From Acinetobacter phage Ab1-TPeters: 64,000 nt of DNA. This document shows, piece after piece, positions 1-64,000 of the stretch (positions within the stretch are counted from its first letter, which is position 1; each line of letters begins with the position of its first letter). The notes under the pieces are model-generated. The model ran no database searches. It saw only the letters and a list, made by a program, of their open reading frames with translations, and was not told the DNA's origin. The DNA is taken from sequence record PP763253.1; one strand, given 5' to 3'. A program made the position numbers and the translations under genes.

Positions 1-1227
1 ATGTCTGAGTTATCCCATGTCGCAGCTCTAACTAACCCTGAAGTATTTCGTAGACTTCAGGGTACTTTAGATGATTTCCCTTGGGAGTCATCTTTAGCTA
101 AATCAGTTACTGAACAATTTAAATCAAATTTACCTGATATTGAAGTACCTGTTTTACGAAGCTTTCTCAGTAACAGTCTGATTGTAGAAGAAGTAAATGA
201 ATTTATTGAGCAAGTTAATGACTACCGTAGTTTGGAATCAGAAAGCTCAATTGAGTCAGTTACTAAATCTGTATTTGAGTATTACAGAAGTCGTTTATTT
301 GTTACTATTGTCACTAGTAATAAAGACTCTCTGGAAGATGCAATTGAGAAAGTTAAATCTATCCCAGATTCATCTCAAACAAAAGAATTAGTTCCTCTAA
401 ACTTAGGCCAACTAACACCATCTAAACTCTTCAAAGAAGAAATCGGTGGAGGTGAGGGTGTATTAAAGTCTCAGATGCGTTTAGTAAATGAGTCAACACC
501 ATTCAATGGCTACCTACCTGGATCTGTGGTAGGTGTTTGTATGGCTCCAGGTGTTGGTAAATCAGCTTACATGATGTATGAAGCAGTTCCGTGGGCGATG
601 CTGGGTAAGAAAATCCTTATGATTGTCTTGGGTGACTTGATGAAGTTTGACTTTATCACACGTTACACAGCTGTTGCTACTTCAACTGATTATTTTAAAG
701 TTGTAACTAACCCAGATCACTATTTTGATGGTGAAATTCGTGAGATCGCCAACAATTTTGATGTTTTAGTTGAACCAGCTCGTACTGTCTCAGTTGAAGA
801 TATTCTAAGGATTGTTTCTAAGAAACGTTATGACGTAGTTTGTGTTGACTATGATGCTAACTTGAAACAGCCTTTTGAGTCAAGCTATGAATCTGGTGGC
901 TATATCTATGACACACTTACTCAGATTGCTCGACCTAAAGATCAACCATATCGTTTAGTTATGGTGGCGTCTCAGGCTAAGAATATGTATTGGGAAGCTG
1001 AACGTATTCCTGAAGATGGTCTGGCAGATTCATCTAAGAAACAACATAACTTGGATATGTTGATTACTGGTGGTAAGGCTAACTCGAAGAGTCCTTGTGG
1101 TATATTTTCACTTGAGAAAGTTCGTCGTGGTAAACTAGGATCAGTTCCTTACTTGCGTACAGAATGTGGTCACTTCCAAGAGTTGACTGCAGAACAGTAT
1201 GCTATGAGAAAGTCATATGGTAAGTAA
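1..1227 (+). CDS. DnaB-like replicative DNA helicase (RecA-fold P-loop ATPase)
   Basis: 408-aa ORF starting at window position 1. It has a Walker A 'MAPGVGKS' followed by a hydrophobic strand 'ILMIVLGDLM', as in DnaB/T7 gp4 helicase cores. It sits in the replication gene block. Confidence 0.55.
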   Translation: MSELSHVAALTNPEVFRRLQGTLDDFPWESSLAKSVTEQFKSNLPDIEVPVLRSFLSNSLIVEEVNEFIEQVNDYRSLESESSIESVTKSVFEYYRSRLFVTIVTSNKDSLEDAIEKVKSIPDSSQTKELVPLNLGQLTPSKLFKEEIGGGEGVLKSQMRLVNESTPFNGYLPGSVVGVCMAPGVGKSAYMMYEAVPWAMLGKKILMIVLGDLMKFDFITRYTAVATSTDYFKVVTNPDHYFDGEIREIANNFDVLVEPARTVSVEDILRIVSKKRYDVVCVDYDANLKQPFESSYESGGYIYDTLTQIARPKDQPYRLVMVASQAKNMYWEAERIPEDGLADSSKKQHNLDMLITGGKANSKSPCGIFSLEKVRRGKLGSVPYLRTECGHFQELTAEQYAMRKSYGK

Positions 1228-1702
1228 AAAGGTAGCAGAATTCAAGTATACGGCTCGTGTAAGTAAATTACACAGCCTTAACAATATGTATCAGATAGGT
1301 AGAAAAGGAAAGGCTGCTTGGACTTTCCTTAATCCCTCTATTCAAAAAGTGAAAGATGAGATTCACGCTCAACTTAGACTTCAAGGATCTAAAGGTAATT
1401 TTGAACCATTTCTTGATGGCAGCTTCTCAATGGAGATTGACTTTAAGTTTATCTTCAGACAGAATTTTTGGGTTCGTGACGTTGATAATATGGTTAAATA
1501 TACTTCTGATGCGTTTACAGAAGCATCTGGACTAGATGACCGCTACACTATTAAAATGAGTCAAGAGAAGGTATTCAATAATCAGAATGACAATGAATTC
1601 GTAATTATTGAAGCCAGAATATTTGACGATAAGTTTAATTCACATAAAAACATTACTGACCCTGAATTTCAACAGCTCTGGAGTGCAAATGAAAAATCAT
1701 GA
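1217..1702 (+). CDS. rusA: RusA-like Holliday junction resolvase
   Basis: 161 aa. 'SLNNMYQ' and 'RDVDNMVKYTSDAFTEASGLDDRYTI' match the RusA 'PPSNNRYY' and '[27 protein letters not shown]' motifs, including the catalytic Asp cluster. Confidence 0.55.
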   Translation: MVSKKVAEFKYTARVSKLHSLNNMYQIGRKGKAAWTFLNPSIQKVKDEIHAQLRLQGSKGNFEPFLDGSFSMEIDFKFIFRQNFWVRDVDNMVKYTSDAFTEASGLDDRYTIKMSQEKVFNNQNDNEFVIIEARIFDDKFNSHKNITDPEFQQLWSANEKS

Positions 1703-1931
1703 TGGAAATGAAGTGAAAGATAGCTTAGGTCCATCAGCAGTAGCTACTTCATTTATGTTGCTAGCCTCATTGCCAATTGGAGATAAGTTAGAGACTCGTT
1801 ATGGTGATATCACCAGAACTAGTCTAAATGATTTCAAAATTACGATAAAACGTGAAAATGAACTGTCTGAGAAATACGTTGAACGGACTAAGAAAAATCC
1901 TATTGAGGAAATGCTAAATGCAAACAACTGA
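1691..1931 (+). CDS. hypothetical small protein
   Basis: The ORF track gives 1608..1931. An internal ATG at about 1691 avoids most of the overlap with the RusA-like gene. No recognisable motif. Confidence 0.3.
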
Positions 1932-2946
1932 CATTAAAACGCTTATAAAGTGTTCTAGTGTCGAGTTAGTAGAAAAGATTAATATTGAATTAGCACAAGA
2001 AAGAAAAGATTTAGTAAATGTTTTTATGTTGTGCTTATTCTTTATTATCAGGTATTCTAAGACTAACACCAATCTAACTAAGGACATGCTTCCTGAGTTA
2101 GGTGTGTCATTGTTTGTTGATATCTTTGGAAAACAGAAAGTAACCGTGAACCAACTTAATACATTTGTTCGCGGTGAGATCTGGGGAACTTTTGAATCAG
2201 CAATCTTGCAAAGGATTGATCTAGATAAGCCTTATGCTTGGAATATGGATTCGGATAATTATAGTGACGAAACTGAGACTGAGCGATTGGCTTTACTTGA
2301 GCTAGCTAGATCTAAGATGATTGATCTAGTACCAGAAAGGTTAATTCCTATTGTAAGATATTACATCGACACTGGTATACTCTCAATATCTCTACTAAGC
2401 GACACGGATAAGTTCTTAGTCCTGTTCTTCCTCAATAAACTAGGTGCAAGAATGGAAACTAATACTGAACTACTAAGTGAGCTTATTCCTAAAGACACTA
2501 GAGGTAAAGCTCTATTCTTATCTTCATTGTGCTCAAATAGAGAAGATTTATTTATTCTTTTGAATTTATTCGGAGATTTAAATAAATTGTTTATCCTATC
2601 TGAAGTCTTTGGAGGTCAGGAAATCAAAATACCAACTAGAGAAGAACTTACTTCTTTAGTAGAAGACTTAGCTAAATCTAGCTCTAAGTTTCAATCAGGT
2701 GAGGATGTATCTCAACAATTCTTATCAGCTTTTGTTAATTTAGATCCTAAGTCAGTAGCAGTAAATGTTACTCTTATTGACTATCTCAGAGAAACTCTAG
2801 ATATTGAGAACTCCCTATATATTAGAAATCTTAATAGAATAGCTAGTTCCCCAGATTCAAAACTTATTCTAAAAACCTTAACTGGTGAAATGAATAGCAC
2901 TGCTGGTGTCTTGTCTCGGATAGCGAAAGTTACGACTGACAAATGA
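1918..2946 (+). CDS. hypothetical protein
   Basis: 342-aa ORF, co-directional and tightly packed with its neighbours. No recognisable catalytic motif. Confidence 0.5.
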   Translation: MQTTDIKTLIKCSSVELVEKINIELAQERKDLVNVFMLCLFFIIRYSKTNTNLTKDMLPELGVSLFVDIFGKQKVTVNQLNTFVRGEIWGTFESAILQRIDLDKPYAWNMDSDNYSDETETERLALLELARSKMIDLVPERLIPIVRYYIDTGILSISLLSDTDKFLVLFFLNKLGARMETNTELLSELIPKDTRGKALFLSSLCSNREDLFILLNLFGDLNKLFILSEVFGGQEIKIPTREELTSLVEDLAKSSSKFQSGEDVSQQFLSAFVNLDPKSVAVNVTLIDYLRETLDIENSLYIRNLNRIASSPDSKLILKTLTGEMNSTAGVLSRIAKVTTDK

Positions 2947-2950
2947 GACC

Positions 2951-2967
2951 AACAGCTGTTTAAAGTG
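2951..2967 (+). promoter_or_regulatory. motif-2 palindromic element AACAGCTGTTTAAAGTG
   Basis: 55 nt upstream of the SSB-like gene. Confidence 0.45.
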
Positions 2968-3021
2968 CGGATGAACCGTAAACGTAACATTATCTCTTAT
3001 ATATTTAGTTTGGATTAAACC

Positions 3022-4014
3022 ATGAATTTAGATAAATTGAAAGCAATCACAAATAAACTAAGTGAAGAGCAACAGAAAAGTGGCGGTGACAATAACAATG
3101 GTGAATGGCCTGTAGTCTGTTTTCCACCTGAAGGTGTCACACGTGGTCGTTTTATTGTAGACCCAACTGGTGAGCTTTACGAAAAGTACTACAACTATGG
3201 CTACTTCAATAAAGGTATCCGTGATCCTGAGACTCTTGATCCTAAAGAGCTACCTGAACACTTCCACAATCGTCTCGGTGAACTGGCTAAGACATTGTCT
3301 AAAGATCATATGAAGTTCTCACGTGGTCGTAAGACTTCATTCTTAGTTTACTTCTATGTTACTTCAACTGACATTAAAGACGAGAAATTCAAACCGAATA
3401 CACTTGTTTGTCTAGTTGGTGACGGTCGTTTCGCTAATGCATTCAATGATGTTCTTCAATCATTAATGAAAGATGCTGCTGATAAATTGTTGAACTCTCT
3501 ATCTCCAGATAAGAAAGGTCCAATTATGGAAATCAACATTGTCCGTGGTACTCAGGGCAAGTGTGTTATTAGCCCTACTTTCTCTGAACTTGATCCTTTG
3601 GTTACTTTAACTGAAGAAGAACAAGCTCTTCCTGATGATCAACGTCAGAAATTAATTGCTGAAAAATTAGCTCCTCGTGGATATAAACCACTATCGATCT
3701 CTTATATTAAGCCTGGCTTCCAACAAGATAAGTATGATCGATTGGTTACTGAATATCAAGCTGAGCTAGATGAAATCATCGCTAAGAAGAAAGCTAAGGC
3801 TGGTGAAAATCCAGATCCTCAACCTGAATCTCAAGGTCAAGATCAAGCTGAACCTGCTCAAGAACAGAAAGCTGAAGAGCCTAAAGTTAGTGAAGCAGTT
3901 CCTGCAGAGTCAACTCCAGCTGTGAGTGAAACTCCTGCGGAATCAGTTTCTGAACCTAAGGTTTCAGAGCCAACTGCTACAGAAAATCCATTCGCTAAAT
4001 ACAAACGTAACTAA
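3022..4014 (+). CDS. putative ssDNA-binding protein (gp32-like)
   Basis: 330 aa with an aromatic-rich core and a long acidic, Pro/Glu-rich C-terminal tail ('PDPQPESQGQDQAEPAQEQKAEEPK'), as in phage SSBs. It follows a motif-2 promoter-like element and precedes an RNase H/FEN gene and a terminator. Confidence 0.45.
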   Translation: MNLDKLKAITNKLSEEQQKSGGDNNNGEWPVVCFPPEGVTRGRFIVDPTGELYEKYYNYGYFNKGIRDPETLDPKELPEHFHNRLGELAKTLSKDHMKFSRGRKTSFLVYFYVTSTDIKDEKFKPNTLVCLVGDGRFANAFNDVLQSLMKDAADKLLNSLSPDKKGPIMEINIVRGTQGKCVISPTFSELDPLVTLTEEEQALPDDQRQKLIAEKLAPRGYKPLSISYIKPGFQQDKYDRLVTEYQAELDEIIAKKKAKAGENPDPQPESQGQDQAEPAQEQKAEEPKVSEAVPAESTPAVSETPAESVSEPKVSEPTATENPFAKYKRN

Positions 4015-4018
4015 TAAG

Positions 4019-4047
4019 ATGAGGGGCTATATGCCCCTTTTCTTTTG
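4019..4047 (+). terminator. rho-independent terminator (GAGGGGC-TATAT-GCCCCTC + TTTTCTTTT)
   Basis: Perfect GC stem plus a T-run after the SSB-like gene. Confidence 0.7.
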
Positions 4048-4058
4048 GACTTGAATAA

Positions 4059-4892
4059 ATGAACATTATTGATGGAAACTGGTTAGTTCTTAGAAACTTC
4101 CATAAATGCGGTAGACCTCAGGATGAATCTGAACTCTTTAACAGTGTCTTAGGTTCGTTATTGAAGTACATTAAAGAATACGGTTATGAAAATAAATTAG
4201 TTGTAGCTTGGGATAATGGCAAGTATCGTTACCGATCAGAAACAAACGGTATTGCGTATAAAGGTGACCGAAGCTATGATGAATCTTTCCAGTGTGCTTG
4301 GAACACGATGGTCAGGCTTAGAGAATCACTACCTAGCTTAGGCATCCCTTGTCTTCATTTCCCAGGAGTTGAAGCAGATGATATTGGTTACTTCTTTGCA
4401 CATCATCCTAAATTTAAACGTGTAAGTAAAAAGCTGATTTGTAGTGATCTTGATTGGTTAATAAGCGTTACTGAAGACACTTTAGTTTATCGACCACTAC
4501 CGCAAGGTCTTGAAATCTACTCTGATTCAGTGCTGGAGGAGCAGTATCAATTAGAACATTATTCTGATTTCTTACTTTATAAAGCGATTAATGGTGATGC
4601 GTCAGACTCAATCCCAGGTCTTACTGGATCACATAGCAAAATTAAAACTTATTTAGAGGCTTATAAGCTGTCTAAAATAGAAGATGAAGAGATTCTTAAG
4701 AAAATTGAGAATAATATTCACTTAATGAGGCTGGATAGAATTGTTGATGATGAAGAGGTATGTGAAGCCTTAATCGAACAATTCTACCGCAAACCAACTA
4801 AAATTCCATTATCATTCATTTTACCTCCTAATTATCCAGTTTACTTTAATGGAATGATTAAGAAATATATGAAGTGTCAAGGATTAGCGTAA
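4059..4892 (+). CDS. 5'-3' exonuclease / flap endonuclease (T4 RNase H-like, FEN family)
   Basis: The N-terminal 'IDGNWLVLRNFH' is PIN-like. 'INGDASDSIPGLTG' matches the H3TH motif GDxSDNIPGVxGIG of Pol I-type 5' nucleases. Confidence 0.7.
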   Translation: MNIIDGNWLVLRNFHKCGRPQDESELFNSVLGSLLKYIKEYGYENKLVVAWDNGKYRYRSETNGIAYKGDRSYDESFQCAWNTMVRLRESLPSLGIPCLHFPGVEADDIGYFFAHHPKFKRVSKKLICSDLDWLISVTEDTLVYRPLPQGLEIYSDSVLEEQYQLEHYSDFLLYKAINGDASDSIPGLTGSHSKIKTYLEAYKLSKIEDEEILKKIENNIHLMRLDRIVDDEEVCEALIEQFYRKPTKIPLSFILPPNYPVYFNGMIKKYMKCQGLA

Positions 4893-7699
4893 TGTCTAAA
4901 ATCGTAAATTATACTCGTTTCTTAAATACAGCTGATATCCATATTCATGAATTTGTTCGTAATAACAAAGATAACTTCCGACTTGAGCAGTTCATTGGAC
5001 TAGCTCATCGGATGGTTGAAATCGGGAAGCAAACTGACACGAAAGCTCTGCTTATTGACGGTGACTTTGTTGAGTACGCAGTTCACAACCCTTTAGTAGC
5101 GCACTACACTTCCCAGTTTTTGCAGATTATTTGTGATGGTTTTGAATACGTAGGTTACGTTCTAGGTAACCACGACATTAATAGTAAGCAAGACAATGAA
5201 CACTTTGAGAACTCCGTAATTCCTTTACTGTTTCCAGAAGGAAAAGGTGAGTATTTGCATGAAAAAGTCTTCACTCTAAAGAATGGTAAGACTATAGCAT
5301 TTAGTAACTGGGTGCCTGAACAGAAGTGGGAATTCTTTGAAGGTCAAGTTGATGTAATGATCGGTCACATGTGCATTAGTAATCAGTTTGGTCAGGAATA
5401 TGACCCAACTCGATATAAGCTAGGCATCTTCGGTGATATTCACCATGCTCTTGAGTATGATAACGGACGAACTTGGACAGTAAACGTTCCTATTCCAAAT
5501 AAGTTAGGTGACGAGCAGAACGGTTCAGTGTTACTTCTTGACACTGACAAAATGTCTTGTGAGCGTATTCTTACTGAGTCTGAAAACTTCAAATATATGA
5601 AGATGTTCTATGAAGACTCAGTTCCTGAAGAAGATAAAGATAATCCTTACCTGTTCACTGTCAAACGTGCTTCTAAAGAAGTTGAAGGTGCTAAAATGCA
5701 CTTCAATGTTAAAGCTGAGTTGAACTTAGAATCAGTTATTGAGAATGTAGTTTTAGCTGGCGGATTTACTAAAATTCACCAGGAAGTTAAGACTAATTTC
5801 TTAAATGAAGCTGACTGCACACCTCTTGACTTCCAGTTTAACTTGAAGAAGATAGCTGTAGAGAACTTTCGTTCAATTGGATCATTTGAATATGAATTCC
5901 AAGATGGCTTACTCTGGATAAATGGTGAAATCGGTAGTGGTAAATCATCTCTTCTGAAAGCATTAAATTATGTTCTTACTAATAATGAAGAACCACGTGA
6001 TTGTTTGAAAGAAGGTGAGAAATCACTTCGAGTTGACCTTGAACTGGAATATCAAGGTCGTTTACATCGAATTGAGCGTAAATGGAGTGGAGGTCAATCT
6101 CTTAATTACTGGATTGACGGAGTTCCTGTTCATGGATCTAGTATTAAAGATCGATCACACATGCTTAACCAGAATCTTCCTTGGATTTCTCGATTCAACC
6201 TACTTTACCGTAGTCAAATGAGCCCTGGGCTTTTGTCTCAGTTTAGCTTCAATGACCGTATCAATCTTATCTCAGATATTCTGGGATTAAACACTATCAG
6301 TGCTTATTTAGATGCAGCTAAACGTTACATGGACGATAAATTCCGTGAATTAAAAGTTCATCAGAATGAGATTGAAATCCATGAACGAGTTTTACAAAGT
6401 CATGAAAATTTTGATGCTGAGAAGCTAGCTGAGTTACAGCAGATCGATTTTGAAGCTGCTAAGTCTGATCTTCAATCACAAAAATCTGAATTAAAGTCAA
6501 AGCTTCAAGCTATTCAGAATAAGAAATATCTAGTTCGTGAGGTTCAAACAGTAGAATCATCTATTGGTGAAGCTCCAACTTGTGAGATTTCTGAATCTGA
6601 GTTTAAGGAAGCTGAGCAAAGAATTCAAGAAGGTGAGGAAGTAAAAAGCCTTATCTCAATGGATATTGAAGCTATTAAGACAGAGATTTCAACTGCTAAA
6701 TCTGATCTATCTAACGCTGACAAACAGATTGCTGTGGTGAAATCTGGGTTAAGTTCACTAAAAGACAATTGTCCTACTTGTGGACATGATCTAGATATTG
6801 AAAGTAACAATAAGATCCGTCAGAACAGTGAGGCTCAAATTAATGAGCTAGCTGAAGCTAAATCTCACATCCAGAGCTTTATTTCTGAGAAAGAAGCTGA
6901 ACTGAATAAGACCAATAAAGACTACGAAGAAGCAGTAGCTTTATCTGAGACGTTTAGACAGAAGTTTTTCAAATATCGTGATTTCACGAAACAGGTTGAA
7001 ATTCACAATAAGCAAGTTGAAAAGTTAAATCAGCTAAAATCAAATCTTGACGCTGATTTAACTGACTTGAGTGAAGAAAGCAATCTTGAAAGTTCTCTAG
7101 CTGAAGTGGATTCTAATCTAAATATGCTAAGCAGAATGGAAGGTGAATACGACCAGCTCCGGAAGGTAGAGAATGCGATTAAGGAGAGTAAAGAGAAAAT
7201 CGAATCAAGCAAGAAGATTATTTCTGAACTTGAGATCGAGGCTAATCTATCTAGAAAGTACTACTCAATCTTCACTAATACTGGAGAAGTCACCTCTCTT
7301 ATCTTCAAGTCAGTCGCAGAGATTATGAGTGATGATCAACTTCAAGTGACAACTGTTCGTCAGTTAGCTTCAGGTGAAACTCGAATTGACTTTGATGTTG
7401 AGTTCAAGGTAGATAATATCTGGATGAAGTATAATAAGTTATCAGGTGGCCAGATGGGTCTAGCTGATTTGTTCTTCTTGAGTAAACTACTTAAGATGAG
7501 TAATGGCGCTGGGTTATTAATTCTGGATGAATCATTGGCTCATATTTCGGCAACTATGTTAGATGTAGCTATTGAAGAAATTCAAACTGTTCCAGCTAAC
7601 TTAGTTATATTCGTAACTCACGTTGCTTCATTCCCTCATTATAATTTCAAGATTGATGCCTATCGTGAAGCTAACACTACTCGTTACGTGGTAAACTAA
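4892..7699 (+). CDS. fused SbcD-SbcC (Mre11-Rad50-like) nuclease-ATPase
   Basis: The N-terminus carries all five calcineurin-type phosphoesterase motifs (DIH, GD, GNHD, GH, GDIHH). It is followed by a Rad50 Walker A 'GEIGSGKSSL', a long coiled coil with a CxxC zinc hook 'CPTCGH', the ABC signature 'LSGGQMGLADL' and a Walker B 'LLILDE'. Start moved to the ATG at 4892, which overlaps the upstream stop as taATG. Confidence 0.75.
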   Translation: MSKIVNYTRFLNTADIHIHEFVRNNKDNFRLEQFIGLAHRMVEIGKQTDTKALLIDGDFVEYAVHNPLVAHYTSQFLQIICDGFEYVGYVLGNHDINSKQDNEHFENSVIPLLFPEGKGEYLHEKVFTLKNGKTIAFSNWVPEQKWEFFEGQVDVMIGHMCISNQFGQEYDPTRYKLGIFGDIHHALEYDNGRTWTVNVPIPNKLGDEQNGSVLLLDTDKMSCERILTESENFKYMKMFYEDSVPEEDKDNPYLFTVKRASKEVEGAKMHFNVKAELNLESVIENVVLAGGFTKIHQEVKTNFLNEADCTPLDFQFNLKKIAVENFRSIGSFEYEFQDGLLWINGEIGSGKSSLLKALNYVLTNNEEPRDCLKEGEKSLRVDLELEYQGRLHRIERKWSGGQSLNYWIDGVPVHGSSIKDRSHMLNQNLPWISRFNLLYRSQMSPGLLSQFSFNDRINLISDILGLNTISAYLDAAKRYMDDKFRELKVHQNEIEIHERVLQSHENFDAEKLAELQQIDFEAAKSDLQSQKSELKSKLQAIQNKKYLVREVQTVESSIGEAPTCEISESEFKEAEQRIQEGEEVKSLISMDIEAIKTEISTAKSDLSNADKQIAVVKSGLSSLKDNCPTCGHDLDIESNNKIRQNSEAQINELAEAKSHIQSFISEKEAELNKTNKDYEEAVALSETFRQKFFKYRDFTKQVEIHNKQVEKLNQLKSNLDADLTDLSEESNLESSLAEVDSNLNMLSRMEGEYDQLRKVENAIKESKEKIESSKKIISELEIEANLSRKYYSIFTNTGEVTSLIFKSVAEIMSDDQLQVTTVRQLASGETRIDFDVEFKVDNIWMKYNKLSGGQMGLADLFFLSKLLKMSNGAGLLILDESLAHISATMLDVAIEEIQTVPANLVIFVTHVASFPHYNFKIDAYREANTTRYVVN

Positions 7700-7782
7700 A
7701 TGAAAATAGCTAAAATTGTTGGTTGGATTTTATTTTACTGCTTTTGTTTTTACTTAGGTAGGCTAAGTAATGAATAACAAAT

Positions 7783-7808
7783 AGGGAGCTTCGGTTCCCT
7801 ATTTTTAT
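7783..7808 (+). terminator. rho-independent terminator (AGGGAGCTTCGGTTCCCT + ATTTTTAT)
   Basis: After the SbcCD fusion gene. Confidence 0.65.
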
Positions 7809-7840
7809 CGTACTTTAAACGAATAAAAACTCCGAGAAGC

Positions 7841-7875
7841 TGTCCCTTATCGATTCTTAAAACCTGTTAAGTTGT
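7841..7875 (+). promoter_or_regulatory. motif-1 variant (..TTCTTAA-AACCTGTTAAGTTGT + GC hairpin)
   Basis: Degenerate first half-site. Upstream of 7927. Approximate coordinates. Confidence 0.35.
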
Positions 7876-7926
7876 GGGCGGGTTGGTTCGCTCCGTTGTT
7901 CTGTTATTTTACTGTGAGATACAATT

Positions 7927-8358
7927 ATGTCTATGACTATGGTTAAATTCGATTTAGCAAATTTCTTCAAAAATGCTAACCAAGCTGATATCGAAATGGC
8001 TAACAAACTTCTGTCAGTTCCATCAAATGCAATTTACTTCGATTTCGGAATTGAAGATGAATCCGCTTTAGCTTGGGACGCTGATTACCGTTTCATTGTA
8101 GAACAGGGTCAAACATTGCTGATTGAAGAAGGCCAGACTGCTTGCAGTGGTAGTGGTCATTCTCGAGTAGCTACATACAATGCTAACAAGATTGTTAAAA
8201 TGGAATGTGATGATAAGAAGACAGTTCTTAAAGCGTTAGCTTGCAAAACCCCAGACAGCTTTGAGCTAGAGTTTATTGATGATGATATGGATGAGAAAGA
8301 TCTGGATGATCTTACAGAAGCTCTTATGGCTTTGACAGAGTTCGTTGAAGTAAGATAA
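7927..8358 (+). CDS. hypothetical acidic protein
   Basis: 143-aa ORF with an Asp/Glu-rich C-terminus. Preceded by a motif-1-like element and followed by a hairpin. Confidence 0.45.
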   Translation: MSMTMVKFDLANFFKNANQADIEMANKLLSVPSNAIYFDFGIEDESALAWDADYRFIVEQGQTLLIEEGQTACSGSGHSRVATYNANKIVKMECDDKKTVLKALACKTPDSFELEFIDDDMDEKDLDDLTEALMALTEFVEVR

Positions 8359-8380
8359 GCTGAAACTCCCAAATGGCTCT

Positions 8381-8397
8381 AACAGCTGTTTGGGAGA
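8381..8397 (+). promoter_or_regulatory. motif-2 variant AACAGCTGTTTGGGAG inside hairpin CTCCCAAA..TTTGGGAG
   Basis: Upstream of the topoisomerase large-subunit gene. Confidence 0.35.
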
Positions 8398-8442
8398 GAC
8401 CGCCTTATGTCGGTATAATACTAACTTTACATGGTGTAAATT

Positions 8443-10422
8443 ATGTCTAATGAGATTAAAATCCACAAGTTGGAGTTTCCTGAAAACGTTCGTCAATTGA
8501 CGGGGATGTACCTAGGTGTTACAGATAACTTCACAACTCCGCTTCGTGAGATTATCAACAACGCTACAGATGAAATGTTAAACGGTCACGCTAACTGGAT
8601 TGACATCATCAATAAAGACACTCACAAAATGGTCATTGATAATGGTCGTGGCTTACCTGTCTACGTTGACCCAGATGAGCCTGAGAAGACAATCGCTCAT
8701 ACTACGATCACCTCACTTCACTCTGGCTCTAAATTTGTTGAATCGTCTGAAATTACTTCAGGTATCCATGGTTTAGGTGCGTCAGCTACATCTGCTGTAT
8801 CAACTAAATATTATATTGCGGTAAATCTCAAGAAGAAAGATATATCTACGACTTTACCGTGGATTCAAGAAGCTGCTAAGTCTCTTGAAAATCCGATTTA
8901 CCTGTTATGTTGTAAGCAAGGTTACTTTGTTGAGGACATGGTTCTCGATGGTGTTCAACAGCTTTCTGAATACGTCTCAAATGAAGAAGTTCGTCCTGAT
9001 TTCTCAACAGCTATCTACTTTGAGCCTGATACTGAGATCTATACTTCAGGTAAAGCTTCAGTAAGTTTACTTCCACTTCAAATTATCTTAGCTCGCAAAG
9101 ATGGTCTGGAAATCAACGTAAACGGCAATCTGATCGAGAAGTTTGACTTCAATAAAGAAGTAGCGAAAGGTGCTAAGTTATTCTTAGATGAAAAGGTTGA
9201 CTTTGAATACCGCTTCAATTCTCAGTTAACAGTATCTGGTTCAATTGGTTACGATAACGACCATGCCAGCTACAACAACGTTACCTTGATCAACTTGATT
9301 GAGAATACACAAGGTGGCTTTCTTGAACGTCGAATCTGCACTGCTCTTGGTCAGGCACTTTCTGCTATCAATAACGCTATCCAACCAGCTGATGCTAAGA
9401 TTGGTTTAATTCTGTTCAATAGCTCGTTCTCTTCATATAAGATGTCATTCTCCTCTCAGACTAAAGAGAAGTTGACTAATCTGGGTGAGACTTCACTTGA
9501 GCAAGTTAAGAAACGCTTACTGGCTAACGGTGTTTCAGAAAGCGAAGTTGATGCTGAAGCAGGTAAGACTTACTTGTATGAAAATCACTTCGTAGCTGGG
9601 TTACGTGATTACTTCATTGAGCTTATTAAGAAGAATCGTGAGTACTTTGATGCAATCATCTCGAAGATCATTGAGTATAAGCGTGCTCTGAATAAACTAT
9701 CTAACCAGGACTTCTTGAAGTCTAAGTTGATTATGGGTGACTCAGATCGAGATCGTGCCCGTCAGTCAGCTGAGATGGCTAAAGTATATGAAGCTCGCTC
9801 TCGTAAGTTTGCTGAGCGTGAACTGTACGTTACGGAAGGTTTATCTGCATCTGGTCACTTGATTAAGTATCGGAATAAAGACACTCAGTCAGTTCTTCCA
9901 CTTCGTGGTAAGATGAAGAACTCTATTAATATGGACTCGGTTGATCTTGTTGAGAATGGTGAGTTACTTGCTATTATCAATACAATTGGTTGCGGTATTG
10001 GATCACTTACAGATGTATCGAAGTCACGTTATGGTAAGATCATTATCTGTACAGATGCCGATTCAGATGGTCTTCACATCAGTAACTTGATCTTGGCTGT
10101 CTTCTTGAAGCACTGCCCAGAGTTAATTGAAGCTGGAATGTTGTATAAGCTTGAGACTCCATACTATGTAGTTGACGGCAATAAATACTTCTACTATCAT
10201 GAGAAAGACCAGATTGATTTTGAGAAATCTAAAGTTGAGAAACGTAAAGGTCTAGGTGCGTACACTCCTGAAGAAGCTAAGAAATTCATGTTATCTAAAG
10301 ATCGTCGACTAGTCCAAATCGTTATGGATGAAGATGAGGAAATCTTGAAAGAAGCTGAAACTCTTCTGTTCTCACCTAACTCGCGTAAGCAATTAATGAT
10401 CGATCTTGGTATTCTGGCGTAA
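8443..10422 (+). CDS. DNA topoisomerase II large subunit (GyrB-like ATPase + TOPRIM; T4 gp39-type)
   Basis: GHKL ATPase motifs 'EIINNATDE' and 'GIHGLGASA', plus TOPRIM motifs 'YVTEGLSASG' and 'CTDADSDGLHI'. Confidence 0.75.
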   Translation: MSNEIKIHKLEFPENVRQLTGMYLGVTDNFTTPLREIINNATDEMLNGHANWIDIINKDTHKMVIDNGRGLPVYVDPDEPEKTIAHTTITSLHSGSKFVESSEITSGIHGLGASATSAVSTKYYIAVNLKKKDISTTLPWIQEAAKSLENPIYLLCCKQGYFVEDMVLDGVQQLSEYVSNEEVRPDFSTAIYFEPDTEIYTSGKASVSLLPLQIILARKDGLEINVNGNLIEKFDFNKEVAKGAKLFLDEKVDFEYRFNSQLTVSGSIGYDNDHASYNNVTLINLIENTQGGFLERRICTALGQALSAINNAIQPADAKIGLILFNSSFSSYKMSFSSQTKEKLTNLGETSLEQVKKRLLANGVSESEVDAEAGKTYLYENHFVAGLRDYFIELIKKNREYFDAIISKIIEYKRALNKLSNQDFLKSKLIMGDSDRDRARQSAEMAKVYEARSRKFAERELYVTEGLSASGHLIKYRNKDTQSVLPLRGKMKNSINMDSVDLVENGELLAIINTIGCGIGSLTDVSKSRYGKIIICTDADSDGLHISNLILAVFLKHCPELIEAGMLYKLETPYYVVDGNKYFYYHEKDQIDFEKSKVEKRKGLGAYTPEEAKKFMLSKDRRLVQIVMDEDEEILKEAETLLFSPNSRKQLMIDLGILA

Positions 10423-10438
10423 TAAGGAACAAATTAAA

Positions 10439-11698
10439 ATGACTGCACAAGTAAATGTATCAGAATTTCTGACAAACAACTATGGTGAATACGGTTCTTA
10501 TGTGAACATTCACCGAGTGTCGGCAGGTGTGGATGGGCTCAAGCCCGTTCAACGTCGAATCTTGATTGCTCTTAATCAAGCTGCACGTGGTAAGTTGATT
10601 TCAACAGTAAATGCGATTGGTGCTACAATTGCATATCACCCTTTCGGTGACCAATCGATTGAGGGTGTTATTAATGACATGGCTCGTGTAGGTGTAATTG
10701 AGTCTCAAGGTGACTTCGGTGCTAAGTTGATGGAGAACATTTCTGCAGCTGCTGGCCGATATACTAAATGTGGTTTATCTGCAGCTAAAGCAGATCAGCT
10801 TTTTAACTTGGTTAACTACGTTCCGAAGATTGAAGGTGAAGAGAAGATTGAGCCAATGTATCTTCCAGTTCCAGTTCCATTCGCTTTGGTAACTGGATCA
10901 TTATGCTGGGGACTTGGAATGCTTGATCGTATTCCAGCATTCACTTATGAGTCACTTCTGGAAGCTTATAAACATGATGATCCTACTTTGCTTGAAGCAC
11001 AGTATGGATACATCATGGATAAGACTAAATCAGAATTACACCGACTCTGGAACGAAGGTGTTGGTAGAATCTATCTATCATATCAAGTAATTCGCCCATC
11101 TAAAGATGAGATCTTGATTACTGGTTCAGGTGAGGCATTTACTCCGAAACTTGAATGCTTCAAAAATCTCCAGCTTGATGGTCAGATTTTAGTTACAGAT
11201 GAGTCAGACTCAGACGTAGCTATTCGTATCTCGCGTGTCTCAGGTGCTCGTAAGGTGAATATGGACGAGGTTTATGAGGAAGCTAAACGAGTTGCCTCTC
11301 ACTTCAAACATTACACACTTCGCATGAGCTTAAATGGTAAAGCTCGCCGAGTAAGTATCAAAGCTTGGTTAGAAATCTGTATGAAGTTATACTCAGATGC
11401 CTTCAACAAGGCTAAAGAGAATGACATCACCCAGTTGAATAAATCAATTGAGGTGTTTACACGACTTCCTGAAATCGGTAAGATGGTTATTGCTGGTAAA
11501 TCAAATGAGGAGATTATTTCCACATTGAAGATCGGTGAGGATATCTTATCTGCAGCGTTGAAGAAGTCTATCAACCAGCTACGTCGAGATTCGTTCGAAT
11601 CCGAGATTGAAAGTTTACGTCAAAAGCTGAAAAATGTAGAAGAGTCAACTGTTGAGAAAGAAGTTGTCAAATTCAAAGATTTGTTCAAGAATCTTTAA
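10439..11698 (+). CDS. DNA topoisomerase II DNA-cleavage subunit (GyrA-like; T4 gp52-type)
   Basis: Canonical 'DGLKPVQRRIL' plus an active-site Tyr context 'RYTKCGL'. Start placed at the ATG at 10439; the track start is a non-ATG overlap. A terminator hairpin follows. Confidence 0.75.
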   Translation: MTAQVNVSEFLTNNYGEYGSYVNIHRVSAGVDGLKPVQRRILIALNQAARGKLISTVNAIGATIAYHPFGDQSIEGVINDMARVGVIESQGDFGAKLMENISAAAGRYTKCGLSAAKADQLFNLVNYVPKIEGEEKIEPMYLPVPVPFALVTGSLCWGLGMLDRIPAFTYESLLEAYKHDDPTLLEAQYGYIMDKTKSELHRLWNEGVGRIYLSYQVIRPSKDEILITGSGEAFTPKLECFKNLQLDGQILVTDESDSDVAIRISRVSGARKVNMDEVYEEAKRVASHFKHYTLRMSLNGKARRVSIKAWLEICMKLYSDAFNKAKENDITQLNKSIEVFTRLPEIGKMVIAGKSNEEIISTLKIGEDILSAALKKSINQLRRDSFESEIESLRQKLKNVEESTVEKEVVKFKDLFKNL

Positions 11699-11706
11699 TC
11701 ACAATG

Positions 11707-11742
11707 GACTGGGTCATTAAGGCTCAGTCCACTTTTATTTTA
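11707..11742 (+). terminator. terminator-like hairpin (GGACTGGGTCATTAAGGCTCAGTCC + ACTTTTATTTTAT)
   Basis: After the topoisomerase genes. Confidence 0.55.
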
Positions 11743-11757
11743 TCTGGAGTATTTATA

Positions 11758-13254
11758 ATGAAGCCTAAACTTAAAGTAGGTCTTACTTGCAATGGTGGCA
11801 TGATTCGTGGTATTTTCAAAGAAGAAATGAGCCACGCTAACTCAGCAGTTCTCGACAGTGTTATCTATAAAATGTTAGATCGTTTATACGATGTTACTTT
11901 TTATTTACTCAAACCTGCAGCTATGCGAACTACAGAAAAGCTTCTTATGAAAAAGCAAGCTGAAGGTGACGAATTTGCACTGCGTTTTGATCTAACTTAT
12001 AAAAAGGATGTTTCAGAATATCCTAAACATCTTGATCTAATTTTTGCTGGGCAAGGCTCAGATGTTTTGTTAATGACTGGTAATTTCCAGGGTGGTAAAT
12101 TCACTCATGCATTTAGCTACTTCTACACTTTAGCTATGTATCCAGAAGTCCCAGTGTTTGCTATTCAAACTGATTTTGTGACATATTTCCCAGTTACGGA
12201 AAGTTATGGTCACGGCATCTTTACAGGCATGTTTCCAGACCTTTTTGCGAATCGAGGGATGTTTATTATTCCAATGGGGACAACGCCCCAAGACAAGCAT
12301 ATTTATTTCGAAAGAAAGGCTGCAAACAGCTTACCAACACATAATTTTATGTTTACGTCTGTCGATCAACAGTTTATGATTGAACCAGACTGGAGTGATG
12401 CACGTGAGGTGCCTGAGCAAGTCAAAGGTGTAGCATTTGCTGGTAAGGATAGAACTCAAGGTAATCGACTAGGCTCATTCTTAGCCATGTCAAGAAGTGC
12501 ACCTAACGTTCCATTCTTTTTAATTGGTAAGTGGGATTCACAAGGTGCTGTTAATAATATCAAGAATTTTAGCGGTGGCAATGTAACAACAACTCCAAAG
12601 GCAGTTGACCATCATGAAGTTTTAGATTATTATAACGAATATGGCTTCACTGCTTATCTAAGCTGTGTTGAATATCGTAACTGTGCTACTATTACTTCAC
12701 GTTTTACTGACTCGTTAAAAGCAGGTGCAATTCCATTAATCTGGAAAGATGAGGCTGCTACATTTAAGAAGTACTTTGATCCATCTGTTATTGATCGAAT
12801 TACTGTAGATGAGAACAATGGCGCTGACGTAATAGCTTCACTTCAAGATTACTCAGAACGTGTTGAAATTATTAAATATTTGAAGTCACGTTACGAAGAG
12901 CTTCATAAGTTAGTCATTCCAGAAATTGAGGACTACTTAGTTAAAGTAGTTGAGTCAGCAGATGATCTATTTACTCCAATGACTTCAGCTGAATTAGCTA
13001 AACACATTAAGCACCACTTCATGACTCGAAAGAGTCGCCCATTCAAAGAGGAAGATGCTAATAACATTGCTTGCTCAAATGTCCAGTTCATCGGTAAATC
13101 ATTTGATGAGATTAAACATGCCCTACCTTATTCTACTAAGATTCACATGGGTCTATATGGAGTCGCTCGTGATCGTGAGACTTGGGATGATATGCCAGAA
13201 GCTGTAGATAAAGAAGTTACTCGTTTAATGGAATTCTTGCAAGCTCGTAATTGA
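11758..13254 (+). CDS. hypothetical protein (possible DNA-modification accessory)
   Basis: About 498 aa from the ATG at 11758, after a 'TCTGGAGTA' RBS-like element. No recognisable motif. Located between the topoisomerase and two glycosyltransferases. Confidence 0.45.
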   Translation: MKPKLKVGLTCNGGMIRGIFKEEMSHANSAVLDSVIYKMLDRLYDVTFYLLKPAAMRTTEKLLMKKQAEGDEFALRFDLTYKKDVSEYPKHLDLIFAGQGSDVLLMTGNFQGGKFTHAFSYFYTLAMYPEVPVFAIQTDFVTYFPVTESYGHGIFTGMFPDLFANRGMFIIPMGTTPQDKHIYFERKAANSLPTHNFMFTSVDQQFMIEPDWSDAREVPEQVKGVAFAGKDRTQGNRLGSFLAMSRSAPNVPFFLIGKWDSQGAVNNIKNFSGGNVTTTPKAVDHHEVLDYYNEYGFTAYLSCVEYRNCATITSRFTDSLKAGAIPLIWKDEAATFKKYFDPSVIDRITVDENNGADVIASLQDYSERVEIIKYLKSRYEELHKLVIPEIEDYLVKVVESADDLFTPMTSAELAKHIKHHFMTRKSRPFKEEDANNIACSNVQFIGKSFDEIKHALPYSTKIHMGLYGVARDRETWDDMPEAVDKEVTRLMEFLQARN

Positions 13255-13326
13255 GCTTAAAAGCTGTTTTGCTGTAGGTAGCGAGAGTTGCCTGCAGCTT
13301 TTTATTTAGCATTTACTGGAGTAAGC

Positions 13327-14484
13327 ATGGCTAAAATATTAATAATCTCAGACAACTATGTGCCGTTGCTGAAAGATAAAGTAATGGGTGGAGCTGAAGC
13401 TACTCTCATGAACCAGTTAGCTATCCTAACTGAAAAAGGACATGAAATCCGAGTTATTGCCCCAGATGATTCAGATATTGATTTGAAGCAATTAGTTCCA
13501 ATTGGGGAATATTCTAAAGTTTGGTATAATGAAATTGGTTCAGGTGCTCCACGTACTTTGAATAAATTAACTAACCAAGCTATTGATAATGAGATGCGGT
13601 TCTTTAAACCAGATCTGGTTTTGAATCACCATAAACAACCCTCTGTAATTAAGCATCTGTCCCTCTACTCTAAGACAGTTCCTGTTGTTTCTCATGTTCA
13701 CAATGCACCTATCTTTGGTATGCTAAGTGTTAATACTAATAAGGCTTATGCTCAACTAGCTCAAGCTAGAGGTAAGAACTGGGGAGTATCTGGCTGGTGT
13801 ACTCGAATGAACAACGGTTTAGTTGACGGTTGTGTTACTGATACATTCATTATGCAGATTGCACTTGAACGTAAGACAGTTAATCTTCCTGAATACTCTG
13901 CAGTTACTGTAGGACGTTTCGTTGATTGGAAGAACTTACATACTGGTATTGAAGCAATTACTTCAGGTAAGCTATCTGGCCGAGTTGTAGGCTATTCAGA
14001 AGACCCTGAAGATGACTACTGGTTAACTAAGATTAAGCCACTAGTGGAAGGCAATGAGAACTGGCTGACTGGGATCACTCATGCTGAGACTATGGACGTG
14101 GTATCTAGAGCAGTTGTATTCCTCCAGACTTCTCATTTAGAAACTTCGTCATGTACTCAATTTGAAGCAGCTCAACACGGAGTGCCTTCAATTGTTGTAA
14201 CTAAACGAAATGGACATGGTTCATTTGAAGACTCGTTCCTCCCAGACTGGGCTTATATTGAATTAGATAACTACCGTAAGGGTGGTGCATTTACCACTGA
14301 CAAGTTTGTTGAATTATATAACTTGTGGTTTAATTCAGAAACTGGCACCAGCTTGCCTGACTATACTCAACTTGAAGTTCGTCAAAAATTGGCTGATTAT
14401 ATCTACGATAACTTTAATAAAGAAGTCTGGTATTCTAAGTTCGTAGCTAAAGTTAATGATTCATTCAAAGGACAAATTCTGTGA
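13327..14484 (+). CDS. GT4-family (GT-B fold) glycosyltransferase
   Basis: The N-terminal 'KILIISDNYVPLLKDKVMGGAEATLMNQLAILTEKGHEIRVIAP' is typical of GT4 donor-binding N-domains. Start chosen at the ATG after 'ACTGGAGTAAGC'. Confidence 0.55.
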   Translation: MAKILIISDNYVPLLKDKVMGGAEATLMNQLAILTEKGHEIRVIAPDDSDIDLKQLVPIGEYSKVWYNEIGSGAPRTLNKLTNQAIDNEMRFFKPDLVLNHHKQPSVIKHLSLYSKTVPVVSHVHNAPIFGMLSVNTNKAYAQLAQARGKNWGVSGWCTRMNNGLVDGCVTDTFIMQIALERKTVNLPEYSAVTVGRFVDWKNLHTGIEAITSGKLSGRVVGYSEDPEDDYWLTKIKPLVEGNENWLTGITHAETMDVVSRAVVFLQTSHLETSSCTQFEAAQHGVPSIVVTKRNGHGSFEDSFLPDWAYIELDNYRKGGAFTTDKFVELYNLWFNSETGTSLPDYTQLEVRQKLADYIYDNFNKEVWYSKFVAKVNDSFKGQIL

Positions 14485-15593
14485 ATATTTTAATTGTTCA
14501 CTCCTACTTCCATGAATTAGGAGACCTAAATAAACCAGCTGGAGGTATTGAAACTCACACTGCTGGTTTATATAAAGCACTTACTCTTCTAGGTCATGAC
14601 GTAACTATTGCTGCAACTAAAGACTCTAAGTTACAAAAAGATATTAAATTCTTACCTATTGACAATAATTGTAAAGACGCTTCTGAAGGACGTTATTCTC
14701 AAGTTCTTGGTTACGAAAAGGTTACTCAGGAAATCTTAGATGGTGAATTTGATGTGGTTTTAAATAATAACCCGTCTATCTCAGCAATGAAGATAATTGA
14801 TACAGCTTGCCAATTCGCTGGAATAAAACACTTCTACTTTATTCATCAAGTTATTGAAGGCATTTCAGCTAAGTCAGCTATTGATGCTTTGAATCGCAGT
14901 CAAGCTGAACTTATTGCGGTTAGTTCGTATGTCGCTTCTCAAGTACGAAGTCAAGGATATACTGCTGGGCGGATTAAGGTTGTTAACTCAACCTTTGCTG
15001 AACCTGTTGAAAGTATTGTTCCATTTAGATATGAGAAGCAAGCAGTAATGTGTTGCCGAGTAGTTAAGATCCGTGAAGTTTTGTTAGCTGTAAAGACCTT
15101 TGGTGAACTACTTCCAGACTGGAACTTAATAGTTATTGGAGAAGGAGTAAATCACCCAGCTGAAATTCCTTACTTTAATCAAGTTAAAGAGGAAGCTGAG
15201 AAATATGAGAACGTAGACTTAGCTGGTCGTTTAAATCAGGATCAAGCTCACTGTATCATTGATCAATCTTCAGTCTTCTTGAATTTATGTCACTTCGAAG
15301 CCTTTGGTCTAGCTGCATTTGAAGCTCAGAAGTTAGGTATTCCAGTGGTTCACTTCTATAAGGGAGTTAAATCTGGAGTTAGTGACTTTATTCGTGATGA
15401 AGGACGTTATCCTAACACTGACACTGGTGTTGCAGTAAATGTTTCAGGTCTTCGTGAAACAGCACGTAAGAATGAGCTGAAAGAAGCCATCCTTAAGGCA
15501 ACTATGCTAGACAAAGGTTACATTAAAAAGCACTTCAGCAAGTACAGTTTGAAGTCATTTGCTGATGAATTAATGAGAATTATAGGAAGTTAA
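14481..15593 (+). CDS. GT4-family glycosyltransferase
   Basis: 'MNILIVHSYF...PAGGIETHTAGLYKAL..GHDVTIAA' at the N-terminus. A C-terminal 'EAFGLAAFEAQKLGIPVV' matches the GT4 E-x7-E motif. Confidence 0.65.
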   Translation: MNILIVHSYFHELGDLNKPAGGIETHTAGLYKALTLLGHDVTIAATKDSKLQKDIKFLPIDNNCKDASEGRYSQVLGYEKVTQEILDGEFDVVLNNNPSISAMKIIDTACQFAGIKHFYFIHQVIEGISAKSAIDALNRSQAELIAVSSYVASQVRSQGYTAGRIKVVNSTFAEPVESIVPFRYEKQAVMCCRVVKIREVLLAVKTFGELLPDWNLIVIGEGVNHPAEIPYFNQVKEEAEKYENVDLAGRLNQDQAHCIIDQSSVFLNLCHFEAFGLAAFEAQKLGIPVVHFYKGVKSGVSDFIRDEGRYPNTDTGVAVNVSGLRETARKNELKEAILKATMLDKGYIKKHFSKYSLKSFADELMRIIGS

Positions 15594-15595
15594 GT

Positions 15596-16072
15596 ATGTT
15601 TAATCCAGCTGAAGTGGTTCGTAAATACCGCTCAGCTTGGACTACTAACGAAGAGATCGAAGTAGAACAAGCTGTGTTTAGTAATTCTAAGATTCTGATA
15701 AAGCAGATGATTTACAGACTAAATAGATCACCTATTTCTCTGTTTCAACGACCTACCTTAAGAGATCGTGGTTATTTAATGAGTGAGTCAGAATCTGGTC
15801 ACGGTTACAATTTCTTATCTCCAGAAGGTAAGATGCTCTTGAATTTCAGAGAGATTAATCACATTGAGGCTGATTTCAATGCAATTGTTCGGAATGAAGA
15901 TCGAGTTAAAGACTGTGTATTGGAATTCAGAAAGACTAACAAGAGCTTGTCCGAGATCTCTCAAGAGTTCTTAACTATTAAGCCATTAATAATTGAAGCT
16001 CTTGTCAGCAAGGGCTTGATTGCAAAAGTAAAAGGTAAATATTACCGAATCGATTTATCCAATCCACTTTAA
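15596..16072 (+). CDS. hypothetical protein
   Basis: 158-aa ORF, no motif. Confidence 0.45.
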   Translation: MFNPAEVVRKYRSAWTTNEEIEVEQAVFSNSKILIKQMIYRLNRSPISLFQRPTLRDRGYLMSESESGHGYNFLSPEGKMLLNFREINHIEADFNAIVRNEDRVKDCVLEFRKTNKSLSEISQEFLTIKPLIIEALVSKGLIAKVKGKYYRIDLSNPL

Positions 16073-16082
16073 GAGAATTAAA

Positions 16083-16832
16083 ATGCCTAAATATATTGCT
16101 AACCCAGTTACAGTTGAAGCTACTCCAATGACTCGCCTTGAGTACAATAACCTACGTGGCTGGACTTTACCTTCCGATGAGAACGGTGATGACTTCGGTT
16201 ACTTAGTCACAGCTGATGGTCAAACTAACTGGTTACCTGAAGACCAGTTCAACTTACGTTACCATGCTCTTCCTGAAGCAGCTAAGACTTCCAACACTGT
16301 TACTAATGAATCGTTAGTAAATAAAATTAAGAAAGTTGACTATCTTCAACCAGAAGGTACTACTTTAACTATCTGTATCTTAACTGTTGAGAATGGATTT
16401 ACTTTCCGTGGTGAGTCAGCTTGTGCAGATCCTAATAACTTCAATAAAGAAACTGGTCGTCATTGGGCTTACAAAGATGCATTCTCTAAGATGTGGATGC
16501 CAGAAGGTTACTTACTTCGTCAAAAGATGCATGAGCGTGAACAATTAGGTCCAGATATTTGGGCAGATTTCCGCAGCTTACCAGCTCATGTTTTACGAAT
16601 GATTAAAGAGTGGGTTTGTTTAAATGATGCTACTAAGAAAGCTACTGATTTCTTAGCTCAAGAACAAAATAGTGAAACTGCTAAAGTAGGTATTTCAGAA
16701 GAAGATTGGAATCTACTAAAACAGCAAAATGATGCTCAATACGCTTACTTACGTGCCCTTTTAGCTCGTTTAGAAAAAGCTGGAGTTAGCTTTACTAAAT
16801 TGGATTCTGTGAAACTACCTAGCAGCTCTTAA
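16083..16832 (+). CDS. hypothetical protein
   Basis: 249-aa ORF, no motif. Confidence 0.45.
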   Translation: MPKYIANPVTVEATPMTRLEYNNLRGWTLPSDENGDDFGYLVTADGQTNWLPEDQFNLRYHALPEAAKTSNTVTNESLVNKIKKVDYLQPEGTTLTICILTVENGFTFRGESACADPNNFNKETGRHWAYKDAFSKMWMPEGYLLRQKMHEREQLGPDIWADFRSLPAHVLRMIKEWVCLNDATKKATDFLAQEQNSETAKVGISEEDWNLLKQQNDAQYAYLRALLARLEKAGVSFTKLDSVKLPSSS

Positions 16833-16862
16833 TTGAGTTCAACAGCTGTTTAAAGTACAATA
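16831..16862 (+). promoter_or_regulatory. motif-2 with partial upstream arm (AATTGAGTTCAACAGCTGTTTAAAGTACAATAAA)
   Basis: Upstream of the small basic ORF at 16891. Confidence 0.45.
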
Positions 16863-16890
16863 AACTCACAACTACACTGGAGTAGTAACA

Positions 16891-17037
16891 ATGGAAGAAT
16901 TTGATCTGCCTTATTTTGGTAAAACTCAGTCTAAGCATTACGCTGGTCAAAAGGCTGGCATTAAACCTCGCCAAGATAAAGCTCGAGCTGCATCTAAACG
17001 TGCACGCCAAGCTCGAAAGCTAAATCGCTCTAAATAA
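16891..17037 (+). CDS. small highly basic protein (48 aa)
   Basis: Not in the ORF track because it is under 60 aa. ATG after 'ACACTGGAGTAGTAACA'. Lys/Arg-rich C-terminus. Preceded by motif 2 and followed by a hairpin terminator. Confidence 0.3.
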   Translation: MEEFDLPYFGKTQSKHYAGQKAGIKPRQDKARAASKRARQARKLNRSK

Positions 17038-17040
17038 AAA

Positions 17041-17070
17041 CTAGGGAGCTAGCCTCCCTCCTTTAAATTA
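17041..17070 (+). terminator. terminator-like hairpin (GGGAGCTAGCCTCCC + TCCTTTAAATT)
   Basis: After the small basic ORF. Confidence 0.5.
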
Positions 17071-17091
17071 TAAACTTACTGGAGTAAGTAA

Positions 17092-17448
17092 ATGACTGGT
17101 CCAATTAATCAATCTAAAGACTTCAAGCAGTCTAATGAAACCAACCTAGTTAATATCGCTGTGAAAGTTGATGAAGCCTCAACTAACGTTGTGGCAGATA
17201 ACATCATTAAAATTCTCAAAGCATCTGATGAAGTGCGTGCTAACGACGAAATCATTCTAGCTGCTCTTCAAACACTGAAAGCTTCAGCTACTATCAGCAA
17301 CTTGACCTTTGATGGTTTCTCTGTTGTTAATGACAACTCCAGAACTACTAATGTTGAAGTTACTGGTGAAGGTGAAGTAGAAGGTCAAGGTATTGTTACT
17401 TCATCTCAAAATTACACTGGAGTTAAGGTATCTAACCCTTATGACTAA
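17092..17448 (+). CDS. hypothetical protein
   Basis: 118 aa. ATG after 'CTTACTGGAGTAAGTAA'. Confidence 0.4.
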   Translation: MTGPINQSKDFKQSNETNLVNIAVKVDEASTNVVADNIIKILKASDEVRANDEIILAALQTLKASATISNLTFDGFSVVNDNSRTTNVEVTGEGEVEGQGIVTSSQNYTGVKVSNPYD

Positions 17449-17557
17449 ATTCAACGCATTTAAAGTTGAAGGTGTAAATACTATCTCTATTTGCAATTCA
17501 ACGTTTGATTGTCGGGATCTACAAAAACCGAGAATTAAAATAAAAGTTAAGCAAGTC

Positions 17558-17603
17558 AAAACTCAAAATTGACCCCAAAAGCTGTTTAAAGTACAATAAA
17601 CCG
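17558..17603 (+). promoter_or_regulatory. extended motif-2 repeat (AAACTCAAAATTGACCCCAAAAGCTGTTTAAAGTACAATAAA)
   Basis: First of three near-identical ~45-nt copies in the RNA-rich region. Confidence 0.5.
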
Positions 17604-17974
17604 AGAGATCACCTCTCGTAGTAATTTTTACTTTAACTCAACATGAGGGTAAAATTATGAAATTTGCTCTAGTTTAATAATTAGGAATTAACATGTTTGG
17701 AATTTTGATTTTATTGCAAATCGTATTAAATTTTCCCATTAGTACGATTTCTGTAAAACAGTTCCCTAAACCCGCATCTTTCAAATCTTTCAACAAGTCG
17801 AGAGATTTCAAGATTTATAAGATGCACGATGGTCATTACCATCAAGTTTGGGAACGAAGTTGACCGTAAGGTCGCTGGGAAAATTTAGACCAACTTAGCC
17901 TCAAGTGCCGTAGAAATCGGTTAAATAAGCAACTCTGAGTGGACGTACAAACTTCACTGATGCAGCTTGAGATG

Positions 17975-18088
17975 AGAGTAAACACATGTGTGGTTAACGT
18001 GAGCGTAGCCATGTGTTTACTCTTAGGTAAGATTAGAAAATTCTGCAACTACATTTAACAGAGAATTTGGTCTGATCTTACCTAAGAG
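17975..18088 (+). repeat. two adjacent perfect 14-bp-stem hairpins sharing the junction (AGAGTAAACACATG/CATGTGTTTACTCT and CTCTTAGGTAAGAT/ATCTTACCTAAGAG)
   Basis: Read directly from the sequence in the ORF-free RNA-rich region. Candidate structured ncRNA or cis-acting site. Confidence 0.5.
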
Positions 18089-18237
18089 TAAATAAATCGA
18101 GATGATTAAGAACGACTGGAAGAAAGAAGCTGAGCTAAAGGCTTCGGTTAATCCAGTTCTAGTGAAGCTTGAGGGAGTAGAGCTAGCAGGGATTCCCTCA
18201 AATCTGAGGTTCTTGATTATCGCGATTTGTTTATTCA

Positions 18238-18280
18238 GAAACTCAAAATTGAGTTCAAAAGCTGTTTAAAGTGTAATCCA
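18238..18280 (+). promoter_or_regulatory. extended motif-2 repeat (AAACTCAAAATTGAGTTCAAAAGCTGTTTAAAGTGTAAT)
   Basis: About 120 nt upstream of tRNA-Arg. Candidate tRNA promoter. Confidence 0.5.
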
Positions 18281-18398
18281 CAAAGAATGGTAATTACTGC
18301 CTCACTTCAGTATTTTTAATCTTACTACCAGACTAAGTCTTTAGCTGGAGTAGAGGGTATTCCCTTAATTACCATTACTTTGTTGATTAGTCAGCAAT

Positions 18399-18475
18399 GC
18401 CTCGTTAGCTCAGTTGGATAGAGCATCCGCCTTCTAAGCGGAGGGTCACAGGTTCGAGCCCTGTACGTGGCGCCA
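18399..18475 (+). tRNA. tRNA-Arg (anticodon UCU)
   Basis: Cloverleaf read by eye. Acceptor GCCTCGT/ACGTGGC with one mismatch. D-arm GCTC..GAGC. Anticodon stem TCCGC/GCGGA with loop CTTCTAA. T-arm ACAGG-TTCGAGC-CCTGT. Encoded 3' GCCA. Coordinates +/-2. Confidence 0.8.
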
Positions 18476-18861
18476 GATTTGGAGTGGTGGCTCCAATAGA
18501 TAACTTAAGCTCAGCTATGAGAGAGCTTCTCTGATTTATTGACGAGTAGATCTTAAGGAGAGGACGTCAGTGCAATCCCGACAGTTATCGAGTAGGTACG
18601 TCTATGCTTCCTACTTAAAACCAGAATAGCATAGGTCTTGGAAAGTGACTGTCTTTCTAGGTTGATAACCTAGTAATTACTCATGTAATTGCTAAATAAT
18701 CTGGAGATATTATGATTGCGCACACGTTCTTGACTCCTTAGTAATTAAACAAGACGGTAAGAGACCAACGTCCTGTAAGTCTCAAGGTAGGATCGTACCT
18801 ACAAGTGGTTAGTTGAAATAGACTGTGTTAGATCACGTGACTGCTGAAAACTCTGGAAATA

Positions 18862-18936
18862 GGGACTGTAGCTGGAAGGTTCAAGCGTTCGACTCATAAT
18901 CGATTGATCTGGGTTCAATTCCCAGCAGTCCCACCA
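18862..18936 (+). tRNA. tRNA-Met (anticodon CAU; could be Met or lysidine-Ile)
   Basis: Acceptor GGGACTG/CAGTCCC is perfect. Anticodon stem TCGA/TCGA with loop CTCATAA. T-arm CTGGG-TTCAATT-CCCAG. Encoded ACCA. Coordinates +/-2. Confidence 0.75.
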
Positions 18937-18969
18937 TATTTCAAAATAACTACGCGCTGTAGTTTCTTA

Positions 18970-19004
18970 CCTGAGATGTTCCCCGATATCTCAGGTCTTT
19001 TTAT
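18970..19004 (+). terminator. rho-independent terminator (CCTGAGAT-GTTCCCCG-ATCTCAGG + TCTTTTTATTCTTT)
   Basis: About 35 nt downstream of tRNA-Met. Closes the tRNA transcription unit. Confidence 0.65.
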
Positions 19005-19493
19005 TCTTTAGTTATGGGAATGATGATAACGTCTAATCGCCTATTATAGCCTGAATTGGAATAATAGGACTGGGTAACTACGTAGTCCCAGCATTTCCAC
19101 CAGTTATTTAGGTAATTGTAATGAAAAGAAGTCACTCGAGAAGTACTTACCCTTTTGATAAACCGTTGCCTAGAGAGCTTAGCAGATGGTTTAACTCTCA
19201 AACTAAAAATGCTAAGAAAGTAGTTAAGAGTCTTCAGATTAGTAAGCAGAGATCTTACAATAAACAGTTATGTAAAGATGCCAGAGTAGAATCTGGATGT
19301 GCTAGTGACTGATCTAGTAAACGCTGCGACTTCTTCCCTCCGTCTGTCATAAAAGAAGTTCACGATCCATGAATACCAGCGTTAATGTGTAAACAGTCTA
19401 GACATAGGCAGAATTGTTTCAGTGGTGTAGTGAGCCACTGTGTCGAAAATCACTTTAGTCTGCTTCGGTGGACTATTTTCAGGATAAATAGCA

Positions 19494-19535
19494 ACTCAAA
19501 ATTGACTTCAAAAGCTGTTTAAAGTGTCGAAAAAT
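19494..19535 (+). promoter_or_regulatory. extended motif-2 repeat (CAACTCAAAATTGACTTCAAAAGCTGTTTAAAGTGTC)
   Basis: Third copy; upstream of the small TM ORF at 19542. Confidence 0.45.
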
Positions 19536-19541
19536 CCATGA

Positions 19542-19781
19542 GTGTTGCTAATGGGATTAGTATTCTTTACTGTGACAATCTGTCTTGTTATTTACATCTA
19601 TAAGGTGTATATGAAGGACGATGACATAACTCAACTTATGTCAATGAAACTAGAAGATATTGTAAGAGCACAGGCTCTAGCTGCTTTACTAGTTTTACTT
19701 ATATTCTTAGATATCTACTTCTTAGTAGACTTTCTAATTAGATTAGCCTTCGGAGATCTTCCTCTCCACAGCTATGAATAG
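19542..19781 (+). CDS. possible small two-TM membrane protein
   Basis: 79-aa ORF with two hydrophobic helices. It follows a motif-2 copy in the RNA-rich region and may start at an internal ATG. Weak. Confidence 0.25.
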   Translation: MLLMGLVFFTVTICLVIYIYKVYMKDDDITQLMSMKLEDIVRAQALAALLVLLIFLDIYFLVDFLIRLAFGDLPLHSYE

Positions 19782-20132
19782 TCTTGAAATGGTGGTGTTC
19801 CACTGAGCTTACTCGCCTATAATGAGCTCCCTCCAGTTGTAAGAGTAGTACTGGACAGATCCGGAAGGATTTGAAACTGAAGACCCATTGAAGTAACTGC
19901 ACGTTGCCCACTTACGTGTTAGTTAGGGTAAATTCAGGTGCGAGGTTTACTTAAGTGGGAAATGAGCCATGGCGTAAGAGTCGAAGACTGAGACTCAAGG
20001 GGAGTGCTCGGGATGGCGAACCACTCCCGTATCCTATCTATCCAGGGGGATGAAATAAGCGAGTGGAATCACTATCTTATTTTAATAAACTTACTAACTT
20101 ACCTGATTGATTTGAATCATTGATTTATTTCA

Positions 20133-20567
20133 GTGATCTATCTATCTGGATTAACTAACTGGAATTATTCAATGAATAGAATAATCAGCATATTGAATCG
20201 ATTGAAATTTAGTAATCTTAAACTCCAGACTTACAAAGATGAGTTCATCATTGTACGTAGAACTGGCCTTTCAGAACCTAATAACGTAGTAGCAATTCTA
20301 GTTCCATTAAATAATAAAGTAATAAATGCTTATTATGGATTTAAGCTAGAAGGATCTGAACTTACAGAATGTAAATATGTAGCTAATCTTAATGTAGAAC
20401 GTGTCCAGCCATTCTTATCTGCTTTATTTAAAAATCTATCTAATACAGATCTGGCAGTCTCGATTAACTTATGGATTACTAATACTAAACTAGAAGTGAA
20501 ATCAGTTCCATCTATGTTAGCAGAGCTTTACACCTCAGCTTCAGATGAGGACTTCTTTGATGAATAA
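20133..20567 (+). CDS. hypothetical protein
   Basis: 144-aa ORF. The track start looks non-ATG. Confidence 0.4.
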   Translation: MIYLSGLTNWNYSMNRIISILNRLKFSNLKLQTYKDEFIIVRRTGLSEPNNVVAILVPLNNKVINAYYGFKLEGSELTECKYVANLNVERVQPFLSALFKNLSNTDLAVSINLWITNTKLEVKSVPSMLAELYTSASDEDFFDE

Positions 20568-20817
20568 ACCAGAAGTAGTCTGGAGTAACAAAGATAAAGA
20601 TGTTAAAATTACGATATCTTTAGAGTCTTCAAATGGACGTTTATTCTTTGCCGGAGTTGGTGTAAGGTTAAGTACTGGTAAGGAAATGAGTAGACATTCA
20701 GCTGATGTACTTGAAGATGTAATGAAATGGGCAGTAATGGGAGGAGCTAGATTCCTGATGGATGACGCTATCTTTCTGAAGAAAGCCTACCAAGCAGAAG
20801 TTGAGAAATTAAAATGA
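20560..20817 (+). CDS. hypothetical protein
   Basis: Start placed at the ATG overlapping the upstream stop (track 20545). Confidence 0.4.
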   Translation: MNKPEVVWSNKDKDVKITISLESSNGRLFFAGVGVRLSTGKEMSRHSADVLEDVMKWAVMGGARFLMDDAIFLKKAYQAEVEKLK

Positions 20818-21830
20818 CACGAATAAGTGAATTAGTTAATAAACATAATCAGGTAGTTCCTGTTGAAGAAGCTATCCAGTTCGCTGCTAAGACTGAAGGT
20901 CGATACATGAAATATGTTGAGATGCTTAGTGGTAAGCTAAATTTAGGTGCTTTCTTAGGTCTAGTAAACATCAGTAAAGGTTATAAATTACCCCGCTATG
21001 TAGGCTTTACTTATGAGAAAGGCGTGATTGTAGCTAAGTGGACTAAGAAGAACTCTGGACATCTAGACCAGTTCATCCGAGTTAAGCTATATAAACGACC
21101 TAAACCAGGTGATTTCTCAATGACAGAGGAAGGTGTTGTTTCATTAAACGGAACTGAATCTGAGAATATTAGTAAGTTAAACACAGCTAAACAGATTGTG
21201 GTTAGTCTGGATCGAGAGCTTAAATTAGCTACTCCTGAAGAAGTGGAAAAAGACACTAAAGAGATTGAAGAACCCACTAAACTCAGCTCAGGAAAGACAA
21301 AGGTCATTGATCGAATAGAGAAAGTAAGTTTCGGAACAAAGTTTCATCTAAGCAAAAACGTTGAGCTATCTAGTGTTTCAGCTTACGTGAACAAAATTAT
21401 GAAAGAAAAGACTGGGTCTGCTGTTTCAGCTGCACCTAATTTTATTCTTGTAGAAAATCCTAATTTAGTAGAATTAGCTAAAAAAGTTATTGAAAGCTAC
21501 GACCCTAAAGCAGTAGTTAAAGCTCCTGAAGTGAAGAAAGCAGCTAAACCTAGCTCAAGTGCGAGATCTTCAGACAAGTTCGGTTTTGTTAAGGGTTCTG
21601 GTAAAGTTCCTCAACTCAAAGTAGGTACTCCAATCACAGTAAGAATGCCTGGTGGAACTAGATCAGGAACTATCACTGAAGAATGGAATATTGAATTTAG
21701 TGATAATAAAAACGATTTCACTGTGTCATATGAAAACAAAGATGGCGGTTGGTGGGCTTACGTTAGTGATATCGTATCTATTAATTACAAACCAGCCTCG
21801 AGTTATCCTGAATTAAATAAATTAAGATAA
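20814..21830 (+). CDS. hypothetical protein with conserved N-terminal leader 'MTRISELV' (leader-family member)
   Basis: 338 aa. The N-terminus resembles the MTRIGKILEINESL family below. Confidence 0.5.
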   Translation: MTRISELVNKHNQVVPVEEAIQFAAKTEGRYMKYVEMLSGKLNLGAFLGLVNISKGYKLPRYVGFTYEKGVIVAKWTKKNSGHLDQFIRVKLYKRPKPGDFSMTEEGVVSLNGTESENISKLNTAKQIVVSLDRELKLATPEEVEKDTKEIEEPTKLSSGKTKVIDRIEKVSFGTKFHLSKNVELSSVSAYVNKIMKEKTGSAVSAAPNFILVENPNLVELAKKVIESYDPKAVVKAPEVKKAAKPSSSARSSDKFGFVKGSGKVPQLKVGTPITVRMPGGTRSGTITEEWNIEFSDNKNDFTVSYENKDGGWWAYVSDIVSINYKPASSYPELNKLR

Positions 21831-21831
21831 T

Positions 21832-21872
21832 CCTGTTTCTTAAAAACTTCATAAGCCTGTTAAATTGTACAG
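21832..21872 (+). promoter_or_regulatory. motif-1 bipartite element CCTGTTTCTTAA-N11-CCTGTTAAATTGTACAGG
   Basis: Immediately after the stop of 20814..21830; 28 nt upstream of 21900. Confidence 0.5.
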
Positions 21873-21899
21873 GTTAAACCCAGGTAAAGGTAAATTAAA

Positions 21900-22202
21900 A
21901 TGACACGTATCGGTAAATTATTAGAAATTAACGAGTCTCTGAAAGTCGAAGAATCTAAAGTTTCTCCTGCTTGGACGACTACAGATAGACGAGAAATCTC
22001 GAAAGAAAAATTTGATGGTCTACTTTGGGAAATGACTTCCTCATTAAGAGGAAAAAGAGATCCATACCCTAGTGTAAATTCTTGGTCTTCAAAAGGAATA
22101 ACTGGAAATCAAAGATATGTTCGAAATTCTGGGTTTAGAACAATTGAATCTCAACACCACCTAGAAAGTGGACAAACTAAATATTTTATATTTAATAAAT
22201 AA
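21900..22202 (+). CDS. small protein with conserved N-terminal leader 'MTRIGKLLEINESL'
   Basis: 100 aa. Preceded by a motif-1 bipartite element. Confidence 0.55.
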   Translation: MTRIGKLLEINESLKVEESKVSPAWTTTDRREISKEKFDGLLWEMTSSLRGKRDPYPSVNSWSSKGITGNQRYVRNSGFRTIESQHHLESGQTKYFIFNK

Positions 22203-22214
22203 AGGTAAATCAAA

Positions 22215-22601
22215 ATGACACGTATTTCTCAAATTCTTGATATGAAAGCTAGGCTTGGTGATGTTAATGAATCTAAAAAGTCAGCTACTGTAAAGGAAGT
22301 TGAAGAATTTATTGGAAGAATTTCTAACAGCAGCCAAGTTGATGTTACTTTTGAAGGCGCAGGTAAATCACATGCTGTCTTTACTCCAGCTACAAGCTTC
22401 GATTTAAAAGGTACTTGGATCTCATTGTTAAAATTAGTTGGTTCAGAAAATGCTAAGTTTGAACCAACTAAAGAGACTAAAGAAGGGAAAGTATCAACTT
22501 GCACGTTTACTTTATCAGATGGTTCATTAAAAGCAACTCGACTTTTAACAAAACGTGGAGTAAAAGAGTTTGTCGCTAGCATAGAACTCATCCTTAAATA
22601 A
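22215..22601 (+). CDS. small protein with leader 'MTRISQILDMKARLGDVNES'
   Basis: 128-aa family member. Confidence 0.5.
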   Translation: MTRISQILDMKARLGDVNESKKSATVKEVEEFIGRISNSSQVDVTFEGAGKSHAVFTPATSFDLKGTWISLLKLVGSENAKFEPTKETKEGKVSTCTFTLSDGSLKATRLLTKRGVKEFVASIELILK

Positions 22602-22602
22602 T

Positions 22603-22655
22603 CCTGTTCCTTAAAATTTGCTGGAGCCTGTTTGTGTAACGGGCTTCGGTTCGCC
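22603..22655 (+). promoter_or_regulatory. motif-1 variant (CCTGTTCCTTAA-N12-CCTGTTTGTGTAA + hairpin GGGCTTCGGTTCGCC)
   Basis: Between 22215..22601 and the beta-prime C-terminal gene. Confidence 0.45.
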
Positions 22656-22683
22656 TAATATAATATCTCTGGAGTAATAAAGT

Positions 22684-24207
22684 ATGAATCCACATGTATC
22701 AAAGGATATGAATGAAATCCACCGCCTATTGGATATGAAGATTCTTAAATTGGGTTCTGCAGTTAAATTTAAAATGGAAGATGGCTGGGTTGATACTACA
22801 GCTGGACGTCTTCTAGTTTGGGAAATCTCTGGTTATCTTCCAGATGACTTCTTGAATAAATCAACAATTAAGAAGTTGATTACACATATCAACAGAAACT
22901 ACCCTGCAGCTGAAGCACTTCGTAGATTGAAGCGAGTTCAACAAATCGGATTTGAAACATCTACACAGAGTGGCATCTCACTTTGCTATGATGACTTTAA
23001 ATTCGACTTTGGAATTGACTTTAAAGAAGTTGAAGGTCAATTATCTAAGATGGAAAAAGATGAGCGTGTTGAGTATGCAGATAAGATTATCAATGAATGC
23101 ACAGCACGTTGGTGGAATGAGGTTGATAAGTCTAATCCTCTTCGTAAGATGGGCGTATCTGGAGCACGTGTAACTGATACCCAAGTTCGTCAAATGATTG
23201 TAGCTAAGGGCATCCTTGGTTCAATGGATGGCAGTATTGCTGATTATCCTATTATGGAATCACTTACAACTGGATTGGGAGTTAATAATTACTTCCAGAC
23301 ATGTGGCCCAGCTCGACGTGGTCTAGCTGATAACTTCTTCGTAGTTCCAGCGTCAGGTTACTTTGCTCGTCAGTTAGTTACTGTTGCACGTGACCTTAAA
23401 ATGGTTGAACATGATTGTGAGACAGTTGAGACGATTTACGTTCCAATTGAATTAGCTCGAGGTCGACATGAGTTAGGTAATCCGAATATCTTGACTAAGA
23501 AAGATATTGAGGAACGATCTGGTGAAATGATTAAGATGCGATCTCCAATTACATGTGAGTCAGCTCTAGGTGGAGTCTGTCAAAAATGTGCTGGTTTAGA
23601 TCCAGCTACTGAAGAGTACTGGCGTATTGGAATGGGTTTAGGTACAGCTTCAGGACAACATGTATCAGAACCTACCACTCAGTTAGGTTTACGTGGTAAG
23701 CACTTGTCAGGTGGTGTGACTCTAGCTGGATTGAAGAAGAATGTAAGTAACGTTCTTGCAGATACATTGAAGACACTAGGTGGTAAGGGTACTCACTTGA
23801 TTGGACCTCAACTAAGTAGCGCTAAAGGATTCCATGAGTATTACGCTGAAGAGAAAGATTGGGTCAAAGCTACAACTAATATTATGTTAGTGGTAACTGA
23901 CATCTTTAAGAATGCTGGAACGAACATCGCTTCAGTTCACTTTGAGATGATTCTTCGTGGTTGTACTGATATCGTCCAGCTAGCTGATGGAACTTCAGGT
24001 CTACGTTCTTTGGGTGCTGAGGGTCGAGTTATGCCGATTCATGTACACGGATATGGTCGTAAGGTTCCTAGCTGGTTGAAGCGACTAGGTTACGGTTACG
24101 TAAATGAGACCATTAAGAAAGCGGTTACTACAATGGAGCCGTCACTTGGTGGATATACAGAGCAAATTATTATGGCTCAATTCGAACACTTAGAAGAAGC
24201 TGAATAA
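22684..24207 (+). CDS. multisubunit RNA polymerase beta-prime subunit, C-terminal half (split gene)
   Basis: 'TTAGRLLVWEI..LP' aligns to the beta-prime region around E. coli residue 800. 'ASGQHVSEPTTQLGLRGKHLSGG' matches the trigger-loop/G-loop signature '[21 protein letters not shown]'. No N-terminal zinc finger or NADFDGD motif, so this is a C-terminal fragment encoded on its own. Confidence 0.7.
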   Translation: MNPHVSKDMNEIHRLLDMKILKLGSAVKFKMEDGWVDTTAGRLLVWEISGYLPDDFLNKSTIKKLITHINRNYPAAEALRRLKRVQQIGFETSTQSGISLCYDDFKFDFGIDFKEVEGQLSKMEKDERVEYADKIINECTARWWNEVDKSNPLRKMGVSGARVTDTQVRQMIVAKGILGSMDGSIADYPIMESLTTGLGVNNYFQTCGPARRGLADNFFVVPASGYFARQLVTVARDLKMVEHDCETVETIYVPIELARGRHELGNPNILTKKDIEERSGEMIKMRSPITCESALGGVCQKCAGLDPATEEYWRIGMGLGTASGQHVSEPTTQLGLRGKHLSGGVTLAGLKKNVSNVLADTLKTLGGKGTHLIGPQLSSAKGFHEYYAEEKDWVKATTNIMLVVTDIFKNAGTNIASVHFEMILRGCTDIVQLADGTSGLRSLGAEGRVMPIHVHGYGRKVPSWLKRLGYGYVNETIKKAVTTMEPSLGGYTEQIIMAQFEHLEEAE

Positions 24208-24216
24208 GCTTCTTCA

Positions 24217-24426
24217 TTGGAGAATAAAATGACTACACGCATTGGTAAAATTTTAGAAATTAATGAATCTTTGTCTAAAGTTTCTGAAGCTGAAAAAGGC
24301 TTTAGTCCGGAACTAAAACAAAAACTAGCTAAACTAAGAGAGAAATTTAATAAAGGTGAAATCTCTGTTGACTACTATAAGGCTATGTCTGAAAGAGCTA
24401 TTAAAGCAGAGCAAGAATCTAAATAA
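24217..24426 (+). CDS. small protein with leader 'MTTRIGKILEINESL'
   Basis: 69-aa family member. Confidence 0.5.
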   Translation: MENKMTTRIGKILEINESLSKVSEAEKGFSPELKQKLAKLREKFNKGEISVDYYKAMSERAIKAEQESK

Positions 24427-24427
24427 T

Positions 24428-24481
24428 CCTGTTTCTTAACAAATCCTAAAACCTGTTTGGTTGTGGGCGGGAGTTCCCCGC
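24428..24481 (+). promoter_or_regulatory. motif-1 (CCTGTTTCTTAA-N12-CCTGTTTGGTTGT + hairpin GCGGGAGTTCCCCGC)
   Basis: Upstream of 24486. Confidence 0.5.
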
Positions 24482-24485
24482 TGTT

Positions 24486-24968
24486 TTGTTAAGGAAATTT
24501 ATTATGACTACAATGGCTACAGCTTTAAACCAGATCGCTAATATTGCTTCAGCTTCACCTTGGGATGAAGCTGCAATCCTTAAGAGCAAGATGTCTACAG
24601 ATCAGTTTACATTGCTTGATCTTAAGGATCACATCGATAACTTCCTTGTTAAGGCAACTAAGACTGAGACATGTGAACAGCGTGTTGAGAAAATGAAACT
24701 GGTTGCGTTCAAGTATATCTCTATCCCAATGGGCTCATACTACGGTGATCTCTGGTATGGTTTGAAGAAGTCTGACGTTCCAATGCTTCAGGCTCAAATC
24801 GCTTCAGGTCACAATATGTTAATAACCCCAGCTGACTTGGTTAAGTTAATTGAGATTCAGAAGAAGCGTGGTTATCAGTTTGTATTGAATCTGGAAGTGA
24901 ATCCAGCTGTAGCTAAACACACTGGAGTTGTAAATGTGCAACTTCGTAATATAACTGTGAATGGGTAA
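24486..24968 (+). CDS. hypothetical protein
   Basis: 160 aa. Preceded by a motif-1 element plus a GC hairpin. Confidence 0.5.
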   Translation: MLRKFIMTTMATALNQIANIASASPWDEAAILKSKMSTDQFTLLDLKDHIDNFLVKATKTETCEQRVEKMKLVAFKYISIPMGSYYGDLWYGLKKSDVPMLQAQIASGHNMLITPADLVKLIEIQKKRGYQFVLNLEVNPAVAKHTGVVNVQLRNITVNG

Positions 24969-24973
24969 TCCAG

Positions 24974-25315
24974 ATGACTACGAGAATTGGTAAATTATTA
25001 AGCAGTAAACAAGCTCTTTCAGAAGTTACTGAATCATCTAAATTTGGTGATTGGCCAGATAATTTCAAGAAAGCTGACGCTCCATTTAATAAAATTAAAC
25101 AAGGTGATACCTTAGTATTTAACAAAGATGAAGAAACAGGCTACACTCCTGAAGGGATAGCTGTGTTTATGTCAGTAAACAATCACATTCTTATTAAACC
25201 TAAAACTAAAGCACCTGGTTCTTTACATCGTGATTTAGTAAGTATGGATGATGATAAATTGTACCTTATTCCTGGTTGGGAATTAGTTAAAGTAAACGGA
25301 AAACCTTTTAAATAA
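24974..25315 (+). CDS. small protein with leader 'MTTRIGKLLSSKQALSEVTES'
   Basis: 113-aa family member. Confidence 0.5.
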   Translation: MTTRIGKLLSSKQALSEVTESSKFGDWPDNFKKADAPFNKIKQGDTLVFNKDEETGYTPEGIAVFMSVNNHILIKPKTKAPGSLHRDLVSMDDDKLYLIPGWELVKVNGKPFK

Positions 25316-25327
25316 AGTAGGTGAAGT

Positions 25328-25606
25328 ATGAGCACACGTATTGGTAAAATCTTAGAAATTAACGAATCACTATCTAATGTAAATGAATCTACAACAAAAC
25401 CTGTAGCTTACCAAAGAGATGGTTGGGGTTATGCTATGATCAAAGAGGGTGGGTCTACTTATGTAGTTGCCCGTAAATCAGCTAGCCGTGATTATATGAA
25501 AGAAACTTTTGGTAGTGCAACTACAGCTAAGGAGCTATTTAAGATAGCTGAAACTCAGATGAGTAAAGGCTTCTTACTATATAAAGATGGAAAAAGAGTT
25601 GGTTAA
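25328..25606 (+). CDS. small protein with leader 'MSTRIGKILEINESL'
   Basis: 92-aa family member. Confidence 0.5.
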   Translation: MSTRIGKILEINESLSNVNESTTKPVAYQRDGWGYAMIKEGGSTYVVARKSASRDYMKETFGSATTAKELFKIAETQMSKGFLLYKDGKRVG

Positions 25607-25717
25607 TAAGCAATGAGCTTTTGGCCAAGTTATTATTAAATAAGCTTAAATAGCTTATTTTTATTAAATCCTGAATAAAAGGGATTGTACACTCAACACT
25701 CGAGATGGTTTATAACT

Positions 25718-26938
25718 ATGAAAACTATTATCAACGGCAATGTAATCTCTGTCAATGAAGCATTTACCGACCGTATGACACAGTACATTGACGATCGAGC
25801 TATTGATTATTTACGTAAAAACTTAGAAGACTCTAAGGCTACAGGTAAGCAATCAAAGTATGAATATTATTCAAACTTAGCAGATCGAACAAATGACCCT
25901 GTAATGAGAGTCTTCTATGAATTTGCTATGCTTCTTCCAGAAGAGCAAGCAATGAATTTAGCACGTGAGTATTATCAACGTGAAATTCGTTCAGGTACTA
26001 TTTCATATGATCAATATGAAGCAGAAAATGATGAAGGTGAATCAACTGGCGGTATGTTGAATACTAAGTTCTCAGTAAGCGCTGGTTTACTTGATAAAGG
26101 TATTTTCTCATCTATCGCTGCAGGTGAACGAGCTACTCCAGCACGTCAAGTAGAAGTTAACGATTTATTTGATAAGTTATTCTTTGAATATACTACTCGC
26201 CCAGCACGTTTAGTTCTTATTGCACGTTTACTTACAGGTTCTTCAACTGGACGAGTACGTAAGCATGACTCTGGTAAACTAGATTTATCTCGAGTAATGC
26301 ATCGCCTTCCTAAAGAGTACGCTGAAGTTATGGCTCAATATGAGCATTTCCTTGATTCAGGTATTCAAGAAGATGAGATTAGTGCTAAGGATCTTATCGT
26401 AGGTTGGAAACCGACTCAAGAACATCCAATCGAAATTAAGGGTATTTGGAACCACACAGCATGGCGTGATGGTCAACGTGATCTAGAAATTGCTATTCAC
26501 GATATGGTTGGTGACGGTTACGAAACTGTAGCTCAGATCCGTAAATTCTTTAACGTTAATGAAGAACTTATTACGTTTGAAGGAGGTGATCTGGATGAGG
26601 TTAATGAGTCAGCTCAAGAAGCTAACCGAATTAATAAAGCTATCGAGTTTATTCTTGCAGGTCAACCAGCTAAATATTCTGATGTAGTTCGTGCACTTAA
26701 GTTTGTTATTGCTGATAACTTAGCAACTAAATCACCAATGCTTAAGTCTAAATTATTTAAGAATCGTAAACCTAAATACGTTCTTGAAGCTATGTTGAAA
26801 ATGCTTAAGTCTGGGCGAGATGAACAAATCAAACAGGTTCAATTCGCTATTCTAGCTCCAGCATTGACACGTAACGTTAAAGCTAAGAAGATGATGATGA
26901 ACGTTTTGAATGCAAAAGGTCGTCAAGTATTAAAATAA
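25718..26938 (+). CDS. hypothetical protein
   Basis: About 406 aa from the internal ATG (track 25685). Followed by a GGGAGC..GCTCCC hairpin. Confidence 0.45.
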   Translation: MKTIINGNVISVNEAFTDRMTQYIDDRAIDYLRKNLEDSKATGKQSKYEYYSNLADRTNDPVMRVFYEFAMLLPEEQAMNLAREYYQREIRSGTISYDQYEAENDEGESTGGMLNTKFSVSAGLLDKGIFSSIAAGERATPARQVEVNDLFDKLFFEYTTRPARLVLIARLLTGSSTGRVRKHDSGKLDLSRVMHRLPKEYAEVMAQYEHFLDSGIQEDEISAKDLIVGWKPTQEHPIEIKGIWNHTAWRDGQRDLEIAIHDMVGDGYETVAQIRKFFNVNEELITFEGGDLDEVNESAQEANRINKAIEFILAGQPAKYSDVVRALKFVIADNLATKSPMLKSKLFKNRKPKYVLEAMLKMLKSGRDEQIKQVQFAILAPALTRNVKAKKMMMNVLNAKGRQVLK

Positions 26939-26973
26939 TCTAAGGGAGCTAATGCTCCCTGTTGGAGTTATAA

Positions 26974-29112
26974 ATGAGCATTAAAGATAATTTAGAATCA
27001 AAAACGTTCCAAGAAATTGGTGGAATTATTACAGAAAACCACCATGATGAGCAAACACGTGATATCAAATTGATTGCAGAATCATTGAGTAATCCAGATG
27101 AATTAAAAACTTATCTAACCTCTGATGCTGGTGTTGAGCCTATAACAGGCGTTGCTGATGGTAACTATTTCAATGTTCGCTCATCTAGTGATGAGCTATA
27201 TACTGATGAGTATCAGAATGTTAACGGTAGTGCTATTGCGACTGGTAAGCGGTGTTTGAGTGCATTAGGGGTGCAGATCCAAGATAAGCTAGCAAGCACT
27301 ATCAAAGATGTGAGTGGAAAGGATCAACAAGAGATTAATGATGAAAATAAAAATAGTCTATTCCGCGTGAATGGAAAAGCAATTGGTATTGTTCCGTTTC
27401 TGGATATTTCATCTGCCCTGTCTGGATTTTTAAATAGCAAAGATGTGCAAGAAATCTATCTAGACGGTGAATATCTACTGAACTCTCAAATTGTTGTGGA
27501 AGCTGGAGCAACACCTAAAAAGATTTTCTGTTCTGACAGCACAATATTGAAGCCAGCAGTTGCTGGAAGTTTGCCGTTATTTGATCTTTATTCATCGGTT
27601 GAATTTCATAACGCAACTTTTGACTACCAAAATGGCAATTGCTTTACGACTCTGAGATACCGACCGAACTGTGGCCTTGTTAAACTTAGAGATATTAAGA
27701 TAAAAAATATTAAAGACATGGTTAGTTCCTACGGAACAATCATTTTCTTTATTTCGACGGAGGGCAATAAACTAGATATTGATGGCGTTTCATTTGAGAA
27801 TTGTCTAAAATTAGGTAATGGCAGTATTACTGATAGTGCCGGATCATTGAACGGGATCTATTATTACGGGAATACTGGGTTGGTGCGAGGTGAAATTAAG
27901 AATATCTATGCCAAAGAATTTCACAATATCAATGCTTCATCTCAAATTATTATCGAAGATACGGCAGTAGTTTATCCTGCTACCGCAGGAGCATACACTC
28001 CTCTGACTATTGAAAACGTGATTGGTGATGAATTTGGAAAGCGACTAGTAAAGGCTCAATCATCAGGCATTACTTTTAGAAATATTCGCGGCACATCAAC
28101 AACAGGGGACTCACTATCTGTTCTTGGTATTCTGTCAGAGGTTGGTCAGTTTACATCAAACAATAATATTGTTTCTGGTGTGTATGCGCGCGGGAATATG
28201 GATTATGGATATGCAGATTCTGGGGTTAATACACAGGTCGATAACCTCGATATTGATTTATATGGATCAAATGCGCTAAATGATGGAAATCTGCACTTTG
28301 GCGCATATCTCGCATCACAGGCAAGGAAAAACACTATCTCTAATTCAAAAATCAAAGCTCGTAGACCTATAGGGATTAATCCATCGCTGATAGGAGAGCC
28401 CATTGAAGATTTGAACCTTGATAATGTTGATCTTGAACTGACTGATGCTGGAAATGTGTTTATCGACATTCCTGGAAATGCTTCTTTAACAAACGGTGCA
28501 ATTAAGCGATTGACAGCAAAACTGACACTAAGAACATCAACAACAAGAACAAAGGGCGCACAACTTATGAGCACATTTGATGCTCAAAAGAACTACAGCG
28601 ATTTTGACCTTGATGTTAAGTTTGTTGATAAATCTAGTGCTTCATGGAAAGCAGTTCTTGGTGGCTTTCACTATATTAAGAACTTAACATTAAGAGCTAA
28701 GTTTATTTCAGAAGGTGGCTTGGCTCCAGATCAAATTGGTGACTTAGCAACAATCAGTAACTCGTCTAACGTATTTGTGCATGTTGAGAGCGAGCAGAAG
28801 TTCAACCGTGGAATCATTGCTACAGCGAATAACGGTTTTAAAGTTTCAAAAGACTTTAAAATCGGATCAGCCACTATTGGTCAAATTGTAGCGACTGGCG
28901 CAGGAACAAAGTACGAAGTACCAGATCATATTGCTCTATTTAACGGATTAACCTCTGTTAATGAGGTTCTTCGTGGTTTCGGTTCTACGGCACAACGACC
29001 TGCAAACGCAACGATCGGTTTTCCATATTTTGACACAACTCTCGGTAAGATTGTAAATCTTAAAAGTGTAAACCCTAACGTGTGGGTGGATGCCACAGGT
29101 GTTACCGTTTAA
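26974..29112 (+). CDS. tail fiber/tailspike protein (beta-helix-like), paralog A
   Basis: 712 aa. The N-terminal 'KTFQEIGGIITENHHDEQTRDIKLIAESL' is shared with the 29799 gene. Repetitive Gly/Asn/Ser-rich beta-strand periodicity. Confidence 0.55.
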   Translation: MSIKDNLESKTFQEIGGIITENHHDEQTRDIKLIAESLSNPDELKTYLTSDAGVEPITGVADGNYFNVRSSSDELYTDEYQNVNGSAIATGKRCLSALGVQIQDKLASTIKDVSGKDQQEINDENKNSLFRVNGKAIGIVPFLDISSALSGFLNSKDVQEIYLDGEYLLNSQIVVEAGATPKKIFCSDSTILKPAVAGSLPLFDLYSSVEFHNATFDYQNGNCFTTLRYRPNCGLVKLRDIKIKNIKDMVSSYGTIIFFISTEGNKLDIDGVSFENCLKLGNGSITDSAGSLNGIYYYGNTGLVRGEIKNIYAKEFHNINASSQIIIEDTAVVYPATAGAYTPLTIENVIGDEFGKRLVKAQSSGITFRNIRGTSTTGDSLSVLGILSEVGQFTSNNNIVSGVYARGNMDYGYADSGVNTQVDNLDIDLYGSNALNDGNLHFGAYLASQARKNTISNSKIKARRPIGINPSLIGEPIEDLNLDNVDLELTDAGNVFIDIPGNASLTNGAIKRLTAKLTLRTSTTRTKGAQLMSTFDAQKNYSDFDLDVKFVDKSSASWKAVLGGFHYIKNLTLRAKFISEGGLAPDQIGDLATISNSSNVFVHVESEQKFNRGIIATANNGFKVSKDFKIGSATIGQIVATGAGTKYEVPDHIALFNGLTSVNEVLRGFGSTAQRPANATIGFPYFDTTLGKIVNLKSVNPNVWVDATGVTV

Positions 29113-29317
29113 GCATAAATCCCTTCGTGGATTTTTATTTTGTTTGAAAGTGATAAAACTTATATCGAGATTAGGCGTGGAAAATGAAAGCTATGAGATA
29201 GGCTTGAAAAGAAGATAGAAATATTGCAATCTGAAATCAGGACGCTGGCATACCACATCACACACGGCATACATTTGTTAATGAAGCTAATTAAACTTTA
29301 TCGTAGGTAAATTAATT

Positions 29318-29854
29318 ATGTTCAATCTTAAATTTGATTGGCGTATCATTCCGGCAGTAGCTTTCTTAGCTATTGTTGGATGGTTCACCTATAATTACAA
29401 TCACAATGCTTCTAAAGTTGAATCTCAAGCTGATACAATTACTAAATTAGAAGCTACCCTTAAATCAAATAAGGAACTCTATGAAACTAACATCGGGTTA
29501 CTTAAAGAACAAACTGATCTTCTAAACAGAACTGTTGAGATCGAGAGAGGTTACAATGAAAATATTAAATCATTGGAAAAAGTTATTGCTGCTAATAATT
29601 CTACTAATTCCAGCTTGCTCGTCTCTCTCAGAGACCTCAGATCCAGAAATCAGGAAACTCCAGCTTCCACTGAAACCTACATTCGACGAGTCGATGTTCT
29701 CACAAGATCACTCGAAGAAGTATCAAGAGGTTATGGTGAAGCAAGCTCAGACCATTCAAGAGCTAGAATAGAATTTAATAAATGTAAATCCTATCTGGAT
29801 GATATATACAAATCAAACGATTCAGTTGAGGAATCAAAAGATGCCACACATTAA
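29318..29854 (+). CDS. i-spanin (Rz-like: N-terminal TM + periplasmic coiled coil)
   Basis: TM segment 'IIPAVAFLAIVGWFTY' followed by heptad-rich sequence. An o-spanin-like lipoprotein ORF is embedded in the +1 frame. Confidence 0.5.
   Translation: MFNLKFDWRIIPAVAFLAIVGWFTYNYNHNASKVESQADTITKLEATLKSNKELYETNIGLLKEQTDLLNRTVEIERGYNENIKSLEKVIAANNSTNSSLLVSLRDLRSRNQETPASTETYIRRVDVLTRSLEEVSRGYGEASSDHSRARIEFNKCKSYLDDIYKSNDSVEESKDATH
29556..29771 (+). CDS. o-spanin (Rz1-like outer-membrane lipoprotein), embedded in the i-spanin gene
   Basis: Signal peptide and lipobox 'LLLIILLIPAC' then a short periplasmic domain. Lies entirely within 29318..29854 in another frame, the classic embedded spanin architecture. 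The track start 29535 was trimmed to an internal ATG. Confidence 0.45.
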   Translation: MKILNHWKKLLLLIILLIPACSSLSETSDPEIRKLQLPLKPTFDESMFSQDHSKKYQEVMVKQAQTIQELE

Positions 29855-31820
29855 TTTACAATCAAAAACTGCAGTTGAAATCGATAACCGAATTGCAGCT
29901 CAGCATCATGATCAACAGACAGCGGATATTAAAGCGTTAGCTTTAAAGACTGATTTAGAGCCAAATGAAGCTATAGCTTTAGCTGGAGCTGGAGTTTGGT
30001 CTGAGGTTCCAGCCTTATTAAATAAAGAAGGTCAAGCTAGTGAGTCCGGGAATGCTCAGGCACAAGCGTTAGTTGATCGAACTGATATGTTAAGATATGC
30101 CTCAGGCATATTAGATGAGAGTGGTCTAAGTCAACAAGAACTTAACCGAGACCTAGCATTTAAGTTCGGTCCATTAGCCAAAGGACCTTCTCGTACATTA
30201 TTGAATAAACTAGTAGAACAAGTTTCTATTCGAGATTTTGGTGCGATCGGCGATGGTGCGCTGCATACCGTCCAGGAATGGATTGATTCAGGTAAGTTCA
30301 GTAGCTTAGCTGACATCAAAACTGAATACCCGCATGTTACTGCATTGACGGACTCTGTGGACTGGGCGGCTATGCAGCTATGTATCAACATGCGAAAGAA
30401 TGTTTATGCACCTGCGGGGACTTATCATTTTGGTGATAAACGTCCAGATACTCCACATAGTGGAAGTCCGAACAGAGTTGATAGCTCTGCTTACATCTTT
30501 GGTGACGGTTGTAAAACGATATTTACTAGAAATGCAATAGCAGAGCCTGCAACACGTATCCTAAAGCCAGATGGAACACTGGATATTGATGCTACGGATG
30601 ACATCAACAACGCTGAGGCAGTGTTTGCTATACATGGATCTTACTACAAATTCTCAGACTTTATGATTCGGAACAGTCGTGTAGGCTTCTATTTCGGTCA
30701 AGATTTGAGAAATTTAACTGAAAAGTCGGCTTGTTATAAAAATATTATTAGGGACGTTCAGATTCGTAATTGCGGTACTGGTGTGTTGTTTAGTTCTGCT
30801 TATGGCAACCATTACAATGATATTTCAAACATTCACTTTATTGAAAACCAGATTGACTGTGAAATGCGCAACGGCAAGCATGATGTTGTAACCATTGCGA
30901 ACAATAACCGAAACTATTTCACAAACATCCGGTCAAATCGCTCGATTGTCGGTCTTTGGTGTACAGCTGGTGATACAAATCGGTTTACTTGTTGGGATGG
31001 TGAAGGGTGTGGTGCAAGCCCGACAAACAACCCTTACCCTGTGCCTGTTGGTTTACCTAAACTGGCCGATGGTGTTACGCAGATCACAAACGGTGTTCAC
31101 ATCTTTACTGGTAATGGTCAGCTAAATAAGATCTTTAACTGTCAGATGGAAGCATGTGATGTTGAGTTGTATAACAATAACTATCGAAATAGTTTTGTGA
31201 ACAACGGCTATCATGAGGCAGTCGCAAACAGCACCCAGGTCTACAACCTTCAAGAGCCTGGTTTGTGGCTCTCGCATAACACGGTATTTACGCCATCGTT
31301 CTATAGTATCTCCAATCTAAATACTAACGCTTTCCCGACAGCAACCGATTTCGGGTTTGTTGTAAAATCTATAGCTAGTAAGAACTATACAGGTACACAG
31401 GAAGTAAAAACATCTCGTACTGCATCTAACTATTCAAGAAAGCGTATTTACGACATTGGTGCAGTTGCTGCAAATGGCACAGCTACGGTTAATATTTGGG
31501 GTGACTCTGACCCGTCCTCTGCTGCAAATATCAAAGTAAAGGTAACAGCTTTATCATCCACAGGTATTTTATCATTTGCGAATGAAATGGCTATCAGTGC
31601 GTATAGATCATCAACAAAATCCTTATCGCGTTACTACATGCAAGAGTTGTATAAACTACGCGCATCTGGTCAAGGTGCAGGGGATTCCACCACTGTTATT
31701 GTTCCAACAGTTGCTAATGGTGGTTCATCTACAAGGGACTTGATTCTCACATTAACAATGCCAGCTTATGATATGGCTAGTGTTTTTGTTGAAGTTGAAA
31801 TTATTGTAGCAAAAGTATAG
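29799..31820 (+). CDS. tailspike/depolymerase with pectate-lyase-like beta-helix, paralog B
   Basis: The N-terminal adaptor is shared with 26974. 'IRDFGAIGDGALHT' matches the pectate_lyase_3 'DFGAKGDGxTDDT' signature of tailspike depolymerases. Confidence 0.6.
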   Translation: MIYTNQTIQLRNQKMPHINLQSKTAVEIDNRIAAQHHDQQTADIKALALKTDLEPNEAIALAGAGVWSEVPALLNKEGQASESGNAQAQALVDRTDMLRYASGILDESGLSQQELNRDLAFKFGPLAKGPSRTLLNKLVEQVSIRDFGAIGDGALHTVQEWIDSGKFSSLADIKTEYPHVTALTDSVDWAAMQLCINMRKNVYAPAGTYHFGDKRPDTPHSGSPNRVDSSAYIFGDGCKTIFTRNAIAEPATRILKPDGTLDIDATDDINNAEAVFAIHGSYYKFSDFMIRNSRVGFYFGQDLRNLTEKSACYKNIIRDVQIRNCGTGVLFSSAYGNHYNDISNIHFIENQIDCEMRNGKHDVVTIANNNRNYFTNIRSNRSIVGLWCTAGDTNRFTCWDGEGCGASPTNNPYPVPVGLPKLADGVTQITNGVHIFTGNGQLNKIFNCQMEACDVELYNNNYRNSFVNNGYHEAVANSTQVYNLQEPGLWLSHNTVFTPSFYSISNLNTNAFPTATDFGFVVKSIASKNYTGTQEVKTSRTASNYSRKRIYDIGAVAANGTATVNIWGDSDPSSAANIKVKVTALSSTGILSFANEMAISAYRSSTKSLSRYYMQELYKLRASGQGAGDSTTVIVPTVANGGSSTRDLILTLTMPAYDMASVFVEVEIIVAKV

Positions 31821-32135
31821 TTTGAGAAAGCCCTTCGAGGGTAAACCCCAACAAACCACCAACCCTAATCTAATTAAAGATCAGGGTTTATTTTACATTA
31901 AAATGCTACTCTAAGCAAAAAGTTATATGCAGGTTGAGCATTGAGCACGTTCGATATGTAAAGCAGTTCATATCTAGTCCACCTCTATTAATTCAATTAC
32001 CTAGCTTCGGCTGGGTAATTTCAGCATCGTTCAATTCCAGACTAGCTAACGACTGCCAGATGTCGTCAACGGCTGTATAACTTGTTATACTTTACACCAG
32101 CAGGGGGTAAATAAAATGAAGAGCGGAGTAAATAA

Positions 32136-32834
32136 GTGAAATTGATTTTAGTAAGACATGGTGAATCAGTAGCTAACGTTAATCCTAAGCTATATGATTC
32201 AATTCCAGATCACGCTATTCCTTTATCTGATGAAGGTAAGCTTCAAGCTAAATTTACTGGAGGTTTAATCAGTCGGTATCTTAAATCACAGATATGTAAT
32301 ATTCCAGTTGAACACTTGATATATTCTCCATACAATCGAACTAAAGAGACAACTGAGATTATCTACGATAACTTAAATGGTATAGGTATTAATAGTTTCG
32401 TTGAATATGTTGGAATTCATGAAATAGAAATCTATAATAATCACCCAGACATGCGTGAGAGTAATTGCTATAATATAGATGAAATGGAGGAATACGGTAA
32501 GTTCTGGTTCAAACGAGGTACTGCTGAGTCATTAGCTGATGTATATAAAAGAGCCAAACAGTTCTTACGTGATCTAATTGATCTGAATTTGCCTCAAGGA
32601 ACTCCAGTAATTGTTGTAAGTCATCGTGTGTTTTTGAGAGTTCTAACTTCTATTCTTGAGGGTCACACTATCAAGAAATTATGTAAATCCGGTATTAACT
32701 TTAACAATGCTGAAGCACGAGTGTATGACTTAGATACTCAAAACTCTAAGTTCGGAGTCCCTGAGATTTTAGGCATTAAGAAACTAAACGAAAACAAGGA
32801 ATTATCTTATGTTGAAAACTGCACTTTTAATTAG
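32136..32834 (+). CDS. histidine phosphatase superfamily protein (PGAM-like)
   Basis: N-terminal 'LILVRHGESVAN' RHG catalytic motif. Confidence 0.55.
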   Translation: MKLILVRHGESVANVNPKLYDSIPDHAIPLSDEGKLQAKFTGGLISRYLKSQICNIPVEHLIYSPYNRTKETTEIIYDNLNGIGINSFVEYVGIHEIEIYNNHPDMRESNCYNIDEMEEYGKFWFKRGTAESLADVYKRAKQFLRDLIDLNLPQGTPVIVVSHRVFLRVLTSILEGHTIKKLCKSGINFNNAEARVYDLDTQNSKFGVPEILGIKKLNENKELSYVENCTFN

Positions 32835-33081
32835 CACTATATTACTTCTGACTGGATGCACTGGCCCAGTAAATGTAGATCAGACTGTAGCTTATTCAGA
32901 AGCTATTCCAGATGAACTGAAAGATTGTTCATTTCACTTAGTAAAAGGTGATTGGACGACTAATCACATAACTGTTGTACGTTGCCCTAACTCCACTGTG
33001 TCAACAAGTTATATGCAAGGTAAGACTCAACAAACAGTTGTAGTTATTGATGGAGTAGAATATGTCAAACAAAATCCATAA
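32809..33081 (+). CDS. small lipoprotein
   Basis: Signal peptide plus lipobox 'LLLTGC'. Confidence 0.5.
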   Translation: MLKTALLISTILLLTGCTGPVNVDQTVAYSEAIPDELKDCSFHLVKGDWTTNHITVVRCPNSTVSTSYMQGKTQQTVVVIDGVEYVKQNP

Positions 33082-33289
33082 AATTAGTCAATATCATTAT
33101 GCGATTGCAGATGAAGGTGGCTGGTTACCTGGAGCTTACTATACTTACGAAGCAGCTGAGTTAGCTCTAAAACATAAGTCAAGAGAAGATTGGAGATTTC
33201 TTCAAAGACTTCAAGACATAGCCAATGAACAAGAAAATCCTGAAAACAGAGTTATTTCAGAGAAACTAATATTAGATAACTTAAATTAA
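33062..33289 (+). CDS. hypothetical 75-aa protein (tandem paralog 1)
   Basis: Same length and architecture as 33314..33541, with shared 'KIHKI..Y', 'EEAA.LA', 'RFLQ' and 'RVISE' motifs. Confidence 0.5.
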   Translation: MSNKIHKISQYHYAIADEGGWLPGAYYTYEAAELALKHKSREDWRFLQRLQDIANEQENPENRVISEKLILDNLN

Positions 33290-33313
33290 CAATTTAGCAG
33301 GGATTAAAGGGTT

Positions 33314-33541
33314 ATGCTAAGCAAAGTCCATAAAATAGACGATGGTTTCTATTTAATAAAAGACAATGGAAAGATTTTAGCTGGAGTTTACGACAGTGAA
33401 GAAGCAGCTATATTAGCTTACCGCAGGCGAAATGTTCAGAATGGCAGATTCCTGCAGAAAATCTGGAATAAAGTAAACCAGCGAAGGTTAGTAAGCGATA
33501 GAGTTATTTCAGAAAGGTTTATCATGGATAGCTTAAAATGA
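33314..33541 (+). CDS. hypothetical 75-aa protein (tandem paralog 2)
   Basis: Paralog of 33062..33289. Confidence 0.5.
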   Translation: MLSKVHKIDDGFYLIKDNGKILAGVYDSEEAAILAYRRRNVQNGRFLQKIWNKVNQRRLVSDRVISERFIMDSLK

Positions 33542-33957
33542 ATAGATTTGAACGTAAGTGGTGCAAACAAAATGGGATTCTTTCAGTTGGGAATTGTCCA
33601 GATAAGTATTTAACTAAAAATTCTGAAGGTGAGTATGAGTCTCAAGCTGTTGAGGCAGCTTATCAGGGATATAAGATGTGTGAAGGTAACATCTCTATTA
33701 TCTCAAGACTTTCAGCTGTAGCTATTGATTTAGAAAACAAAATAGAAAACCTATTTTCTAAATTTGAAGTAAGAACTCCAGCTATGAGAATGAGCTTGGA
33801 GTCAGATTTCAGATGCTGTAAAATGCAATATCAACATCTTATTAATTTTGATGAAAAATTTTATGAACTAGAAGAGCTTCAGTTTTATATTAATTTGCTT
33901 CAATCTAAAATGGATTTTGTCATCGAGAATATAACAGGATTGAAGACTCGCAAATAA
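33538..33957 (+). CDS. hypothetical protein
   Basis: 139 aa, no motif. Confidence 0.4.
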   Translation: MNRFERKWCKQNGILSVGNCPDKYLTKNSEGEYESQAVEAAYQGYKMCEGNISIISRLSAVAIDLENKIENLFSKFEVRTPAMRMSLESDFRCCKMQYQHLINFDEKFYELEELQFYINLLQSKMDFVIENITGLKTRK

Positions 33958-33960
33958 CGT

Positions 33961-33985
33961 CAACACCTGTTAAAGTGTAATAACA
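33961..33985 (+). promoter_or_regulatory. motif-2 variant (CAACACCTGTTAAAGTGTAATAACA)
   Basis: Upstream of 34020. A hybrid of the motif-1 and motif-2 half-sites. Confidence 0.35.
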
Positions 33986-34019
33986 CAAAGCCTAAACTTA
34001 AATTATCTGGAGTTACAAA

Positions 34020-34679
34020 ATGAATACATCTAACTTATTTCAAAACCTAAACAAAGCAATGATGGATCAACTTTTCTGTCGAATTGAAAACGTTGTTTGG
34101 GATTTAACAACTGGTGAAGTAGGAATCCTAACTAAAGATGAAATGATTGCAACTTTCACCCCTCCAGCTCTTGAAGAAGTTAACGAAGATTCTCAACCTA
34201 GTGACAACTGTGGTGTAGTTACTCACAATCCATTCTCTGCTATGTCGATGGCTCTTCCAGCTTATGGTCAAAAGATCTCTGCTAGTGAAGTTAAAATCGG
34301 TGACATCATCGTTACTAATAAACAAGCTTCTGGCTGGGTAACTGGAATCCGACCTAATGGTAAATTTGATATCCAGAAAGTTGACGGTAATACAACTAGC
34401 TTCAATCCTCCTAATGTTCAGATTATGGGTTCAGGAACTCAGAATGGCGTTATGGTAGTTCGTACCTTGGTTAACTTGACTGGAGGTAATCTAGGTGGAT
34501 TTAAAGATTCACTTATGCCACTTATGATGATGTCTGGCGGTAGCTTAGATGAGACTCAGTTTGACAAACTTATCCCAATGATGCTGATGGGTGGAATGAA
34601 CGGTGGATCAAATAACATGATGCAAATGTTCATGATGATGTCAATGATGGGTGGTAAGAAAGGTGGTCTACCTTTTTAA
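34020..34679 (+). CDS. hypothetical protein with Met/Gly-rich C-terminal tail
   Basis: 219 aa. The C-terminal 60 residues are dominated by M and G ('MMMSGGS..MMLMGGMNGGSNNMMQMFMMMSMMGGKKGG'). Preceded by a motif-2 variant. Confidence 0.5.
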   Translation: MNTSNLFQNLNKAMMDQLFCRIENVVWDLTTGEVGILTKDEMIATFTPPALEEVNEDSQPSDNCGVVTHNPFSAMSMALPAYGQKISASEVKIGDIIVTNKQASGWVTGIRPNGKFDIQKVDGNTTSFNPPNVQIMGSGTQNGVMVVRTLVNLTGGNLGGFKDSLMPLMMMSGGSLDETQFDKLIPMMLMGGMNGGSNNMMQMFMMMSMMGGKKGGLPF

Positions 34680-34960
34680 GTGCTAGTGAATCTGTAATTG
34701 AGAAGGGTGATAGTTACTTCGATCGCCCTCTTGGTTTACTAGCATTAAAGTACGAAATCTTAGCAAGAGAAGTACTAATTAAAGATTACGTCAATCTAAG
34801 TAACCCTGTTCCAGTTAAATTCACCAAGAGAAACCATAACGGTAAAGTTTTAGTTGAAGTTACTAATGAAGCTGGCGATGTAATCGTTGAATTTAATGGC
34901 AAGAGTATTAAATTCAAGAATGACTACGGATGGGTTAGAACCAGAGGTCAATACTTACAG

Positions 34961-35524
34961 GTGTTTGTGGCTGATCCTTTAGTTGAGAAATTCCAGATAG
35001 TTGGAATGCGCTATGGTGATTATTCTAATATCTATAAGCAAATGACTCTGGATCACTTGGATAGAGAGTTCAGATCAAAGAGCAGAAATGGTGAGAACAT
35101 TTATATGTTCAATGACCCATTCAATGAAGCTGATAAGACTGCAGTTGTATTAAGAGGATCTCGAGGTACATTTGGCTTCTTAGCTAAGAACTGTGCTGGC
35201 TATGGCTCAACTGAGAACATCCGTAGTATAATGGCAGCTTGTGATGAAGTCAAATTAGTTATCAAGGAGTTTACCCAGTCAGCTGCAGATAAGGGTATTG
35301 AGAGCGTAAAGTTTACTGGTGTAGTAGCTATTGACCACTTTGCCTTTGATCCAAAGCTAATTAAGATTAAAGTGCCAATTAGCTTAAACACAAGAACTCC
35401 ATTTGATTCTTACATAAACAACGCGTCTACTCCACCTGAAATTAGAGAACGATTCAGCAGAATTATAAACTCTGATTCCAGCTTTGACTGGGATCTTAAT
35501 CCATTATCGGATGAGGATTGGTAA
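34961..35524 (+). CDS. hypothetical protein (possibly longer: the open frame extends upstream to about 34658 without a start codon)
   Basis: The track ORF starts at a GTG. The same frame stays open for about 100 more codons upstream with no ATG/GTG/TTG, back into the 3' end of the preceding gene. Confidence 0.4.
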   Translation: MFVADPLVEKFQIVGMRYGDYSNIYKQMTLDHLDREFRSKSRNGENIYMFNDPFNEADKTAVVLRGSRGTFGFLAKNCAGYGSTENIRSIMAACDEVKLVIKEFTQSAADKGIESVKFTGVVAIDHFAFDPKLIKIKVPISLNTRTPFDSYINNASTPPEIRERFSRIINSDSSFDWDLNPLSDEDW

Positions 35525-36073
35525 ATGACTACCTTAATTAATATCTTTGGTGGACCTAGTGCTGGTAAAACAACACTTTCACTGGGTCTAACCTACGCCT
35601 TAAAGATGGCTGGATATAAAGCTGAATACGTTCACGAAGTAGCTAAATACCCAGCTTTAGTCAATGACATCAAGTACTTTGATTCCCAGTATCATGTCAC
35701 TAACAATCAACATAAGCTTCTTTCTGCTTACTTAGATAATGGTGATCTTGATTTCGTTATTACTGATGCTCCTTTACCATTGGGTTTAATCTATGGTGAG
35801 CATTATGGTAAACTCGACAAGATCACCAAAGAAGCTATTGAAGATCTTTGCTGTTCAGTTCGCTGTAAATCAGTGGTAAACATCCTCAAAGTATATGATC
35901 CAGAAGTAGCTTACGATCCTGTTGGTCGATATCAAATTCAGACAGAAGCTCACGAAATTCACCGTAAAATGACTAAGTTTATCGCTGGAGTAGATCACAT
36001 TCAGATCGGTAAACTTAACGATGAAGTAATCAAAGATCTCGTAACCAATTTAATAAAGAGACATTTTAAATGA
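35525..36073 (+). CDS. P-loop NTPase/kinase (AAA_28/NadR-kinase-like)
   Basis: N-terminal 'INIFGGPSAGKTTL' Walker A. Small size (182 aa). Directly upstream of the dNMP kinase. Confidence 0.45.
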   Translation: MTTLINIFGGPSAGKTTLSLGLTYALKMAGYKAEYVHEVAKYPALVNDIKYFDSQYHVTNNQHKLLSAYLDNGDLDFVITDAPLPLGLIYGEHYGKLDKITKEAIEDLCCSVRCKSVVNILKVYDPEVAYDPVGRYQIQTEAHEIHRKMTKFIAGVDHIQIGKLNDEVIKDLVTNLIKRHFK

Positions 36074-36663
36074 AGCTCATAATGATCAATGGTGCTCCTT
36101 ATTCTGGTAAGGATACAGTTGCAAATCACTTAATGGAGCGTAGTAACGTTTATCGTGCTCGTTTTAAAGATCCACTGTATGAGGCACTTTCTCTATTCTA
36201 CGGTCTTCCACTCAAAGAAGTTGAAGATCTTTGTAATTCACCTAAGGAAATCAAGGATTCACCTCATCCTAAATTCAATGGCAAGTCACCACGTGGTGCT
36301 TTGATTCATATGTCTGAAGATGTGATGAAGCCCAACTTCGGTCTGGATATTGTTAGTAAACTTACTGCTAAGAAAATTCAATGTCTTGAATTAGGTCGTG
36401 ATTACTTTGACTCTGAACTGGTTGTAGTTATGCCAGATTGTGGTTTCCCGAATGAAGTTGAAGAACTTCAGGCTATGTTAGGTCTAGATCGTTCAGACAT
36501 CTTCTTGATTCGAATTGAACGTGAAGGATGTAGTTTTGAGGGTGACTCAAGAACCTACGTACCTAATCCAGACTTAGTTATTTTCAATAACTCTAGTCTA
36601 GTTGACCTATATGCTGTTGTTAATTACAGCGTAATTAATTTTCTAAATAAAGGATCTAAATAA
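36070..36663 (+). CDS. deoxynucleoside monophosphate kinase (T4 gp1-like)
   Basis: 'MKLIMINGAPYSGKDTVANHLM' closely mirrors the T4 gene 1 dNMP kinase N-terminus 'MKLIFLSGVKRSGKDTTADFIM'. Confidence 0.65.
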   Translation: MKLIMINGAPYSGKDTVANHLMERSNVYRARFKDPLYEALSLFYGLPLKEVEDLCNSPKEIKDSPHPKFNGKSPRGALIHMSEDVMKPNFGLDIVSKLTAKKIQCLELGRDYFDSELVVVMPDCGFPNEVEELQAMLGLDRSDIFLIRIEREGCSFEGDSRTYVPNPDLVIFNNSSLVDLYAVVNYSVINFLNKGSK

Positions 36664-36935
36664 TGACCTCTGTAAATCGCTTAATGAAAGACGCAGTAGC
36701 TCGCGCAAATGGAGTAAAACCGCAAGTATTCGCTTTAGTTACTGCTGGTAATAAAGGTTTTGATTGCTGGTCTAACTCAGCTGATCCAGCTCAGACAGCA
36801 GGTATTCTGGTTTCAAATACAGTGGCTATTATTCAGAACCAAGTAAAACCAGAGAAGCAGAATGAAGTAATTGATTCTTTGATCAAAGTACTTGAGAAGG
36901 CTAAAGAGGCAATTGAGAATAAGCCTGTCTCTTAA
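36663..36935 (+). CDS. hypothetical protein
   Basis: 90 aa. Its stop codon lies inside the motif-1 first half-site. Confidence 0.4.
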   Translation: MTSVNRLMKDAVARANGVKPQVFALVTAGNKGFDCWSNSADPAQTAGILVSNTVAIIQNQVKPEKQNEVIDSLIKVLEKAKEAIENKPVS

Positions 36936-36960
36936 ATCGCTCCAAAACCTGTTTAGGTGT
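36925..36960 (+). promoter_or_regulatory. motif-1 (CCTGTCTCTTAA-N11-CCTGTTTAGGTGT)
   Basis: The first half-site encodes the last codons and stop of 36663..36935. Confidence 0.45.
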
Positions 36961-37089
36961 GGTTGGGACACTTCCCGCCTAAACAGGAGAGTAACATGTT
37001 CAGATCGATTATCATTAACATCTGGAAGTTTAAGTTGATCATAAAGCCATCTAAAATTAATTTATACTTTGTTTCTCACAATAAAGTAG

Positions 37090-37356
37090 GTGGTTCGAGA
37101 ATTCGCATTTCTCGTAAAATATTTTGAGGTCTTTATGAACTTAATGCATATAAAATTAATTCACAACGTTATCAGAGTTAACCCTGGAAGTAGATTCCCA
37201 GATGGTACAAGACGACCTGCTCTTTATCTTGGTAAAGATCAGTGCTCTTATACACCCTGTCGTGAGGAAGCTCTTAAGCTTAAAGACGAGATCATAGTAA
37301 ATTTCATACCTATGATTAAAGAAAACAATTGGTCAATAGTCCCTTGCTTTGACTAA
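37090..37356 (+). CDS. hypothetical protein
   Basis: 88-aa ORF. Confidence 0.35.
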   Translation: MVREFAFLVKYFEVFMNLMHIKLIHNVIRVNPGSRFPDGTRRPALYLGKDQCSYTPCREEALKLKDEIIVNFIPMIKENNWSIVPCFD

Positions 37357-37373
37357 GTTCACTAGGTGCTTAA

Positions 37374-37730
37374 TTGCACCTATTTTATTTTATGGAATTC
37401 AAAATGTCTGACAAATTACACTTAAATATGGAAGTGATCTTCTCAACTGAAGCGCGTTCACCTCAGGGAATCCTCATGAACGCTGTTAAGAAGATTTATT
37501 GTCTAAAAGAAAATGATTGGTCTATCTCCAAACACCCAGATGATCTTAAGATTTTAATTCTTAACGCTGAGTTAGATCACATTTCTGATGTAGACAAACT
37601 TCATGACTTGCTTATTGATAAAGCTAACCATGATCTAGTTCTCCAATTGAATATTGGGATAGGGTTTGTTGCTCTAAATGATCGAGTCAATAAGGATTAC
37701 ACCAACGTAGTTGGTTCTAGCAATGACTAG
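37374..37730 (+). CDS. hypothetical protein
   Basis: 118-aa ORF. Confidence 0.35.
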   Translation: MHLFYFMEFKMSDKLHLNMEVIFSTEARSPQGILMNAVKKIYCLKENDWSISKHPDDLKILILNAELDHISDVDKLHDLLIDKANHDLVLQLNIGIGFVALNDRVNKDYTNVVGSSND

Positions 37731-38109
37731 CGAATCTTCATATTTTCCGATGGATGGAAATGCCTCAACTTGGCATGGTCGTCAGATAGAGAAGCTCATT
37801 GGCAGATCATATCAGACGATAGTTAGGCAAGTTGAAGACAATTCCCACTTATTTCCAAGCAAGAATTATGTAATTGTGCCTCACCAGATTGTTAAGTCAG
37901 TTCCAGCTGGAGTTAAGAAGACTTCTTACCGTTGTATTAAGTTTGAAGTTAAAACCCTGATTATGTCAAAAGAAGACTGGATGACTTACTTGATAATGTT
38001 CAAGAATCCTTTTCAAGAAGACTTAGTTAAGCAAATTAAGAAAGGTTGGACATTCGCTGAACTAGAGATTCCACATAAGAAAGTTAAATACAGCCAATCT
38101 TCACAATAA
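37711..38109 (+). CDS. hypothetical protein
   Basis: 132-aa ORF. Confidence 0.35.
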   Translation: MVLAMTSESSYFPMDGNASTWHGRQIEKLIGRSYQTIVRQVEDNSHLFPSKNYVIVPHQIVKSVPAGVKKTSYRCIKFEVKTLIMSKEDWMTYLIMFKNPFQEDLVKQIKKGWTFAELEIPHKKVKYSQSSQ

Positions 38110-38147
38110 CCTGAAGAGCTGCTTTCTTAGATAAGGCAGGAGTTAAC

Positions 38148-38369
38148 ATGATAAAATTTATTAAATCTCTGTTAGTAAAGAAAGCTGAAGTAAAAGAGCA
38201 ACCTTACCATGCTTTAGATTCTGACATTCTGATTTACAGAACTGACAAACCTCATCAAGTGGTCATGGCCGTTAATGAGGAAGCTTTCCTTGAAGTTATT
38301 GTGGTTTCTAAATCAGATATGTCAAAACAACTGGCTAAATTTCAAACGGTGAAAGCAGATGAAAGTTGA
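38148..38369 (+). CDS. hypothetical protein
   Basis: 73-aa ORF. Confidence 0.3.
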   Translation: MIKFIKSLLVKKAEVKEQPYHALDSDILIYRTDKPHQVVMAVNEEAFLEVIVVSKSDMSKQLAKFQTVKADES

Positions 38370-38589
38370 ACCACTTAGACATTCACTTTGGTGTGGATTT
38401 GAAGTACTGGTTAGAGAGTTGTATCAGCCATTCGTTTTACGTAACGGTCAAACAACAATGCTAACTGAAACTAGCAACACTTTATGTGATCGTTACCATG
38501 GAGTAGTTTACACCACTAAAGAAGTGTTTGATAAAATGAAAGAAATCCCTGGATATAGAGAGGTTGAATTACCAAATGAACTTTCGTGA
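38359..38589 (+). CDS. hypothetical protein
   Basis: 76-aa ORF. Confidence 0.3.
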   Translation: MKVEPLRHSLWCGFEVLVRELYQPFVLRNGQTTMLTETSNTLCDRYHGVVYTTKEVFDKMKEIPGYREVELPNELS

Positions 38590-39166
38590 TGCTATGTTGC
38601 AAATGATGTTAGGTCGTAAAGTATTCCTAGAGAATAACGGATTCAGTACACCCAACTTTACCTTAAATAAGGAAGGTGTCTTAGTGGATTCTTCAACTAA
38701 CAAGTCAGTTAACATCACCAGACCAATGGTTGAGTCAGATCAGTGGCAGGTATTTGAGAATAGACAGTCTGGCCGAACTACTCGGATGATCAATAATCTT
38801 ATTTCGAGTTTCTTAGATGGACGAGCTTGCTATGTTCTATCTAATGCAACTCACTTGAATACTCTGAAAACTACTGTATTAAATCTAGCTAAAGAACGAC
38901 TAACTGAAGACCAGTTTAAGATATTTGAGAAATCAGTTAAGTTTGAGACACCTGGTAGTTTAGGAGTAAAACAGGAGTCCCACATAGGTAACAACCCTTA
39001 TGTGGATTTTGTAAATAAGAGATTAAAACATGCTCATCCTAATTGCCAGCTATTCATAGATCATTACTTCTATGAGCAAGTGGTTGACAAAGAGTGGAAA
39101 ATAATTGATTGGTCACTTAATAAATCAACTGAATTCACAAAGGCTAGTGAAGATCAAGGAATTTAA
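38564..39166 (+). CDS. hypothetical protein
   Basis: 200-aa ORF. Confidence 0.4.
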   Translation: MNYQMNFRDAMLQMMLGRKVFLENNGFSTPNFTLNKEGVLVDSSTNKSVNITRPMVESDQWQVFENRQSGRTTRMINNLISSFLDGRACYVLSNATHLNTLKTTVLNLAKERLTEDQFKIFEKSVKFETPGSLGVKQESHIGNNPYVDFVNKRLKHAHPNCQLFIDHYFYEQVVDKEWKIIDWSLNKSTEFTKASEDQGI

Positions 39167-39548
39167 TATGCCCAATCAAGAATTAGAGAGACTTTCTGAA
39201 AGATGGGGAGTTGAATTAAGAGGTTTTGAAAATCTGATTATTCCATTAAAAAAGGATGAATACACTGGGATAGGAAAAGAGGCTAATTTAGTAGCTAAAT
39301 TGTTAGAGAAGAGAGGTTATAGACTTAGAGGTTTAAATTTTCAATACAATGAACCTTATGTTGTTGTATTTGATAATGGAACTTATGGATTTACACACAA
39401 CATTCCAAACGATATTTCTAAATTTAAATTTAGAAATATTAAAGACATAAAAGGTGAGCAGATCGTAGACAAAAATTTATTCTTTGGTTTTGTTTATGGG
39501 TCAGTTTTCGGTATTTTAATTACAATTTTCGTAATCTGGTTAATGTGA
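39105..39548 (+). CDS. hypothetical C-terminally membrane-anchored protein
   Basis: 147 aa with a C-terminal TM segment 'FGFVYGSVFGILITIFVIWLM'. Confidence 0.4.
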   Translation: MIGHLINQLNSQRLVKIKEFNMPNQELERLSERWGVELRGFENLIIPLKKDEYTGIGKEANLVAKLLEKRGYRLRGLNFQYNEPYVVVFDNGTYGFTHNIPNDISKFKFRNIKDIKGEQIVDKNLFFGFVYGSVFGILITIFVIWLM

Positions 39549-39613
39549 ATCCAGTTAATTAAAAAGTAAAGCATCTATACCAGATGCAGTAAAATGTTTT
39601 AGAGATAATATCA

Positions 39614-39832
39614 ATGCAAAATAAAACTTACACAGATAATTTAGAAGTATCTGGAGAGGACGAGCTATCTGAGATCAAGAAGAATGCTCCAAGAGGTGCA
39701 AAAGGCTATGCTGAGGTAAATGATAAAGTTATTTACTTTATTAAATCAGCTGTTGGTTGGCGTCAGATTAAAGGTAACTTAATCAGCTTTCACGATAGTG
39801 GTTTACCTTCTCAAATGATAAAGCTCCTTTAA
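39614..39832 (+). CDS. hypothetical protein
   Basis: 72-aa ORF. Confidence 0.3.
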   Translation: MQNKTYTDNLEVSGEDELSEIKKNAPRGAKGYAEVNDKVIYFIKSAVGWRQIKGNLISFHDSGLPSQMIKLL

Positions 39833-40034
39833 TGGGGCTTTATTCACGCCAGTTGAATCTCTGGAATAAGACCAAGAGCTGTTAAGTTAGAGCAGCTGAT
39901 AATAAGGAATAATCAATGGCTACACTGTTAATTAAATTTGCTTTAATTTCGCTTTTTATTTTAGCTTTAATCGGGATTTTGTTTCTGATGAATCAGGCTA
40001 AACACGATTACATAAAACATGAGGAAGATGATCA

Positions 40035-40508
40035 ATGAAGAATTGGTACTCTAGAACTCCGTCTGATTGTTTGATTCCGACATTCACAACTAAAGAGCAT
40101 CGCTGGTTGAGTAACATGTGGCCAGCTAAGTTGATTATAGCTGGAATTGAGTATAATTCTAGTGAGAACGCATATCAAGCATTCAAGTATATCTCTGATA
40201 CTCAGCGCAGATATATAGCTAAACTTACCCCAGCTCACTCTAAGCATTATAGTAAAGAGAATCCACTAACTAATCCTCTATTTGAAGCAAGAAAGGTGGA
40301 GATTATGAGGCAAGCTCTTTATGCTAAATTTACGCAGAATCCTGATCTACGTGATCGTCTTACTTCAACTGGTGATTTGATCCTAGTTGAAGGGAATTGG
40401 TGGGGTGATTTATTCTGGGGAGTAAATAAGGACACTGGATTAGGTCAGAATAACCTAGGTGTTTTACTTATGGAAGTAAGGAGTGCTCTGCGTGACCAAC
40501 AAAGTTAA
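40035..40508 (+). CDS. NADAR / YbiA-like (DUF1768) N-glycosidase-fold protein
   Basis: 'FTTKEHRWLSNMW', 'YNSSENAYQAFKY' and 'GDLILVEGNWWGDLFWGV..GQNNLGVLLMEVR' match the conserved YbiA/NADAR blocks (SN..F, E..YQA.KF, W.G.G..G.N.LG..LM.VR). Confidence 0.65.
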   Translation: MKNWYSRTPSDCLIPTFTTKEHRWLSNMWPAKLIIAGIEYNSSENAYQAFKYISDTQRRYIAKLTPAHSKHYSKENPLTNPLFEARKVEIMRQALYAKFTQNPDLRDRLTSTGDLILVEGNWWGDLFWGVNKDTGLGQNNLGVLLMEVRSALRDQQS

Positions 40509-40719
40509 GTCAATGTATGTCAGTTTCAATGGAGCTCCTAACGGTGACTTCCTCCAGAAATTGAATTTGTCAGGTAAGATAGAGAGCCACGTGCTTAACA
40601 CCAATTCAACTCTTATTGTCTTCTCTAAACTATTAACTAAGGAAGAAGCACTAAAATTTTTACTTAGTTTTGAGTTTGACATCAATAAGGTTAGCTTTAC
40701 ATTCAAAAGGGATAAGTAA
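40483..40719 (+). CDS. hypothetical protein
   Basis: 78-aa ORF overlapping the 3' end of the NADAR gene. Confidence 0.3.
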   Translation: MLCVTNKVKSMYVSFNGAPNGDFLQKLNLSGKIESHVLNTNSTLIVFSKLLTKEEALKFLLSFEFDINKVSFTFKRDK

Positions 40720-41000
40720 TGCAGGATCAAGTAAATAAACGAACCAGAGAAGTTCAGTTTAGCGTTGTTGATTCATATATTGAATACCAGCGTCAGAAAG
40801 GACTTAATTTTCAAGAGATGGCTAAAGCTATTGGTATGTCAGTTCTTAAGTTTCAAAATATGGTCACTGGTCACGATGAGTTTAATATTCATGACCTAGC
40901 TAAAATCTCCAGTGTCATTTCAATGGACTTTGATCTAGTGTTCAAGAAGCAAGATTCAGTTCCTGAAGCTCCACCTACATCTTTTACATTAAGTAACTGA
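40719..41000 (+). CDS. putative HTH DNA-binding protein (Cro/C1-like)
   Basis: 'FQEMAKAIGMSVLKFQNMVTGHDEFNIHDLAKI' has the helix-turn-helix pattern of XRE-family regulators. Weak. Confidence 0.3.
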   Translation: MQDQVNKRTREVQFSVVDSYIEYQRQKGLNFQEMAKAIGMSVLKFQNMVTGHDEFNIHDLAKISSVISMDFDLVFKKQDSVPEAPPTSFTLSN

Positions 41001-41064
41001 GCGTTAGTTATGATTTTAAATTTCTTATTAAAACTATTTAGCTTCGGCTCAAGTTTAGACACTT

Positions 41065-41292
41065 ATGAGGATGAGCATGATTCAAGTAATCACAATGAAC
41101 TCAGCTAAGGATTATAAAATCCGTAAATTTGGTTCTTTACATGACCTTAAGAAGTTCTTAAGTCACCGTGGCTTATTTACCAAATTTCATTCCAGAGTTG
41201 AGTTCAAAGGTCAGCTCTGGAAATCATTTACAGTGATGTCACGTGAAAAGGATGTGACTCCACAATTCAAAGAGGTCTTAGTTGAATTATGA
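41065..41292 (+). CDS. hypothetical protein
   Basis: 75-aa ORF. Confidence 0.3.
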   Translation: MRMSMIQVITMNSAKDYKIRKFGSLHDLKKFLSHRGLFTKFHSRVEFKGQLWKSFTVMSREKDVTPQFKEVLVEL

Positions 41293-41606
41293 ACAAAGAA
41301 ATAACAGTAGACTTAAGAGTTGATGAAATTGATTCTTTCGGCAGCATCACTTCTCGTTTAGGTCAAACAGTAATTCAGTCAACACATCGCATAGCTAAGC
41401 TATATGGATCTAAATTCAGTGACGAAATGAATGATCTGAAGAAGCTCTACACTGACCATGCTTGTGATCTAGCTAAAGAGATTATTAAAGGAACTGGAAA
41501 TACTATCACTGTGATGGTTACTGAATCAACAGTTGACAGTTTCAATAAAGTTCTTAAATCAACTAGTCGTGGTATCTTAATAACTAATGAGGTCAAAAAG
41601 AAATGA
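41289..41606 (+). CDS. hypothetical protein
   Basis: 105-aa ORF. Confidence 0.35.
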   Translation: MNKEITVDLRVDEIDSFGSITSRLGQTVIQSTHRIAKLYGSKFSDEMNDLKKLYTDHACDLAKEIIKGTGNTITVMVTESTVDSFNKVLKSTSRGILITNEVKKK

Positions 41607-42163
41607 CTGAGATCAAGGGACAACCTACGCTGTCACCTAAAGGTAGTAATATCAATGAAGCCGCAGTAAAGTCTGTTATTAAAGCAGTTGAGAAAAGTTT
41701 ATATGAATCAACTTTAGTTGGCGACTTTAGTCACAAGCCTTTTAATCCAATGGACTTAAAAACTAACTTAGGTCTTCAAGGTCAATACGTTCTTGAAGAA
41801 AACTCCTATGATCCTGTTTCTGGCTTATTAAAAATAGATTTCAAAGGTAAGCCTACAGCTGATGATTTAATAACTTTAGCTAAAGCTGGAATTATCGACA
41901 GCTCTAACGCACTATCTCAATTCAAGCAGTTATTGCCTAAGCAAGTAGGTTTGTCTTTCTCAATTGAGGCTAAAGGTGAAGTTACTGAAGATGAGAACGG
42001 AAGTACTGTATTCTTGAATAAGGGAGCTGAGCCTCAGGACTTCTTTAACGACTTAGAGACGACTAAGAAATTTAAGTCTATTCTAGATCGATGGAATAAT
42101 GGAATGCCAGTAACTAAAAAGGAATTTGACGATCTTTATAAATCGTATAAGGAAGAATTCTAA
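41603..42163 (+). CDS. hypothetical protein
   Basis: 186-aa ORF. Confidence 0.4.
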   Translation: MTEIKGQPTLSPKGSNINEAAVKSVIKAVEKSLYESTLVGDFSHKPFNPMDLKTNLGLQGQYVLEENSYDPVSGLLKIDFKGKPTADDLITLAKAGIIDSSNALSQFKQLLPKQVGLSFSIEAKGEVTEDENGSTVFLNKGAEPQDFFNDLETTKKFKSILDRWNNGMPVTKKEFDDLYKSYKEEF

Positions 42164-42852
42164 TGACTATCGAATTAGATGTATTTAATTTAGTAGACAG
42201 TGGAGCTGCATTTAAGAACACAATTGACACTTCAGTTTCTGATTCAGCTGTATCAAATATGAAGAGTGGCTTTGATAACTTACTGCAAGATCCAGTTAAG
42301 ATGGCTAAGTTAGAAGAAGCTGGTATTACTGACGTTGATCTACGTGAGTACCAAGATAAACTAAGTGGTGTTCAAGAAGTTGCTAATAAGTTAAACAGTC
42401 ACGTTGGAGAAAGCCTCAGTCAGATTAATTCAAAGCTAAGTCTGGCTAGTTCATATACTAACATCATGAAACGACTTGGATCACCAGTGGCTGGTTGCGA
42501 TGCTTCATCTAGTTTGTTGGGTTCAATAATGGGAGGTGGTGGAGCTTTCCTCAGTTCTCTAGCTGACCAAGCTGCTGGATTTATGTCACTTATTGAAGGC
42601 GGTATAGATAACGTTCAAGAATGGGTAGGTAAGTTTAATGGCCTAGTCTCTTCAATTATGGCAATTCCTAGTCAGATTGAAGATATGATTAATGCTGAAA
42701 TCCAGGCGATGAGAGACATGCTTAATAAGTGTGTAGCTGCTGGTTTAGCTTTCGGTTTAGGGTCACTGTTAGGTGACGATTGTGCTGCAGCTGTGTTAGA
42801 ATCAGTTGCTACTCCAGAAATGGGTGAATTAATGGGAAAATTTAAATTATGA
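42163..42852 (+). CDS. hypothetical Gly/Ala/Ser-rich protein
   Basis: 229 aa with G/A/S-rich stretches. Confidence 0.4.
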   Translation: MTIELDVFNLVDSGAAFKNTIDTSVSDSAVSNMKSGFDNLLQDPVKMAKLEEAGITDVDLREYQDKLSGVQEVANKLNSHVGESLSQINSKLSLASSYTNIMKRLGSPVAGCDASSSLLGSIMGGGGAFLSSLADQAAGFMSLIEGGIDNVQEWVGKFNGLVSSIMAIPSQIEDMINAEIQAMRDMLNKCVAAGLAFGLGSLLGDDCAAAVLESVATPEMGELMGKFKL

Positions 42853-43091
42853 AAAATCAAAAAGGTTCAAGCTGGTTAGAAGTTATTATCGGTTTAGTTT
42901 TTATTTGTATTATTCTTTTAGCTGGCAAAGTCTTTGGTTACGTAGGTTGCCAGAGCTATTCATCTAATACAGATCGATCAGTTAAATATAGTCTTCTTTC
43001 AGGTTGCTATGTAAAGACTCAACAGGGATGGATACCTAAAGATGAAATCGGTGAACGAGTAATGTCAGAGAGCGTGCCTAAAGATGACTAA
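42849..43091 (+). CDS. small membrane protein
   Basis: 80 aa with an N-terminal TM segment 'SSWLEVIIGLVFICIILLAG'. Confidence 0.4.
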   Translation: MKNQKGSSWLEVIIGLVFICIILLAGKVFGYVGCQSYSSNTDRSVKYSLLSGCYVKTQQGWIPKDEIGERVMSESVPKDD

Positions 43092-43201
43092 AGAATATGA
43101 ATGTCGTGATTGCGAATACGTTTCTGATGAGTACGAACTATTAGATCCTGATCAACCAGAGTGTCCTGAGTGTGGATCTGCAGATGTAGAAGAGATAGGG
43201 T
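43084..43201 (+). CDS. tiny zinc-ribbon protein (~38 aa)
   Basis: Not in the track. 'MTKEYECRDCEYVSDEYELLDPDQPECPECGSADVEEIG' has a CxxC..CxxC pair. Confidence 0.3.
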
Positions 43202-43204
43202 AAG

Positions 43205-43245
43205 CTGTCTCTTAACCAGGTTAAAAACCTGTTAAGTTGTACAGG
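43205..43245 (+). promoter_or_regulatory. motif-1 (CTGTCTCTTAA-N11-CCTGTTAAGTTGTACAGG)
   Basis: Upstream of 43301. Followed by hairpin GGAGACTTCGGTCTCC-TTTTT. Confidence 0.45.
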
Positions 43246-43267
43246 GGAGTTGCCCTTTTTATCTAAG

Positions 43268-43292
43268 GAGACTTCGGTCTCCTTTTTCATTG
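43268..43292 (+). terminator. terminator-like hairpin (GGAGACTTCGGTCTCC + TTTTTCATT)
   Basis: Between a motif-1 copy and the ATG at 43301. Possible attenuator. Confidence 0.45.
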
Positions 43293-43300
43293 GAATCATC

Positions 43301-43588
43301 ATGACTAACCAAAATTTATTAAACCTTCAAATTCTTCTAGAGTCTAAGCGTGAGTTGGAATCACATCTTCTAGTTTCTGGGTGGAAGCAAGAACTGGATG
43401 AGCTCCATTTCTATACTCACAAAGATCACCCCCAGTTTGTTGTTCAAATCATTACTGATGCAGTAAATTTATCTTGCAGCTTAGCTCTATTTAACGGAAC
43501 TGAAAAAGTTTCAACTTGCCTGTCAATTCATAAATTAAATTTAGATATCAAGGAGTATTCAAAATGGCTAACTACACAATCGGCTTAA
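43301..43588 (+). CDS. hypothetical protein
   Basis: Track start 43250 lies inside a terminator-like hairpin. The ATG at 43301 is the likelier start. Confidence 0.4.
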   Translation: MTNQNLLNLQILLESKRELESHLLVSGWKQELDELHFYTHKDHPQFVVQIITDAVNLSCSLALFNGTEKVSTCLSIHKLNLDIKEYSKWLTTQSA

Positions 43589-43776
43589 TCGGTTCAGGAT
43601 TACTGTTGTCTTCTAAGAATGTGGAGTCTGAACCAGAATTCACTAAAGTTCTGGATGATGTGTTCTATTTTCACACACGTGAAGCTGCGGAAGAATTGAT
43701 GGAAGCAATTAACTTAGATAATATGCTGGAATTGATTACACTAAATGAGGAAGTAACGCAGGAAGAGATATTATGA
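43564..43776 (+). CDS. hypothetical protein
   Basis: 70-aa ORF. Confidence 0.3.
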   Translation: MANYTIGLIGSGLLLSSKNVESEPEFTKVLDDVFYFHTREAAEELMEAINLDNMLELITLNEEVTQEEIL

Positions 43777-44372
43777 AGTCCGAAATAAAATATAGCATTG
43801 ATGCTAAAATGATAGCTAATTTCCCAGCTGACCATAAGATCTGGTTTAATAGAGCTTACTACTCTGCAGTATTTGAATCAGCGATAGCTCAATTAGGTGA
43901 TATGTTAATAAACAATCCAGACTCTTTTGTAATAAATAAGTTTTTGAATAACTTATGTGACTGGGTTAAGCAAGATAAGTCTACCAACAACCTAACTAAT
44001 TTTCCAGGCGGAGGTTATTCTCCACTGTCTAGGTATGGTCAATCTTCAGATGTGTTTAATTTTTGTGTTTTAGAGAATGTCTGCAAAGAGTGGCGAGGAA
44101 TAGTCGTTAATGAAGTTCTTTGTGTTCCTGTAATAAATACTAATAATCTAAATTTATCTGAGAAGATTATTTCTGAACTCACCCTTAATTCAAATAAGTT
44201 CAAGGATAGCAAGATAGCTGAATTAAAGGCTAAATACCCAGATAAGAAAGATATACTTCCTAATCTTAGAACTGGTATAGTAGTTCTCTCAGACCTTAAT
44301 GTTAGTGTGTTACTAGCTAACTTGGATAAATTTAAAATGTCTGGATTAAGTAATGATACGAATTTTAAATAG
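43773..44372 (+). CDS. hypothetical protein
   Basis: 199-aa ORF. Confidence 0.4.
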   Translation: MKSEIKYSIDAKMIANFPADHKIWFNRAYYSAVFESAIAQLGDMLINNPDSFVINKFLNNLCDWVKQDKSTNNLTNFPGGGYSPLSRYGQSSDVFNFCVLENVCKEWRGIVVNEVLCVPVINTNNLNLSEKIISELTLNSNKFKDSKIAELKAKYPDKKDILPNLRTGIVVLSDLNVSVLLANLDKFKMSGLSNDTNFK

Positions 44373-44694
44373 AAGACGAAAAGATCCTGAACTTCCTGGC
44401 CTTACTGTTTACATAGGTAGGCCAAGTAAGTGGGGTAATCCTTATTCACATAAGCCTGAGACTCTTGCTGAAATCAAAGTGAAATCAAGAGAAGAGGCAG
44501 TAAGGTTATATGAGGCTCACTTCGAGGAATTACTTAAGAATCCTGACATAAGAAGAGACTTCGATAATCTGGCTGAGCAAGCTAGACATGGCCACTTGAA
44601 TCTCGAATGCTGGTGTTATCCAGCTCAATGCCACGGTGAAGTAATTAAGCAGAAGATAGAAAGTATCTTAATATCTGAGCGCAGAGGAGGTTGA
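44353..44694 (+). CDS. DUF4326-like protein
   Basis: 'VYIGRPSKWGNPY' and the C-terminal 'LECWCYPAQCHGEVI' match my recollection of the DUF4326 signature (GRxSxWGNPF ... CxCxPxxCHxxxL). Confidence 0.45.
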   Translation: MIRILNRRRKDPELPGLTVYIGRPSKWGNPYSHKPETLAEIKVKSREEAVRLYEAHFEELLKNPDIRRDFDNLAEQARHGHLNLECWCYPAQCHGEVIKQKIESILISERRGG

Positions 44695-44710
44695 AAATAT
44701 TTTCAACTTT

Positions 44711-44747
44711 CCTGTTTCTTAACCAATCTCAAAGCCAGTTAAATTGT
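44711..44747 (+). promoter_or_regulatory. motif-1 (CCTGTTTCTTAA-N12-CCAGTTAAATTGT + hairpin)
   Basis: Upstream of 44785. Confidence 0.5.
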
Positions 44748-44784
44748 CGGGGGCAGTTCCCGCTGTCTAATCTGGAGCTATCTT

Positions 44785-45126
44785 ATGAACGTATTCGTTG
44801 CACGCACTAATATCCTAATACACGCTGATATCGGTTCACTTTCTTCAAAGTCTGAAGTGGTTTTCAGTCCTTCTAAAGTTTTTAATTTAAGCGAAGGTGA
44901 ATACTATGAGGTGATCATCAAGGAGAGTGCTAAATCTAAACGTCACTGGGATTTATTCCTGGAAGGTTCTGATGGTAAGATAGGTGAATACGTTGGAGTA
45001 ATTCGTCTTCCTAAAGGAGAATCAGTTAAGGGTGTTAACTTCACACACTCTAAGTTGAAGCGAATTGAAGGAAACAAAATCAGACTAGACTTCCACATGG
45101 AGAATTACTGGTCTGACGAAGAATAA
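44785..45126 (+). CDS. hypothetical protein
   Basis: 113 aa. Preceded by motif 1 and 'CTGGAGCTATCTT'. Confidence 0.45.
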   Translation: MNVFVARTNILIHADIGSLSSKSEVVFSPSKVFNLSEGEYYEVIIKESAKSKRHWDLFLEGSDGKIGEYVGVIRLPKGESVKGVNFTHSKLKRIEGNKIRLDFHMENYWSDEE

Positions 45127-45127
45127 T

Positions 45128-45164
45128 CCTGTTTCTTAACAATCCTTAGAACCTGTTAAATTGT
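45128..45164 (+). promoter_or_regulatory. motif-1 (CCTGTTTCTTAA-N12-CCTGTTAAATTGT)
   Basis: Directly after the stop of 44785..45126; upstream of 45219. Confidence 0.5.
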
Positions 45165-45218
45165 CGGGCTGAAACGTCTCGGTTCTATCACGTAACCAAC
45201 CAATAGATAGGTACAATT

Positions 45219-45587
45219 ATGCATCAGTTTAATATTACTAAATTCCCTATGACTTCAGAGCTTCTTGAACGTGAGAAAGCTCCTAAGATTGCTGACATCT
45301 TACAAAACTTGCTGGCTGATTTGCAAGTTGAAGCTGAAGTCGATCTTCGAACTGATTACTCTGGTCGATTTATGTACGGCTCAACTTGTTTAGGTTTAGT
45401 TGGAATGCCAGCTGATCTTGAAAATGTTATCAATTCCTTCCTTATGTTTATCACATTAGATCTTGCTGATTCAGATCCAGACTGGCTTCAGAACTTGATA
45501 ACTATGATTAACAGTCGTTGCATAGATGACATGGGTAAGGGTAAGATCTATTACTGGCCTATGTTCTCTAACGAATCTACATATTAA
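45219..45587 (+). CDS. hypothetical protein
   Basis: 122 aa. Preceded by motif 1. Confidence 0.45.
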   Translation: MHQFNITKFPMTSELLEREKAPKIADILQNLLADLQVEAEVDLRTDYSGRFMYGSTCLGLVGMPADLENVINSFLMFITLDLADSDPDWLQNLITMINSRCIDDMGKGKIYYWPMFSNESTY

Positions 45588-45658
45588 TTAAAATCTTGTT
45601 GAGAGAAGTTGCTAGCTTCTCTCACATCCTCAACAATCAATAGATAGGATATATTAAA

Positions 45659-46018
45659 ATGCGTCACTTCGTTCTTCAATGGAAACATACTCGTCAATTC
45701 GAATTCGTTCAGGGGGATAGCTGGAAGGATGCCTTCGAAGGTAACTTTCATCCTAAGGCAATGGCTAATGTCTTCAACTACGAAGAACTTTACCCTCACT
45801 TCATGCTACCTAAAATCCCAGAGGGAGTTGTACCTTTAACTATTCTGTTCTCTGAATCAGGTCATGGCTTGATGATTAGAATGGTACGTGGGTCAGTTAC
45901 TCCTGAGCTAAGATCTGCTTTAATCTCTAAAAAGCTGTATAAAGATAGATCATACATGGAGAAAGCTGTGTATAAAGCTTTCAATGAGCTGTATAACTCG
46001 GGAGTGTCTAATGTCTAA
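45659..46018 (+). CDS. hypothetical protein
   Basis: 119-aa ORF. Confidence 0.4.
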   Translation: MRHFVLQWKHTRQFEFVQGDSWKDAFEGNFHPKAMANVFNYEELYPHFMLPKIPEGVVPLTILFSESGHGLMIRMVRGSVTPELRSALISKKLYKDRSYMEKAVYKAFNELYNSGVSNV

Positions 46019-46421
46019 ACCACTATTAGTTCAAGGAAGCTACGTAAAACTACGTGCTGGATCAGTAGCTGAAGTTATTTCGGTTCTGAAGTCTAAGGGT
46101 TATATTTACGCTCCTGTAAGTAATTGTCGTTACTTGGCAACGATTTTCTCGATAACTCTTCGTGATTTGCTTAGTAATGGTGAGTTCAGGGAGGTTACTC
46201 TGAACTATGTCAAGAAAGAGCCTAATTTATATCTTCAATACGAAAACAGCAGAGAGCTTAGCAAGTCTGGCAGTAATATAGTCGATGTAATTTCCAAAGA
46301 GGATTACATTAAAATTACTCTGGATAGTTTACAAAAGATATACGACACTAATCGGAATAAAATAGCTGACATGAAGGCTCAACAGAAATCAATTAAATCT
46401 TTAATGGAGACTTTAGCATGA
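46011..46421 (+). CDS. hypothetical protein
   Basis: Track 45984. An internal ATG overlapping the upstream stop is the likelier start. Confidence 0.35.
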   Translation: MSKPLLVQGSYVKLRAGSVAEVISVLKSKGYIYAPVSNCRYLATIFSITLRDLLSNGEFREVTLNYVKKEPNLYLQYENSRELSKSGSNIVDVISKEDYIKITLDSLQKIYDTNRNKIADMKAQQKSIKSLMETLA

Positions 46422-46669
46422 AAGAATTACTGTCAGGTTACCCTGTAGGTCAGATAGTTTGTATTAGCTCTGAGCGAGTTATTAATCCAGTTTCTATTCC
46501 ACTAGAGGAAGCTGAAAAGCTAGTTGCTGATTACACTGCTGGTTTAGATATTCACTCAGAACGAGCTCGTCGTGAATTTGGTGATAACTTCACTCCAGAA
46601 CAGCGACTAATTGCTAAACGTAAAAACTTCTTGAGCTTCTATAGCTCATCATTACCTAAAAACAAATAA
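46418..46669 (+). CDS. hypothetical protein
   Basis: 83-aa ORF. Confidence 0.35.
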   Translation: MKELLSGYPVGQIVCISSERVINPVSIPLEEAEKLVADYTAGLDIHSERARREFGDNFTPEQRLIAKRKNFLSFYSSSLPKNK

Positions 46670-46681
46670 GAGAGAACTTCT

Positions 46682-47143
46682 ATGAAACTTAATTTTAATA
46701 AAGGCAACAATGAGGCTTCAGTTGCTAAGTGGAATAACATCGTTGTATTATTAACTTCTGGGGAAACTGGCGAACAAGAAGTTATGTTCACTGGTGTATC
46801 TAAATCTGGTAAGGCTTTGTTTGCTAAATTGGCAGATGGAGTTAAAGTCAATGCTCCTGAGGGAGTTCGCTCAACTGGGTCAATGTGCTGTGAGTACGGT
46901 CATGGTTTAGATGAGAACAACATTGAATATGACTTTACTCCTGGTTTAATGCACCGTTACTTATACATTTCCAGATACGAGCCTAGCTTCCCTCAGTTTA
47001 CTACCCCAGCTATTGGTGGGATCTACTACTTGACTCAGTACAAAGGTGACTGGAAAGTTGCTGGTGTAGATGACCCTAGCTTGTTGAATGACTTCCTTCA
47101 CTTAAACACAACTTACCAATCTCTGGAGAAGTCAAATGGCTAA
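46682..47143 (+). CDS. hypothetical protein
   Basis: 153-aa ORF. Confidence 0.4.
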   Translation: MKLNFNKGNNEASVAKWNNIVVLLTSGETGEQEVMFTGVSKSGKALFAKLADGVKVNAPEGVRSTGSMCCEYGHGLDENNIEYDFTPGLMHRYLYISRYEPSFPQFTTPAIGGIYYLTQYKGDWKVAGVDDPSLLNDFLHLNTTYQSLEKSNG

Positions 47144-47507
47144 TGTAAGAATTCGTCACGTACGTCCAGGCAAAACAGTTTACGTAGCTTCTCCTTATTA
47201 CGATGGCTTAGAGAAGTGGGTTCTTCAGTCTGGCCCAGTTGATACAATTGTAGGCTCAAAGGACTTCGTAAATGTAAAGGCAACTTGCCTTAAGTCTGGA
47301 TATGAACTTAAATTTATGAGTCAGCGTTCCCTTAAAGATGCTGGGATTATTCCTAATAACTATAACGGAGCACGTTCGTTTACTAAATTAAGCGAAGCTA
47401 AGCGCTGGTTAAAACAGGCACATAAGGATCCTAGTCTTATTGACATTCTTAATCCTAAAGAAGACTCTGATTTTATTGATATGGATTGGGGTGATTATTG
47501 GGAATGA
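47136..47507 (+). CDS. hypothetical protein
   Basis: 123 aa. Its stop abuts motif 1. Confidence 0.4.
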   Translation: MANVRIRHVRPGKTVYVASPYYDGLEKWVLQSGPVDTIVGSKDFVNVKATCLKSGYELKFMSQRSLKDAGIIPNNYNGARSFTKLSEAKRWLKQAHKDPSLIDILNPKEDSDFIDMDWGDYWE

Positions 47508-47508
47508 T

Positions 47509-47545
47509 CCTGTTTGTTAAACATTGTTCAAACCTGTTAAGGTAA
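47509..47545 (+). promoter_or_regulatory. motif-1 (CCTGTTTGTTAA-N12-CCTGTTAAGGTAA)
   Basis: After the stop of 47136..47507; upstream of 47585. Confidence 0.45.
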
Positions 47546-47584
47546 GGGCGTCTGTCTTTACTTTAACAAACTGAGATTTACATT

Positions 47585-47779
47585 ATGCTAAAAATTCTTG
47601 TATTAATCGTTGGGTTCGCTATTCTCTTGACTTTAGGTTTCCTTATCAACAAACGTCAAAAAGCCTACGAAGCTAAATTGAGAGAAGAAGCTAAACAACG
47701 TCGCTTGAAGTCTTTACGTGATCGTCAATTAAGCAAACGTGAACTAGCTGCTATTGAATATAATCTGGAGTGTGACTGA
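47585..47779 (+). CDS. small single-TM protein
   Basis: 64 aa. N-terminal TM 'ILVLIVGFAILLTLGFLI' then a highly charged tail. Preceded by motif 1. Confidence 0.4.
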   Translation: MLKILVLIVGFAILLTLGFLINKRQKAYEAKLREEAKQRRLKSLRDRQLSKRELAAIEYNLECD

Positions 47780-47949
47780 TGATCACTCTTAAGTTCTTTC
47801 TTGAATCAATTGTAATAGCTGCTATAGCTTGCTTGTTCATGATCGCAATGATAAAGGCTAGTGATCGTGAATTCAGACTCAAACTGGAACATGAATGTAG
47901 TTCAGGTGACTTATATTCATGTTCTGAATTAAATAAAATTCCGGAGTAA
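47779..47949 (+). CDS. small single-TM protein (56 aa)
   Basis: Not in the track. 'MITLKFFLESIVIAAIACLFMIAMIKASD..'. ATG overlaps the upstream stop (ATGA) after 'AATCTGGAGTGTGACTG'. Confidence 0.3.
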   Translation: MITLKFFLESIVIAAIACLFMIAMIKASDREFRLKLEHECSSGDLYSCSELNKIPE

Positions 47950-48048
47950 TATTGTGAGTAAACAAGTTGACAAACGAATTGCAGTTATTGCTGAGCGCTT
48001 AATGGTTATTAAGCTTCGTCGTAATTTAGAAAGAAAGAAGGTGAAGAA

Positions 48049-48303
48049 GTGAGATCTATGTATCATGGATGGAGAACTGATTTGATTCTACTTAGATTCA
48101 AAGAGCTTCACCCTAAACGTAAAGCACTCAAGATGAAGATAAAGGCACGTGGCTTACCTGAGTCTATGGAACTGTGCCGATTGACTATGTGTATTATTGA
48201 AATGAGATCTGTCCTCAAATATCGTGGAGTCACTAATATTAAAGAAGCACTTCGAGATCCAGCTAATTTAGTCTGGAGTTGCCCAGTTAAGGAAGTTAGG
48301 TAA
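48049..48303 (+). CDS. hypothetical protein
   Basis: 84-aa ORF. Confidence 0.35.
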   Translation: MRSMYHGWRTDLILLRFKELHPKRKALKMKIKARGLPESMELCRLTMCIIEMRSVLKYRGVTNIKEALRDPANLVWSCPVKEVR

Positions 48304-48536
48304 TGCCTATTTCAGTTCGAATTTACAATAACGGTGACACAATTATCAACGTTGTTCACCCAGACCACATTGCTGACCACATTGAATACAATTGTGATTT
48401 CAGATGGGGATGTGCACTGGTAGTTGATGGTGAGATCAAGAATAAAGGATATCTGGATGAGTCTCGAATTATGGAGATTTATAATTCAGCAAAACTACCT
48501 GACCCAACTAAATTCACACCAATACCTTACCGCTAG
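48303..48536 (+). CDS. hypothetical protein
   Basis: 77 aa. Followed by a strong terminator. Confidence 0.4.
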   Translation: MPISVRIYNNGDTIINVVHPDHIADHIEYNCDFRWGCALVVDGEIKNKGYLDESRIMEIYNSAKLPDPTKFTPIPYR

Positions 48537-48547
48537 AATCTCTAAAC

Positions 48548-48590
48548 TCCCCTCAAGAGCTGTTTACTTTTGAGGGGAGTTTTTATTTAC
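48548..48590 (+). terminator. rho-independent terminator (CTCCCCTCAAGAGCTGTTTACTTTTGAGGGGAG + TTTTTATTT)
   Basis: Long perfect stem plus a T-run after 48303..48536. Confidence 0.7.
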
Positions 48591-48899
48591 CCAACAATCG
48601 AGGATATTATGAAGAAATACATTATGTCAGTGGAGGTGCCGTCAGTTCTTGACTCACCTTTAATTCAATTTAATACAATGCTAAATGACAAGACTCATCG
48701 TGAGGCTTTTAAGCTAGTTATCAAACAAGAAGCTCTTTCACCTAACTATCTGGATAAGTTGAATAATTCTGAGGTTCGTGAACGAGTTGCTAAGGTAATT
48801 GCCAAGTCAATAGATAAATTTGTTGAGTCAGGTTCAGTTCTTACTTCAAAGACTAATCGAACACCTTCAGTTAGAATTTCAGTAAAACCTGTTCCTTAA
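48570..48899 (+). CDS. hypothetical protein
   Basis: 109 aa. Its stop lies inside the motif-1 first half-site. Confidence 0.4.
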   Translation: MRGVFIYPTIEDIMKKYIMSVEVPSVLDSPLIQFNTMLNDKTHREAFKLVIKQEALSPNYLDKLNNSEVRERVAKVIAKSIDKFVESGSVLTSKTNRTPSVRISVKPVP

Positions 48900-48926
48900 C
48901 ATTGGATAAAGCCTGTTTAAAATGAT
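48888..48926 (+). promoter_or_regulatory. motif-1 (CCTGTTCCTTAA-N12-CCTGTTTAAAATGAT + hairpin GGGGAAAGCCCC)
   Basis: The first half-site contains the stop of 48570..48899; upstream of 48955. Confidence 0.45.
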
Positions 48927-48954
48927 AGGGGAAAGCCCCGCAGGAGTATAAATC

Positions 48955-49260
48955 ATGTATAAAACAGCTTTAATCGCGACTATTTGCCTCTTAGCGGCAG
49001 GGAAACCTTCCGCTTTAATTTGGGAATATAATACCTCAAATGAGCGTGAAATGGTCATAAAACGTACAGTTCAGAAGGATTTACGCTTACCTTACGATGA
49101 ACGTCATAAAGTTGCGAGATATGATGCTTCAGTATATTATAAGTGTGAGTCTGGAATTGCTATGAAATACAATGTTAAGACAGGTGAAGTCGTTGAGATC
49201 AAGTCAGGTTGTTATCTAGATGTACCTGAGGGTAAATCTAGATTGCCTCGATTCCTATAA
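48955..49260 (+). CDS. secreted protein (signal peptide)
   Basis: N-terminal 'MYKTALIATICLLAAGKPSA'. Preceded by motif 1. Confidence 0.45.
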   Translation: MYKTALIATICLLAAGKPSALIWEYNTSNEREMVIKRTVQKDLRLPYDERHKVARYDASVYYKCESGIAMKYNVKTGEVVEIKSGCYLDVPEGKSRLPRFL

Positions 49261-49270
49261 ACCAACCAAT

Positions 49271-49310
49271 CGAAAACTCGAAATTGACTCCAAACGCTGT
49301 TTAAGTGCCG
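49271..49310 (+). promoter_or_regulatory. extended motif-2 variant (AAAACTCGAAATTGACTCCAAACGCTGTTTAAGTGCC)
   Basis: Upstream of the DNA ligase gene. Confidence 0.45.
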
Positions 49311-49375
49311 GCAGGGGGCAGGATTTCAGAGAGTTTAATGAGTGGAGTTAATAAGTAATTTATTAATTTAATTAA

Positions 49376-51217
49376 GTGAGAAGTGAAGTGATTGAATTAG
49401 AAAATAAGGTAGTTGAAGCAAGTAAGGCTTACTATTCAGGTAATCCTATAATGAGTGACTCAGCATTTGATGAAATGATTGATGAGTTACGTAAAGTACA
49501 TCCTGAGTCAGAGTTGTTAAATACAGTTGGCTGGGGAGGTGAAGTAAATGAATCTCACTTAGAGAAATTCCCTCATTCTACTTTCATTGGTGGACTTCCT
49601 GAAATTAAGATTCACAATATTGAATCATTACCAGAATCTGAATTCTATGTTGAGTCAGATAAACTGGATGGAATTACAGGTGTAGCTTACTATGAAAACG
49701 GTGAACTAGTTCGAGTTCTTACTCGATTTGATGGTAAAGAAGGACTTGATATAACTAAGAACTTAGAGTATGCTAATATTCCTAAATCAGTTCCTGTAGG
49801 AATCAAATCAGTTCGAGGTGAAGTTCTTATTACCAGAAAGGATTTTGATGAAGTCTTATCTGAGCATTATTCGAATGAGCGTAACGCTGTAGCTGGAATG
49901 TGTAATCAGAAGAATCTAAGTGATGAACTTAAGAAATATATTAAGTTTGTTGCATATGATATTCCTGAATCAGAAGATTTACCTCACTTGAAATCTAAGT
50001 GGGATAAGCTACGTATGATTGAAGCATGTAAATTTAACCCAGTAAACTATACAGTTCACCTATCTAGAGACTCAGTAATTCAGAGTTTAAAAGAATTCAA
50101 TCCCTACGAGAGATCAATTGAATTTCTTCTTGATGGCGCAGTTGTAGATATCCAGTCTGAAAATAAAACTGTCAAGGTAAAGTACCCAGCTGTAATAAAA
50201 GAAGTTGAAGTAGTCTGTGTAATCTGGCAGCAATCAAAACACGGTAAACTTATTCCAGTAATTCAGACTAAACCAATTGAACTTGACGGAGCAATGGTTA
50301 CTCGGTTTAGTGGATTCAATGCTAAGGCCATTAGCGATAACGGAATTGGAGCTGGAGCAATAATTAAAGTTTGTAGATCAAACATGGTTATTCCTCACTG
50401 GCATTCAACAGTAAAATCAACTCAACCAGATTTACCTGAAGAGGTATATGGTGAAAAGGTTTATTGGGATGGTGTTCATCTAGCTGTGTCAGTGGATGTA
50501 AAGAAACCTTTCCTACATAACTTACTAGCAGTGAATAAGGTTGACGGAATAGGCTGGACTGCAATCACAGAAGCAGTTTCAGTTCTAGGAATTCAAGATG
50601 CATCTCAACTGGTTAACATTTCTAGATTGATCAAAGAGCATAAACCCACAGCTAACTTGATTGTCGGAACTAAGAATCTCTTAGATCACTTCGGGGACAG
50701 TGTTCGTTACCATAAGTTAATTCAAACTTTAGAGAACATCACTAGCCGGACTTACACAATTGCGGATTTGATCGAAATGATGAATCTGAAAGGTGTAGGT
50801 GGAACTGCAGCTCATACTATTGGTCGTGAGGTAAGTCATGGTGAATTCCTATGGATGCTAAGTGATGGAGCTCTTTCAGAAGATCTGGCTAAGAAGTTAC
50901 CTAATTACGTAGCTTGTAATTCTATTATTGAGAATAGATCATATATTCTTGAAATTCTAGAATTAGATCTTGAGATTGTAGACTACGTAGTTGAAGAGCC
51001 TAAAGAAGGATTGAAGGTATGTGCAACTGGGTCACTTTCAATGACTAGAAGCAAGTTGTTTAATGAATGGGCTAAACACGGAGTAATTGAGACAGATGCT
51101 GGAAAAGCTGACGTTTTAGTTTGTTCAGGTGAGGGCTCATCTAAGTGGAAAACTGCTAAGAAACGTGGTATTCCTATTTTAACTGAAGAAGAGTTCGTCT
51201 CTCAATATCTCAAGTGA
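49376..51217 (+). CDS. NAD+-dependent DNA ligase (LigA-like)
   Basis: N-terminal Ia-like 'KAYYSGNPIMSDSAFDEMIDELRKV'. Adenylation motif I 'KLDG'. 'TRFDGKEGLDIT' matches LigA motif III 'TRGDGxxGEDIT'. 613 aa. GTG start per track; preceded by an extended motif-2 copy. Confidence 0.7.
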   Translation: MRSEVIELENKVVEASKAYYSGNPIMSDSAFDEMIDELRKVHPESELLNTVGWGGEVNESHLEKFPHSTFIGGLPEIKIHNIESLPESEFYVESDKLDGITGVAYYENGELVRVLTRFDGKEGLDITKNLEYANIPKSVPVGIKSVRGEVLITRKDFDEVLSEHYSNERNAVAGMCNQKNLSDELKKYIKFVAYDIPESEDLPHLKSKWDKLRMIEACKFNPVNYTVHLSRDSVIQSLKEFNPYERSIEFLLDGAVVDIQSENKTVKVKYPAVIKEVEVVCVIWQQSKHGKLIPVIQTKPIELDGAMVTRFSGFNAKAISDNGIGAGAIIKVCRSNMVIPHWHSTVKSTQPDLPEEVYGEKVYWDGVHLAVSVDVKKPFLHNLLAVNKVDGIGWTAITEAVSVLGIQDASQLVNISRLIKEHKPTANLIVGTKNLLDHFGDSVRYHKLIQTLENITSRTYTIADLIEMMNLKGVGGTAAHTIGREVSHGEFLWMLSDGALSEDLAKKLPNYVACNSIIENRSYILEILELDLEIVDYVVEEPKEGLKVCATGSLSMTRSKLFNEWAKHGVIETDAGKADVLVCSGEGSSKWKTAKKRGIPILTEEEFVSQYLK

Positions 51218-51224
51218 GGTAACT

Positions 51225-51602
51225 ATGAAATATATCCTTGGTTTACTCTTACTAATTCCATTAAGCTCTTTGGCTAAACCAGCTAAACTAACTGCAGATC
51301 AGATTGATTGTTCAGCAGTTAGAGCTATGTCTTATGAAATAATGGTTAAGCGTCAGTATTCAACTGAAACTCCTGAATCTTTGTTTAATAAAGTTAATAA
51401 ATCTGCATATCTGGATAACAAAGTTAAGTCGGCATTCGAAGTTATCATATACGATTCTTTTGACTATGACTTAGCTGAAACTAAACAAGGTAAAGATTAC
51501 AGAGTCAAAGATTTCTCTGACTTCTGGTATAGAAAATGTAATTACGGCAGATACTTTTACTCAGATCCAGTTAATAGAGTTATAAATTGGACAAAGTACT
51601 AA
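51225..51602 (+). CDS. secreted protein (signal peptide)
   Basis: N-terminal 'MKYILGLLLLIPLSSLAKP'. Confidence 0.45.
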   Translation: MKYILGLLLLIPLSSLAKPAKLTADQIDCSAVRAMSYEIMVKRQYSTETPESLFNKVNKSAYLDNKVKSAFEVIIYDSFDYDLAETKQGKDYRVKDFSDFWYRKCNYGRYFYSDPVNRVINWTKY

Positions 51603-51634
51603 AAACACTTTAAAAGTAGGAAAAACGCTGTTTT

Positions 51635-51690
51635 CCTGTTTCTTAAACAATCTACAAGCCTGTTGAAATGTCGGGGCGGTTCGAACCGCC
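51635..51690 (+). promoter_or_regulatory. motif-1 (CCTGTTTCTTAA-N12-CCTGTTGAAATGT + perfect hairpin GGCGGTTCGAACCGCC)
   Basis: Upstream of 51725. Followed by TATAATAT and ACTGGAGT. Confidence 0.5.
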
Positions 51691-51724
51691 TTATACTTTT
51701 ATAATATACACTGGAGTTTATATC

Positions 51725-52345
51725 ATGGCTACTAAAATTTCGAAAATCGTTGTTGCTTTAGAAGGTGCTGCAATTGAGGTTAACGGTCTATCTTACAAAG
51801 TAAGTCAAGGTGCTTTGTATGATGCAGATGGTGAAAAATTAACTCCACGAAAGTTAGGCACAACTTGGTCTGAAATCTTCGAAATGTCTGGAATAAATTT
51901 GGATCCTAAGAAATCTGAACTTGCTTCTTCAGAAGACATTATTGAAGAAGTAAAGAATACTAAGGTAGATGTTCCTGAGAATAAGGATGACTCTTCAAAC
52001 AATCAACAAGACAGTAAACAAGATAGTCAGAACGATCAACAGGATAACCGAGGTCGTCAACCTCGAAAAGAGATAGCTTCTGACGCTAACTTGGAATATT
52101 ACACAACTCCAGGACAGAAAGCTGCTCTAGCTCCAATTTATGAGAAGTCTGATAATAAGACAGCTCAAATGATTATGAGCTACTGGAAAGATGAGATGGA
52201 TCGTGCCACAGTTGTACGAGTTAATCGCGATCAAGTTCTTGAGCTTGATGAAGTGTTTAAGGCTGCGTTAGAAACAGGTGAACACAATATCCCATCACGT
52301 ACATTGAATTCGTTGAAAGCGAAACACGTTGCATTATCTAAATAA
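51725..52345 (+). CDS. hypothetical protein with acidic/Gln-rich linker
   Basis: Track start 51668 lies inside the motif-1 hairpin. The ATG at 51725 after 'TATAATATACACTGGAGTTTATATC' is the likelier start. Confidence 0.45.
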   Translation: MATKISKIVVALEGAAIEVNGLSYKVSQGALYDADGEKLTPRKLGTTWSEIFEMSGINLDPKKSELASSEDIIEEVKNTKVDVPENKDDSSNNQQDSKQDSQNDQQDNRGRQPRKEIASDANLEYYTTPGQKAALAPIYEKSDNKTAQMIMSYWKDEMDRATVVRVNRDQVLELDEVFKAALETGEHNIPSRTLNSLKAKHVALSK

Positions 52346-52351
52346 GATTAC

Positions 52352-52380
52352 GGGGAGTTTAGGCTCCCCTAATTTTTGTA
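52352..52380 (+). terminator. rho-independent terminator (GGGGAGTTTAGGCTCCCC + TAATTTTTG)
   Basis: After 51725..52345. Confidence 0.65.
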
Positions 52381-52418
52381 CTTAGGATTTACGCTGGATA
52401 GGTCTCTGAAATAACCTG

Positions 52419-52436
52419 AAAAGCTGTTTTTAGTAG
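52419..52436 (+). promoter_or_regulatory. motif-2 core (AAAAGCTGTTTTTAGTAG)
   Basis: Upstream of the P-loop kinase at 52448. Confidence 0.4.
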
Positions 52437-52447
52437 AGGTGAATAAG

Positions 52448-53170
52448 ATGTCGTTAAACAAATATTCAGTGGTTTTCTCAGGGACTCAAGGTTCAGGTAA
52501 AACCACTTTAACAAACGCTTGGTCAAAATTAGCTGGAATTCCATATAAAGCAGTTGAGACTAGAAAGTACGTGCCTGAGGGCATTTCTTCACATAAAGAT
52601 ATTATTAATCTTTCTGTAACTAACCCTGAAGTAGCTATTAAATTCCAATCTGATTTAATTCAGAACCGATTCAAACTCTTCAGTGAGTTAATGGAATCAG
52701 ATCAAAAGTTCACTAGTGATCGTGCTGTCATTGACAGTTATGTTTATTACTTGATGCATAACTCAATGTTTGCATGTGAAGAGAACAATCTAGCAAATAA
52801 TGGATTTACTCAAGCAAGTGTTGGTCTATACGATCTAACTGTCTTAATAAATCCTAAGCCTATACATGTTGAAGACGACAGCTTCAGAATTTCAAATTTA
52901 TTCTACAACCGTGCCTATGCTGATTTACATAAGGCTACAACACTTAGAATTTATGATGCGATTTTCGGTAATGCTAAGACATTGTCTAGCTACTCTCACG
53001 AAGGTGAGTTATACAATAATCTTCGCTCTTCAATAACTATGCATGTAGCTAAAACTCAATCTGGATATAAGCGTGGATTGATTATTCTTAATGAACCAGA
53101 TGGTATGATTCCAACTGAAAAACGCTTAAACCTAATTTCTAACGCAGTAAATGCATTTGACCAAATGTAA
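52448..53170 (+). CDS. P-loop nucleoside/nucleotide kinase-like protein
   Basis: 'VVFSGTQGSGKTTLTN' Walker A at the N-terminus. About 240 aa. Directly upstream of the TS-fold enzyme and preceded by motif 2. Confidence 0.5.
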   Translation: MSLNKYSVVFSGTQGSGKTTLTNAWSKLAGIPYKAVETRKYVPEGISSHKDIINLSVTNPEVAIKFQSDLIQNRFKLFSELMESDQKFTSDRAVIDSYVYYLMHNSMFACEENNLANNGFTQASVGLYDLTVLINPKPIHVEDDSFRISNLFYNRAYADLHKATTLRIYDAIFGNAKTLSSYSHEGELYNNLRSSITMHVAKTQSGYKRGLIILNEPDGMIPTEKRLNLISNAVNAFDQM

Positions 53171-53179
53171 GGAAATAAA

Positions 53180-54229
53180 ATGAAATCTTTTGCAGTGCAA
53201 AGTGCCAATCAAGCATTATATGAGTTGACTCAAGAATGTAAGAATGAAGGCTTTAGTTATTCAACAGAAACTTCTCATAATTCAACACCAGTTGTTTCAC
53301 TAGGTCTAACTCACTTAGAGCTTACTAATCCACTAAATCGCTTTATTAATATTAAAGGTCGAAATACTAACATCTTTGGTATTATTGGTGAGTGCATCTG
53401 GGTTCTATCTGGTTCAGCTGAACTAGGTGATTGGATGAAAACTTTAGTTCCTCGATCACCAGATTATGCAGATAATGGTGATACATGGCGTGCAGGTTAT
53501 GGCGAACGAATCTATTACAATGGTCAGATCAACTCTGTAATTGACAGATTAAAACGAGATAATAAAACTCGTCAAGCAGTTCTCTCAATTTATGACCCTA
53601 GCCGTGACACAGATGCTGGAATTAGTGCGGAAATCGGTTCTATTAATACCAAAGATCACGTTTGTAATATGTCAATGGCGTTTAAGATTCGTGATGGCAA
53701 GCTAAACATGACTCTGTTCAACCGCAGTAATGATATCTACTGGGGTTTGTTAAATGTTAACGTTCCAGAATTCACTCTTATTCAAGAGATCATTGCTGCT
53801 TACGTTGGTGTTGAAGTCGGTTCATATAATATTATCTCAGATGATTGTCATATGTATCAAATGCCAGTCATCATGAAACAAGCAGAAGCTGTAATTGAAA
53901 ATTATAACTGGATTGATTCGACAGGTCATGACGATCGTAAGTTGGAATTAAGCCCTAAGATTAATAATATTAATCTTTTGAGAAAGTTCTGTGAGCGAAT
54001 TATCTTTGAATCTGAGATTACTAACGAGAATTCAATTGAGGATTATGATCGTCGAATTCTTTCTATTATTGAAGAGTTTAAAGTTACTGGCAAATTAGCA
54101 GATTACGTTAAAATGGCTTGTTACTATTATGCTTCAACTCTAGGTGTAATTTACCCACGCCTTCGTGATTTAGAATCGTCTTATCTGGAAGAGTTAATCG
54201 ATAACTCTTACTTCAATCCCACGAAGTAA
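53180..54229 (+). CDS. divergent thymidylate-synthase-fold enzyme (dNMP C5-methylase/hydroxymethylase family)
   Basis: 'CNMSMAFKIRDGKLNMTLFNRSNDIYWGLLNVNVPEFTLIQEII..DDCHMY' aligns block-for-block with ThyA '[50 protein letters not shown]'. The catalytic Cys and the R-S pair are conserved, and an Asn sits near the ThyA N177 position. The canonical CH..QFYV block is not conserved. Confidence 0.65.
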   Translation: MKSFAVQSANQALYELTQECKNEGFSYSTETSHNSTPVVSLGLTHLELTNPLNRFINIKGRNTNIFGIIGECIWVLSGSAELGDWMKTLVPRSPDYADNGDTWRAGYGERIYYNGQINSVIDRLKRDNKTRQAVLSIYDPSRDTDAGISAEIGSINTKDHVCNMSMAFKIRDGKLNMTLFNRSNDIYWGLLNVNVPEFTLIQEIIAAYVGVEVGSYNIISDDCHMYQMPVIMKQAEAVIENYNWIDSTGHDDRKLELSPKINNINLLRKFCERIIFESEITNENSIEDYDRRILSIIEEFKVTGKLADYVKMACYYYASTLGVIYPRLRDLESSYLEELIDNSYFNPTK

Positions 54230-54237
54230 GATCCGTC

Positions 54238-54270
54238 AGCTCTTGATTCCGGTCAAGAGCTTTTTATTTT
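54238..54270 (+). terminator. rho-independent terminator (AGCTCTTGATTCCGGTCAAGAGCT + TTTTATTTT)
   Basis: After the TS-fold gene, before the HD gene ATG. Confidence 0.65.
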
Positions 54271-54296
54271 GTAATAAACAACGTAAGAGAAATGTA

Positions 54297-54980
54297 ATGA
54301 ACCCAACCAAATTAGTTTCAAAGATTCTCTCCGTATTCCGTTTCGCTGGAATACCTATTATTGGCGATCGTTTAAACATTGCTGAGCATTCATATGAAGT
54401 TAGTTTATATGCAACTAAACTAGCTCGTCAACTTCTTAAAGATGGTCACATTGATGGAGCGAAAGCCCATCTTATTGTTGAACATGCTGTCCTACATGAC
54501 ATACCTGAAACGATGACTGGAGATATTCCTTACCCAGTTAAATCTCAATATCCACAGTTAAAAGAAATTTTAGATAAAATCGAGGAAGATATTACCTTTT
54601 CTGAGTTGTCAATCTTTCCTATTCATTATGACACTGACGTTTTATTCATTGTTAAACTATGTGATCTTTTAGCGGTATTCCGTGAAATGTCTGCTGAATT
54701 AGATTTAGGAAATTATGAATTGAATGAGGGTTATGTTAAATCTAACTGTCTAAAAATTTTAGAAACAGCTATTAATAAATATAAGCTAGACACTCCAGCT
54801 AAAGTAGCTGCAATGCAAGAGATCGCTTTTGACTTTATGTCACTTAAGAGTAAAAATGAGTTGAAAGGAATCTTAGTTTCAGCTATTCTCTGTCAGTTAG
54901 AATTTAATGGTGTAGATAAAGATGAATATCGAGAGCTTGATCAAAGATTTACAGAAGAGTGTAAAGCCTCAGTCTCTTAA
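54297..54980 (+). CDS. HD-domain phosphohydrolase (YfbR-like 5'-deoxynucleotidase-like)
   Basis: 'HSYEVSLYA..' and 'AVLHDIPETMTGDIP' give the H...HD...D metal-binding pattern. The track start is a TTG inside the upstream terminator hairpin; an ATG at about 54297 is likelier. Confidence 0.55.
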   Translation: MNPTKLVSKILSVFRFAGIPIIGDRLNIAEHSYEVSLYATKLARQLLKDGHIDGAKAHLIVEHAVLHDIPETMTGDIPYPVKSQYPQLKEILDKIEEDITFSELSIFPIHYDTDVLFIVKLCDLLAVFREMSAELDLGNYELNEGYVKSNCLKILETAINKYKLDTPAKVAAMQEIAFDFMSLKSKNELKGILVSAILCQLEFNGVDKDEYRELDQRFTEECKASVS

Positions 54981-55926
54981 TGCACGTGTATTTAATGGCC
55001 GAGCTAAAGAGTTTGATCCAGCTGAACATGAAGTACTTGGAGAATCAACTGATCATTATCACTATAACTGTCCTTTCTGTTTAGAAGAAAGAGGTAAGGA
55101 AGATGATGATGGTAAGTTCTATTGGAACTTCCAAAAATTTGTAGGTTGGTGTTTTAAGTGCAAAACTATCGGATTCCTCAAGACAGATAAACCAATTGAG
55201 CAAGTTAAGATTGATATGATGCTACAGTCATTTATATCGAATGCTTCAAGAATTGAGTATGAGCTAATGAGAGAAATCTTTAACTCATCAATTAGCTTTA
55301 ACTGTCTTGATTTTTCATCTAAGTTGTCTGAAAGAGCTTTAAACTATCTAGATGAACGTATTCCGTTTTACTCAGAAGTAGCAGAAGCTCTAGGATTTAC
55401 TGAAGTAAGTGAAACTGGGGTTTTAATTCCAACTTACATTAGAGGTCAATGTAAATCATATAACATTCGACTTTATAATCCTACAGGTAAAATGAAGTAT
55501 TACCTAGCTAAGAATGTTGAGAAGTATCCGTATTCACCAACTCGTGTATTTGATAAGGCTGGATCAGTTGGCCAAATCACATTAGTAGAGGGAGCATTTG
55601 ATGCTTTGGGAGCCTACTTCGATGGTTATTCAAACCCAATTGCATTGAATGGCTTATCTATAACTCCTATGATTGCCTTTCTACTAAAAACAATTATCCC
55701 AGAGTCAGTGGTAATTTATCTGGATGATGAAGAAAAATCTCAGAAGATTAAGCGAGATATTCGTAGAATATTTCCAACTGTGTCTAGTATAAGGGTTCGG
55801 AAAACATGGGGTCAAGATCCTGAAGAAGTATTTAAGTACAAATTAGGAAGAGCTTCTCCAGAGTATCTACTAGGTGTTTTAGAAAGAATTAATAAACTAA
55901 AGGAACTTAATAATGAATCCACGTGA
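54922..55926 (+). CDS. DnaG-type DNA primase (zinc ribbon + TOPRIM)
   Basis: 'CPFCLEERG..(22)..CFKCKT' zinc-binding domain. TOPRIM 'VEGAFDALGAY' and 'IYLDDEEKSQ'. Overlaps the HD gene by about 59 nt. Confidence 0.6.
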   Translation: MNIESLIKDLQKSVKPQSLNARVFNGRAKEFDPAEHEVLGESTDHYHYNCPFCLEERGKEDDDGKFYWNFQKFVGWCFKCKTIGFLKTDKPIEQVKIDMMLQSFISNASRIEYELMREIFNSSISFNCLDFSSKLSERALNYLDERIPFYSEVAEALGFTEVSETGVLIPTYIRGQCKSYNIRLYNPTGKMKYYLAKNVEKYPYSPTRVFDKAGSVGQITLVEGAFDALGAYFDGYSNPIALNGLSITPMIAFLLKTIIPESVVIYLDDEEKSQKIKRDIRRIFPTVSSIRVRKTWGQDPEEVFKYKLGRASPEYLLGVLERINKLKELNNEST

Positions 55927-56644
55927 GGCCATGCTGACCTCGATCTTCAACTTTCCTGAGGAGTTTCGAGTAACTTCGAACCCTCGACCTAGAAAGGGGT
56001 TGTTCATTGGTAGTATCAATAAATGTGCACGTTATCTTCTAATTGCAATGAAAGTACCTAAGCAGTTAAATGGTATTAATGTAGTTTACTTAGAAAACGT
56101 TCAGATGTCTTCTAACGCTGATTATATCGTTAGCATGGGCAATGAGATTGAGAATGTCATGAGACGACATTTGAAATATCGTAAAGTGCCAATCCATGCA
56201 GATCAAATGCAGATAACTGAACTGGACGGTAAGATCAGAGGATTCCTTGACTTCGGTGTTGAAGTTGAAGGAATTGGTATGATTATTATTGATGCCAAGG
56301 GAATGAGTGAATCTGTATTTGCTCGATTCACTGCTGCAGCAACTTTGCTGGATTTCAAAGAAGATTACTTCTATCAGGTTCTTCATTACATCAATTCAGT
56401 TAAGCTAGAATATGGCTATATTGTTGGTGTTAATAGATCAACTGGGCAAGTTGCGGTTAAGGAAGTTTCTCGAGCTAAATACCAAGACTTATATAATAAG
56501 TCAATGGAACGTAGCAAGAAAATAATTGTTACTCCTATTGAAGAGTATCATACTCTTGAAGCTGCACCAGATAATGAATGTACTCAATGTGAATTCGTAT
56601 CTGCGTGCCGCCCAGAATTTTACGCCAGTTTAGGTGTAAATTGA
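55913..56644 (+). CDS. putative PD-(D/E)xK nuclease with C-terminal Cys cluster (Cas4/RecB-nuclease-like)
   Basis: 'GIGMIIIDAKG' resembles the (D/E)xK core. C-terminal 'ECTQCEFVSACRP' is a Cx2Cx5C cluster, as in Cas4-type FeS nucleases. Confidence 0.4.
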   Translation: MNPREAMLTSIFNFPEEFRVTSNPRPRKGLFIGSINKCARYLLIAMKVPKQLNGINVVYLENVQMSSNADYIVSMGNEIENVMRRHLKYRKVPIHADQMQITELDGKIRGFLDFGVEVEGIGMIIIDAKGMSESVFARFTAAATLLDFKEDYFYQVLHYINSVKLEYGYIVGVNRSTGQVAVKEVSRAKYQDLYNKSMERSKKIIVTPIEEYHTLEAAPDNECTQCEFVSACRPEFYASLGVN

Positions 56645-56647
56645 GAT

Positions 56648-56665
56648 CAACAGCTGTTTAATTTG
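56648..56665 (+). promoter_or_regulatory. motif-2 core (CAACAGCTGTTTAATTTG)
   Basis: Upstream of the DEAH helicase. Confidence 0.45.
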
Positions 56666-56689
56666 AAAGCGTAATATTAAGGTAAAATT

Positions 56690-58375
56690 ATGATTCCTGT
56701 GAGTGAATTGCTAGACGAAGTGGTTTCTACTTATTGTCCTGACTTTGTCTTCCGTCCAAATCAACGTGAATGTGTTATTGCAATTCTAGATAACTTCATT
56801 AATAAAGGTCAGAAATTTGTTTTACTTAATTCTGACACTGGTACTGGTAAATCTTGGATTGCTTGGTTAGTTGGTATGTGTGTAAACACATTTGAACGAA
56901 TTAACTCAGCAACTGAGGAGGAAGCTAAGGAAGTAAACAGTTTGTATCTTACTAAGACAATCAGTCTTCAGCATCAGTATCACCATGACTTTAAGAATAT
57001 GAAGTTGCTTAAGTCAGCTTCAAATTACTCGTGTCATACAACTGAATCTTTGCCGATTAATCCTAAACTCAAAGTTCATGAAAGTTGTATGTTTACAAGA
57101 GACTCTGGTCAATGTTTATATTCTCGAGCTAAAAGTGACTTTAATCGTTCAGATATGAGACTTCTCAATTATGCTTATTTCCTAGCTTTCCAGCGTAATT
57201 CAATTAGTCCTATGTCAAGTACACTGCTGGTAGTGGATGAAGCACACACTCTTCCGTCTTACTTAATCGATTTTAGTTCAATTGAACTAAACTTTGATAT
57301 TCTGTCAAAACATGCTGCAATGACTAAAGATGTCAAAGATTATTTCCCTCTTGGACATTTTCACCGTAGCGATTTTCTTCAAACAGAAGACTTGAAGAAA
57401 ATTCTGGATTACTGTTTTGATGCTTCATCTGATTTAGATGAGAGAATCATGTCAGTTATGGATGAGATGGAAGGAGCTTCTGGTCATTCAGTAGCTGAGT
57501 TGATTGAAAGATCTCTTAAACCTTTAAATGCAGCTTCAAACTATTTCACTGATCTTGGTGGTAAACTTTACCTTATGCTAAACTCAACTAACCCTGATAA
57601 CTGGGTTCAAGAGAAATGTACAGTAGAGCTCCAGACTAAGACTAATGAAATCTTTGAATTTAAATCGCTTGAAGTTGATTCTACCATGCTTAACATTATT
57701 CATGAGAACTCAAAATATGTTCTTTTGATGTCAGGTACTTGTGGTCGTTTAATCAAAGACTTAAATATCGGTGAAGATAACGTAGCTGTCATGTCTAGTC
57801 CTTATGTATTCCCAATTGAGAATCGTCCATTCATCTCGATGTCTGACTTGCCTCCATTGAACTATAGCACTCGAGATACAGTTATTCCAAACTACTTGAA
57901 GCGTATTGATGAACTTCTGGACATGATGCCAGATGACTCAGGCTTAATTCACTCAGTAAGCTACACGAATGCCAACTATATAAAAGAGAATAGCCGACAT
58001 AAGAATCGAATTTACATTCCTAATAAGGAAGAACTTCGAGATATTAAGTCAGTTGTTCAGAAAGGACGAGTTCTTATCTCTCCAGCTATGATTGAAGGTA
58101 TTGACCTTAAAGGCGATGCTGCTAACTTCCAAATCTTCATTAAAGTTCCATATCCTTCACTTGGGTCTAAATGGATGAAGAAGAAAGTTAAAATGGATCA
58201 AGACTGGTACAATTTTGAAACTTTAGTCTCAATTCAACAAGGATCAGGTCGTGCTATTCGTTGTGCTGAAGACGTTGCAGTAACGTTTATGCTAGATCCA
58301 GCTTTCCGTTCACTTTACCAGAAAACCAAACAGTATATCCCTAGTTGGTTTGATAAAACTATTGTATGGAATTAA
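56690..58375 (+). CDS. SF2 DEAH-box DNA helicase (DinG/Rad3-like)
   Basis: Walker A 'DTGTGKSW' and Walker B 'LVVDEAHTLPS'. 561 aa. Preceded by motif 2. Confidence 0.55.
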   Translation: MIPVSELLDEVVSTYCPDFVFRPNQRECVIAILDNFINKGQKFVLLNSDTGTGKSWIAWLVGMCVNTFERINSATEEEAKEVNSLYLTKTISLQHQYHHDFKNMKLLKSASNYSCHTTESLPINPKLKVHESCMFTRDSGQCLYSRAKSDFNRSDMRLLNYAYFLAFQRNSISPMSSTLLVVDEAHTLPSYLIDFSSIELNFDILSKHAAMTKDVKDYFPLGHFHRSDFLQTEDLKKILDYCFDASSDLDERIMSVMDEMEGASGHSVAELIERSLKPLNAASNYFTDLGGKLYLMLNSTNPDNWVQEKCTVELQTKTNEIFEFKSLEVDSTMLNIIHENSKYVLLMSGTCGRLIKDLNIGEDNVAVMSSPYVFPIENRPFISMSDLPPLNYSTRDTVIPNYLKRIDELLDMMPDDSGLIHSVSYTNANYIKENSRHKNRIYIPNKEELRDIKSVVQKGRVLISPAMIEGIDLKGDAANFQIFIKVPYPSLGSKWMKKKVKMDQDWYNFETLVSIQQGSGRAIRCAEDVAVTFMLDPAFRSLYQKTKQYIPSWFDKTIVWN

Positions 58376-58376
58376 A

Positions 58377-58742
58377 ATGATTCATCATAACTTAACGATT
58401 CTTGAGGGAGCGATTATTAAAGTAGAGCAGTGTTTTAGTAACACTGTCTCTCTTTCTCAAGAAAACAAATCAAATCCTATCTTACGTAAGATTAACCTTA
58501 ATAGAAATGGATTTATTCTAACTCCTAAAACTACAGTGCATATTCAAGTTGGATTTGATTATGACTACTGTGCTTACCATTTAAATGATGTGAAGCCATC
58601 TAAAGCAGTTCGTGAAAGTAATTTAATTTTAAATAATTTTTACGTAGATGAAGGAAAGACGTTTGTAACTGTAACTAATATGAATTCTTCTAATTCTGTG
58701 AGACTAGAACCTGGTGAGGTTTTAGGCTCTATAATGATGTAA
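58377..58742 (+). CDS. hypothetical protein
   Basis: Track 58350. The ATG just after the helicase stop is the likelier start. Confidence 0.4.
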   Translation: MIHHNLTILEGAIIKVEQCFSNTVSLSQENKSNPILRKINLNRNGFILTPKTTVHIQVGFDYDYCAYHLNDVKPSKAVRESNLILNNFYVDEGKTFVTVTNMNSSNSVRLEPGEVLGSIMM

Positions 58743-58757
58743 AAAGCTGTTTAATAA
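58741..58757 (+). promoter_or_regulatory. motif-2 core (AAAAGCTGTTTAATAAA)
   Basis: About 22 nt upstream of the DNA polymerase start. Confidence 0.45.
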
Positions 58758-58778
58758 AAGAAGTGTAAGGAAAACGTA

Positions 58779-61700
58779 ATGACCAAATTTTTGACTGACT
58801 TGACTTTACAAGATCAGGCTGTTTTTATTCTGTTATCTCAAACCAACAACTCAAGAGCATTTGAGAATGGTTATGCTGCTGACTTCTTAAATTTTGTTAC
58901 TATTAACTCTCCTCATCGAATTGGTTATGTTGAAATTACCAATGAAAATGAAGAGCATGTTCTTAATCAAGAAGAAATTTCTAAGTTGAAAGATTTAGTT
59001 GGAAACCGTAAGGTTATTCTTTTAGGTAAGAACACAGTAAAAGCAATTGCTGGTGAGTTGATTAACAACCGAGTTCGTTATTTATCTTTGTTGGATATGT
59101 CATACTTGACTTGTGCTAACTTAGGTAAAGTAGCGATTTGTGGTCACCCAATGTCTTACAAAGACGTCTTTAAAGGAAATGTTGATGCTCAACAGAAACT
59201 TATTCTACGTGTTGATGAGTTAATTCAGCCACGTGCTAAAGAATATGAAGTTGAAATTGTAGCTCCCTCACTGGACGATCTTGAAGACATCTTAAATCTA
59301 TGTGCCAATCAACCAGCCATTGGTTACGACATTGAAGCAAACGATTTAGATATTTGGGCAGCTCACTGGGAAAAGAACTTATTTAGTCTGTCAGTGTTCG
59401 AATCAGAATCTAAACTTATGTCATTCTGGTTTAACTGGCGTGAATTTACTTCGGATCATAAGAGATTATTTGAAAATTTCTTAGATAAGAATCAGTCTAA
59501 AATTTGGACTTACAACTGTACATATGAAATCCAAGCAGCTTGGAGAGTCTTCGGTAAACGTTACTTATTTCAAGATGCTTTGATCTTAACTACTATGGAT
59601 GCTAACCGTGGTGATCTTAAGACTAACGCTCGTAAGTATTTGAAATGTGATTTCTGGGAAGATGAGCTAGCGAGTATTCGTGATGTTTATGAAGCCTTTT
59701 TCAAATTATTCTTAGATAAAGGTAAAAAGAATTCAATACATGATGAGTTCAAAGCTTTTGTTAAATCAGATCAATTCCAGAATTTAGATAATCTTCGTGA
59801 GTTTCTGATTTCTAAGGGTAGAAAACCAGAATGGATGAATGATATTAATGATTTAGCAGTTGCTTTAGGTGAAGATGAAGTAGTCAAAGGTATCTCTGAA
59901 TTTCCATATCAGTGGTCAGCAGTTCCATTCGACATTTTAGGTAAATACTGTTGTTACGATTCAGCTTACACTCTGCCAATTGCAGCTAAACTGTACGGTA
60001 AGTATGAGAAAGGATATAAACATTACATCAAACACCCTTGGTTAGCTTGTATCTTTGAAGCATGGGGATGTGGTTGGGATGAATCTAAAGCTAAGGAAGT
60101 TGAGAAAGATTATTTACGTTTGATGAATGAATCTCTAAGTGAATTGATCTTAAATCTTCAACCTAAGTTAGGTCTTCGAGCTCTAGATGTTAAACCGATT
60201 CTTCAGTGGAAATTACCACATGAGGCTACTTCATACACAGCTACAGGTAAAGAACGTAAACATAAGGTGTTGTCTGAGTACGATCGTCATGGTTGGATTA
60301 AAGGTATTTACAATCCTGGTTCAAACACGGCTGATGCTCGAGCTGTATTCTGGGATGTTTACTTAACAGAACGAGTTGAGTTAGCAACATTTGCATATAC
60401 TCTTGTCAATGATCTTCGATTCAGAGGAATCTGGGAGAAGTTACTGATTAAGATGATTGAAATGACAGAGTTCAAGTCTAAAGATGAAAGTAAGACTGAG
60501 AACGAATTCTTAACTGAATATGGTGCAGCTCAAGTTCTTGAAATGTTGTCAGTATTCTTAGAAAATCCAAATTTAACTGATCGTGAGACAGTTAAGATCT
60601 TGGCTTCTAGTTTCACTGAGACGAATAAGACCTATAAAGACAATACTGGACGTAACGCTAAAGAAGTAATGGCAGCTCAGTATGAGATTCAATGTCAATT
60701 CTTTGGTGTTGACATTGATGATGAATCTACTTGGACTCCTGAATTCAAGATTCTATTCTTACTTCAGAAATATAAGAAAGTAGCGAAAGCTCTGTCTACT
60801 TATGTTAATGGTAAGTTAGGTCGAGGATGTGTATGGTTGTCTAAAGTATTTCCAGATCGTCCTCCAGTTCGATTGAAACCTTATCATGAGGTTGAGGAAG
60901 GATATAAACTTAAACTTGATGAGAAGTTAATTGCATTCTATGACTTTAATAGTTTGTCTGCATCAACTCACCGTTGGGGATCTGGATTCCATACTATTAG
61001 CCCAGGTGTAGCTATCCGCAGTGCTTTAGTTCCGTACTACAGCAATCAGATCTGGACTCATATTGACTTTAGTCAGGCTGAGTTGGTGATGTTGGCATTC
61101 TTCAGTCAAGACCCTAACATGATTAAAGTATTCATGGAAGGTGGAGATATGCACAGATATGTAGCTAGTCTAGTGTATCAGAAGAAGCCTGAGGATGTTA
61201 CTTCAGAAGAACGTCGTGTAGCTAAGACAGTATCATTTGGTATTGTTTACGGTAAGGGTATTGAGAACTTAGCTCTAGAAATCACTGGAGGTGATGTTCC
61301 TCGTGCTCAAGCAATTTTCGATGCTTTCTTCGTGTCATTCCCTGGAATCAAGAAATGGATGGATGAGCGTAAGACTCAAGGTCGTGAAACAGGTAAGGTG
61401 ACTAATCTGTTTGGTGCATTGATTGAGGTGGAAGATGGCTTCAGTAAAGGTAACGCTATTGATCGTCACTCAGTAAACTACCCAATCCAGTCTTCATCTT
61501 CAATGGTTGCTGGTGGTTCAATGTACGACTTGTGTTCTACAGTTGACCAACAAGGAATCTTTGGAACTGGAGTTGGATTCGTGCACGATGCATTAGATCA
61601 TACAGTTGATATCGACAATCTGGTTAACTTCTTAGTTTATTCTAAGAAAGTGATGCAGGATCAAGTTTATGAAGAACTTGGTACTCCGATGAAGATTGAC

Positions 61701-61988
61701 CAAGAGATTGGTGCGACAGCTCTAGACTTATGTGAGCTGAAGAGCTTCACTGAACTTGAAAATGGTTTAGAAATCATTCTCGGAGGTGACGAAGAGGCTG
61801 TAAATAAACTGGTTGACAAGTTTAGAGTAGAGAGTGCTAAGTACGTTATTGACAACACTGAAATCATTGACAGTTCAGACTCATATACATCTTGGGAAGG
61901 ATTGTTTACTGAGAAAGGTGCATATAGTTCAGATCGTGGTCAAACGTTAAAGAAAGTTAAGACTAAAGTGACTCTTCGCTATAGTTAA
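58779..61988 (+). CDS. family A DNA polymerase (Pol I-like, with 3'-5' exonuclease domain)
   Basis: Exo I 'YDIEAN'. Motif A 'IDFSQAELVMLAFFS' (DYSQIELR). Motif B 'RRVAKTVSFGIVYGKG' (RxxxKxxxFGxxYG). Motif C 'VHDAL' (VHDE). Preceded by motif 2; a hairpin terminator follows. Confidence 0.8.
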   Translation: MTKFLTDLTLQDQAVFILLSQTNNSRAFENGYAADFLNFVTINSPHRIGYVEITNENEEHVLNQEEISKLKDLVGNRKVILLGKNTVKAIAGELINNRVRYLSLLDMSYLTCANLGKVAICGHPMSYKDVFKGNVDAQQKLILRVDELIQPRAKEYEVEIVAPSLDDLEDILNLCANQPAIGYDIEANDLDIWAAHWEKNLFSLSVFESESKLMSFWFNWREFTSDHKRLFENFLDKNQSKIWTYNCTYEIQAAWRVFGKRYLFQDALILTTMDANRGDLKTNARKYLKCDFWEDELASIRDVYEAFFKLFLDKGKKNSIHDEFKAFVKSDQFQNLDNLREFLISKGRKPEWMNDINDLAVALGEDEVVKGISEFPYQWSAVPFDILGKYCCYDSAYTLPIAAKLYGKYEKGYKHYIKHPWLACIFEAWGCGWDESKAKEVEKDYLRLMNESLSELILNLQPKLGLRALDVKPILQWKLPHEATSYTATGKERKHKVLSEYDRHGWIKGIYNPGSNTADARAVFWDVYLTERVELATFAYTLVNDLRFRGIWEKLLIKMIEMTEFKSKDESKTENEFLTEYGAAQVLEMLSVFLENPNLTDRETVKILASSFTETNKTYKDNTGRNAKEVMAAQYEIQCQFFGVDIDDESTWTPEFKILFLLQKYKKVAKALSTYVNGKLGRGCVWLSKVFPDRPPVRLKPYHEVEEGYKLKLDEKLIAFYDFNSLSASTHRWGSGFHTISPGVAIRSALVPYYSNQIWTHIDFSQAELVMLAFFSQDPNMIKVFMEGGDMHRYVASLVYQKKPEDVTSEERRVAKTVSFGIVYGKGIENLALEITGGDVPRAQAIFDAFFVSFPGIKKWMDERKTQGRETGKVTNLFGALIEVEDGFSKGNAIDRHSVNYPIQSSSSMVAGGSMYDLCSTVDQQGIFGTGVGFVHDALDHTVDIDNLVNFLVYSKKVMQDQVYEELGTPMKIDQEIGATALDLCELKSFTELENGLEIILGGDEEAVNKLVDKFRVESAKYVIDNTEIIDSSDSYTSWEGLFTEKGAYSSDRGQTLKKVKTKVTLRYS

Positions 61989-61989
61989 T

Positions 61990-62030
61990 TAAGATTGGGA
62001 TTCTTCGGAATCCCGATTTTTAGGGCAGTT
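61990..62030 (+). terminator. terminator-like hairpin (GGGATTCTTCGGAATCCC + GATTTTTAGG)
   Basis: Directly after the DNA polymerase stop. Confidence 0.6.
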
Positions 62031-62049
62031 TGAAACTCGCAAATGAGTC

Positions 62050-62066
62050 TAAAAGCTGTTTCTTAG
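62050..62066 (+). promoter_or_regulatory. motif-2 core (AAAAGCTGTTTCTTAG)
   Basis: After the polymerase terminator; merges into a motif-1-like copy. Confidence 0.35.
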
Positions 62067-62142
62067 AAAGTGTTGAAGCCTGTTCTTTTTACAGGGCTTT
62101 GGCACTTTAGGTGCAGGATAAAGTAGGGGAAACAGCTGTTTT

Positions 62143-62179
62143 CCTGTCTCTTAAAAGTTGCTAAAACCTGTTTCGTTGT
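62143..62179 (+). promoter_or_regulatory. motif-1 (CCTGTCTCTTAA-N12-CCTGTTTCGTTGT)
   Basis: Upstream of 62243. Preceded at about 62053-62095 by a second degenerate copy (GCTGTTTCTTAG..CCTGTTCTTTTTACAGG). Confidence 0.45.
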
Positions 62180-62242
62180 AGGGGTTATATTTTCTTTTAT
62201 GATCTTGCTATTGTGTTCTTAATTTTTGTTCGGGTATTTGTA

Positions 62243-62824
62243 ATGTCTTCAGAAAGGCAATCTACTTTAGCTCTATCCTTAAATGAGTTAGAGTTTATTA
62301 ATCCAGATGCATACTTAAATGCGTCTAATTCCACCTCCTTACGGGATTTCGATTATTGGCATTCGCGTGCAACTAACAACGCGAGCTATACCGAGAACCT
62401 TATTCAGGAGGAGTATCGTCGTCAGTATCCGAATTACGATCGCGTAACTCAGATGCATTCCTCGTCAACTGAGGTAACACCTGGAATGAACGGGGGTTCA
62501 GTCCAGAGTTTAATTTCAAGTGCAATACCTGAAATTGATCCTCAGAAAGAGTCAGAGTTTTTGATTCTAGTTCAATCTATCTTGAATAGGTTTGATTTCT
62601 TCGAAAATGAGCAGAAATTGAATCTTATTAAGGTATTTGGTTTTACTATCAATGCCGCTGGCTTATCGACACATCATCCAGACCTAGTTGAGCATGTCTC
62701 TCACTTTAGAGAAATTAAGTTTCCTAATATAGCTGATTTACATCGGTATGTTGGATCACGAACTAAAGCAGATGAAGCACGTAAACTTTTCAAAAACATT
62801 GCAGCAGAATATTTCTTAGGGTAA
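62243..62824 (+). CDS. hypothetical protein
   Basis: Track 62213 with a non-ATG start. An ATG at about 62243 is preceded by both motif-2-like and motif-1 elements. Confidence 0.4.
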   Translation: MSSERQSTLALSLNELEFINPDAYLNASNSTSLRDFDYWHSRATNNASYTENLIQEEYRRQYPNYDRVTQMHSSSTEVTPGMNGGSVQSLISSAIPEIDPQKESEFLILVQSILNRFDFFENEQKLNLIKVFGFTINAAGLSTHHPDLVEHVSHFREIKFPNIADLHRYVGSRTKADEARKLFKNIAAEYFLG

Positions 62825-62830
62825 TTAATA

Positions 62831-64000
62831 ATGAATAACCGTATCAACCTAGTATTAAGCGTAGCTCGTGATTCAGACATCCGCAAGACTACCAATGGGG
62901 AAGTAACTAACATCGGTTTATATAATTTTAGATTCAAAGAGCCTGTTCCATTTGAGGGTGGATTATTCTGTCAAAAGATTTTTGGGCCAATCAAAGACTA
63001 CACTTGTGCATGCGGTGCACGTAAAGGTGGTAAGACAGTTGATGGTAAAGCACCATCTTGCGAGATCTGTGGGGTAGATCTAGTGAAGTCTGAGGTTCGT
63101 TCAAAACGTGAAGGTTATATTGATGCGAAAGTACATTATGTAAATGCATATGCAATGCCACTCTTGGGTGCAATTCTTCAAATTGGTGAGGGTAATATTG
63201 AAGGAATATGCAATGGTACTATGTATTTCCGTTTTAAAGAATCAATGAACGGTCTTCGTTCAATGTCTGGTAAGTTTTATTCAATTGAGCTATCAAAAGA
63301 AGACAAGACTTGGGGTACTTCTGCTGAGGAGCTCCTGGATGCAATTCAAGATCTTGATTTGGATTCTGCTTACATTATGAAGAACTGCAATAGCCGAGAC
63401 GTGAATCGCTATCACGATAAGGGTTACACTATTTCAGACTTCTTCTGCTCTCACGTGCGAGTGTCCCCTCCACGTACTCGTGATATGTCCGTAGTAAATA
63501 AGGATATATCATTTCACCCAGTAAACAACATCTACGCTCGTATCGTTCGAATTGGAGCACGAGTAGCAACTTTAACCAACCAGATTCTGGAATATGATGG
63601 TGAGTTAAACTTAGAGCAATTAAAACAAGTGATTCGTGGTGAATCAATTGTGCTCCAAGCGCTAATTGATGCCTTGTTGTTTAAAGGAGCTACAGATTAC
63701 CGTGGAAATGAGATTCCATCAGTTATCTCTTCACTTGGAGGTAAGGAAGGTATCGTCCGTGGTAACTTACTGGGTAAACGAGTTGACTTCTCTGGTCGAT
63801 CTGTGATCATTTCCGGACCTGAACTTCCGTTAGATACAATCGGTGTTCCTTGGAAAATGATGTATGAGTTGCTTAAGCCGTTTATTCTGAATAAGCTAAT
63901 TGAGCATCTTGAGGATCTTGATGGTATTTTAACCAGCCAGACTTTGAAGAAAGCTCGAACTATGTATGCTAACAAGAGCACAGAAGCAATGATGTTTATG
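62831..64000 (+). CDS. multisubunit RNA polymerase beta-prime subunit, N-terminal part (runs off the window end)
   Basis: Not in the ORF track because there is no stop in the window. My own translation from the ATG at 62831 stays open to 64000. 'LFCQKIFGPIKDYTCACGARKG..CEICGVDL' is the beta-prime N-terminal zinc finger. 'GNLLGKRVDFSGRSVIISGPELPLDTIGVPWKMMYELLKPFI' matches the near-invariant 'NLLGKRVDYSGRSVIVVGP.L....CGLP..MA.ELFKPF' block. Confidence 0.75.
   Translation, partial: MNNRINLVLSVARDSDIRKTTNGEVTNIGLYNFRFKEPVPFEGGLFCQKIFGPIKDYTCACGARKGGKTVDGKAPSCEICGVDLVKSEVRSKREGYIDAKVHYVNAYAMPLLGAILQIGEGNIEGICNGTMYFRFKESMNGLRSMSGKFYSIELSKEDKTWGTSAEELLDAIQDLDLDSAYIMKNCNSRDVNRYHDKGYTISDFFCSHVRVSPPRTRDMSVVNKDISFHPVNNIYARIVRIGARVATLTNQILEYDGELNLEQLKQVIRGESIVLQALIDALLFKGATDYRGNEIPSVISSLGGKEGIVRGNLLGKRVDFSGRSVIISGPELPLDTIGVPWKMMYELLKPFILNKLIEHLEDLDGILTSQTLKKARTMYANKSTEAMMFM

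Follow-up and report, generated by a model that had tools for sequence, protein, structure and literature searches.

A recurrent two-box element at gene boundaries of Acinetobacter phage Ab1-TPeters, a probable class of phage-specific promoters

In the window (the whole stretch of 64,000 nucleotides of Acinetobacter phage Ab1-TPeters that was analysed), a two-box element with a total length of 37 bp recurs at 13 gene boundaries, which confirms the recurrent composite element described in an earlier note on this DNA. The element probably constitutes one of two classes of phage-specific two-box promoters; such a class is ordinary in kind, yet undescribed for this phage group. The phage possesses a split multisubunit RNA polymerase (RNAP) and genes of the thymidine-hypermodification type, and its DNA is probably non-canonical, with modified T.

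Structure, number and position of the copies

The 13 copies yield the consensus (C/G)CTGTYTCTTAA-N12-CCTGTTwAnnTgT, in which (C/G)CTGTYTCTTAA is box 1, and box 2 reads A-R-CCTGTT-W-A-n-n-T-G/A-T in its fuller form. Full copies were called with two mismatches allowed and by reading of their context. About 13 boundaries had been claimed for 21832-62179; 12 copies lie there, and the thirteenth is situated outside this range, at 7839-7875. With up to one mismatch, CCTGTTTCTTAA is matched 11 times in the 64-kb window against 0.75 matches expected, and none of 100 shuffles reaches 11, whereas CCTGTT-N15-20-CCTGTT is matched 7 times against 0.03 expected. An independent test was made with a position matrix trained solely on 10 copies from related phages, which recovers exactly these 13 copies, 12 of them with 34-44 bits and copy 48888 with 12 bits, and which also gives 12.3 bits to one site that exhibits box 2 only (core at 33966, motif-2 class, see below). 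On the minus strand of the window no score exceeds 4.3 bits, and in 20 shuffles the maximum of the same matrix is 6.7 bits. The copies, named after the start of box 1, are the following:

7839-7893, plus strand: two-box copy outside 21832-62179, 42.1 bits; box 1 GCTGTCCCTTAT 7839-7850, box 2 CCTGTTAAGTTGT 7863-7875, hairpin GGGCGGGTTGGTTCGCTC 7876-7893; intrinsic-terminator-type hairpin with T-run upstream, about 7779-7809; 143-aa gene next, at 7927; orthologous to L001 2558
21832-21874, plus strand: two-box copy, 43.6 bits; box 1 21832-21843, box 2 21856-21868; hairpin GCCTGT..ACAGGT 21855-21874 with box 2 as 5' arm; leader-family gene downstream, at 21900; orthologous to L016 785 and L001 18315
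22603-22645, plus strand: two-box copy, 39.0 bits; box 1 22603-22614, box 2 22627-22639; hairpin AGCCTGTT..AACGGGCT 22625-22645, including a G-T pair; gene of the RNAP beta' C-terminal half next, 22684-24207; orthologous to L016 1169 and L017 9916
24428-24491, plus strand: two-box copy, 44.1 bits; box 1 24428-24439, box 2 24452-24464; hairpin GGCGGGAGTTCCCCGCT 24466-24482, then GTTTTGTT; 154-aa gene next, at 24504; orthologous to L016 3088 and L001 22092, where the hairpin sequences differ
36924-36987, plus strand: two-box copy, 36.6 bits; box 1 36924-36935, encoding P-V-S-stop at the end of gene 36663-36935; box 2 36948-36960; long hairpin CCTGTTTAGG...CCTAAACAGG 36948-36987 (-23.4 kcal/mol) with box 2 as 5' arm; small ORF downstream, at 36996
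43204-43292, plus strand: two-box copy, 39.8 bits; box 1 43204-43215, box 2 43228-43240; hairpin CCTGT..ACAGG downstream, then weak hairpin 43243-43257 and, further downstream, classical terminator GGAGACTTCGGTCTCC plus T5, 43265-43284; next gene from 43301
44711-44762, plus strand: two-box copy, 38.6 bits; box 1 44711-44722, box 2 CCAGTTAAATTGT 44735-44747; hairpin about 44748-44762; next gene at 44785
45128-45185, plus strand: two-box copy, 44.1 bits; box 1 45128-45139, box 2 45152-45164; weak hairpin 45166-45185; next gene at 45219
47509-47567, plus strand: two-box copy, 39.8 bits; box 1 CCTGTTTGTTAA 47509-47520, box 2 47533-47545; 14-bp hairpin 47536-47567 overlapping box 2; small membrane-type ORF at 47585
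48888-48939, plus strand: two-box copy, 12.2 bits; box 1 48888-48899, encoding P-V-P-stop of the upstream gene; box 2 CCTGTTTAAAATG 48912-48924; hairpin GGGGAAAGCCCC 48928-48939; signal-peptide-like ORF at 48955
51627-51692, plus strand: two-box copy, 34.1 bits; box 1 51635-51646, box 2 51659-51671; additional GCTGTT core 8 nt upstream, at 51627; hairpin GGGGCGGTTCGAACCGCCTT 51673-51692; next gene at 51725
62035-62095, plus strand: hybrid two-box/motif-2 site, 35.2 bits; complete motif-2 unit (ACTCGCAAATGAG..AAAAGCTGTTTCTTAG) whose core doubles as box 1 62055-62066; box 2 CCTGTTCTTTTTA 62079-62091; hairpin CCTGT..ACAGG 62079-62095; terminator 61997-62014 upstream
62135-62179, plus strand: two-box copy, 40.0 bits; box 1 62143-62154, box 2 62167-62179; additional GCTGTT core at 62135; upstream of gene 62243-62824, which is followed by the gene of the RNAP beta' N-terminal half from 62837

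Concerning the spacing, the distance of 23-24 bp between the cores given earlier has to be narrowed: it is fixed, at exactly 24 bp in all 23 copies from the window and the relatives, and the invariant bases of these 23 copies are grouped into the two blocks. The position at the junction of a stop codon and the next gene, also noted earlier, applies throughout, as all 13 copies lie on the gene strand and are intergenic or cover only the final codons of the upstream gene, and a start codon with a ribosome-binding site is found 30-63 nt past the end of box 2. Box 1 indeed supplies the last codons and the stop at 36924 and 48888; however, the conclusion that coding sequence is sacrificed for the element goes too far. 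This is ordinary genome compaction: in all related phages, the upstream gene has its stop codon next to the upstream box or overlapping it.

The motif scan suggested as a check, run on the window with the relatives' matrix, thus returned 13 plus-strand, intergenic copies, and a dispersed repeat present also inside genes, which would speak against the note, is not what is found: the window contains neither minus-strand nor intragenic copies. When the exact pattern was searched in 596 Gb of prokaryotic genomes, JGI metagenomes and IMG/VR, single chance matches were all that appeared, and none of the 48 genome or metagenome loci fetched contained a second copy. On account of the single orientation, the lack of intragenic copies and the result of these scans, a host element and a mobile repeat of the MITE or REP type are rejected.

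Motif 2 and the downstream hairpins

Motif 2, the second class, also consists of two boxes, the upstream box aCTCnnAAATnrA being followed by AAnA-GCTGTTTAAAGTG. The CTGTT core is common to box 2 and motif 2, whereas the upstream boxes are quite different. That the replication genes carry motif 2 instead of the two-box element is borne out by the sites found before them:

2935-2967, plus strand: motif-2 site, core 2955
8365-8397, plus strand: motif-2 site, core 8385; gene of the topoisomerase II large subunit downstream
13243-13298, plus strand: motif-2 site, core 13263; strong hairpin with T-run directly after it, 13271-13298; glycosyltransferase genes downstream
16825-16861, plus strand: motif-2 site, core 16845; doubles as sigma-70-type TTGAGT-N17-TACAAT
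17561-17597, plus strand: motif-2 site, core 17581; doubles as sigma-70-type TTGACC-N17-TACAAT
18241-18273, plus strand: motif-2 site, core 18261; tRNA region downstream
19494-19526, plus strand: motif-2 site, core 19514
33946-33978, plus strand: motif-2 site, core CCTGTT 33966; like box 2 without box 1
39858-39890, plus strand: motif-2 site, core 39878; weaker match
49276-49308, plus strand: motif-2 site, core 49296; gene of the NAD-dependent DNA ligase downstream
52403-52435, plus strand: motif-2 site, core 52423; terminator 52352-52369 upstream; kinase-like and thymidylate-synthase-like genes downstream
56633-56665, plus strand: motif-2 site, core 56653; helicase gene downstream
58726-58758, plus strand: motif-2 site, core 58746; gene of the family A DNA polymerase downstream

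About a third of the motif-2 sites lack TAnnnT, including the ones that precede the genes of the topoisomerase, the ligase and PolA.

The GC hairpin reported to follow the element is real and specific to the two-box class, but it is neither universal (it is lacking, e.g., in L001 18315) nor conserved in sequence. Over the 35 nt past box 2 the mean folding energy is -6.9 kcal/mol, compared to -4.5 for motif 2 (p = 0.007) and -3.7 for other pre-start regions (p = 0.0001). Compared to their own composition-matched shuffles, the same segments reach a mean z of only -0.74, a modest stability, such that much of the hairpin effect is due to GC content. In about 9 of the 23 copies, box 2 itself is paired to sequence further downstream, once via a G-T pair. 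The hairpins differ in position and sequence among copies, no covarying pairs are found, and of the Rfam covariance models only two tRNAs reach the gathering score in the window, so that the element matches no family.

A T-run follows the hairpin in 4-5 of the 13 copies, and the scan for intrinsic terminators recognizes only those at 7839, 24428, 43204 and 51635, the remaining hairpins being without a T-run. At these four copies, hairpin and T-run are situated downstream of the start proposed below, which counts against a promoter; they could cause termination of the local transcript. Classical terminators also exist upstream of the element, before 7839 and 62055 (see list), and there the order is therefore the usual one of terminator, then promoter.

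RNA polymerase genes and conservation among relatives

The beta' C-half gene (22684-24207) contains PF04998, PF04983 and PF05000, and the N-half gene, which extends from 62837 to the end of the window and continues beyond it, contains PF04997 and PF00623 with zinc finger and NLLGKRVDFSGRS motifs. A two-box element precedes each half, and in each relative genome only a single N-half and a single C-half were detected. Among the best 25 of the 43 Pfam families of the window proteins there is no sigma-like or known specificity factor, no single-subunit RNAP and no family of the MotA/AsiA type. The PolA is of the YerA41/SP-15 type. The genomes of the relatives comprise 111-171 kb, and on that basis the phage is not a jumbo phage.

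In relatives with 79-91% identical beta', the same element is found at orthologous junctions. At four such junctions (beta' 91% and 79%), both boxes are kept, but the spacer (8 nt), the leader and the sequence of the hairpin are not the same; the boxes are evidently under purifying selection there. Between the gene at 20560 and the beta' gene, the window contains three small genes, L016 two and phage 3098 four, and in all of them these differing genes are flanked by the element; phage 3098 additionally possesses decayed copies consisting of box 1 only.

The complete genome of the E. coli phage IME392 contains 26 homologous sites of the form CCGCTCTTTT-N13-AAAGGCTGTTAAnnTG, all 26 on the coding strand and distributed over the replication, nucleotide-metabolism, RNAP and small-ORF arms, with none of the 26 in the structural and lysis module (61-104 kb). 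Likewise, no site is found among the virion and tail genes of the window (24.5-33.9 kb). L018 and L019 exhibit a form similar to that of IME392, and the Ralstonia phage RP13 the variant AACGACGCTAT-N~10-GAGACCTTGTA, in one case 14 nt upstream of a tRNA-Ser gene; in all these phages the spacing is fixed and an upstream stop codon adjoins. The CTGTT core is, on this comparison, clade-wide. In IME392 and RP13, the upstream boxes repeat the core at best weakly (IME392: GCTCTT vs. GCTGTT at 21 bp; RP13: cGACgcTaT vs. aGACctTgT at about 18 bp).

Candidate promoter function, alternatives and similar systems

We infer a promoter function because the element is strand-specific, intergenic, positioned 30-63 nt before start codons and kept at orthologous junctions, because its core is common to a second motif class and to distant relatives, and because the structural module of a complete relative genome is without it. 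Box 2 would be the core element near -10: with a start at the conserved T-G or at the following G-run, CCTGTT would be located at about -11 to -6, and box 1, 24 bp upstream at about -35 to -24, would be a class-specific upstream element recruiting or positioning the polymerase or a specificity factor. The leader would comprise about 30-65 nt, usually opening with a G-rich segment or the GC hairpin. As an insulator or leader structure, the hairpin would probably attenuate transcription arriving from the upstream gene, and would probably also fold or stabilise the local transcript at its 5' end; box 2 is the 5' arm of the hairpin in roughly one copy out of three, and there only incoming transcripts would therefore form it.

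The plain host sigma-70 holoenzyme would not be the enzyme that reads these promoters. Most likely this is the phage multisubunit RNAP, together with a specificity subunit also supplied by the phage; the second choice is a host RNAP that some phage factor redirects. Recognition by the phage RNAP is plausible for the candidate promoter. The class probably serves early or middle genes, i.e., small accessory genes, the leader family and both beta' halves. If the phage has a single multisubunit RNAP whose genes lie behind these promoters, this RNAP would have to be delivered with the virion or would not be the first polymerase to read them, which keeps the model of host RNAP plus factor alive.

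A T4 middle promoter consists of a MotA box at around -30 and a sigma-70 -10 element, and SPO1 gp28 and gp33/34 use two-box promoters of phage sigma factors. In these systems, as presumably in the element, the place of the -35 is taken by an upstream box peculiar to the phage, at a constant distance from an element in the -10 region, and different upstream boxes define different gene classes, downstream recognition being common. However, the consensus sequences are unrelated, the -10 region of the element is without the sigma-70 essentials, and the 25 Pfam families considered above include no MotA, AsiA or sigma homologue. A plain sigma-70 promoter (-35 TTGACA, -10 TATAAT, 16-18 bp) is rejected for the two-box element: the consensus scan flags only copy 48888 (TTAACA-16-TAAAAT), and the sole -35-like hexamer of the element (TTAAnn) would leave a spacer of 15 nt. 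In each quarter of the window, the number of sigma-70-like sites is below that in shuffled sequence.

It is nevertheless conceivable, albeit unlikely, that host sigma-70 RNAP uses box 2 (TGnTAnnnT) as an extended -10, with box 1 bound by a phage activator or sigma appropriator in the manner of a T4 middle promoter, and that the phage RNAP is left with the motif-less late genes only. The extended -10 (TGnTAAnnT, or TG-n-T-A-n-n-n-T) fits all 26 IME392 sites and 15 of the 23 two-box copies, with T30, T35 and TG nearly invariant, and this counts against the explanation as a phage-specific promoter class. Box 1 is placed where a MotA-type box would be, and the sites drive non-structural genes including those of the RNAP, which, with a single beta' set detected per relative genome, would need another polymerase first if the RNAP is unpackaged. 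Yet T(-7) has an equivalent in 22 of the 23 copies and the critical A(-11) in only 14; the nine copies without it include 24428, 36924, both copies before the beta' N-half operon and, ahead of the beta' C-half, the conserved orthologues 22603 and L016 1169. The C-T-G-T-T, invariant even there, does not consist of bases read by sigma-70, about a third of the motif-2 sites are without TAnnnT as well, no sigma-70 -35 exists at a permissible spacing, and MotA/AsiA-type families are missing from the 25 Pfam families.

An RNA-level cassette for 3'-end formation, processing or attenuation appears very improbable. It would act on the upstream gene's transcript, either as an endonuclease site separating cistrons or by signalling a pause or termination in a sequence-specific manner. 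Such a cassette would suit the facts that in every phage the element starts at the preceding gene's stop codon or overlaps it, that a hairpin with an occasional T-run follows, and that box 2 can pair with sequence downstream of it. ATCTGTT is the class II pause/termination signal of T7 RNAP, which box 1 (ATCCTGTTTCTT) presumably resembles, but no single-subunit RNAP is among the 25 Pfam families. What is conserved is primary sequence at fixed positions, without covarying pairs or an Rfam match, whereas the hairpins vary or are absent; genuine terminators, when present, precede the element; motif 2 and most IME392 sites possess the core without a hairpin; and the RP13 site directly before a tRNA fits initiation.

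Of the two functions offered in the earlier note, a promoter fits the comparisons, whereas the dimeric-regulator site is weak. As an operator, two CTGTT half-sites 24 bp apart would bind a tandem or dimeric regulator that switches a gene class, with the actual promoter elsewhere or overlapping. (C/G)CTGT(T/C) is present in both boxes in direct orientation at the rigid 24 bp, in the window phage and the 79-91% relatives, and at 51627 and 62135 a further core is added 8 nt upstream. An operator is hardly to be expected, though, because the upstream box of IME392 and RP13 is no clear repeat of the core and motif 2 pairs the same core with an unrelated upstream box; moreover, the 30-63 nt leaders contain no other promoter-like sequence, and box 1 as an activator site, which it could be, is already covered by the promoter explanation.

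Among promoters of jumbo-phage multisubunit RNAPs, the late promoter of AR9 is A(-11)ACA-N6-T-A/G(+1), which requires dU and is recognized in the template strand (PMC7598289), that of phiKZ is T(-3)ATG(+1), and the early motifs are AT-rich, about 10 nt long and centred near -10 (PMC7598289, PMC5449584). These phages and the window phage have in common split beta' homologues and short, highly conserved phage-specific motifs near a presumed -10, with a T-G or T-A step at the would-be start. These motifs were identified computationally in front of non-structural operons, among them RNAP genes, and late structural genes are without them. Probably non-canonical DNA is a further trait in common with AR9 (U there, modified T here). 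However, the jumbo-phage promoters are single short elements without a -35-type box, whereas the element has two boxes at fixed spacing and a conserved CTGTT on the non-template strand that is not AT-rich, and the window phage is no jumbo phage, with a single beta' set detected per relative genome. An AR9 late-type promoter is rejected: AACA-N6-TA is found only in 4-5 motif-2 copies, read literally as AACA-GCTGTT-TA (among them 2955, 8385, 16845 and 56653), and CTGTT is the conserved block. AACA is unconserved, most copies having AAAA, AAGA or AAAC, and AAAR precedes CCTGTT in the two-box class.

The closest analogue appears to be the promoter-early stem-loop (PeSL) cassette of the T4-like phages RB49, phi1, PST and nt-1. 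Experiments on PeSLs demonstrated mini-circle formation as well as activity as terminators and as promoters; their promoters follow the sigma-70 consensus and host RNAP reads them, and analogous elements were noted at the internal-protein loci of T4 (PMC2839356, PMC4122927). The element would work like a PeSL without being a member of the family. The alternative of a combined terminator/promoter cassette raised earlier is thus partly right, in that hairpin plus promoter would behave as a PeSL-type composite. Differences consist in the promoter part, which in the element does not follow the sigma-70 consensus, in the common core of its boxes and their rigid 24-bp register, and in the unrelated phage (multisubunit RNAP, PolA of the YerA41/SP-15 type); corresponding activities of the element would be predictions. 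Both exhibit the order of upstream stop, two promoter-type boxes, GC-rich (polyG...polyC) stem-loop, Shine-Dalgarno and start codon, the stem-loop overlapping the -10-type box or lying just downstream, with G-T pairs possible (PMC2839356). Both occur in many copies, which cluster at the borders of small orphan genes, and the PeSL-like elements at the T4 internal-protein loci resemble in this the element flanking the leader family of small genes. In both, the gene content between copies varies among close relatives, whereas the flanking core genes stay.

Structure and position of the two-box element

The two-box element consists of box 1, 12 nt and box 2, often followed by a GC-rich hairpin, and its copies are named here by the start of box 1. 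In the window, CCTGTTTCTTAA is matched 11 times at up to one mismatch (0.75 expected) and CCTGTT-N15-20-CCTGTT seven times (0.03 expected). The occurrence at about 13 gene boundaries, as described in the earlier note, holds: 12 complete copies lie within 21832-62179, and a thirteenth is situated outside this range, at 7839-7875. All copies align without gaps as (C/G)CTGT(T/C)(T/C)CTTA(A/G), 12 nt ending in R-A-R, and CC(T/A)GTT-W-A-n-n-T-(G/A)-T. Scored with a position matrix derived from ten copies from related phages only, 12 window copies reach 34-44 bits and copy 48888 reaches 12 bits; nothing above 4.3 bits is found on the opposite strand of the window, and shuffles attain at most 6.7. 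The box-to-box distance is 24 bp in all 23 copies of the window and its relatives, among which C2, T3, G4, T5, T9 and T10 of box 1 and A23, C25, C26, G28, T29 and T30 of box 2 are invariant and T35 is kept in 22.

Every copy is on the gene strand and is situated between genes or extends no further than into the final codons of the gene before it; both overlaps with an upstream gene that had been described (P-V-S-stop and P-V-P-stop) are right. Box 2 is followed after 30-63 nt by a start codon with a ribosome-binding site. The genes behind the element are small accessory genes, leader-family genes (small genes with a shared N-terminal leader) and both halves of the RNA polymerase (RNAP) subunit beta'. 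Motif 2, the second promoter-like class, precedes the replication genes, as had been claimed, and also the tRNA region, and the genes for virion and tail proteins (25.7-31.8 kb) are preceded by neither class. An additional core lies 8 nt 5' of box 1 at 51627 and 62135, and at 62035-62095 a whole motif-2 unit doubles as box 1 of a two-box element.

The GC hairpin previously noticed behind the element is likewise borne out as a feature of the class: the 35 nt past box 2 have an average folding energy of -6.9 kcal/mol, compared with -4.5 after motif-2 cores (p = 0.007) and -3.7 in other regions before start codons (p = 0.0001), and the first 12 nt after box 2 contain 63% G+C (genome 37%). A T-run comes after the hairpin in four or five copies. 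In about 9 of the 23 copies box 2 itself forms the 5' arm, such that only transcripts coming in from upstream could fold these hairpins. A conserved RNA structure was rejected, the hairpins being variable in sequence and position and of modest stability relative to shuffles, although the enrichment at the level of the class is real.

Gene content and close relatives

Every gene of the window lies on the plus strand, at a G+C content of about 37%. Encoded are a DnaB-like helicase, an SbcCD-like nuclease, topoisomerase II, two glycosyltransferases, an NAD-dependent ligase, a thymidylate-synthase homologue, a primase, a helicase, a family A DNA polymerase of 1069 aa, and tail and virion proteins. 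The beta' subunit of a multisubunit RNAP is split into two genes (C-terminal half, 22684-24207; N-terminal half, from 62837 to the window end); a beta (Rpb2-type) gene was not recognised within the window. The halves are 39 kb apart here and about 1.5 kb apart in two more distant relatives (loci L018 and L019).

When 8 kb of the window were compared by megablast with 50,697 phage records, no nucleotide match appeared, and relatives were identified through protein searches only. The nearest by protein is Acinetobacter phage vB_AbaM_3098 (beta' identity 78.5%), followed by the Escherichia coli phages EP_H11 and IME392 (about 49%) and Ralstonia phage RP13 (about 39%); the beta' search found no related loci in IMG/VR or metagenomes. 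Only one N-half and one C-half of beta' are detectable per relative genome. The record of phage 3098 (PV081573) is a 55.6-kb 'complete circular' deposit in which every CDS is hypothetical. It has no match to the beta' N-half of the window and is absent among the PolA matches listed; a larger genome was probably assembled only in part, possibly owing to modified DNA that sequences poorly.

IME392 and RP13 are among the phages with a DNA polymerase resembling that of YerA41, and YerA41, SP-15 and Carin-5 are placed among the hypermodified-thymidine phages (2025 paper, PMC12686479). In the window, a corresponding gene set comprises the thymidylate-synthase homologue, two GT4 glycosyltransferases, kinase-like P-loop proteins, a histidine phosphatase and the long PolA, which is related to the YerA41, SP-15 and RP13 type. 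Judged by this gene content, the phage probably hypermodifies thymidine.

Thymidine-hypermodification-type gene set in the window (plus strand)
13327-15593
32136-32834
35525-36663
52448-54229
58779-61988

The same two-box element is found in phage 3098 as GCTGTTTCTTAA-N12-CCTGTTAAGGTAT, with seven copies in the 41.5 kb examined, and a Logan contig with 91% identical beta' contains three copies. Four junctions are orthologous: those that precede a leader-family gene, the beta' C-half and the 154-aa gene behind beta', and the one that follows the SbcC-like gene. All four have kept both boxes but differ in an 8-nt spacer, in the sequence of the hairpin and in the leader; for instance, box 2 is followed by the hairpin GGGCGGGAGTTCCCCGC in the window, by GTCGCAGAGCGAC in L016 (a locus of a close relative) and by CGTCTTTGACG in 3098. 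Between conserved anchors, differing small genes are bounded by the element (three in the window, two in L016, four in 3098), and many of them belong to the leader family, with the N-terminus M(T)TRIGKILEINESLSxVNES.

Leader-family genes
Window, plus strand, 21900-22202
Window, plus strand, 22215-22601
Window, plus strand, 24229-24426
Window, plus strand, 24974-25315
Window, plus strand, 25328-25606
Phage 3098 (L001), at 18380, 18714, 19611 and 21534
Close relative's locus (L016), at 856 and 3641

In these genes about 20 aa are conserved at the N-terminus and the rest is unrelated; they are clustered round the beta' C-half and beside virion genes. This arrangement is reminiscent of the leaders that target the internal proteins of T4 to the capsid, and a protease site after V-N-E is possible. 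Two decayed elements of 3098 (L017, another locus of this phage, at 9575; L001 at about 18690) have box 1 (GCTGTTCCTTCA, GCTGCTCCTTCA) and a similar spacer, whereas CCTGTT of box 2 is gone; leader-family paralogues lie downstream, consistent with local duplication of a gene plus its promoter.

Motif 2 and more distant relatives

Motif 2 is also composed of two boxes, aCTCnnAAATnrA and, after 7-8 nt, AAnA-GCTGTTTAAAGTG, and its core CTGTT-W-A..T-G is common to box 2 of the two-box element. In the complete genome of IME392, the top over-represented 9-mers derive from AAAGGCTGTTAA, and CCGCTCTTTT is always situated at a fixed distance 5' of it, directly after the upstream stop codon. All 26 sites are on the coding strand, within the two arms of non-structural genes (1-61 kb; 104-116 kb), and the module for terminase, capsid, tail and lysis is free of them. 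In contigs whose beta' is 51-52% identical, the same AAAAGGCTGTTAA..TGT occurs, and RP13 possesses AACGACGCTAT, about 10 nt and GAGACCTTGTA, with one site 14 nt upstream of a tRNA-Ser gene. From motif 2 and the forms in IME392 and RP13, an architecture common to the clade emerges: upstream stop codon, variable upstream box, and conserved core at a fixed distance.

Motif 2 looks like the ancestral class, since its upstream box in 3098 (CTCTCTAATCG) resembles GCTCTTTT of IME392. The two-box class, whose upstream box resembles the core, has arisen as a second class in the Acinetobacter-phage lineage. It is this likeness that was described earlier as a direct repeat; the reading as a site for a dimeric regulator is weakened by IME392 and RP13.

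Promoter reading and polymerase

The element is a real, conserved regulatory element. Most probably it represents a class of phage-specific promoters to which an insulating or leader hairpin is attached. Such a promoter-type reading, already suggested in the earlier note, is favoured by the confinement to the gene strand and to intergenic positions 30-63 nt before a start codon with a ribosome-binding site, by two invariant blocks in rigid spacing, by classical terminators lying, where present, upstream of the element, by sequence conservation without covariation, by the RP13 site near a tRNA, and by the restriction to particular gene classes. If transcription started, as we infer, at the conserved T-G or the G-run after it, CCTGTT would lie at about -11 to -6 and box 1 at about -35 to -24.

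These six lines of evidence are poorly explained by a terminator, by a processing site or by a mobile repeat. Concerning a dispersed repeat, the exact two-box pattern has 23 matches in 596 Gb of genomes, 12 in IMG/VR and 25 in JGI metagenomes, all of them single chance matches per contig; a second copy occurs at none of 48 genome and metagenome loci, and box-1 matches with one mismatch in the IMG/VR loci examined are no more than the few that chance gives. Box 1 also resembles the T7 class II terminator; this reading was set aside, and no supporting single-subunit RNAP was seen among the top 25 of 43 Pfam families of the window's proteins. As a general explanation, sigma-70 was rejected: sigma-70-like sites are below the expectation from dinucleotide shuffles in all window quarters (47/53, 36/51, 31/50, 33/40), and in box 2, read as TGnTAnnnT, the essential A(-11) is missing in 9 of 23 copies, including orthologously conserved ones before both beta' halves. 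TAnnnT also fails at about one third of the motif-2 sites before key replication genes. Host RNAP acting with a phage factor is still a live rival, since TGnTAAnnT fits all IME392 cores and, around the tRNAs and small ORFs, three motif-2 sites are also near-consensus sigma-70 promoters. Two of these share the conserved spacer GCTGTTTAAAG and may be used by two polymerases.

Motif-2 sites that are also near-consensus sigma-70 promoters
16833-16861, TTGAGT-N17-TACAAT
17569-17597, TTGACC-N17-TACAAT

A further possibility, which we consider rather unlikely, is that the sites are native two-box promoters, -35/-10-like, of the multisubunit RNAP of a non-jumbo phage, possibly delivered with the virion, and that interchangeable upstream boxes define gene classes. 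Known promoters of jumbo-phage RNAPs are single short motifs close to the start site (AACA-N6-T-A/G in AR9, TATG in phiKZ), whereas two boxes are present here, and an AR9-type AACA-N6-TA reading fits a minority of motif-2 sites only. Given the single beta' set detectable per relative genome, either this RNAP is virion-delivered and reads the sites, or another enzyme acts first. Since the invariant positions (CTGTT, TCTT) are T-rich and the phage probably hypermodifies thymidine, the bulky modified base might be needed, or at least tolerated, for recognition by such a native RNAP, in a role comparable to that of dU, required by the RNAP of AR9. For the genes downstream of the element, PHROGs and Pfam yielded almost no functions, and timing was therefore judged from the distribution of the IME392 sites together with that in the window; it suggests early or middle classes, the late promoters having gone unrecognised. 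The situation is the same in phiKZ and AR9, for which only early motifs were found bioinformatically (PMC7598289).

The element is not a new kind of system. In promoter/stem-loop cassettes (PeSLs) of T4-like phages, an upstream stop codon is followed by a two-box promoter, a polyG/polyC stem-loop, which lies over or behind the -10 box and serves as terminator or attenuator of incoming transcription, the SD and the start codon, and these cassettes are concentrated at the borders of variable small genes (PMC2839356, PMC4122927). The two-box element with its hairpin matches this layout and shares the association with variable small genes, and it would work like a PeSL cassette; it differs in its non-sigma-70 consensus and in belonging to a poorly studied, unrelated phage lineage, to which the idea of regulatory cassettes as recombination joints would thereby be extended. 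Neither a description of promoters (IME392, RP13, YerA41, SP-15, 3098) nor a characterisation of transcription was found in the literature for this clade, and the consensus, the two-class architecture and the clade-wide variants appear undescribed in the literature searched. A two-box promoter for a phage multisubunit RNAP would, if true, be new. The clade, including 3098, IME392, EP_H11 and RP13, unites split multisubunit RNAP genes, YerA41/SP-15-type PolA and thymidine-hypermodification-type genes. With a sharp promoter set (two classes, one core, clade-wide variants), its transcription becomes directly testable, with handles on the reading polymerase, its packaging in the virion and modified thymidine in promoter recognition. 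The sites also permit annotation of operons and timing where proteins are almost all 'hypothetical', and phage 3098 is under development as a therapy against A. baumannii.

Concerning terminators, sites of the intrinsic type are about two times as frequent as in shuffles in three window quarters out of four, and they cluster between genes on the plus strand. Within 43228-43292, about 25 nt downstream of the 43204 element, there is a classical terminator (GGAGACTTCGGTCTCC plus T5), and a start at box 2 of this copy would yield a short transcript (about 50 nt) or else an attenuated leader. In the terminator at 48544-48582, a strong 16-bp hairpin with a T-run, the loop contains a motif-2-like core (AGAGCTGTTTAC) and the stem contains ACTC-type sequence; this may be a promoter turned terminator or a dual element. 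An Rfam scan of the window returned two tRNAs (tRNA-Arg(TCT), 18399-18475; tRNA-Met, 18862-18936) and nothing else; the long stretches without convincing ORFs around them (18270-19120, 19782-20012) may contain uncharacterised small RNAs or degraded tRNAs.

Follow-up and report, generated by a model that had tools for sequence, protein, structure and literature searches.

An apparently lone, split RNA polymerase β′ subunit in an Acinetobacter phage and its possible assembly with host β

The window analyzed here, a 64,000-nucleotide stretch of Acinetobacter phage Ab1-TPeters (sequence record PP763253.1), contains two open reading frames (ORFs) for parts of an RNA polymerase (RNAP) β′ subunit, a family A DNA polymerase (PolA) gene, two further conserved genes near the β′ ORFs, and, upstream of each half, a copy of a promoter-like element (Table 1). 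An earlier note on this DNA had proposed a β′ split over two genes 38 kb apart; our analysis supports this proposal and shows the subunit to be of the bacterial type. The upstream ORF is, as the note had it, the C-terminal half of β′: it matches Pfam RNA_pol_Rpb1_5 (2e-14, exceeding the curated cut-off), with the end of Rpb1_3 plus Rpb1_4 matched below cut-off, and E. coli RpoC with an E value of 3e-28 (phmmer). In the alignment, it spans E. coli β′ residues ~524 to ~1341. Domain 3 of Rpb1 is represented by its final part only, together with domain 4, the bridge helix, the second Zn site, and a trigger loop that retains its R and H and is without SI3; the trigger loop had been correctly included before, but the start had been placed near E. 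coli residue 800. Of 21 homologues of this half (455 to 570 amino acids [aa]), almost all have the size expected of a half gene (~500 aa), and an exact look-up of the protein returned no record of an identical sequence.

Table 1. Features of the β′ loci in the window and its extension
Feature	Position	Strand	Remarks
Bipartite promoter-like element	22603..22640	+	CCTGTTCCTTAA, 12 nt, CCTGTTTGTGT; ~80 nt before the ATG of the β′ C-half
β′ C-terminal half	22684..24207	+	507 aa; ATG start; GGAG 12 nt upstream
Conserved ~400-aa protein	25718..26938	+	1.5 kb downstream of the β′ C-half
PolA, 1069 aa	58779..61988	+	ORF; PF00476 on the identical Logan product
Same bipartite promoter-like element	62143..62180	+	Upstream of the 200-aa gene/β′ N-half pair
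Conserved ~200-aa protein	62243..62824	+	Beside β′ or β′N in every relative examined
β′ N-terminal half, exon 1	62831..64000, cut by window end	+	390 codons, no stop
Group I intron	Window-equivalent 64145-64504, 360 nt	+	Rfam RF00028 on contig L003

The translation of the downstream ORF contains the CxC...CxxC zinc finger and the NLLGKRVDFSGRSVI block that had been reported for it. Both Rpb1_1 and Rpb1_2 were matched above the Pfam cut-offs, and the phmmer match to E. coli RpoC was 2e-32 within the window and 5e-46 with the whole of exon 1; the RpoC matches of both halves are far beyond chance. To follow this ORF past the window end, we used Logan contig L003, which overlaps the window by 5522 nt with 0 mismatches. 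On this contig, exon 1 continues to window-equivalent position 64144 (438 codons) and is followed by TAA, the ORF ending in ...SPFNAD*, whereas the residues FDGDQMAIH open a second exon at window-equivalent 64505-64675 (57 codons plus stop). Reading on to find NADFDGD had been suggested as a check, and the motif is present, though only once the 360-nt intron is removed. The predicted spliced product is 495 aa long and shows no alignment gap over NADFDGD when compared with intron-less homologues. IMG/VR did not contain an exact 41-mer taken from the end of the window. The two β′ ORFs had no nucleotide match among 50,697 phage records; relatives exist at the protein level only.

The intron lies between the NAD and FDGD codons of the N-half. 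It scores 66 bits against RF00028 (gathering score 50, E 1.9e-14) and covers the full model, 1-253. Its P1 would pair exon GCGGAU with AGUCCGC, leaving a U·G at the 5′ splice site, and its 3′ end is a terminal G (...AAUUG) directly before TTTGATGGGGAT / UUUGAUGGGGAU. P1 and P2 are visible in the minimum free energy fold, for which the fold z-score is -5.1. The only internal ORF encodes 79 aa without a Pfam match, and the intron has no homing-endonuclease ORF. Ligation of the predicted exons would bring back the reading frame and NADFDGD, and it is likely that the intron self-splices and in this way restores the active site. The earlier note had named, as an alternative, a single gene broken by an intron; an intron does exist within the N-half, but the two halves are not joined by it. 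No intron reaching the Rfam gathering score was found in relatives L004, L011, and L015-L017, and our literature search returned no report of an intron at the NAD|FDGD site in a β′ gene. Group I introns were reportedly described in the RNAP genes of AR9 by Lavysh in 2016. Like the introns of T4 td and nrdB, the SPO1 and Bastille DNA polymerase genes, and the ΦPA3 RNAP gene, the intron described here sits at active-site codons; it differs from those phage introns in having no homing-endonuclease ORF and in splitting NAD|FDGD of β′. The group I intron in the ΦPA3 RNAP gene has been described together with the general principle that self-splicing introns favor the most conserved codons of essential enzyme genes (PMC12908238).

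In the alignment, the N-half gives way to the C-half at E. coli β′ ~523/524, the two neither overlapping nor leaving a gap, just past the catalytic double-psi β-barrel. The split site in IME392 is at 522/523, and that of RP13 is about the same (~515). Over the two halves, Rpb1 domains 1 to 5 follow in canonical order; conserved motifs include NLLGKRVDFSGRS, RAPSLHR, and, once spliced, NADFDGD, and the N-terminal Zn finger, the bridge helix, the trigger loop with its R and H, and the second Zn site are all kept and align with their E. coli counterparts. On this alignment and motif content, the two ORFs are complementary halves of one bacterial-type RNAP β′ gene, and the split subunit retains all catalytic elements. 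A split intein with protein trans-splicing was considered and rejected, as the break carries no additional residues and the halves are homologous to contiguous sequence in TM30 and Va2. It is likely that the two polypeptides assemble noncovalently, in the manner of the divided largest subunits found in cyanobacteria and archaea. Cyanobacterial and plastid RpoC1/RpoC2 and archaeal A′/A″ are similar in that two polypeptides make up one largest subunit without protein splicing; they differ in that they belong to cellular enzymes and their genes are adjacent. The cyanobacterial split is presumably ~100 residues further downstream than the site found here, if we go by the length of RpoC1. Splits of jumbo-phage β′ are said to match the cyanobacterial one (PMC7598289).

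Phages with such a β′ infect Acinetobacter, E. coli, Ralstonia, Rhizobium, and Vibrio, and several belong to a lineage reported to have hypermodified thymidine; this modification has been described for some members of the YerA41-like PolA phages, and by their DNA polymerases YerA41 and Carin-5 group broadly with the present phage (PMC12686479). The relatives have genomes of about 110 to 210 kb, the three complete ones (IME392, Va2, and TM30) measuring 116 to 208 kb. In Rhizobium phage TM30 (1127 aa) and Vibrio phage Va2 (1192 aa), the β′ gene is unsplit and lies downstream of PolA. In metagenomic relative L016 the halves are adjacent, and in L017 they are close, separated by a single small ORF; RP13 has them 2.7 kb apart, and in IME392 and EP_H11 their order is reversed. 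Each half was found at one place per relative genome. (A short β′N call on JGI contig L015 is a gene-calling difference, its DNA being identical to that of L016.) In the present phage, the N-half is still at the ancestral place downstream of PolA, and the C-half has moved 38 kb off. The module order PolA, 200-aa protein, β′ is common to IME392, EP_H11, TM30, L015, and L017, and a block of PolA, helicase, primase, ligase, topoisomerase II, and SbcCD together with β′ is common to IME392, EP_H11, RP13, and TM30; what had been called an unusual mosaic of replication genes and RNAP is thus a conserved trait of the lineage. The window protein is 28% identical to E. coli β′ and 25% to that of YerA41, and across the clade the values are 28 to 33% against 22 to 25%. 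For the N-half, the Acinetobacter rpoC product (28.1%) is no better a match than that of Salmonella (28.2%).

The promoter-like element shared by the regions upstream of both halves (Table 1) suggests that they are probably coexpressed. A 16-mer allowing up to 3 mismatches has 10 same-strand sites in place of the 2.6 expected, a number reached in 0 of 100 shuffles. The elements can also be written CCTGTTTCTTAA...CCTGTTAAATTGT.

Two conserved neighbors accompany the β′ genes. Members of the ~200-aa family were recovered by iterated HMM search in EP_H11, IME392, TM30 (two copies), Va2, RP13, and L015-L017, next to a β′ gene in each case. The family is tiny (6 proteins in 5.8 billion) and had no Pfam (E up to 10), PHROG, or PDB match; the AF2 model, with a pLDDT of 50, is too poor for use. 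This protein may be an accessory factor of the polymerase. A σ-like identity is a tentative possibility: the C terminus resembles a helix-turn-helix by eye only, and Pfam, PDB, and PHROGs gave no match. The ~400-aa gene lies between the PolA and β′ genes in relatives, and its position 1.5 kb downstream of the C-half indicates that the two probably moved together. Homologues were found in 3098, IME392, EP_H11, L015/16, and L017, with 29 cluster representatives in a 1.84-billion library. The IME392 and EP_H11 members have a weak Pfam Rpb2_3 match (E about 0.09), and resemblances to β can be seen by eye ("ETPEGPNIGLINSL" and "LFENLFF"), in the wrong order. We rejected this family as a hidden β, given these misordered motifs, a PDB profile search that found nothing, and hhalign probabilities against β of 0.2% and 0.1%, or 0.05% with a 30-sequence profile. 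The single-sequence AF2 model of a 417-aa member (pLDDT 39) was unusable, and both neighbors are predicted, with low confidence since the models are too poor to interpret, to be all-helical.

Queries in the search for a phage β were RpoB of E. coli, the β of YerA41, and an HMM combining the two, run against every ORF of at least 40 aa with HMMER --max. No β homologue above ~8 bits was present in the window or in the complete genomes of IME392, Va2, and TM30, and contig L003 had no match above noise; for comparison, RpoC gave 501 bits on TM30 and YerA41 β was recovered with an E value of 1e-42. Of the present phage's own genome, the search covered about 72 kb, and the statement for complete genomes rests on the relatives. 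The earlier note had named the absence of β from the rest of the genome as grounds for refuting its reading, and in these relatives no β was found. YerA41 and Carin-5, in the PolA lineage, do have a β, and as the clade β′ is nearer to E. coli β′ than to YerA41 β′, a co-inherited β should be at least as detectable. A tblastn search with RpoB against all phage records placed no lone-β′ phage among the 60 records listed, and the counts by organism cannot accommodate the ten Rhizobium records. Strict β signature regular expressions matched the E. coli control only and missed YerA41 β too, which makes them a weak test. No relevant report on a lone phage β′ was found in the searchable literature library.

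With no β found in the lineage, the split β′ most likely pairs with host α2β (and ω). The reading we favor, by a modest measure, is a lone split β′ with intact catalytic elements that would take host β, α, and ω as its partners, possibly along with the ~200-aa neighbor, and so form a hybrid, phage-specific polymerase in which this neighbor may act as a specificity factor. RNAP assembles in the order α2, α2β, and then α2ββ′; the hybrid would therefore require either a pool of free host β or its renewed synthesis in the infected cell. Counted against the hybrid is the divergence of the phage protein, which is just 28% identical to E. coli β′ and no closer to Acinetobacter rpoC. A complete, single-set phage RNAP of the YerA41 type, with its β elsewhere in the genome or too diverged or fragmented to recognize, is unlikely to be the better account. 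YerA41 and Carin-5 do have β next to a split β′, about 40 to 50 kb of the present genome lies outside the sequence seen, and two conserved neighbors are without a recognized fold, one with the weak Rpb2_3 match; on the other hand, the three complete relatives lacked β in a search that recovers that of YerA41, given the closer affinity of the clade β′ to E. coli, a co-inherited β should be no harder to detect, the ~400-aa profile has an hhalign probability of just 0.05% against β, and both neighbors are predicted, at low confidence, to be all-helical. YerA41 and Carin-5 share with this phage a β′ in two pieces near the PolA gene, but in YerA41 the β gene (924 aa) directly follows β′C and the split is at ~E. 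coli 636 rather than ~523.

The earlier note had favored virion and non-virion RNAPs as in phiKZ and AR9, with the two ORFs perhaps belonging to different sets, a reading that we now consider extremely unlikely. phiKZ and AR9 typically have their β′ genes split and dispersed (PMC7598289, PMC7824862), a β′ homologue in N and C polypeptides from separate genes is common to them and this phage, and AR9-type subunits are weakly matched in PHROG and tblastn searches. However, the halves abut at one alignment position, which argues that they are complementary and not members of two sets; each half is single copy per relative, the halves are adjacent or a single gene in relatives, and N.D.DGD occurs once per genome. 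The β′C ORF also lacks an N-terminal peptide like those of neighboring small ORFs. phiKZ and AR9 have their own β in two to three pieces, usually in two paralogous sets with a fifth subunit, and transcribe independently of the host; here there is one β′, nearer to cellular β′, no β in the window, IME392, Va2, or TM30, and a PolA replisome, in relatives as small as 111 to 128 kb. phiKZ-like phages have a divergent family B DNA polymerase and genomes over 200 kb (PMC7824862). It is also very unlikely that the protein is a non-catalytic decoy or competitor, for example one titrating host σ or β to stop host transcription. Such a role would suit a lone subunit without a partner, and the tip of the clamp coiled coil carries an insertion of 6 to 10 residues in split-β′ members, against 3 residues in Va2 and none in TM30, but the three catalytic Asp, bridge helix, R and H of the trigger loop, and both Zn sites persist among proteins sharing just 28 to 45% identity, and an intron within NADFDGD demands precise splicing to rebuild the motif; together these indicate selection for catalysis.

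Phage takeover of transcription is known in two ways, by small factors acting on the host polymerase or by a complete polymerase of the phage's own, and a catalytically intact β′ without β, conserved among phages that infect five genera, corresponds to neither. More tentatively, and with somewhat less than even confidence, we propose that a clade of tailed phages swaps the host catalytic β′ for its own, with host β, α, and ω and perhaps the ~200-aa factor completing a hybrid polymerase dedicated to phage DNA. If so, the likeness to T4 gp55/gp33 and AsiA/MotA and to SPO1 gp28 would be that a phage component redirects the host core to phage promoters; those proteins are σ-like or σ-binding, not a core subunit, and to our knowledge a phage copy replacing a catalytic core RNAP subunit has not been described before. 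Phage transcription would then be sensitive to rifampicin but would become resistant when the host carries rpoB(RifR), and RpoB of the host would copurify with phage β′. The clade also shows all stages of fragmentation (unsplit, split and adjacent, with inserted genes, reversed, dispersed over 38 kb, and with an active-site intron), and one gene family with all of them is a living model for how the RNAP genes of phiKZ and AR9 might have come to be scattered, a process in which mobile introns were proposed earlier to take part (PMC7598289). If host β is indeed the partner of the preferred hybrid, this would be a new form of host takeover, a third strategy besides σ-like factors and full phage polymerases.

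Both pieces of a β′ subunit lie where the earlier note had placed them, as their ORFs and their Pfam and PHROG matches show, in DNA of ~37% G+C whose + strand holds essentially all long ORFs. The frame translated from 62831 carries the β′ zinc finger and NLLGKRVDFSGRSVI, and a single PHROG of unsplit proteins, 1216 positions long, is matched by both halves in separate parts of its profile. An alignment of the window proteins with E. coli β′ and with the unsplit β′ of TM30 (a Rhizobium phage) and Va2 (a Vibrio phage) puts the last N-half residue at E. coli position 523 and the first C-half residue at 524, and shows nothing intein-like added at the break; since the halves abut, they are read as one gene and not, as the note had allowed, as pieces of different RNA polymerase sets. 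In the alignment the window β′ keeps every functional element, namely the two Zn sites, the RAPSLHR and NADFDGD motifs, the bridge helix, and the Arg and His of the trigger loop, and it lacks SI3 and ~50 residues at the C-terminus. From these residues, the product is predicted to be one catalytically complete β′, encoded by two dispersed genes. In the N-halves of E. coli phages IME392 (L002) and EP_H11 (L011), NMDVDGD replaces NADFDGD, so that the three Asp are retained and two otherwise near-invariant residues are altered.

The note had also proposed translating past the window end to find NADFDGD, and the motif was indeed found, restored only after removal of an intron. A 14.6-kb Logan contig (L003) shares 5522 bases with the window, all identical, and encodes its PolA protein; on this contig the N-half ORF has 438 codons, with final residues "…LPPMLCSPFNAD*", and 360 nt further on lies an ORF with the sequence "FDGDQMAIH…". 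A group I intron begins at the end of the N-half ORF (66 bits, with the Rfam gathering score at 50; E 1.9e-14), with a P1-type pairing of exon GCGGAU with intron AGUCCGC, the canonical U·G at the 5′ splice site, a last nucleotide G directly before TTT GAT GGG GAT, and an RNA fold far stronger than that of shuffled sequences (z = -5.1). The ligated exons give a 495-aa N-half whose NADFDGD region aligns gap-free with intron-less homologues; NADFDGD is thus predicted to be recreated only by group I splicing. The intron has no endonuclease ORF (an internal 79-aa ORF is without Pfam match), and scans of relatives turned up no intron. Jumbo-phage RNA polymerase genes are known to hold introns, e.g., in ΦPA3 (PMC12908238); an intron at NAD|FDGD of a β′ gene appears to be new.

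No nucleotide-level relative of the ORFs was found among 50,697 phage records. Relatives at the protein level are EP_H11 and IME392 (111 and 116 kb), Ralstonia phage RP13 (171 kb), 10 Rhizobium RHph records (~154-208 kb; Kleczkowskaviridae, from the taxonomy line of TM30), and Va2 (128 kb), and β′ is already annotated as such in GenBank relatives. The C-half of Acinetobacter phage vB_AbaM_3098 (PV081573.1) is 78% identical. That 55.6-kb record, labelled a complete circular genome, is collinear with the window over ~1.9-57 kb and has no N-half match; it probably lacks part of the genome, as could well happen if modified DNA interferes with sequencing. Gene arrangement shifts stepwise among the relatives: a single unsplit β′ gene lies 3′ of PolA in TM30 and Va2; β′N and β′C are adjacent, in this order and with 81 nt between them, in metagenomic contigs L015 and L016, are separated by one 123-aa ORF in a third (L017), and by 2.7 kb with five small ORFs in RP13; C is ahead of N in IME392 and EP_H11; and C is 38 kb upstream of N here. 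The break in IME392 falls where that of the window β′ does (522/523), the one in RP13 at ~515, and the one in YerA41 at ~636 (E. coli numbering). Such a fragmentation series inside one clade appears to be new. The split form is an established family, since 21 homologues of the C-half occur in the large protein database, with 34-91% identity and lengths of 455-570 aa (nearly all ~500 aa).

Features and their positions (window coordinates unless L003 is named)
Feature	Position	Strand	Details
Hypermodification-suited gene set	13288-15593, 35525-36663, 52439-54980		two GT4 glycosyltransferases, three dNMP-kinase/AAA_28-like, thymidylate-synthase-like, HD/dNTPase-like
Protein with N4 gp49/Sf6 gp66 and crAss001_48 domains	16083-16832
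48-nt repeat, three copies	17559-17606, 18239-18286, 19492-19539
tRNA genes	18399-18472, 18862-18933		Rfam 64 and 63 bits
Six peptide-sharing ORFs (starts)	20814, 21900, 22215, 24229, 24974, 25328
Bipartite element	21832, 22603, 24428, 36924, 44711, 45128, 47509, 48888, 51635, 62143	+
β′ C-half	22684-24207	+	507 aa; Pfam RNA_pol_Rpb1_5 2e-14, weaker end of Rpb1_3 and Rpb1_4
~400-aa protein	25718-26938		between PolA and β′ in split-gene subclade; here 1.5 kb downstream of relocated C-half
Paralogous large proteins	26974-29112, 29799-31820		712 and 673 aa
NADAR-domain protein	40035-40508
PolA protein	58779-61988
~200-aa protein	62243-62824		beside β′ in every relative; two copies in TM30
β′ N-half, window portion	62831 to window end	+	390 codons open; Pfam Rpb1_1 and Rpb1_2
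Group I intron	64145-64504 (window-equivalent, just past window end)		on L003; Rfam RF00028
Family X DNA polymerase, 3′ of N-half	L003 7232-7963
Actin-like ALP_N/MreB-like_C protein, 3′ of N-half	L003 10721-11662

The bipartite element consists of CCTGTYTCTTAA, a 12-nt spacer usually ending in AAR, and CCTGTTWAANTGT. It occurs 10 times against 2.6 expected, a count reached in 0 of 100 shuffles, always on the coding strand and 60-100 nt upstream of a start codon, and is probably a phage-specific promoter class, perhaps middle-type. Its second box resembles an extended -10 (TGtTAAATT), and a GC-rich hairpin often lies 3′ of it. The copy at 22603 precedes the C-half and that at 62143 the pair formed by the 200-aa gene and the N-half; judging from this shared element, the halves are probably co-regulated. 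Putative σ70-like promoters occur at other sites, and the 48-nt repeats, which adjoin the tRNA genes, contain σ70 promoter-like hexamers (TTGAC-N17-TA(C/A)AAT).

Around the C-half, six small or medium ORFs without PHROG matches have a related N-terminal peptide, M(T/S)(T)RI(G/S)K(I/L)LEINESL (DNA identity 60-79% over ~55 nt), which resembles T4-type capsid-targeting sequences (LxE site) and could be a targeting peptide or propeptide, or a trace of serial duplication. The paralogous large proteins sit amid replication and nucleotide-metabolism genes, not in a structural module; the 673-aa one matches a PHROG tail protein (2.5e-188). The NADAR family is linked to ADP-ribose processing.

The combination of a replication module with β′, which the earlier note had considered an unusual mosaic, is better described as a lineage trait, since IME392, RP13, RHph-TM30, and YerA41 have been grouped by their YerA41-like PolA in work on Carin-5, where thymidine hypermodification of this lineage is also discussed (PMC12686479), and the window holds matching genes: the two glycosyltransferases, a thymidylate-synthase-like protein, several dNMP kinases, and an HD phosphohydrolase. 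By its predicted products, this set agrees with what has been described for the lineage of Carin-5 and YerA41. The profile match of the thymidylate-synthase-like protein is partial, and a dUMP hydroxymethylase is possible.

The note had proposed a polymerase of the phiKZ/AR9 type, defined by two sets, β in pieces, and host independence (PMC7598289; PMC7824862). That definition does not describe these phages, which have exactly one N.D.DGD motif per genome and no detected β. Stop-to-stop ORFs of at least 40 aa were searched (phmmer with E. coli RpoB and the 924-aa YerA41 β, and an HMM of both; --max), and nothing exceeded ~8 bits in the window, L003, or the complete genomes of IME392, Va2, and TM30 (circular); YerA41's own β scored 144-2055 bits in the same searches and RpoC scored 501 bits on TM30 β′. 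When RpoB was compared with all phage records by tblastn, β was found in YerA41, Carin-5, and many phiKZ-like phages, and none of the relatives with β′ alone was among the 60 records listed; the organism counts of this search are fully accounted for without the ten Rhizobium records. The TM30 RefSeq annotation lists no β, α, ω, or σ. Clade β′ is 26-33% identical to E. coli β′, a level also seen between the most divergent members of the clade, and only 22-25% identical to YerA41 β′; on that basis, any co-inherited β ought to be readily detected. Across the window, L003, and the three complete genomes, this is, on sequence evidence, a lineage without β, and we are highly confident of a single split β′ within it. 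No paper was found that notes the absence of β or treats the function of a lone phage β′.

Among the neighbors of β′, the ~200- and ~400-aa proteins, and a ~220-aa protein that lies 3′ of β′C in several relatives and was not seen in the window, have no Pfam, PHROG, or PDB matches, and AF2 models of the first two were too poor for use. The ~400-aa family was considered as β on a weak Rpb2_3 match in two members and failed profile-profile tests. Near the unsplit β′ of Va2 (L010/L013/L014) lie giant hypothetical proteins of 2191, 1214, and 1128 aa, with no similarity to β (HMMER --max).

By analogy with cyanobacterial and archaeal enzymes, the β′ halves may assemble non-covalently. The second barrel could then be supplied by host β, giving a hybrid polymerase for which the 200-aa protein would possibly be a specificity factor. 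We propose this hybrid tentatively, as somewhat less likely than not: the phage protein has low identity to cellular β′, the hybrid would require free host β, and the phage genome is known here from the window and L003 only.

Follow-up and report, generated by a model that had tools for sequence, protein, structure and literature searches.

We propose that a gene at 53180..54229 (plus strand) of the analyzed DNA, a 64,000-nucleotide stretch of Acinetobacter phage Ab1-TPeters (record PP763253.1; hereafter, the window), encodes a dUMP hydroxymethylase with a thymidylate synthase (TS) fold, rather than a housekeeping thymidylate synthase (ThyA); its product is almost certainly 5-hydroxymethyl-dUMP and not dTMP. 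The residue signature, phylogeny and predicted fold of this protein, the synteny of its gene, and relatives reported to have hypermodified thymidine suggest that the phage probably replaces or decorates thymine. The complete pathway that we favor, with moderate confidence, would add a neighboring P-loop kinase (K1) that phosphorylates hydroxymethyl-dUMP (hm-dUMP), an HD phosphohydrolase that depletes the competing nucleotide, a family-A DNA polymerase that incorporates the product, and enzymes that decorate it. Its activities, substrates and final base are inferences; what the analysis shows is how the protein folds, its active-site signature and family placement, and a gene order that is conserved. 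It would be a new example of a known thymine-replacement strategy and offers testable candidate genes for two steps.

The three open reading frames described in the initial annotation are present on the plus strand: K1 (52448..53170), the 349-amino acid TS-fold enzyme, and a YfbR-like HD phosphohydrolase (54297..54980). Scanning and folding placed a terminator-like hairpin with a T-run at 52352..52369 (plus strand), at the end of the upstream gene (51668-52345), with a stability of -14.0 kcal/mol (z = -3.3) that was equaled in none of 200 shuffles. The promoter-like motif AAAAGCTGTTT, previously called motif 2, lies at 52419..52429 (plus strand), 19 nt 5' of the K1 ATG. It occurs 24 times in the window with at most one mismatch, versus 3.9 +/- 2.0 times by chance, and also precedes gyrB, GT4-1, and the ligase, helicase and PolA genes. 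A 10-bp hairpin with a T-run in the gap between the TS-fold and HD genes (54238..54261, plus strand; scan and fold, -13.6 kcal/mol, z = -3.95), which could be a terminator or an attenuator, means that the single transcription unit that had been claimed would need read-through. K1 could start at GTG 52439 or ATG 52448; the ATG is more likely, being 7 nt 3' of the Shine-Dalgarno sequence GAGGTG and in agreement with the 240-amino acid gene call of the Logan contig. The HD gene probably starts at ATG 54297, giving 227 amino acids as in the Logan contig call; an alternative TTG at 54243 falls within the hairpin and is less favored.

The TS-fold protein matched Pfam Thymidylat_synt (PF00303, 1.1e-15) and PHROG 3676 (8.8e-76). 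The ThyA-like residues named earlier were all found, namely Cys162 (in VCN), DGKL (172-175), the R-S pair (in N-R-S-N-D, 181-185) and the Asn in LNVNV (191-195), as was the loss of the CH..QFYV block, which here reads C-N..AFKI; the protein is 32% longer than the 264-amino acid E. coli ThyA, close to the estimate of about 30%. In E. coli numbering, Glu58, Tyr94, Arg126, Cys146, Arg166, Ser167, Asp169, Asn177, His207 and Tyr209 are retained, whereas Trp80 is lost and five other positions are altered (Trp83 to Tyr, Leu143 to Asp, His147 to Asn, Gln165 to Asn and Cys168 to Asn). Mutation of the Trp80 equivalent gives water access to the exocyclic methylene, and hm-dUMP is formed. At 19 tabulated core positions, the protein agrees with SPO1 gp29, a proven dUMP hydroxymethylase that is so annotated in its record, apart from positions 83 (Tyr/Phe) and 176 (Val/Ala). 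SPO1 gp29 also has N-R-S-N-D, and was matched by BLASTP at 37% identity over the core (9e-39), versus 24% (2.5e-15) for E. coli ThyA. M6 gp58, gp108 of the ViI-like phage Det7 and PhiW-14 gp230 have most of the signature states in common and deviate at 127, 165 or 168. Like the TS-fold protein, SPO1 gp29 and these three enzymes (346-383 aa) have Cys-Asn, Asn177, no Trp80 and a C-terminal helical extension, and their genes lie near a phage DNA polymerase and nucleotide-pool enzymes, as here. Identity to the named phage enzymes is 29-37%, and to the EP_H11 homolog 46%.

A genuine, if divergent, thymidylate synthase would instead make dTMP, with K1 as a thymidylate kinase, the HD protein as a general dNMP nucleotidase, and the DNA unmodified. 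The Pfam and PHROG labels for the protein, the retention of all dUMP-binding and catalytic residues and of the folate-binding Asp169, and the name "thymidylate kinase" carried by the PHROG families nearest K1 are all in keeping with this account, and hydroxymethylases are not strictly separable from synthases by sequence alone (Kropinski et al., PMC5977210). We nevertheless regard it as quite improbable, given the lost Trp80, the replaced His147 and Gln165, the match to the SPO1 gp29 signature, and closest phage homologs that come from ViI-like phages, PhiW-14 and M6, which have proven 5-hmdU-derived bases. Moreover, in a neighbor-joining tree canonical ThyA separated with 100% bootstrap support, while the TS-fold protein formed one clade (89%) with EP_H11, RP13, Det7 and PhiW-14, neighboring that of SPO1 gp29 and M6 gp58 (94%). 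In the AlphaFold2 model (pLDDT 88), a C-terminal helical extension of about 120 amino acids replaces the closing C-terminal residue of ThyA. Foldseek aligned the model better to MilA (TMq 0.70-0.74 over about 330-360 alignment columns, the C-terminal helical domain included) than to ThyA (about 0.55). The earlier view of a repurposed TS-fold enzyme held in each computational test applied.

MilA, the CMP 5-hydroxymethylase of mildiomycin synthesis (PDB 5B6D, 5JNH), is the best solved-structure match in sequence (phmmer, 2e-18) as well as fold, and has the hydroxymethylase-type R-(S/A)-N-D motif and C-terminal helical domain in common with the TS-fold protein. This match, together with the glycosyltransferases and gp1-type dNMP kinase in the window, which recall the T-even phages, would suit a dCMP or CMP hydroxymethylase like T4 gp42 or MilA and DNA with glycosylated 5-hmC. 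Such an enzyme is very hard to reconcile with the base-specifying position, where the TS-fold protein has Asn194 (E. coli Asn177), the residue of dUMP enzymes, but P0031 and the cytosine-type MilA and T4 gp42 have Asp. Likewise, the His147 position is Asn, as in dUMP hydroxymethylases, rather than the Thr of MilA and gp42; the protein falls within the Asn-type clade, apart from both, and T4 gp42 was matched by BLASTP at only 3e-4. The substrate of MilA is a ribonucleotide, and its pathway makes an antibiotic. The retained Asn177 and the Asn-type clade give computational support to the uracil-type product, 5-hm-dUMP, put forward in the initial annotation.

In the proposed dUMP pathway, catalysis would follow a TS-type mechanism, in which Cys162 attacks C6 of dUMP and methylene-tetrahydrofolate provides the methylene; quenching of the exocyclic methylene intermediate by water, not hydride, would then yield 5-hydroxymethyl-dUMP instead of dTMP. 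Phosphorylation of hm-dUMP by K1 would give hm-dUDP, from which host NDP kinase would produce hm-dUTP, while the HD hydrolase would remove the competing canonical thymidine nucleotide (dTMP, or dTTP/dUTP). The pathway as published calls for precisely the three activities proposed here, those of a hydroxymethylase, a dNMP kinase and a dTMPase/dTTPase (PMC8989533). No dCMP or dCTP deaminase that could serve as a dUMP source was found within the 64 kb.

The proposed role of the HD protein as a dTMP- or dTTP-depleting hydrolase is consistent with its matches to Pfam YfbR-like (3e-15) and HD_3 (2.8e-8) and, in the PDB, to YfbR (1.9e-5) and DatZ (1.3e-3). The H...HD-x2-E-x4-D motif is retained in an alignment to YfbR, so that the H...HD...D metal ligands and the Glu and Asp are those of the 5'-deoxynucleotidase YfbR of E. 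coli and of phage S-2L DatZ (PF12917), although identity to these proteins is about 25% or less and the HD protein has a C-terminal extension of about 70 amino acids. DatZ, a dATP triphosphohydrolase, removes a competing canonical nucleotide, the same role as that proposed here. Because the YfbR/OxsA/DatZ family includes both mono- and triphosphate hydrolases (DatZ and OxsA being triphosphate hydrolases), dTMPase is one option only. In M6, the pre-replicative arm is alike: a dUMP hydroxymethylase gene is immediately followed by a YfbR-like HD gene (gp58-gp59), the same TS-HD pair, near the polymerase.

K1 resembles small-molecule kinases of the dNK/TMPK type, which makes hm-dUMP kinase its most likely role. 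It matched Pfam AAA_28 (1.9e-8) and dNK (1.3e-3), families that were also matched by 71/71 and 43/71, respectively, of the K1 relatives scanned. Its AlphaFold2 model (pLDDT 83) was closest by Foldseek to NadR ribosylnicotinamide kinase, deoxynucleoside kinases and thymidylate kinases. K1 adjoins the TS-fold or HD gene in 9/9 genomes and contigs examined; remoter relatives lie beside PolA and near TS homologs with Asp at the base-specifying position, which is consistent with a kinase that takes C5-modified pyrimidine dNMPs in general.

It is possible, though doubtful, that K1 acts with the same hydroxymethylase as a non-orthologous analog of the DNA kinase that acts on 5-hmdU (5-HMUDK), phosphorylating the hydroxymethyl of 5-hmdU in DNA and so priming substitution, with hm-dUMP left to host Tmk or to the kinase of the T4 gp1 type. 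The window does encode a separate gp1-type dNMP kinase, so K1 may be redundant as an hm-dUMP kinase. Moreover, HMUDK_hel (PF18723) lies directly 5' of K1 in EP_H11, L006 and L013 and two genes 5' in L008, mirroring the kinase (gp54) and HMUDK_hel (gp55) of M6, and the complete genome of EP_H11 contains HMUDK_hel and lacks a PF18748-like kinase, its sole small Walker-A kinase being K1. The gene directly 5' of the TS homolog in Det7 matches the 5-HMUDK HMM (PF18748, 4e-13); thus, the kinase-then-TS order also occurs with a bona fide 5-HMUDK, whereas the flanking kinase here is of the AAA_28 type (in PhiW-14 it is a gp1-like or phiC31 gp52-like dNMP kinase). Against such a DNA kinase, K1 had no match to PF18748 in a Pfam search that detected the control M6 gp54 at 7.7e-18, and this family was absent from the 25 commonest among the 71 relatives. 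In addition, its structural neighbors are small-molecule rather than polynucleotide kinases, its relatives accompany cytosine-type TS homologs, and it stays beside the TS or HD gene even where HMUDK_hel lies on the opposite strand at a distance of 18 kb (RP13), does not occur within 10 kb (L014, L015), or is missing from all 64 kb (the window).

The T4 gp1-type enzyme, K3 (36070..36663, plus strand), and a second small P-loop kinase, K2 (35525..36073, plus strand), are present as previously reported. K3 matched PHROG 139, "deoxynucleoside monophosphate kinase" (4e-43), and scored 22.6 bits against Pfam DNMK, under the 27.1-bit cut-off. K2 matched AAA_28 (7.5e-8) and showed no kinship to K1 by BLASTP (E = 2); its phage homologs are labeled AAA ATPase, NMN adenylyltransferase or thymidylate kinase. 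The initial annotation proposed a search of both K1 and K2 against 5-HMUDK families; K2, like K1, has no match to PF18748 and is not a 5-HMUDK.

About 4 kb downstream of the module, a 1,069-amino acid family-A DNA polymerase of the RP13/EP_H11/IME392 type (58779..61988, plus strand; DNA_pol_A, 4.4e-45) presumably incorporates the modified dNTP, putting hm-dUMP in the place of dTMP. By tblastn, it is 32% identical to RP13 PolA over 95% of its length (2e-142). The K1-TS-HD trio is found again in eight related genomes or contigs, each with a PolA of about 1,070-1,110 amino acids. EP_H11, RP13 and five metagenomic contigs have either the trio or an HD-K1 pair with TS nearby, and in all of them the same helicase and a long PolA are present. 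Hypermodified thymidine has been reported or inferred for the RP13-like phages (RP13, EP_H11 and IME392, and the remoter YerA41, Carin-5 and SP-15), whose orthologous TS genes are listed as presumed hm-dUMP synthases (PMC12686479). This phage has in common with them the long (>1,000 aa) polymerase, with homology along some 95% of the protein, the helicase, primase, topoisomerase II, RNAP beta'-like and TS-fold genes, and the trio. It differs in that amino acid identity is just 30-50%, the replication/nucleotide block lies about 36 kb from the block of topoisomerase II and cassette genes, and the HMUDK_hel of EP_H11 and RP13 is missing from these 64 kb.

Thymidine hypermodification in M6 and ViI involves 5-HMUDK (PF18748), HMUDK_hel (PF18723) and an amino-acid:DNA transferase (PF18724) (PMC5889632, PMC8989533); the 5-NedU of M6 is derived from 5-hmdU. 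None of these post-replicative families was detected in the window (positive controls, 7.7e-18, 8e-56 and 1.4e-46), and the DNA-kinase/amino-acid-transferase route is less likely in this phage. Further decoration of 5-hmdU after replication would probably depend on a 516-amino acid protein encoded by the first gene past topoisomerase II (11704..13254, plus strand) and on the two GT4 glycosyltransferases noted earlier (13288-14484 and 14481-15593, plus strand; Glyco_transf_4 and Glycos_transf_1). The 516-amino acid protein, a lead only as a candidate DNA glycosyltransferase, had no family match in Pfam or PHROG and no significant hhalign match to T4 beta-glucosyltransferase. It shares 62% identity with a protein from Acinetobacter phage vB_AbaM_3098 and 22% (7e-9) with the product of gene 100 in Maribacter phage Colly_1, which is labeled "beta glucosyl transferase" and flanked by UDP-sugar enzymes and a 359-amino acid TS homolog. 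The second GT4 has an RP13 homolog (82305-83198; 26%, 1e-7) about 4.6 kb from the RP13 HMUDK_hel. Cassette position and these distant homologs suggest DNA glycosylation only indirectly: in a slot comparison, the modification cassettes of EP_H11 and contig L013 occupy the same slot beside topoisomerase II as the 516-amino acid and GT4 genes, although they encode PS decarboxylase-like, ATP-grasp and PIG-L proteins instead of GT4 enzymes.

The window is phage DNA, with a GC content of ca. 37% and all sizeable ORFs on the plus strand. The candidate pyrimidine hypermodification module comprises three plus-strand genes. The first encodes the P-loop kinase K1; its likeliest start is the ATG at 52448, with a GAGGTG Shine-Dalgarno sequence 7 nt before it, and it ends at 53170. 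The second (53180-54229) encodes the 349-amino acid thymidylate synthase (TS)-fold protein. The third encodes an HD-domain protein, most likely from the ATG at 54297 to 54980, and has the same start on the sole other contig that carries these genes. Pfam places K1 in AAA_28 (1.9e-8) with a weak dNK match, the TS-fold protein in Thymidylat_synt (1.1e-15) and the HD protein in the YfbR-like family (3e-15), and the PHROGs assignments are concordant. An exact-protein lookup returned a 5.6-kb Logan contig as the only match, and megablast of positions 52000-56000 against the phage collection gave zero nucleotide matches.

The match of the TS-fold protein to PF00303 (58.0 bits, gathering cut-off 24.3) establishes its fold and superfamily, not its reaction. 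Among solved structures, the best match by sequence was the CMP hydroxymethylase MilA (2e-18), with thymidylate synthases at 1e-9 or worse, and BLASTP gave 9e-39 for SPO1 gp29, a dUMP hydroxymethylase, as against 2.5e-15 for ThyA and 3e-4 for the dCMP hydroxymethylase T4 gp42. The best matches in annotated phages were in Ralstonia phage RP13 and the E. coli phages EP_H11 and IME392, followed by ViI-like Ackermannviridae and the PhiW-14 "deoxyuridylate hydroxymethyltransferase". 5-hmdU-derived bases are known in ViI and M6 (PMC5889632), and hm-dUMP is made by a phage synthase in PhiW-14 (PMC5977210); the RP13 and EP_H11 genes matched here are the same as those presumed to encode hm-dUMP synthases in a recent study (BCG50104 and WBU87640, respectively; PMC12686479).

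The TS-fold protein was aligned with SPO1 gp29, T4 gp42, M6 gp58, Det7 gp108, PhiW-14 gp230, the MilA segment, E. coli ThyA and an independent canonical phage ThyA (L026). The E. coli ThyA sequence used shows the canonical residue at every numbered position, and its behavior matches that of the independent ThyA. In E. coli numbering, the TS-fold protein retains Glu58 (within GECIW), Tyr94 (Tyr107 in its own numbering), Arg126, Cys146 (Cys162), Arg166 (Arg182), Ser167 (Ser183), Asp169 (Asp185), Asn177, His207 and Tyr209. Relative to ThyA, His147, Gln165 and Cys168 are each replaced by Asn, Leu143 by Asp and Trp83 by Tyr, and Trp80 is lost in the alignment. In TS, the residue equivalent to Trp80 keeps water away from the exocyclic methylene intermediate, and its mutation leads to release of hm-dUMP. 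At the tabulated core positions the protein has the same states as SPO1 gp29 except at 83 (Tyr/Phe) and 176 (Val/Ala). The resulting signature (Cys-Asn, N-R-S-N-D, Leu143 to Asp and loss of Trp80) was derived from this alignment and is not a published rule.

Two other activities were considered and rejected. A canonical ThyA (EC 2.1.1.45) would keep the active-site block Cys146-His147, Gln165 and the shielding Trp80/Trp83, which here are Cys-Asn, Asn, a deletion and Tyr; it would also have ca. 264-316 amino acids and end at the residue that closes the active site, rather than 349 with C-terminal helices. A neighbor-joining tree (249 columns, 200 bootstraps) likewise excluded the protein from the ThyA group, separating E. 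coli ThyA and the canonical phage ThyA from all other sequences with 100% bootstrap. A dCMP or CMP hydroxymethylase of the T4 gp42 or MilA kind needs Asp at the base-specifying position, as found in MilA; the TS-fold protein has Asn194, equivalent to E. coli Asn177, which specifies uracil. In the tree it groups with EP_H11, P0002, RP13, Det7 and PhiW-14 (89%), next to a clade of SPO1 gp29 and M6 gp58 (94%), and the Asn-type clade as a whole has 68%. The AF2 model (pLDDT 88.3) shows a TS core and six C-terminal helices (residues 229-339), and superposes on MilA over ca. 330-360 alignment columns (TMq 0.70-0.74) and on ThyA over the core only (TMq ca. 0.55). The TS-fold protein is a predicted dUMP hydroxymethylase-type TS homologue, an activity that we infer.

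The proposal of the initial annotation, that this is a repurposed TS-fold enzyme rather than ThyA, is thus borne out by residues, tree, BLASTP and modeled fold. The structure search and phylogenetic placement that it called for show a better fit to MilA than to ThyA and a clade near SPO1 gp29. Firm clustering inside ThyA with contacts intact, which it had named as one part of the contrary outcome, was not observed, given the 100% split and the changes at Trp80, His147 and Gln165.

The DNA polymerase of the window places the phage among the relatives of RP13. Over 81-97% of its length, this PolA (1069 amino acids) shares 29-33% identity with its counterparts in RP13, IME392, EP_H11 and the Rhizobium RHph phages; identity to RP13 PolA is 32% over residues 45-1055 (2e-142), and its length is above the 900 amino acids that delimit the RP13-like group. 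That group was proposed in 2025 to unite RP13, IME392, EP_H11 and the Rhizobium RHph phages with YerA41, Carin-5 and SP-15, all described as having hypermodified thymidines that bear sugars and phosphates (PMC12686479). Carin-5 shares the GC content of 37%, but identity of the window with it was rejected, as the PolA is only ca. 30% identical to those of the RP13/EP_H11 group and nucleotide matches were absent. What is new here is a divergent lineage added to this recently proposed group; the kind of system is already known.

The kinase-hydroxymethylase-HD trio recurs in eight related genomes or contigs, and the metagenomic loci with the nearest homologues of K1 and of the TS-fold protein have this block. 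EP_H11 and the contigs L006, L008 and L013 share the order HMUDK_hel (PF18723), K1, TS, HD, small ORF, primase-like gene, helicase and long PolA, with two small genes between HMUDK_hel and K1 in L008. The order is dCTP deaminase, TS, HD, K1, then helicase and PolA in L014, and K1, TS, HD, then helicase and dCTP deaminase in L015. In RP13, HD adjoins K1, the TS gene is 8 kb off, and HMUDK_hel lies 18 kb off on the other strand. In each of the nine genomes and contigs, K1 adjoins the TS or the HD gene; HMUDK_hel is adjacent, or nearly so, in only four. M6 has the same pair of TS (gp58) and YfbR-like HD (gp59) genes.

We searched Pfam with three M6 proteins as positive controls: gp54, the proven kinase of 5-hmdU DNA (5-HMUDK; PMC8989533), matched PF18748 at 7.7e-18, gp55 matched PF18723 at 8e-56, and gp51 matched the amino-acid:DNA transferase (AADT) family PF18724 at 1.4e-46. 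K1 did not match PF18748 at E <= 0.1, although M6 gp54 does, and K2, the second kinase of this type in the window (35525-36073), matched only AAA_28, AAA_26 and nSTAND3 at E <= 0.01. The search of both kinases against 5-HMUDK families, as the initial annotation had suggested, therefore returned AAA_28 for each and PF18748 for neither, and no PF18748-type kinase was detectable anywhere in the 64-kb window. BLASTP of K1 against M6 gp54 or Det7 gp107 aligned the P-loop alone, and K1 and K2 are unrelated at the BLAST level. Two genes carry doubtful labels in other records: Det7 gene 107 (L004, 4204-4866), annotated "baseplate hub, T4 gp57-like", matches a 5-HMUDK HMM at 4e-13, lies just upstream of the TS homologue and is likely misannotated, as is probably M6 gp54 (L011, 11686-12249), labeled "terminase small subunit" in RefSeq.

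An exhaustive HMMER search recovered 897 K1-family representatives, and the best 150 of these are stand-alone proteins of ca. 190-250 amino acids, save one repetitive outlier of 4,710 amino acids. Among 71 K1 relatives scanned with Pfam, AAA_28 was found in all and dNK in 43, and PF18748 was absent from the 25 commonest families. A K1-family profile run against the PDB returned generic P-loop matches only, and a PDB search for a solved 5-HMUDK structure for comparison returned none. The AF2 model of K1 (pLDDT 83) resembles the NadR ribosylnicotinamide kinase, deoxynucleoside kinases and thymidylate kinases in the PDB, and its BFVD matches are similarly annotated. The conserved motifs of the family (T-R-x3-P-x-G, F-Q and D-R-x-V-x-D-S-x2-Y) presumably recall those of thymidylate kinases, which we treat as a lead. 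More remote members of the family (29-32% identity to K1, E 1e-13 to 1e-19) are encoded immediately behind a smaller PolA, in the vicinity of TS homologues of ca. 250 amino acids with Asp at the base-specifying position. The family accordingly accompanies C5-pyrimidine-modifying TS homologues of both specificities, which fits a kinase for modified dNMPs. In the IMG/VR loci L016-L025, K1-family kinases directly follow a PolA of ca. 730 amino acids near Asp-type (cytosine-type) TS homologues of ca. 250 amino acids; these may be a separate group of phages whose cytosine is C5-modified and which draw on this kinase family as well.

A serious rival to this assignment is that K1 is a DNA-level kinase, an analogue of 5-HMUDK. 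In the complete EP_H11 genome, HMUDK_hel is present, a PF18748-like protein is absent and the one small Walker-A kinase is K1, and Det7 has a 5-HMUDK-like gene in the same position upstream of its TS homologue. The window also encodes K3 (36070-36663), the T4 gp1-type dNMP kinase that the initial annotation had recognized, which matches PHROG 139 at 4e-43 over residues 1-186; its score against Pfam DNMK, 22.6 bits with only the N-terminus covered, is under the 27.1-bit cut-off. Weighing the structural and family evidence against EP_H11, Det7 and K3, we consider it more likely that K1 is an hm-dUMP kinase. K2 and K3 lie in a cluster (32136-40508) that also encodes a His_Phos_1 histidine phosphatase (32136-32834) and a NADAR domain protein (40035-40508), and that may be a second module for nucleotide or NAD/ADP-ribose metabolism.

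The HD protein matches the YfbR-like family PF12917 with 56.8 bits (gathering score 25.9). Its sequence AEHS...HDIPETMTGD aligns with SEHS...HDASEVLTGD of YfbR, preserving the H...HD...D ligands and the Glu and Asp of the YfbR HD-x2-E-x4-D motif. The solved structures closest to it are those of YfbR (a dNMP nucleotidase), Lin2634, an OxsA-like protein and DatZ. In phage S-2L, the dATPase DatZ clears the canonical nucleotide that competes with a modified one; the family includes tri- and diphosphate hydrolases (DatZ, OxsA-like) as well. The published hmU pathway requires a dTMPase and a dTTPase (PMC8989533), and because of the conserved pairing with the hydroxymethylase, a dTMPase/dTTPase role is the best inference for the HD enzyme.

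Homologues of HMUDK_hel and/or AADT are present in EP_H11, L006, L008, L013 and RP13. Neither was found in the 64-kb window by tblastn or with HMMs built here, and these genes, like a PF18748-type kinase, could lie in the part of the genome outside the window; searches of the window likewise found no dCTP deaminase and no dCMP-deaminase or ThyX motif. In EP_H11 and L013, a variable cassette with HMUDK_hel at its end lies between topoisomerase II and K1; the L013 version includes PS-decarboxylase-like, ATP-grasp and PIG-L genes. The K1-to-PolA block of the window has moved ca. 36 kb away, and the slot after topoisomerase II (8443-11698) is occupied by a 516-amino acid protein without family (11704-13254), the two GT4 glycosyltransferases already noted in the initial annotation, and a 158-amino acid ORF. 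Because the cassettes differ between EP_H11 and L013, and because this slot holds glycosyltransferases and HMUDK_hel was not found in the 64 kb, the 5-hmdU chemistry may vary between phages of the group.

RP13 encodes a homologue of the second GT4, ca. 4.6 kb from the HMUDK_hel of that phage. The 516-amino acid protein has a distant homologue, annotated "beta glucosyl transferase", in Maribacter phage Colly_1 (L038, 3735-8494), where the order is topoisomerase II, UDP-glucose dehydrogenase, epimerase, "beta glucosyl transferase" and a 359-amino acid TS homologue. Against T4 beta-glucosyltransferase, BLASTP found nothing and hhalign gave a probability of 0.4% with only a suggestive 40-residue segment, and a PDB profile search gave no match; the label thus derives from the annotation of another record and from gene context. 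The Colly_1 TS homologue itself, 40% identical to the MilA core, has a mixed signature, with Cys-Thr and M-R-S-N-D as in MilA and gp42, yet Asn at the base-specifying position. For the phage of the window, glycosylation directly on 5-hmdU is an appealing idea, though its support is weak. We regard as rather improbable a joint reading in which the two GT4 enzymes and the 516-amino acid protein, which with its Colly_1 homologue would form a new family of DNA glycosyltransferases, put sugars directly on the hydroxymethyl group of 5-hmdU. The product would be a glycosyl-hmU similar to base J, perhaps lengthened to an oligosaccharide, and the 5-hmdU-DNA-kinase/transferase route of the relatives would be bypassed. 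On this reading, the hm-dUMP kinase and dTMPase/dTTPase of hmU phages, long without assigned genes, would be K1 and the HD enzyme.

These last two activities have been known biochemically since the 1970s and rarely tied to genes, and the trio supplies gene candidates for both. The initial annotation thus stands in its observation and in the core of its interpretation, and needs correcting in details, namely the kinases, which fall outside the 5-HMUDK family, and a hairpin between the TS and HD genes. The value of the locus lies in a conserved kinase-hydroxymethylase-HD core and in a cassette that suggests different downstream chemistry. Replacement or hypermodification of thymidine protects phage DNA from restriction enzymes and CRISPR, and hampers genome sequencing. 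If the assignments are confirmed, phages of this lineage would need modification-aware sequencing, and their enzymes could serve to label 5-hmU in DNA.

Sequencing may already have been affected in the closest sequenced relative of the 1.9-48.9 kb region, the therapy-candidate Acinetobacter phage vB_AbaM_3098 (PV081573.1; L036 and L037), which is collinear with positions 1918-48899 at 45-79% amino-acid identity and points to an Acinetobacter-like host for the phage of the window. Its 55.6-kb record, deposited as "complete, circular", is without structural genes, ligase, TS and PolA, and its virion is similar in size to that of a 166-kb myovirus (PMC12656882). Given the missing genes and the virion size, the deposited genome looks incomplete and the record is probably partial; modified DNA is perhaps the reason.

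A terminator-like hairpin (52352-52369, plus strand) ends the gene upstream of K1, and a copy of the promoter-like motif 2, AAAAGCTGTTT, lies 5' of K1 on the same strand (52419-52429). The window contains 24 copies of this motif against 3.9 +/- 2.0 expected, nearly always shortly 5' of plus-strand genes, including gyrB, the first GT4, ligase, helicase and PolA. Plus-strand copies lie at 2951, 8381, 13259, 16841, 17577, 18257, 19510, 24448, 36944, 48555, 49292, 51623, 52419, 56649, 58742, 62051, 62131 and 62163. The motif has the form AA[AC]AGCTGTTT, often with AACTC-N-AAATTGA 5' of it, and its spacing is nearly always 13-160 nt upstream of plus-strand ORFs for replication or nucleotide metabolism. 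Motif 2 probably serves as promoter for one temporal class of genes, in a phage that encodes RNA polymerase beta'-like proteins. The single transcription unit of the initial annotation holds for the K1-TS-HD order and the upstream motif, but a second, plus-strand terminator-like hairpin with a T-run (54238-54261) splits TS from HD. Since the 68 bp from the TS stop codon to the HD start codon contain no copy of motif 2, the HD, primase and nuclease genes are probably expressed via read-through of this hairpin.

Between the ligase region and K1, a 225-amino acid ORF (51668-52345) with a low-complexity Asn/Gln/Asp/Ser-rich center and no family match sits where four relatives (EP_H11, L006, L008 and L013) have HMUDK_hel; we considered it as a degenerate HMUDK_hel and rejected this, finding no Pfam match and no similarity to HMUDK_hel. 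Elsewhere in the window, positions 22684-24207 encode an RNA polymerase beta'-like protein (Rpb1 domains 3-5) that is 49% identical to its EP_H11 counterpart and 78% to that of phage 3098, and positions 25685-26938 encode a conserved 417-amino acid protein common to RP13 (ORF87) and EP_H11; together these two ORFs point to a phage-encoded multisubunit RNA polymerase. The region 16841-20100 is gene-poor and holds tRNA-Arg (18399-18475) and tRNA-Met (18862-18936); the promoter-like motif occurs there four times, and the matching region of phage 3098 carries tRNA-Arg.
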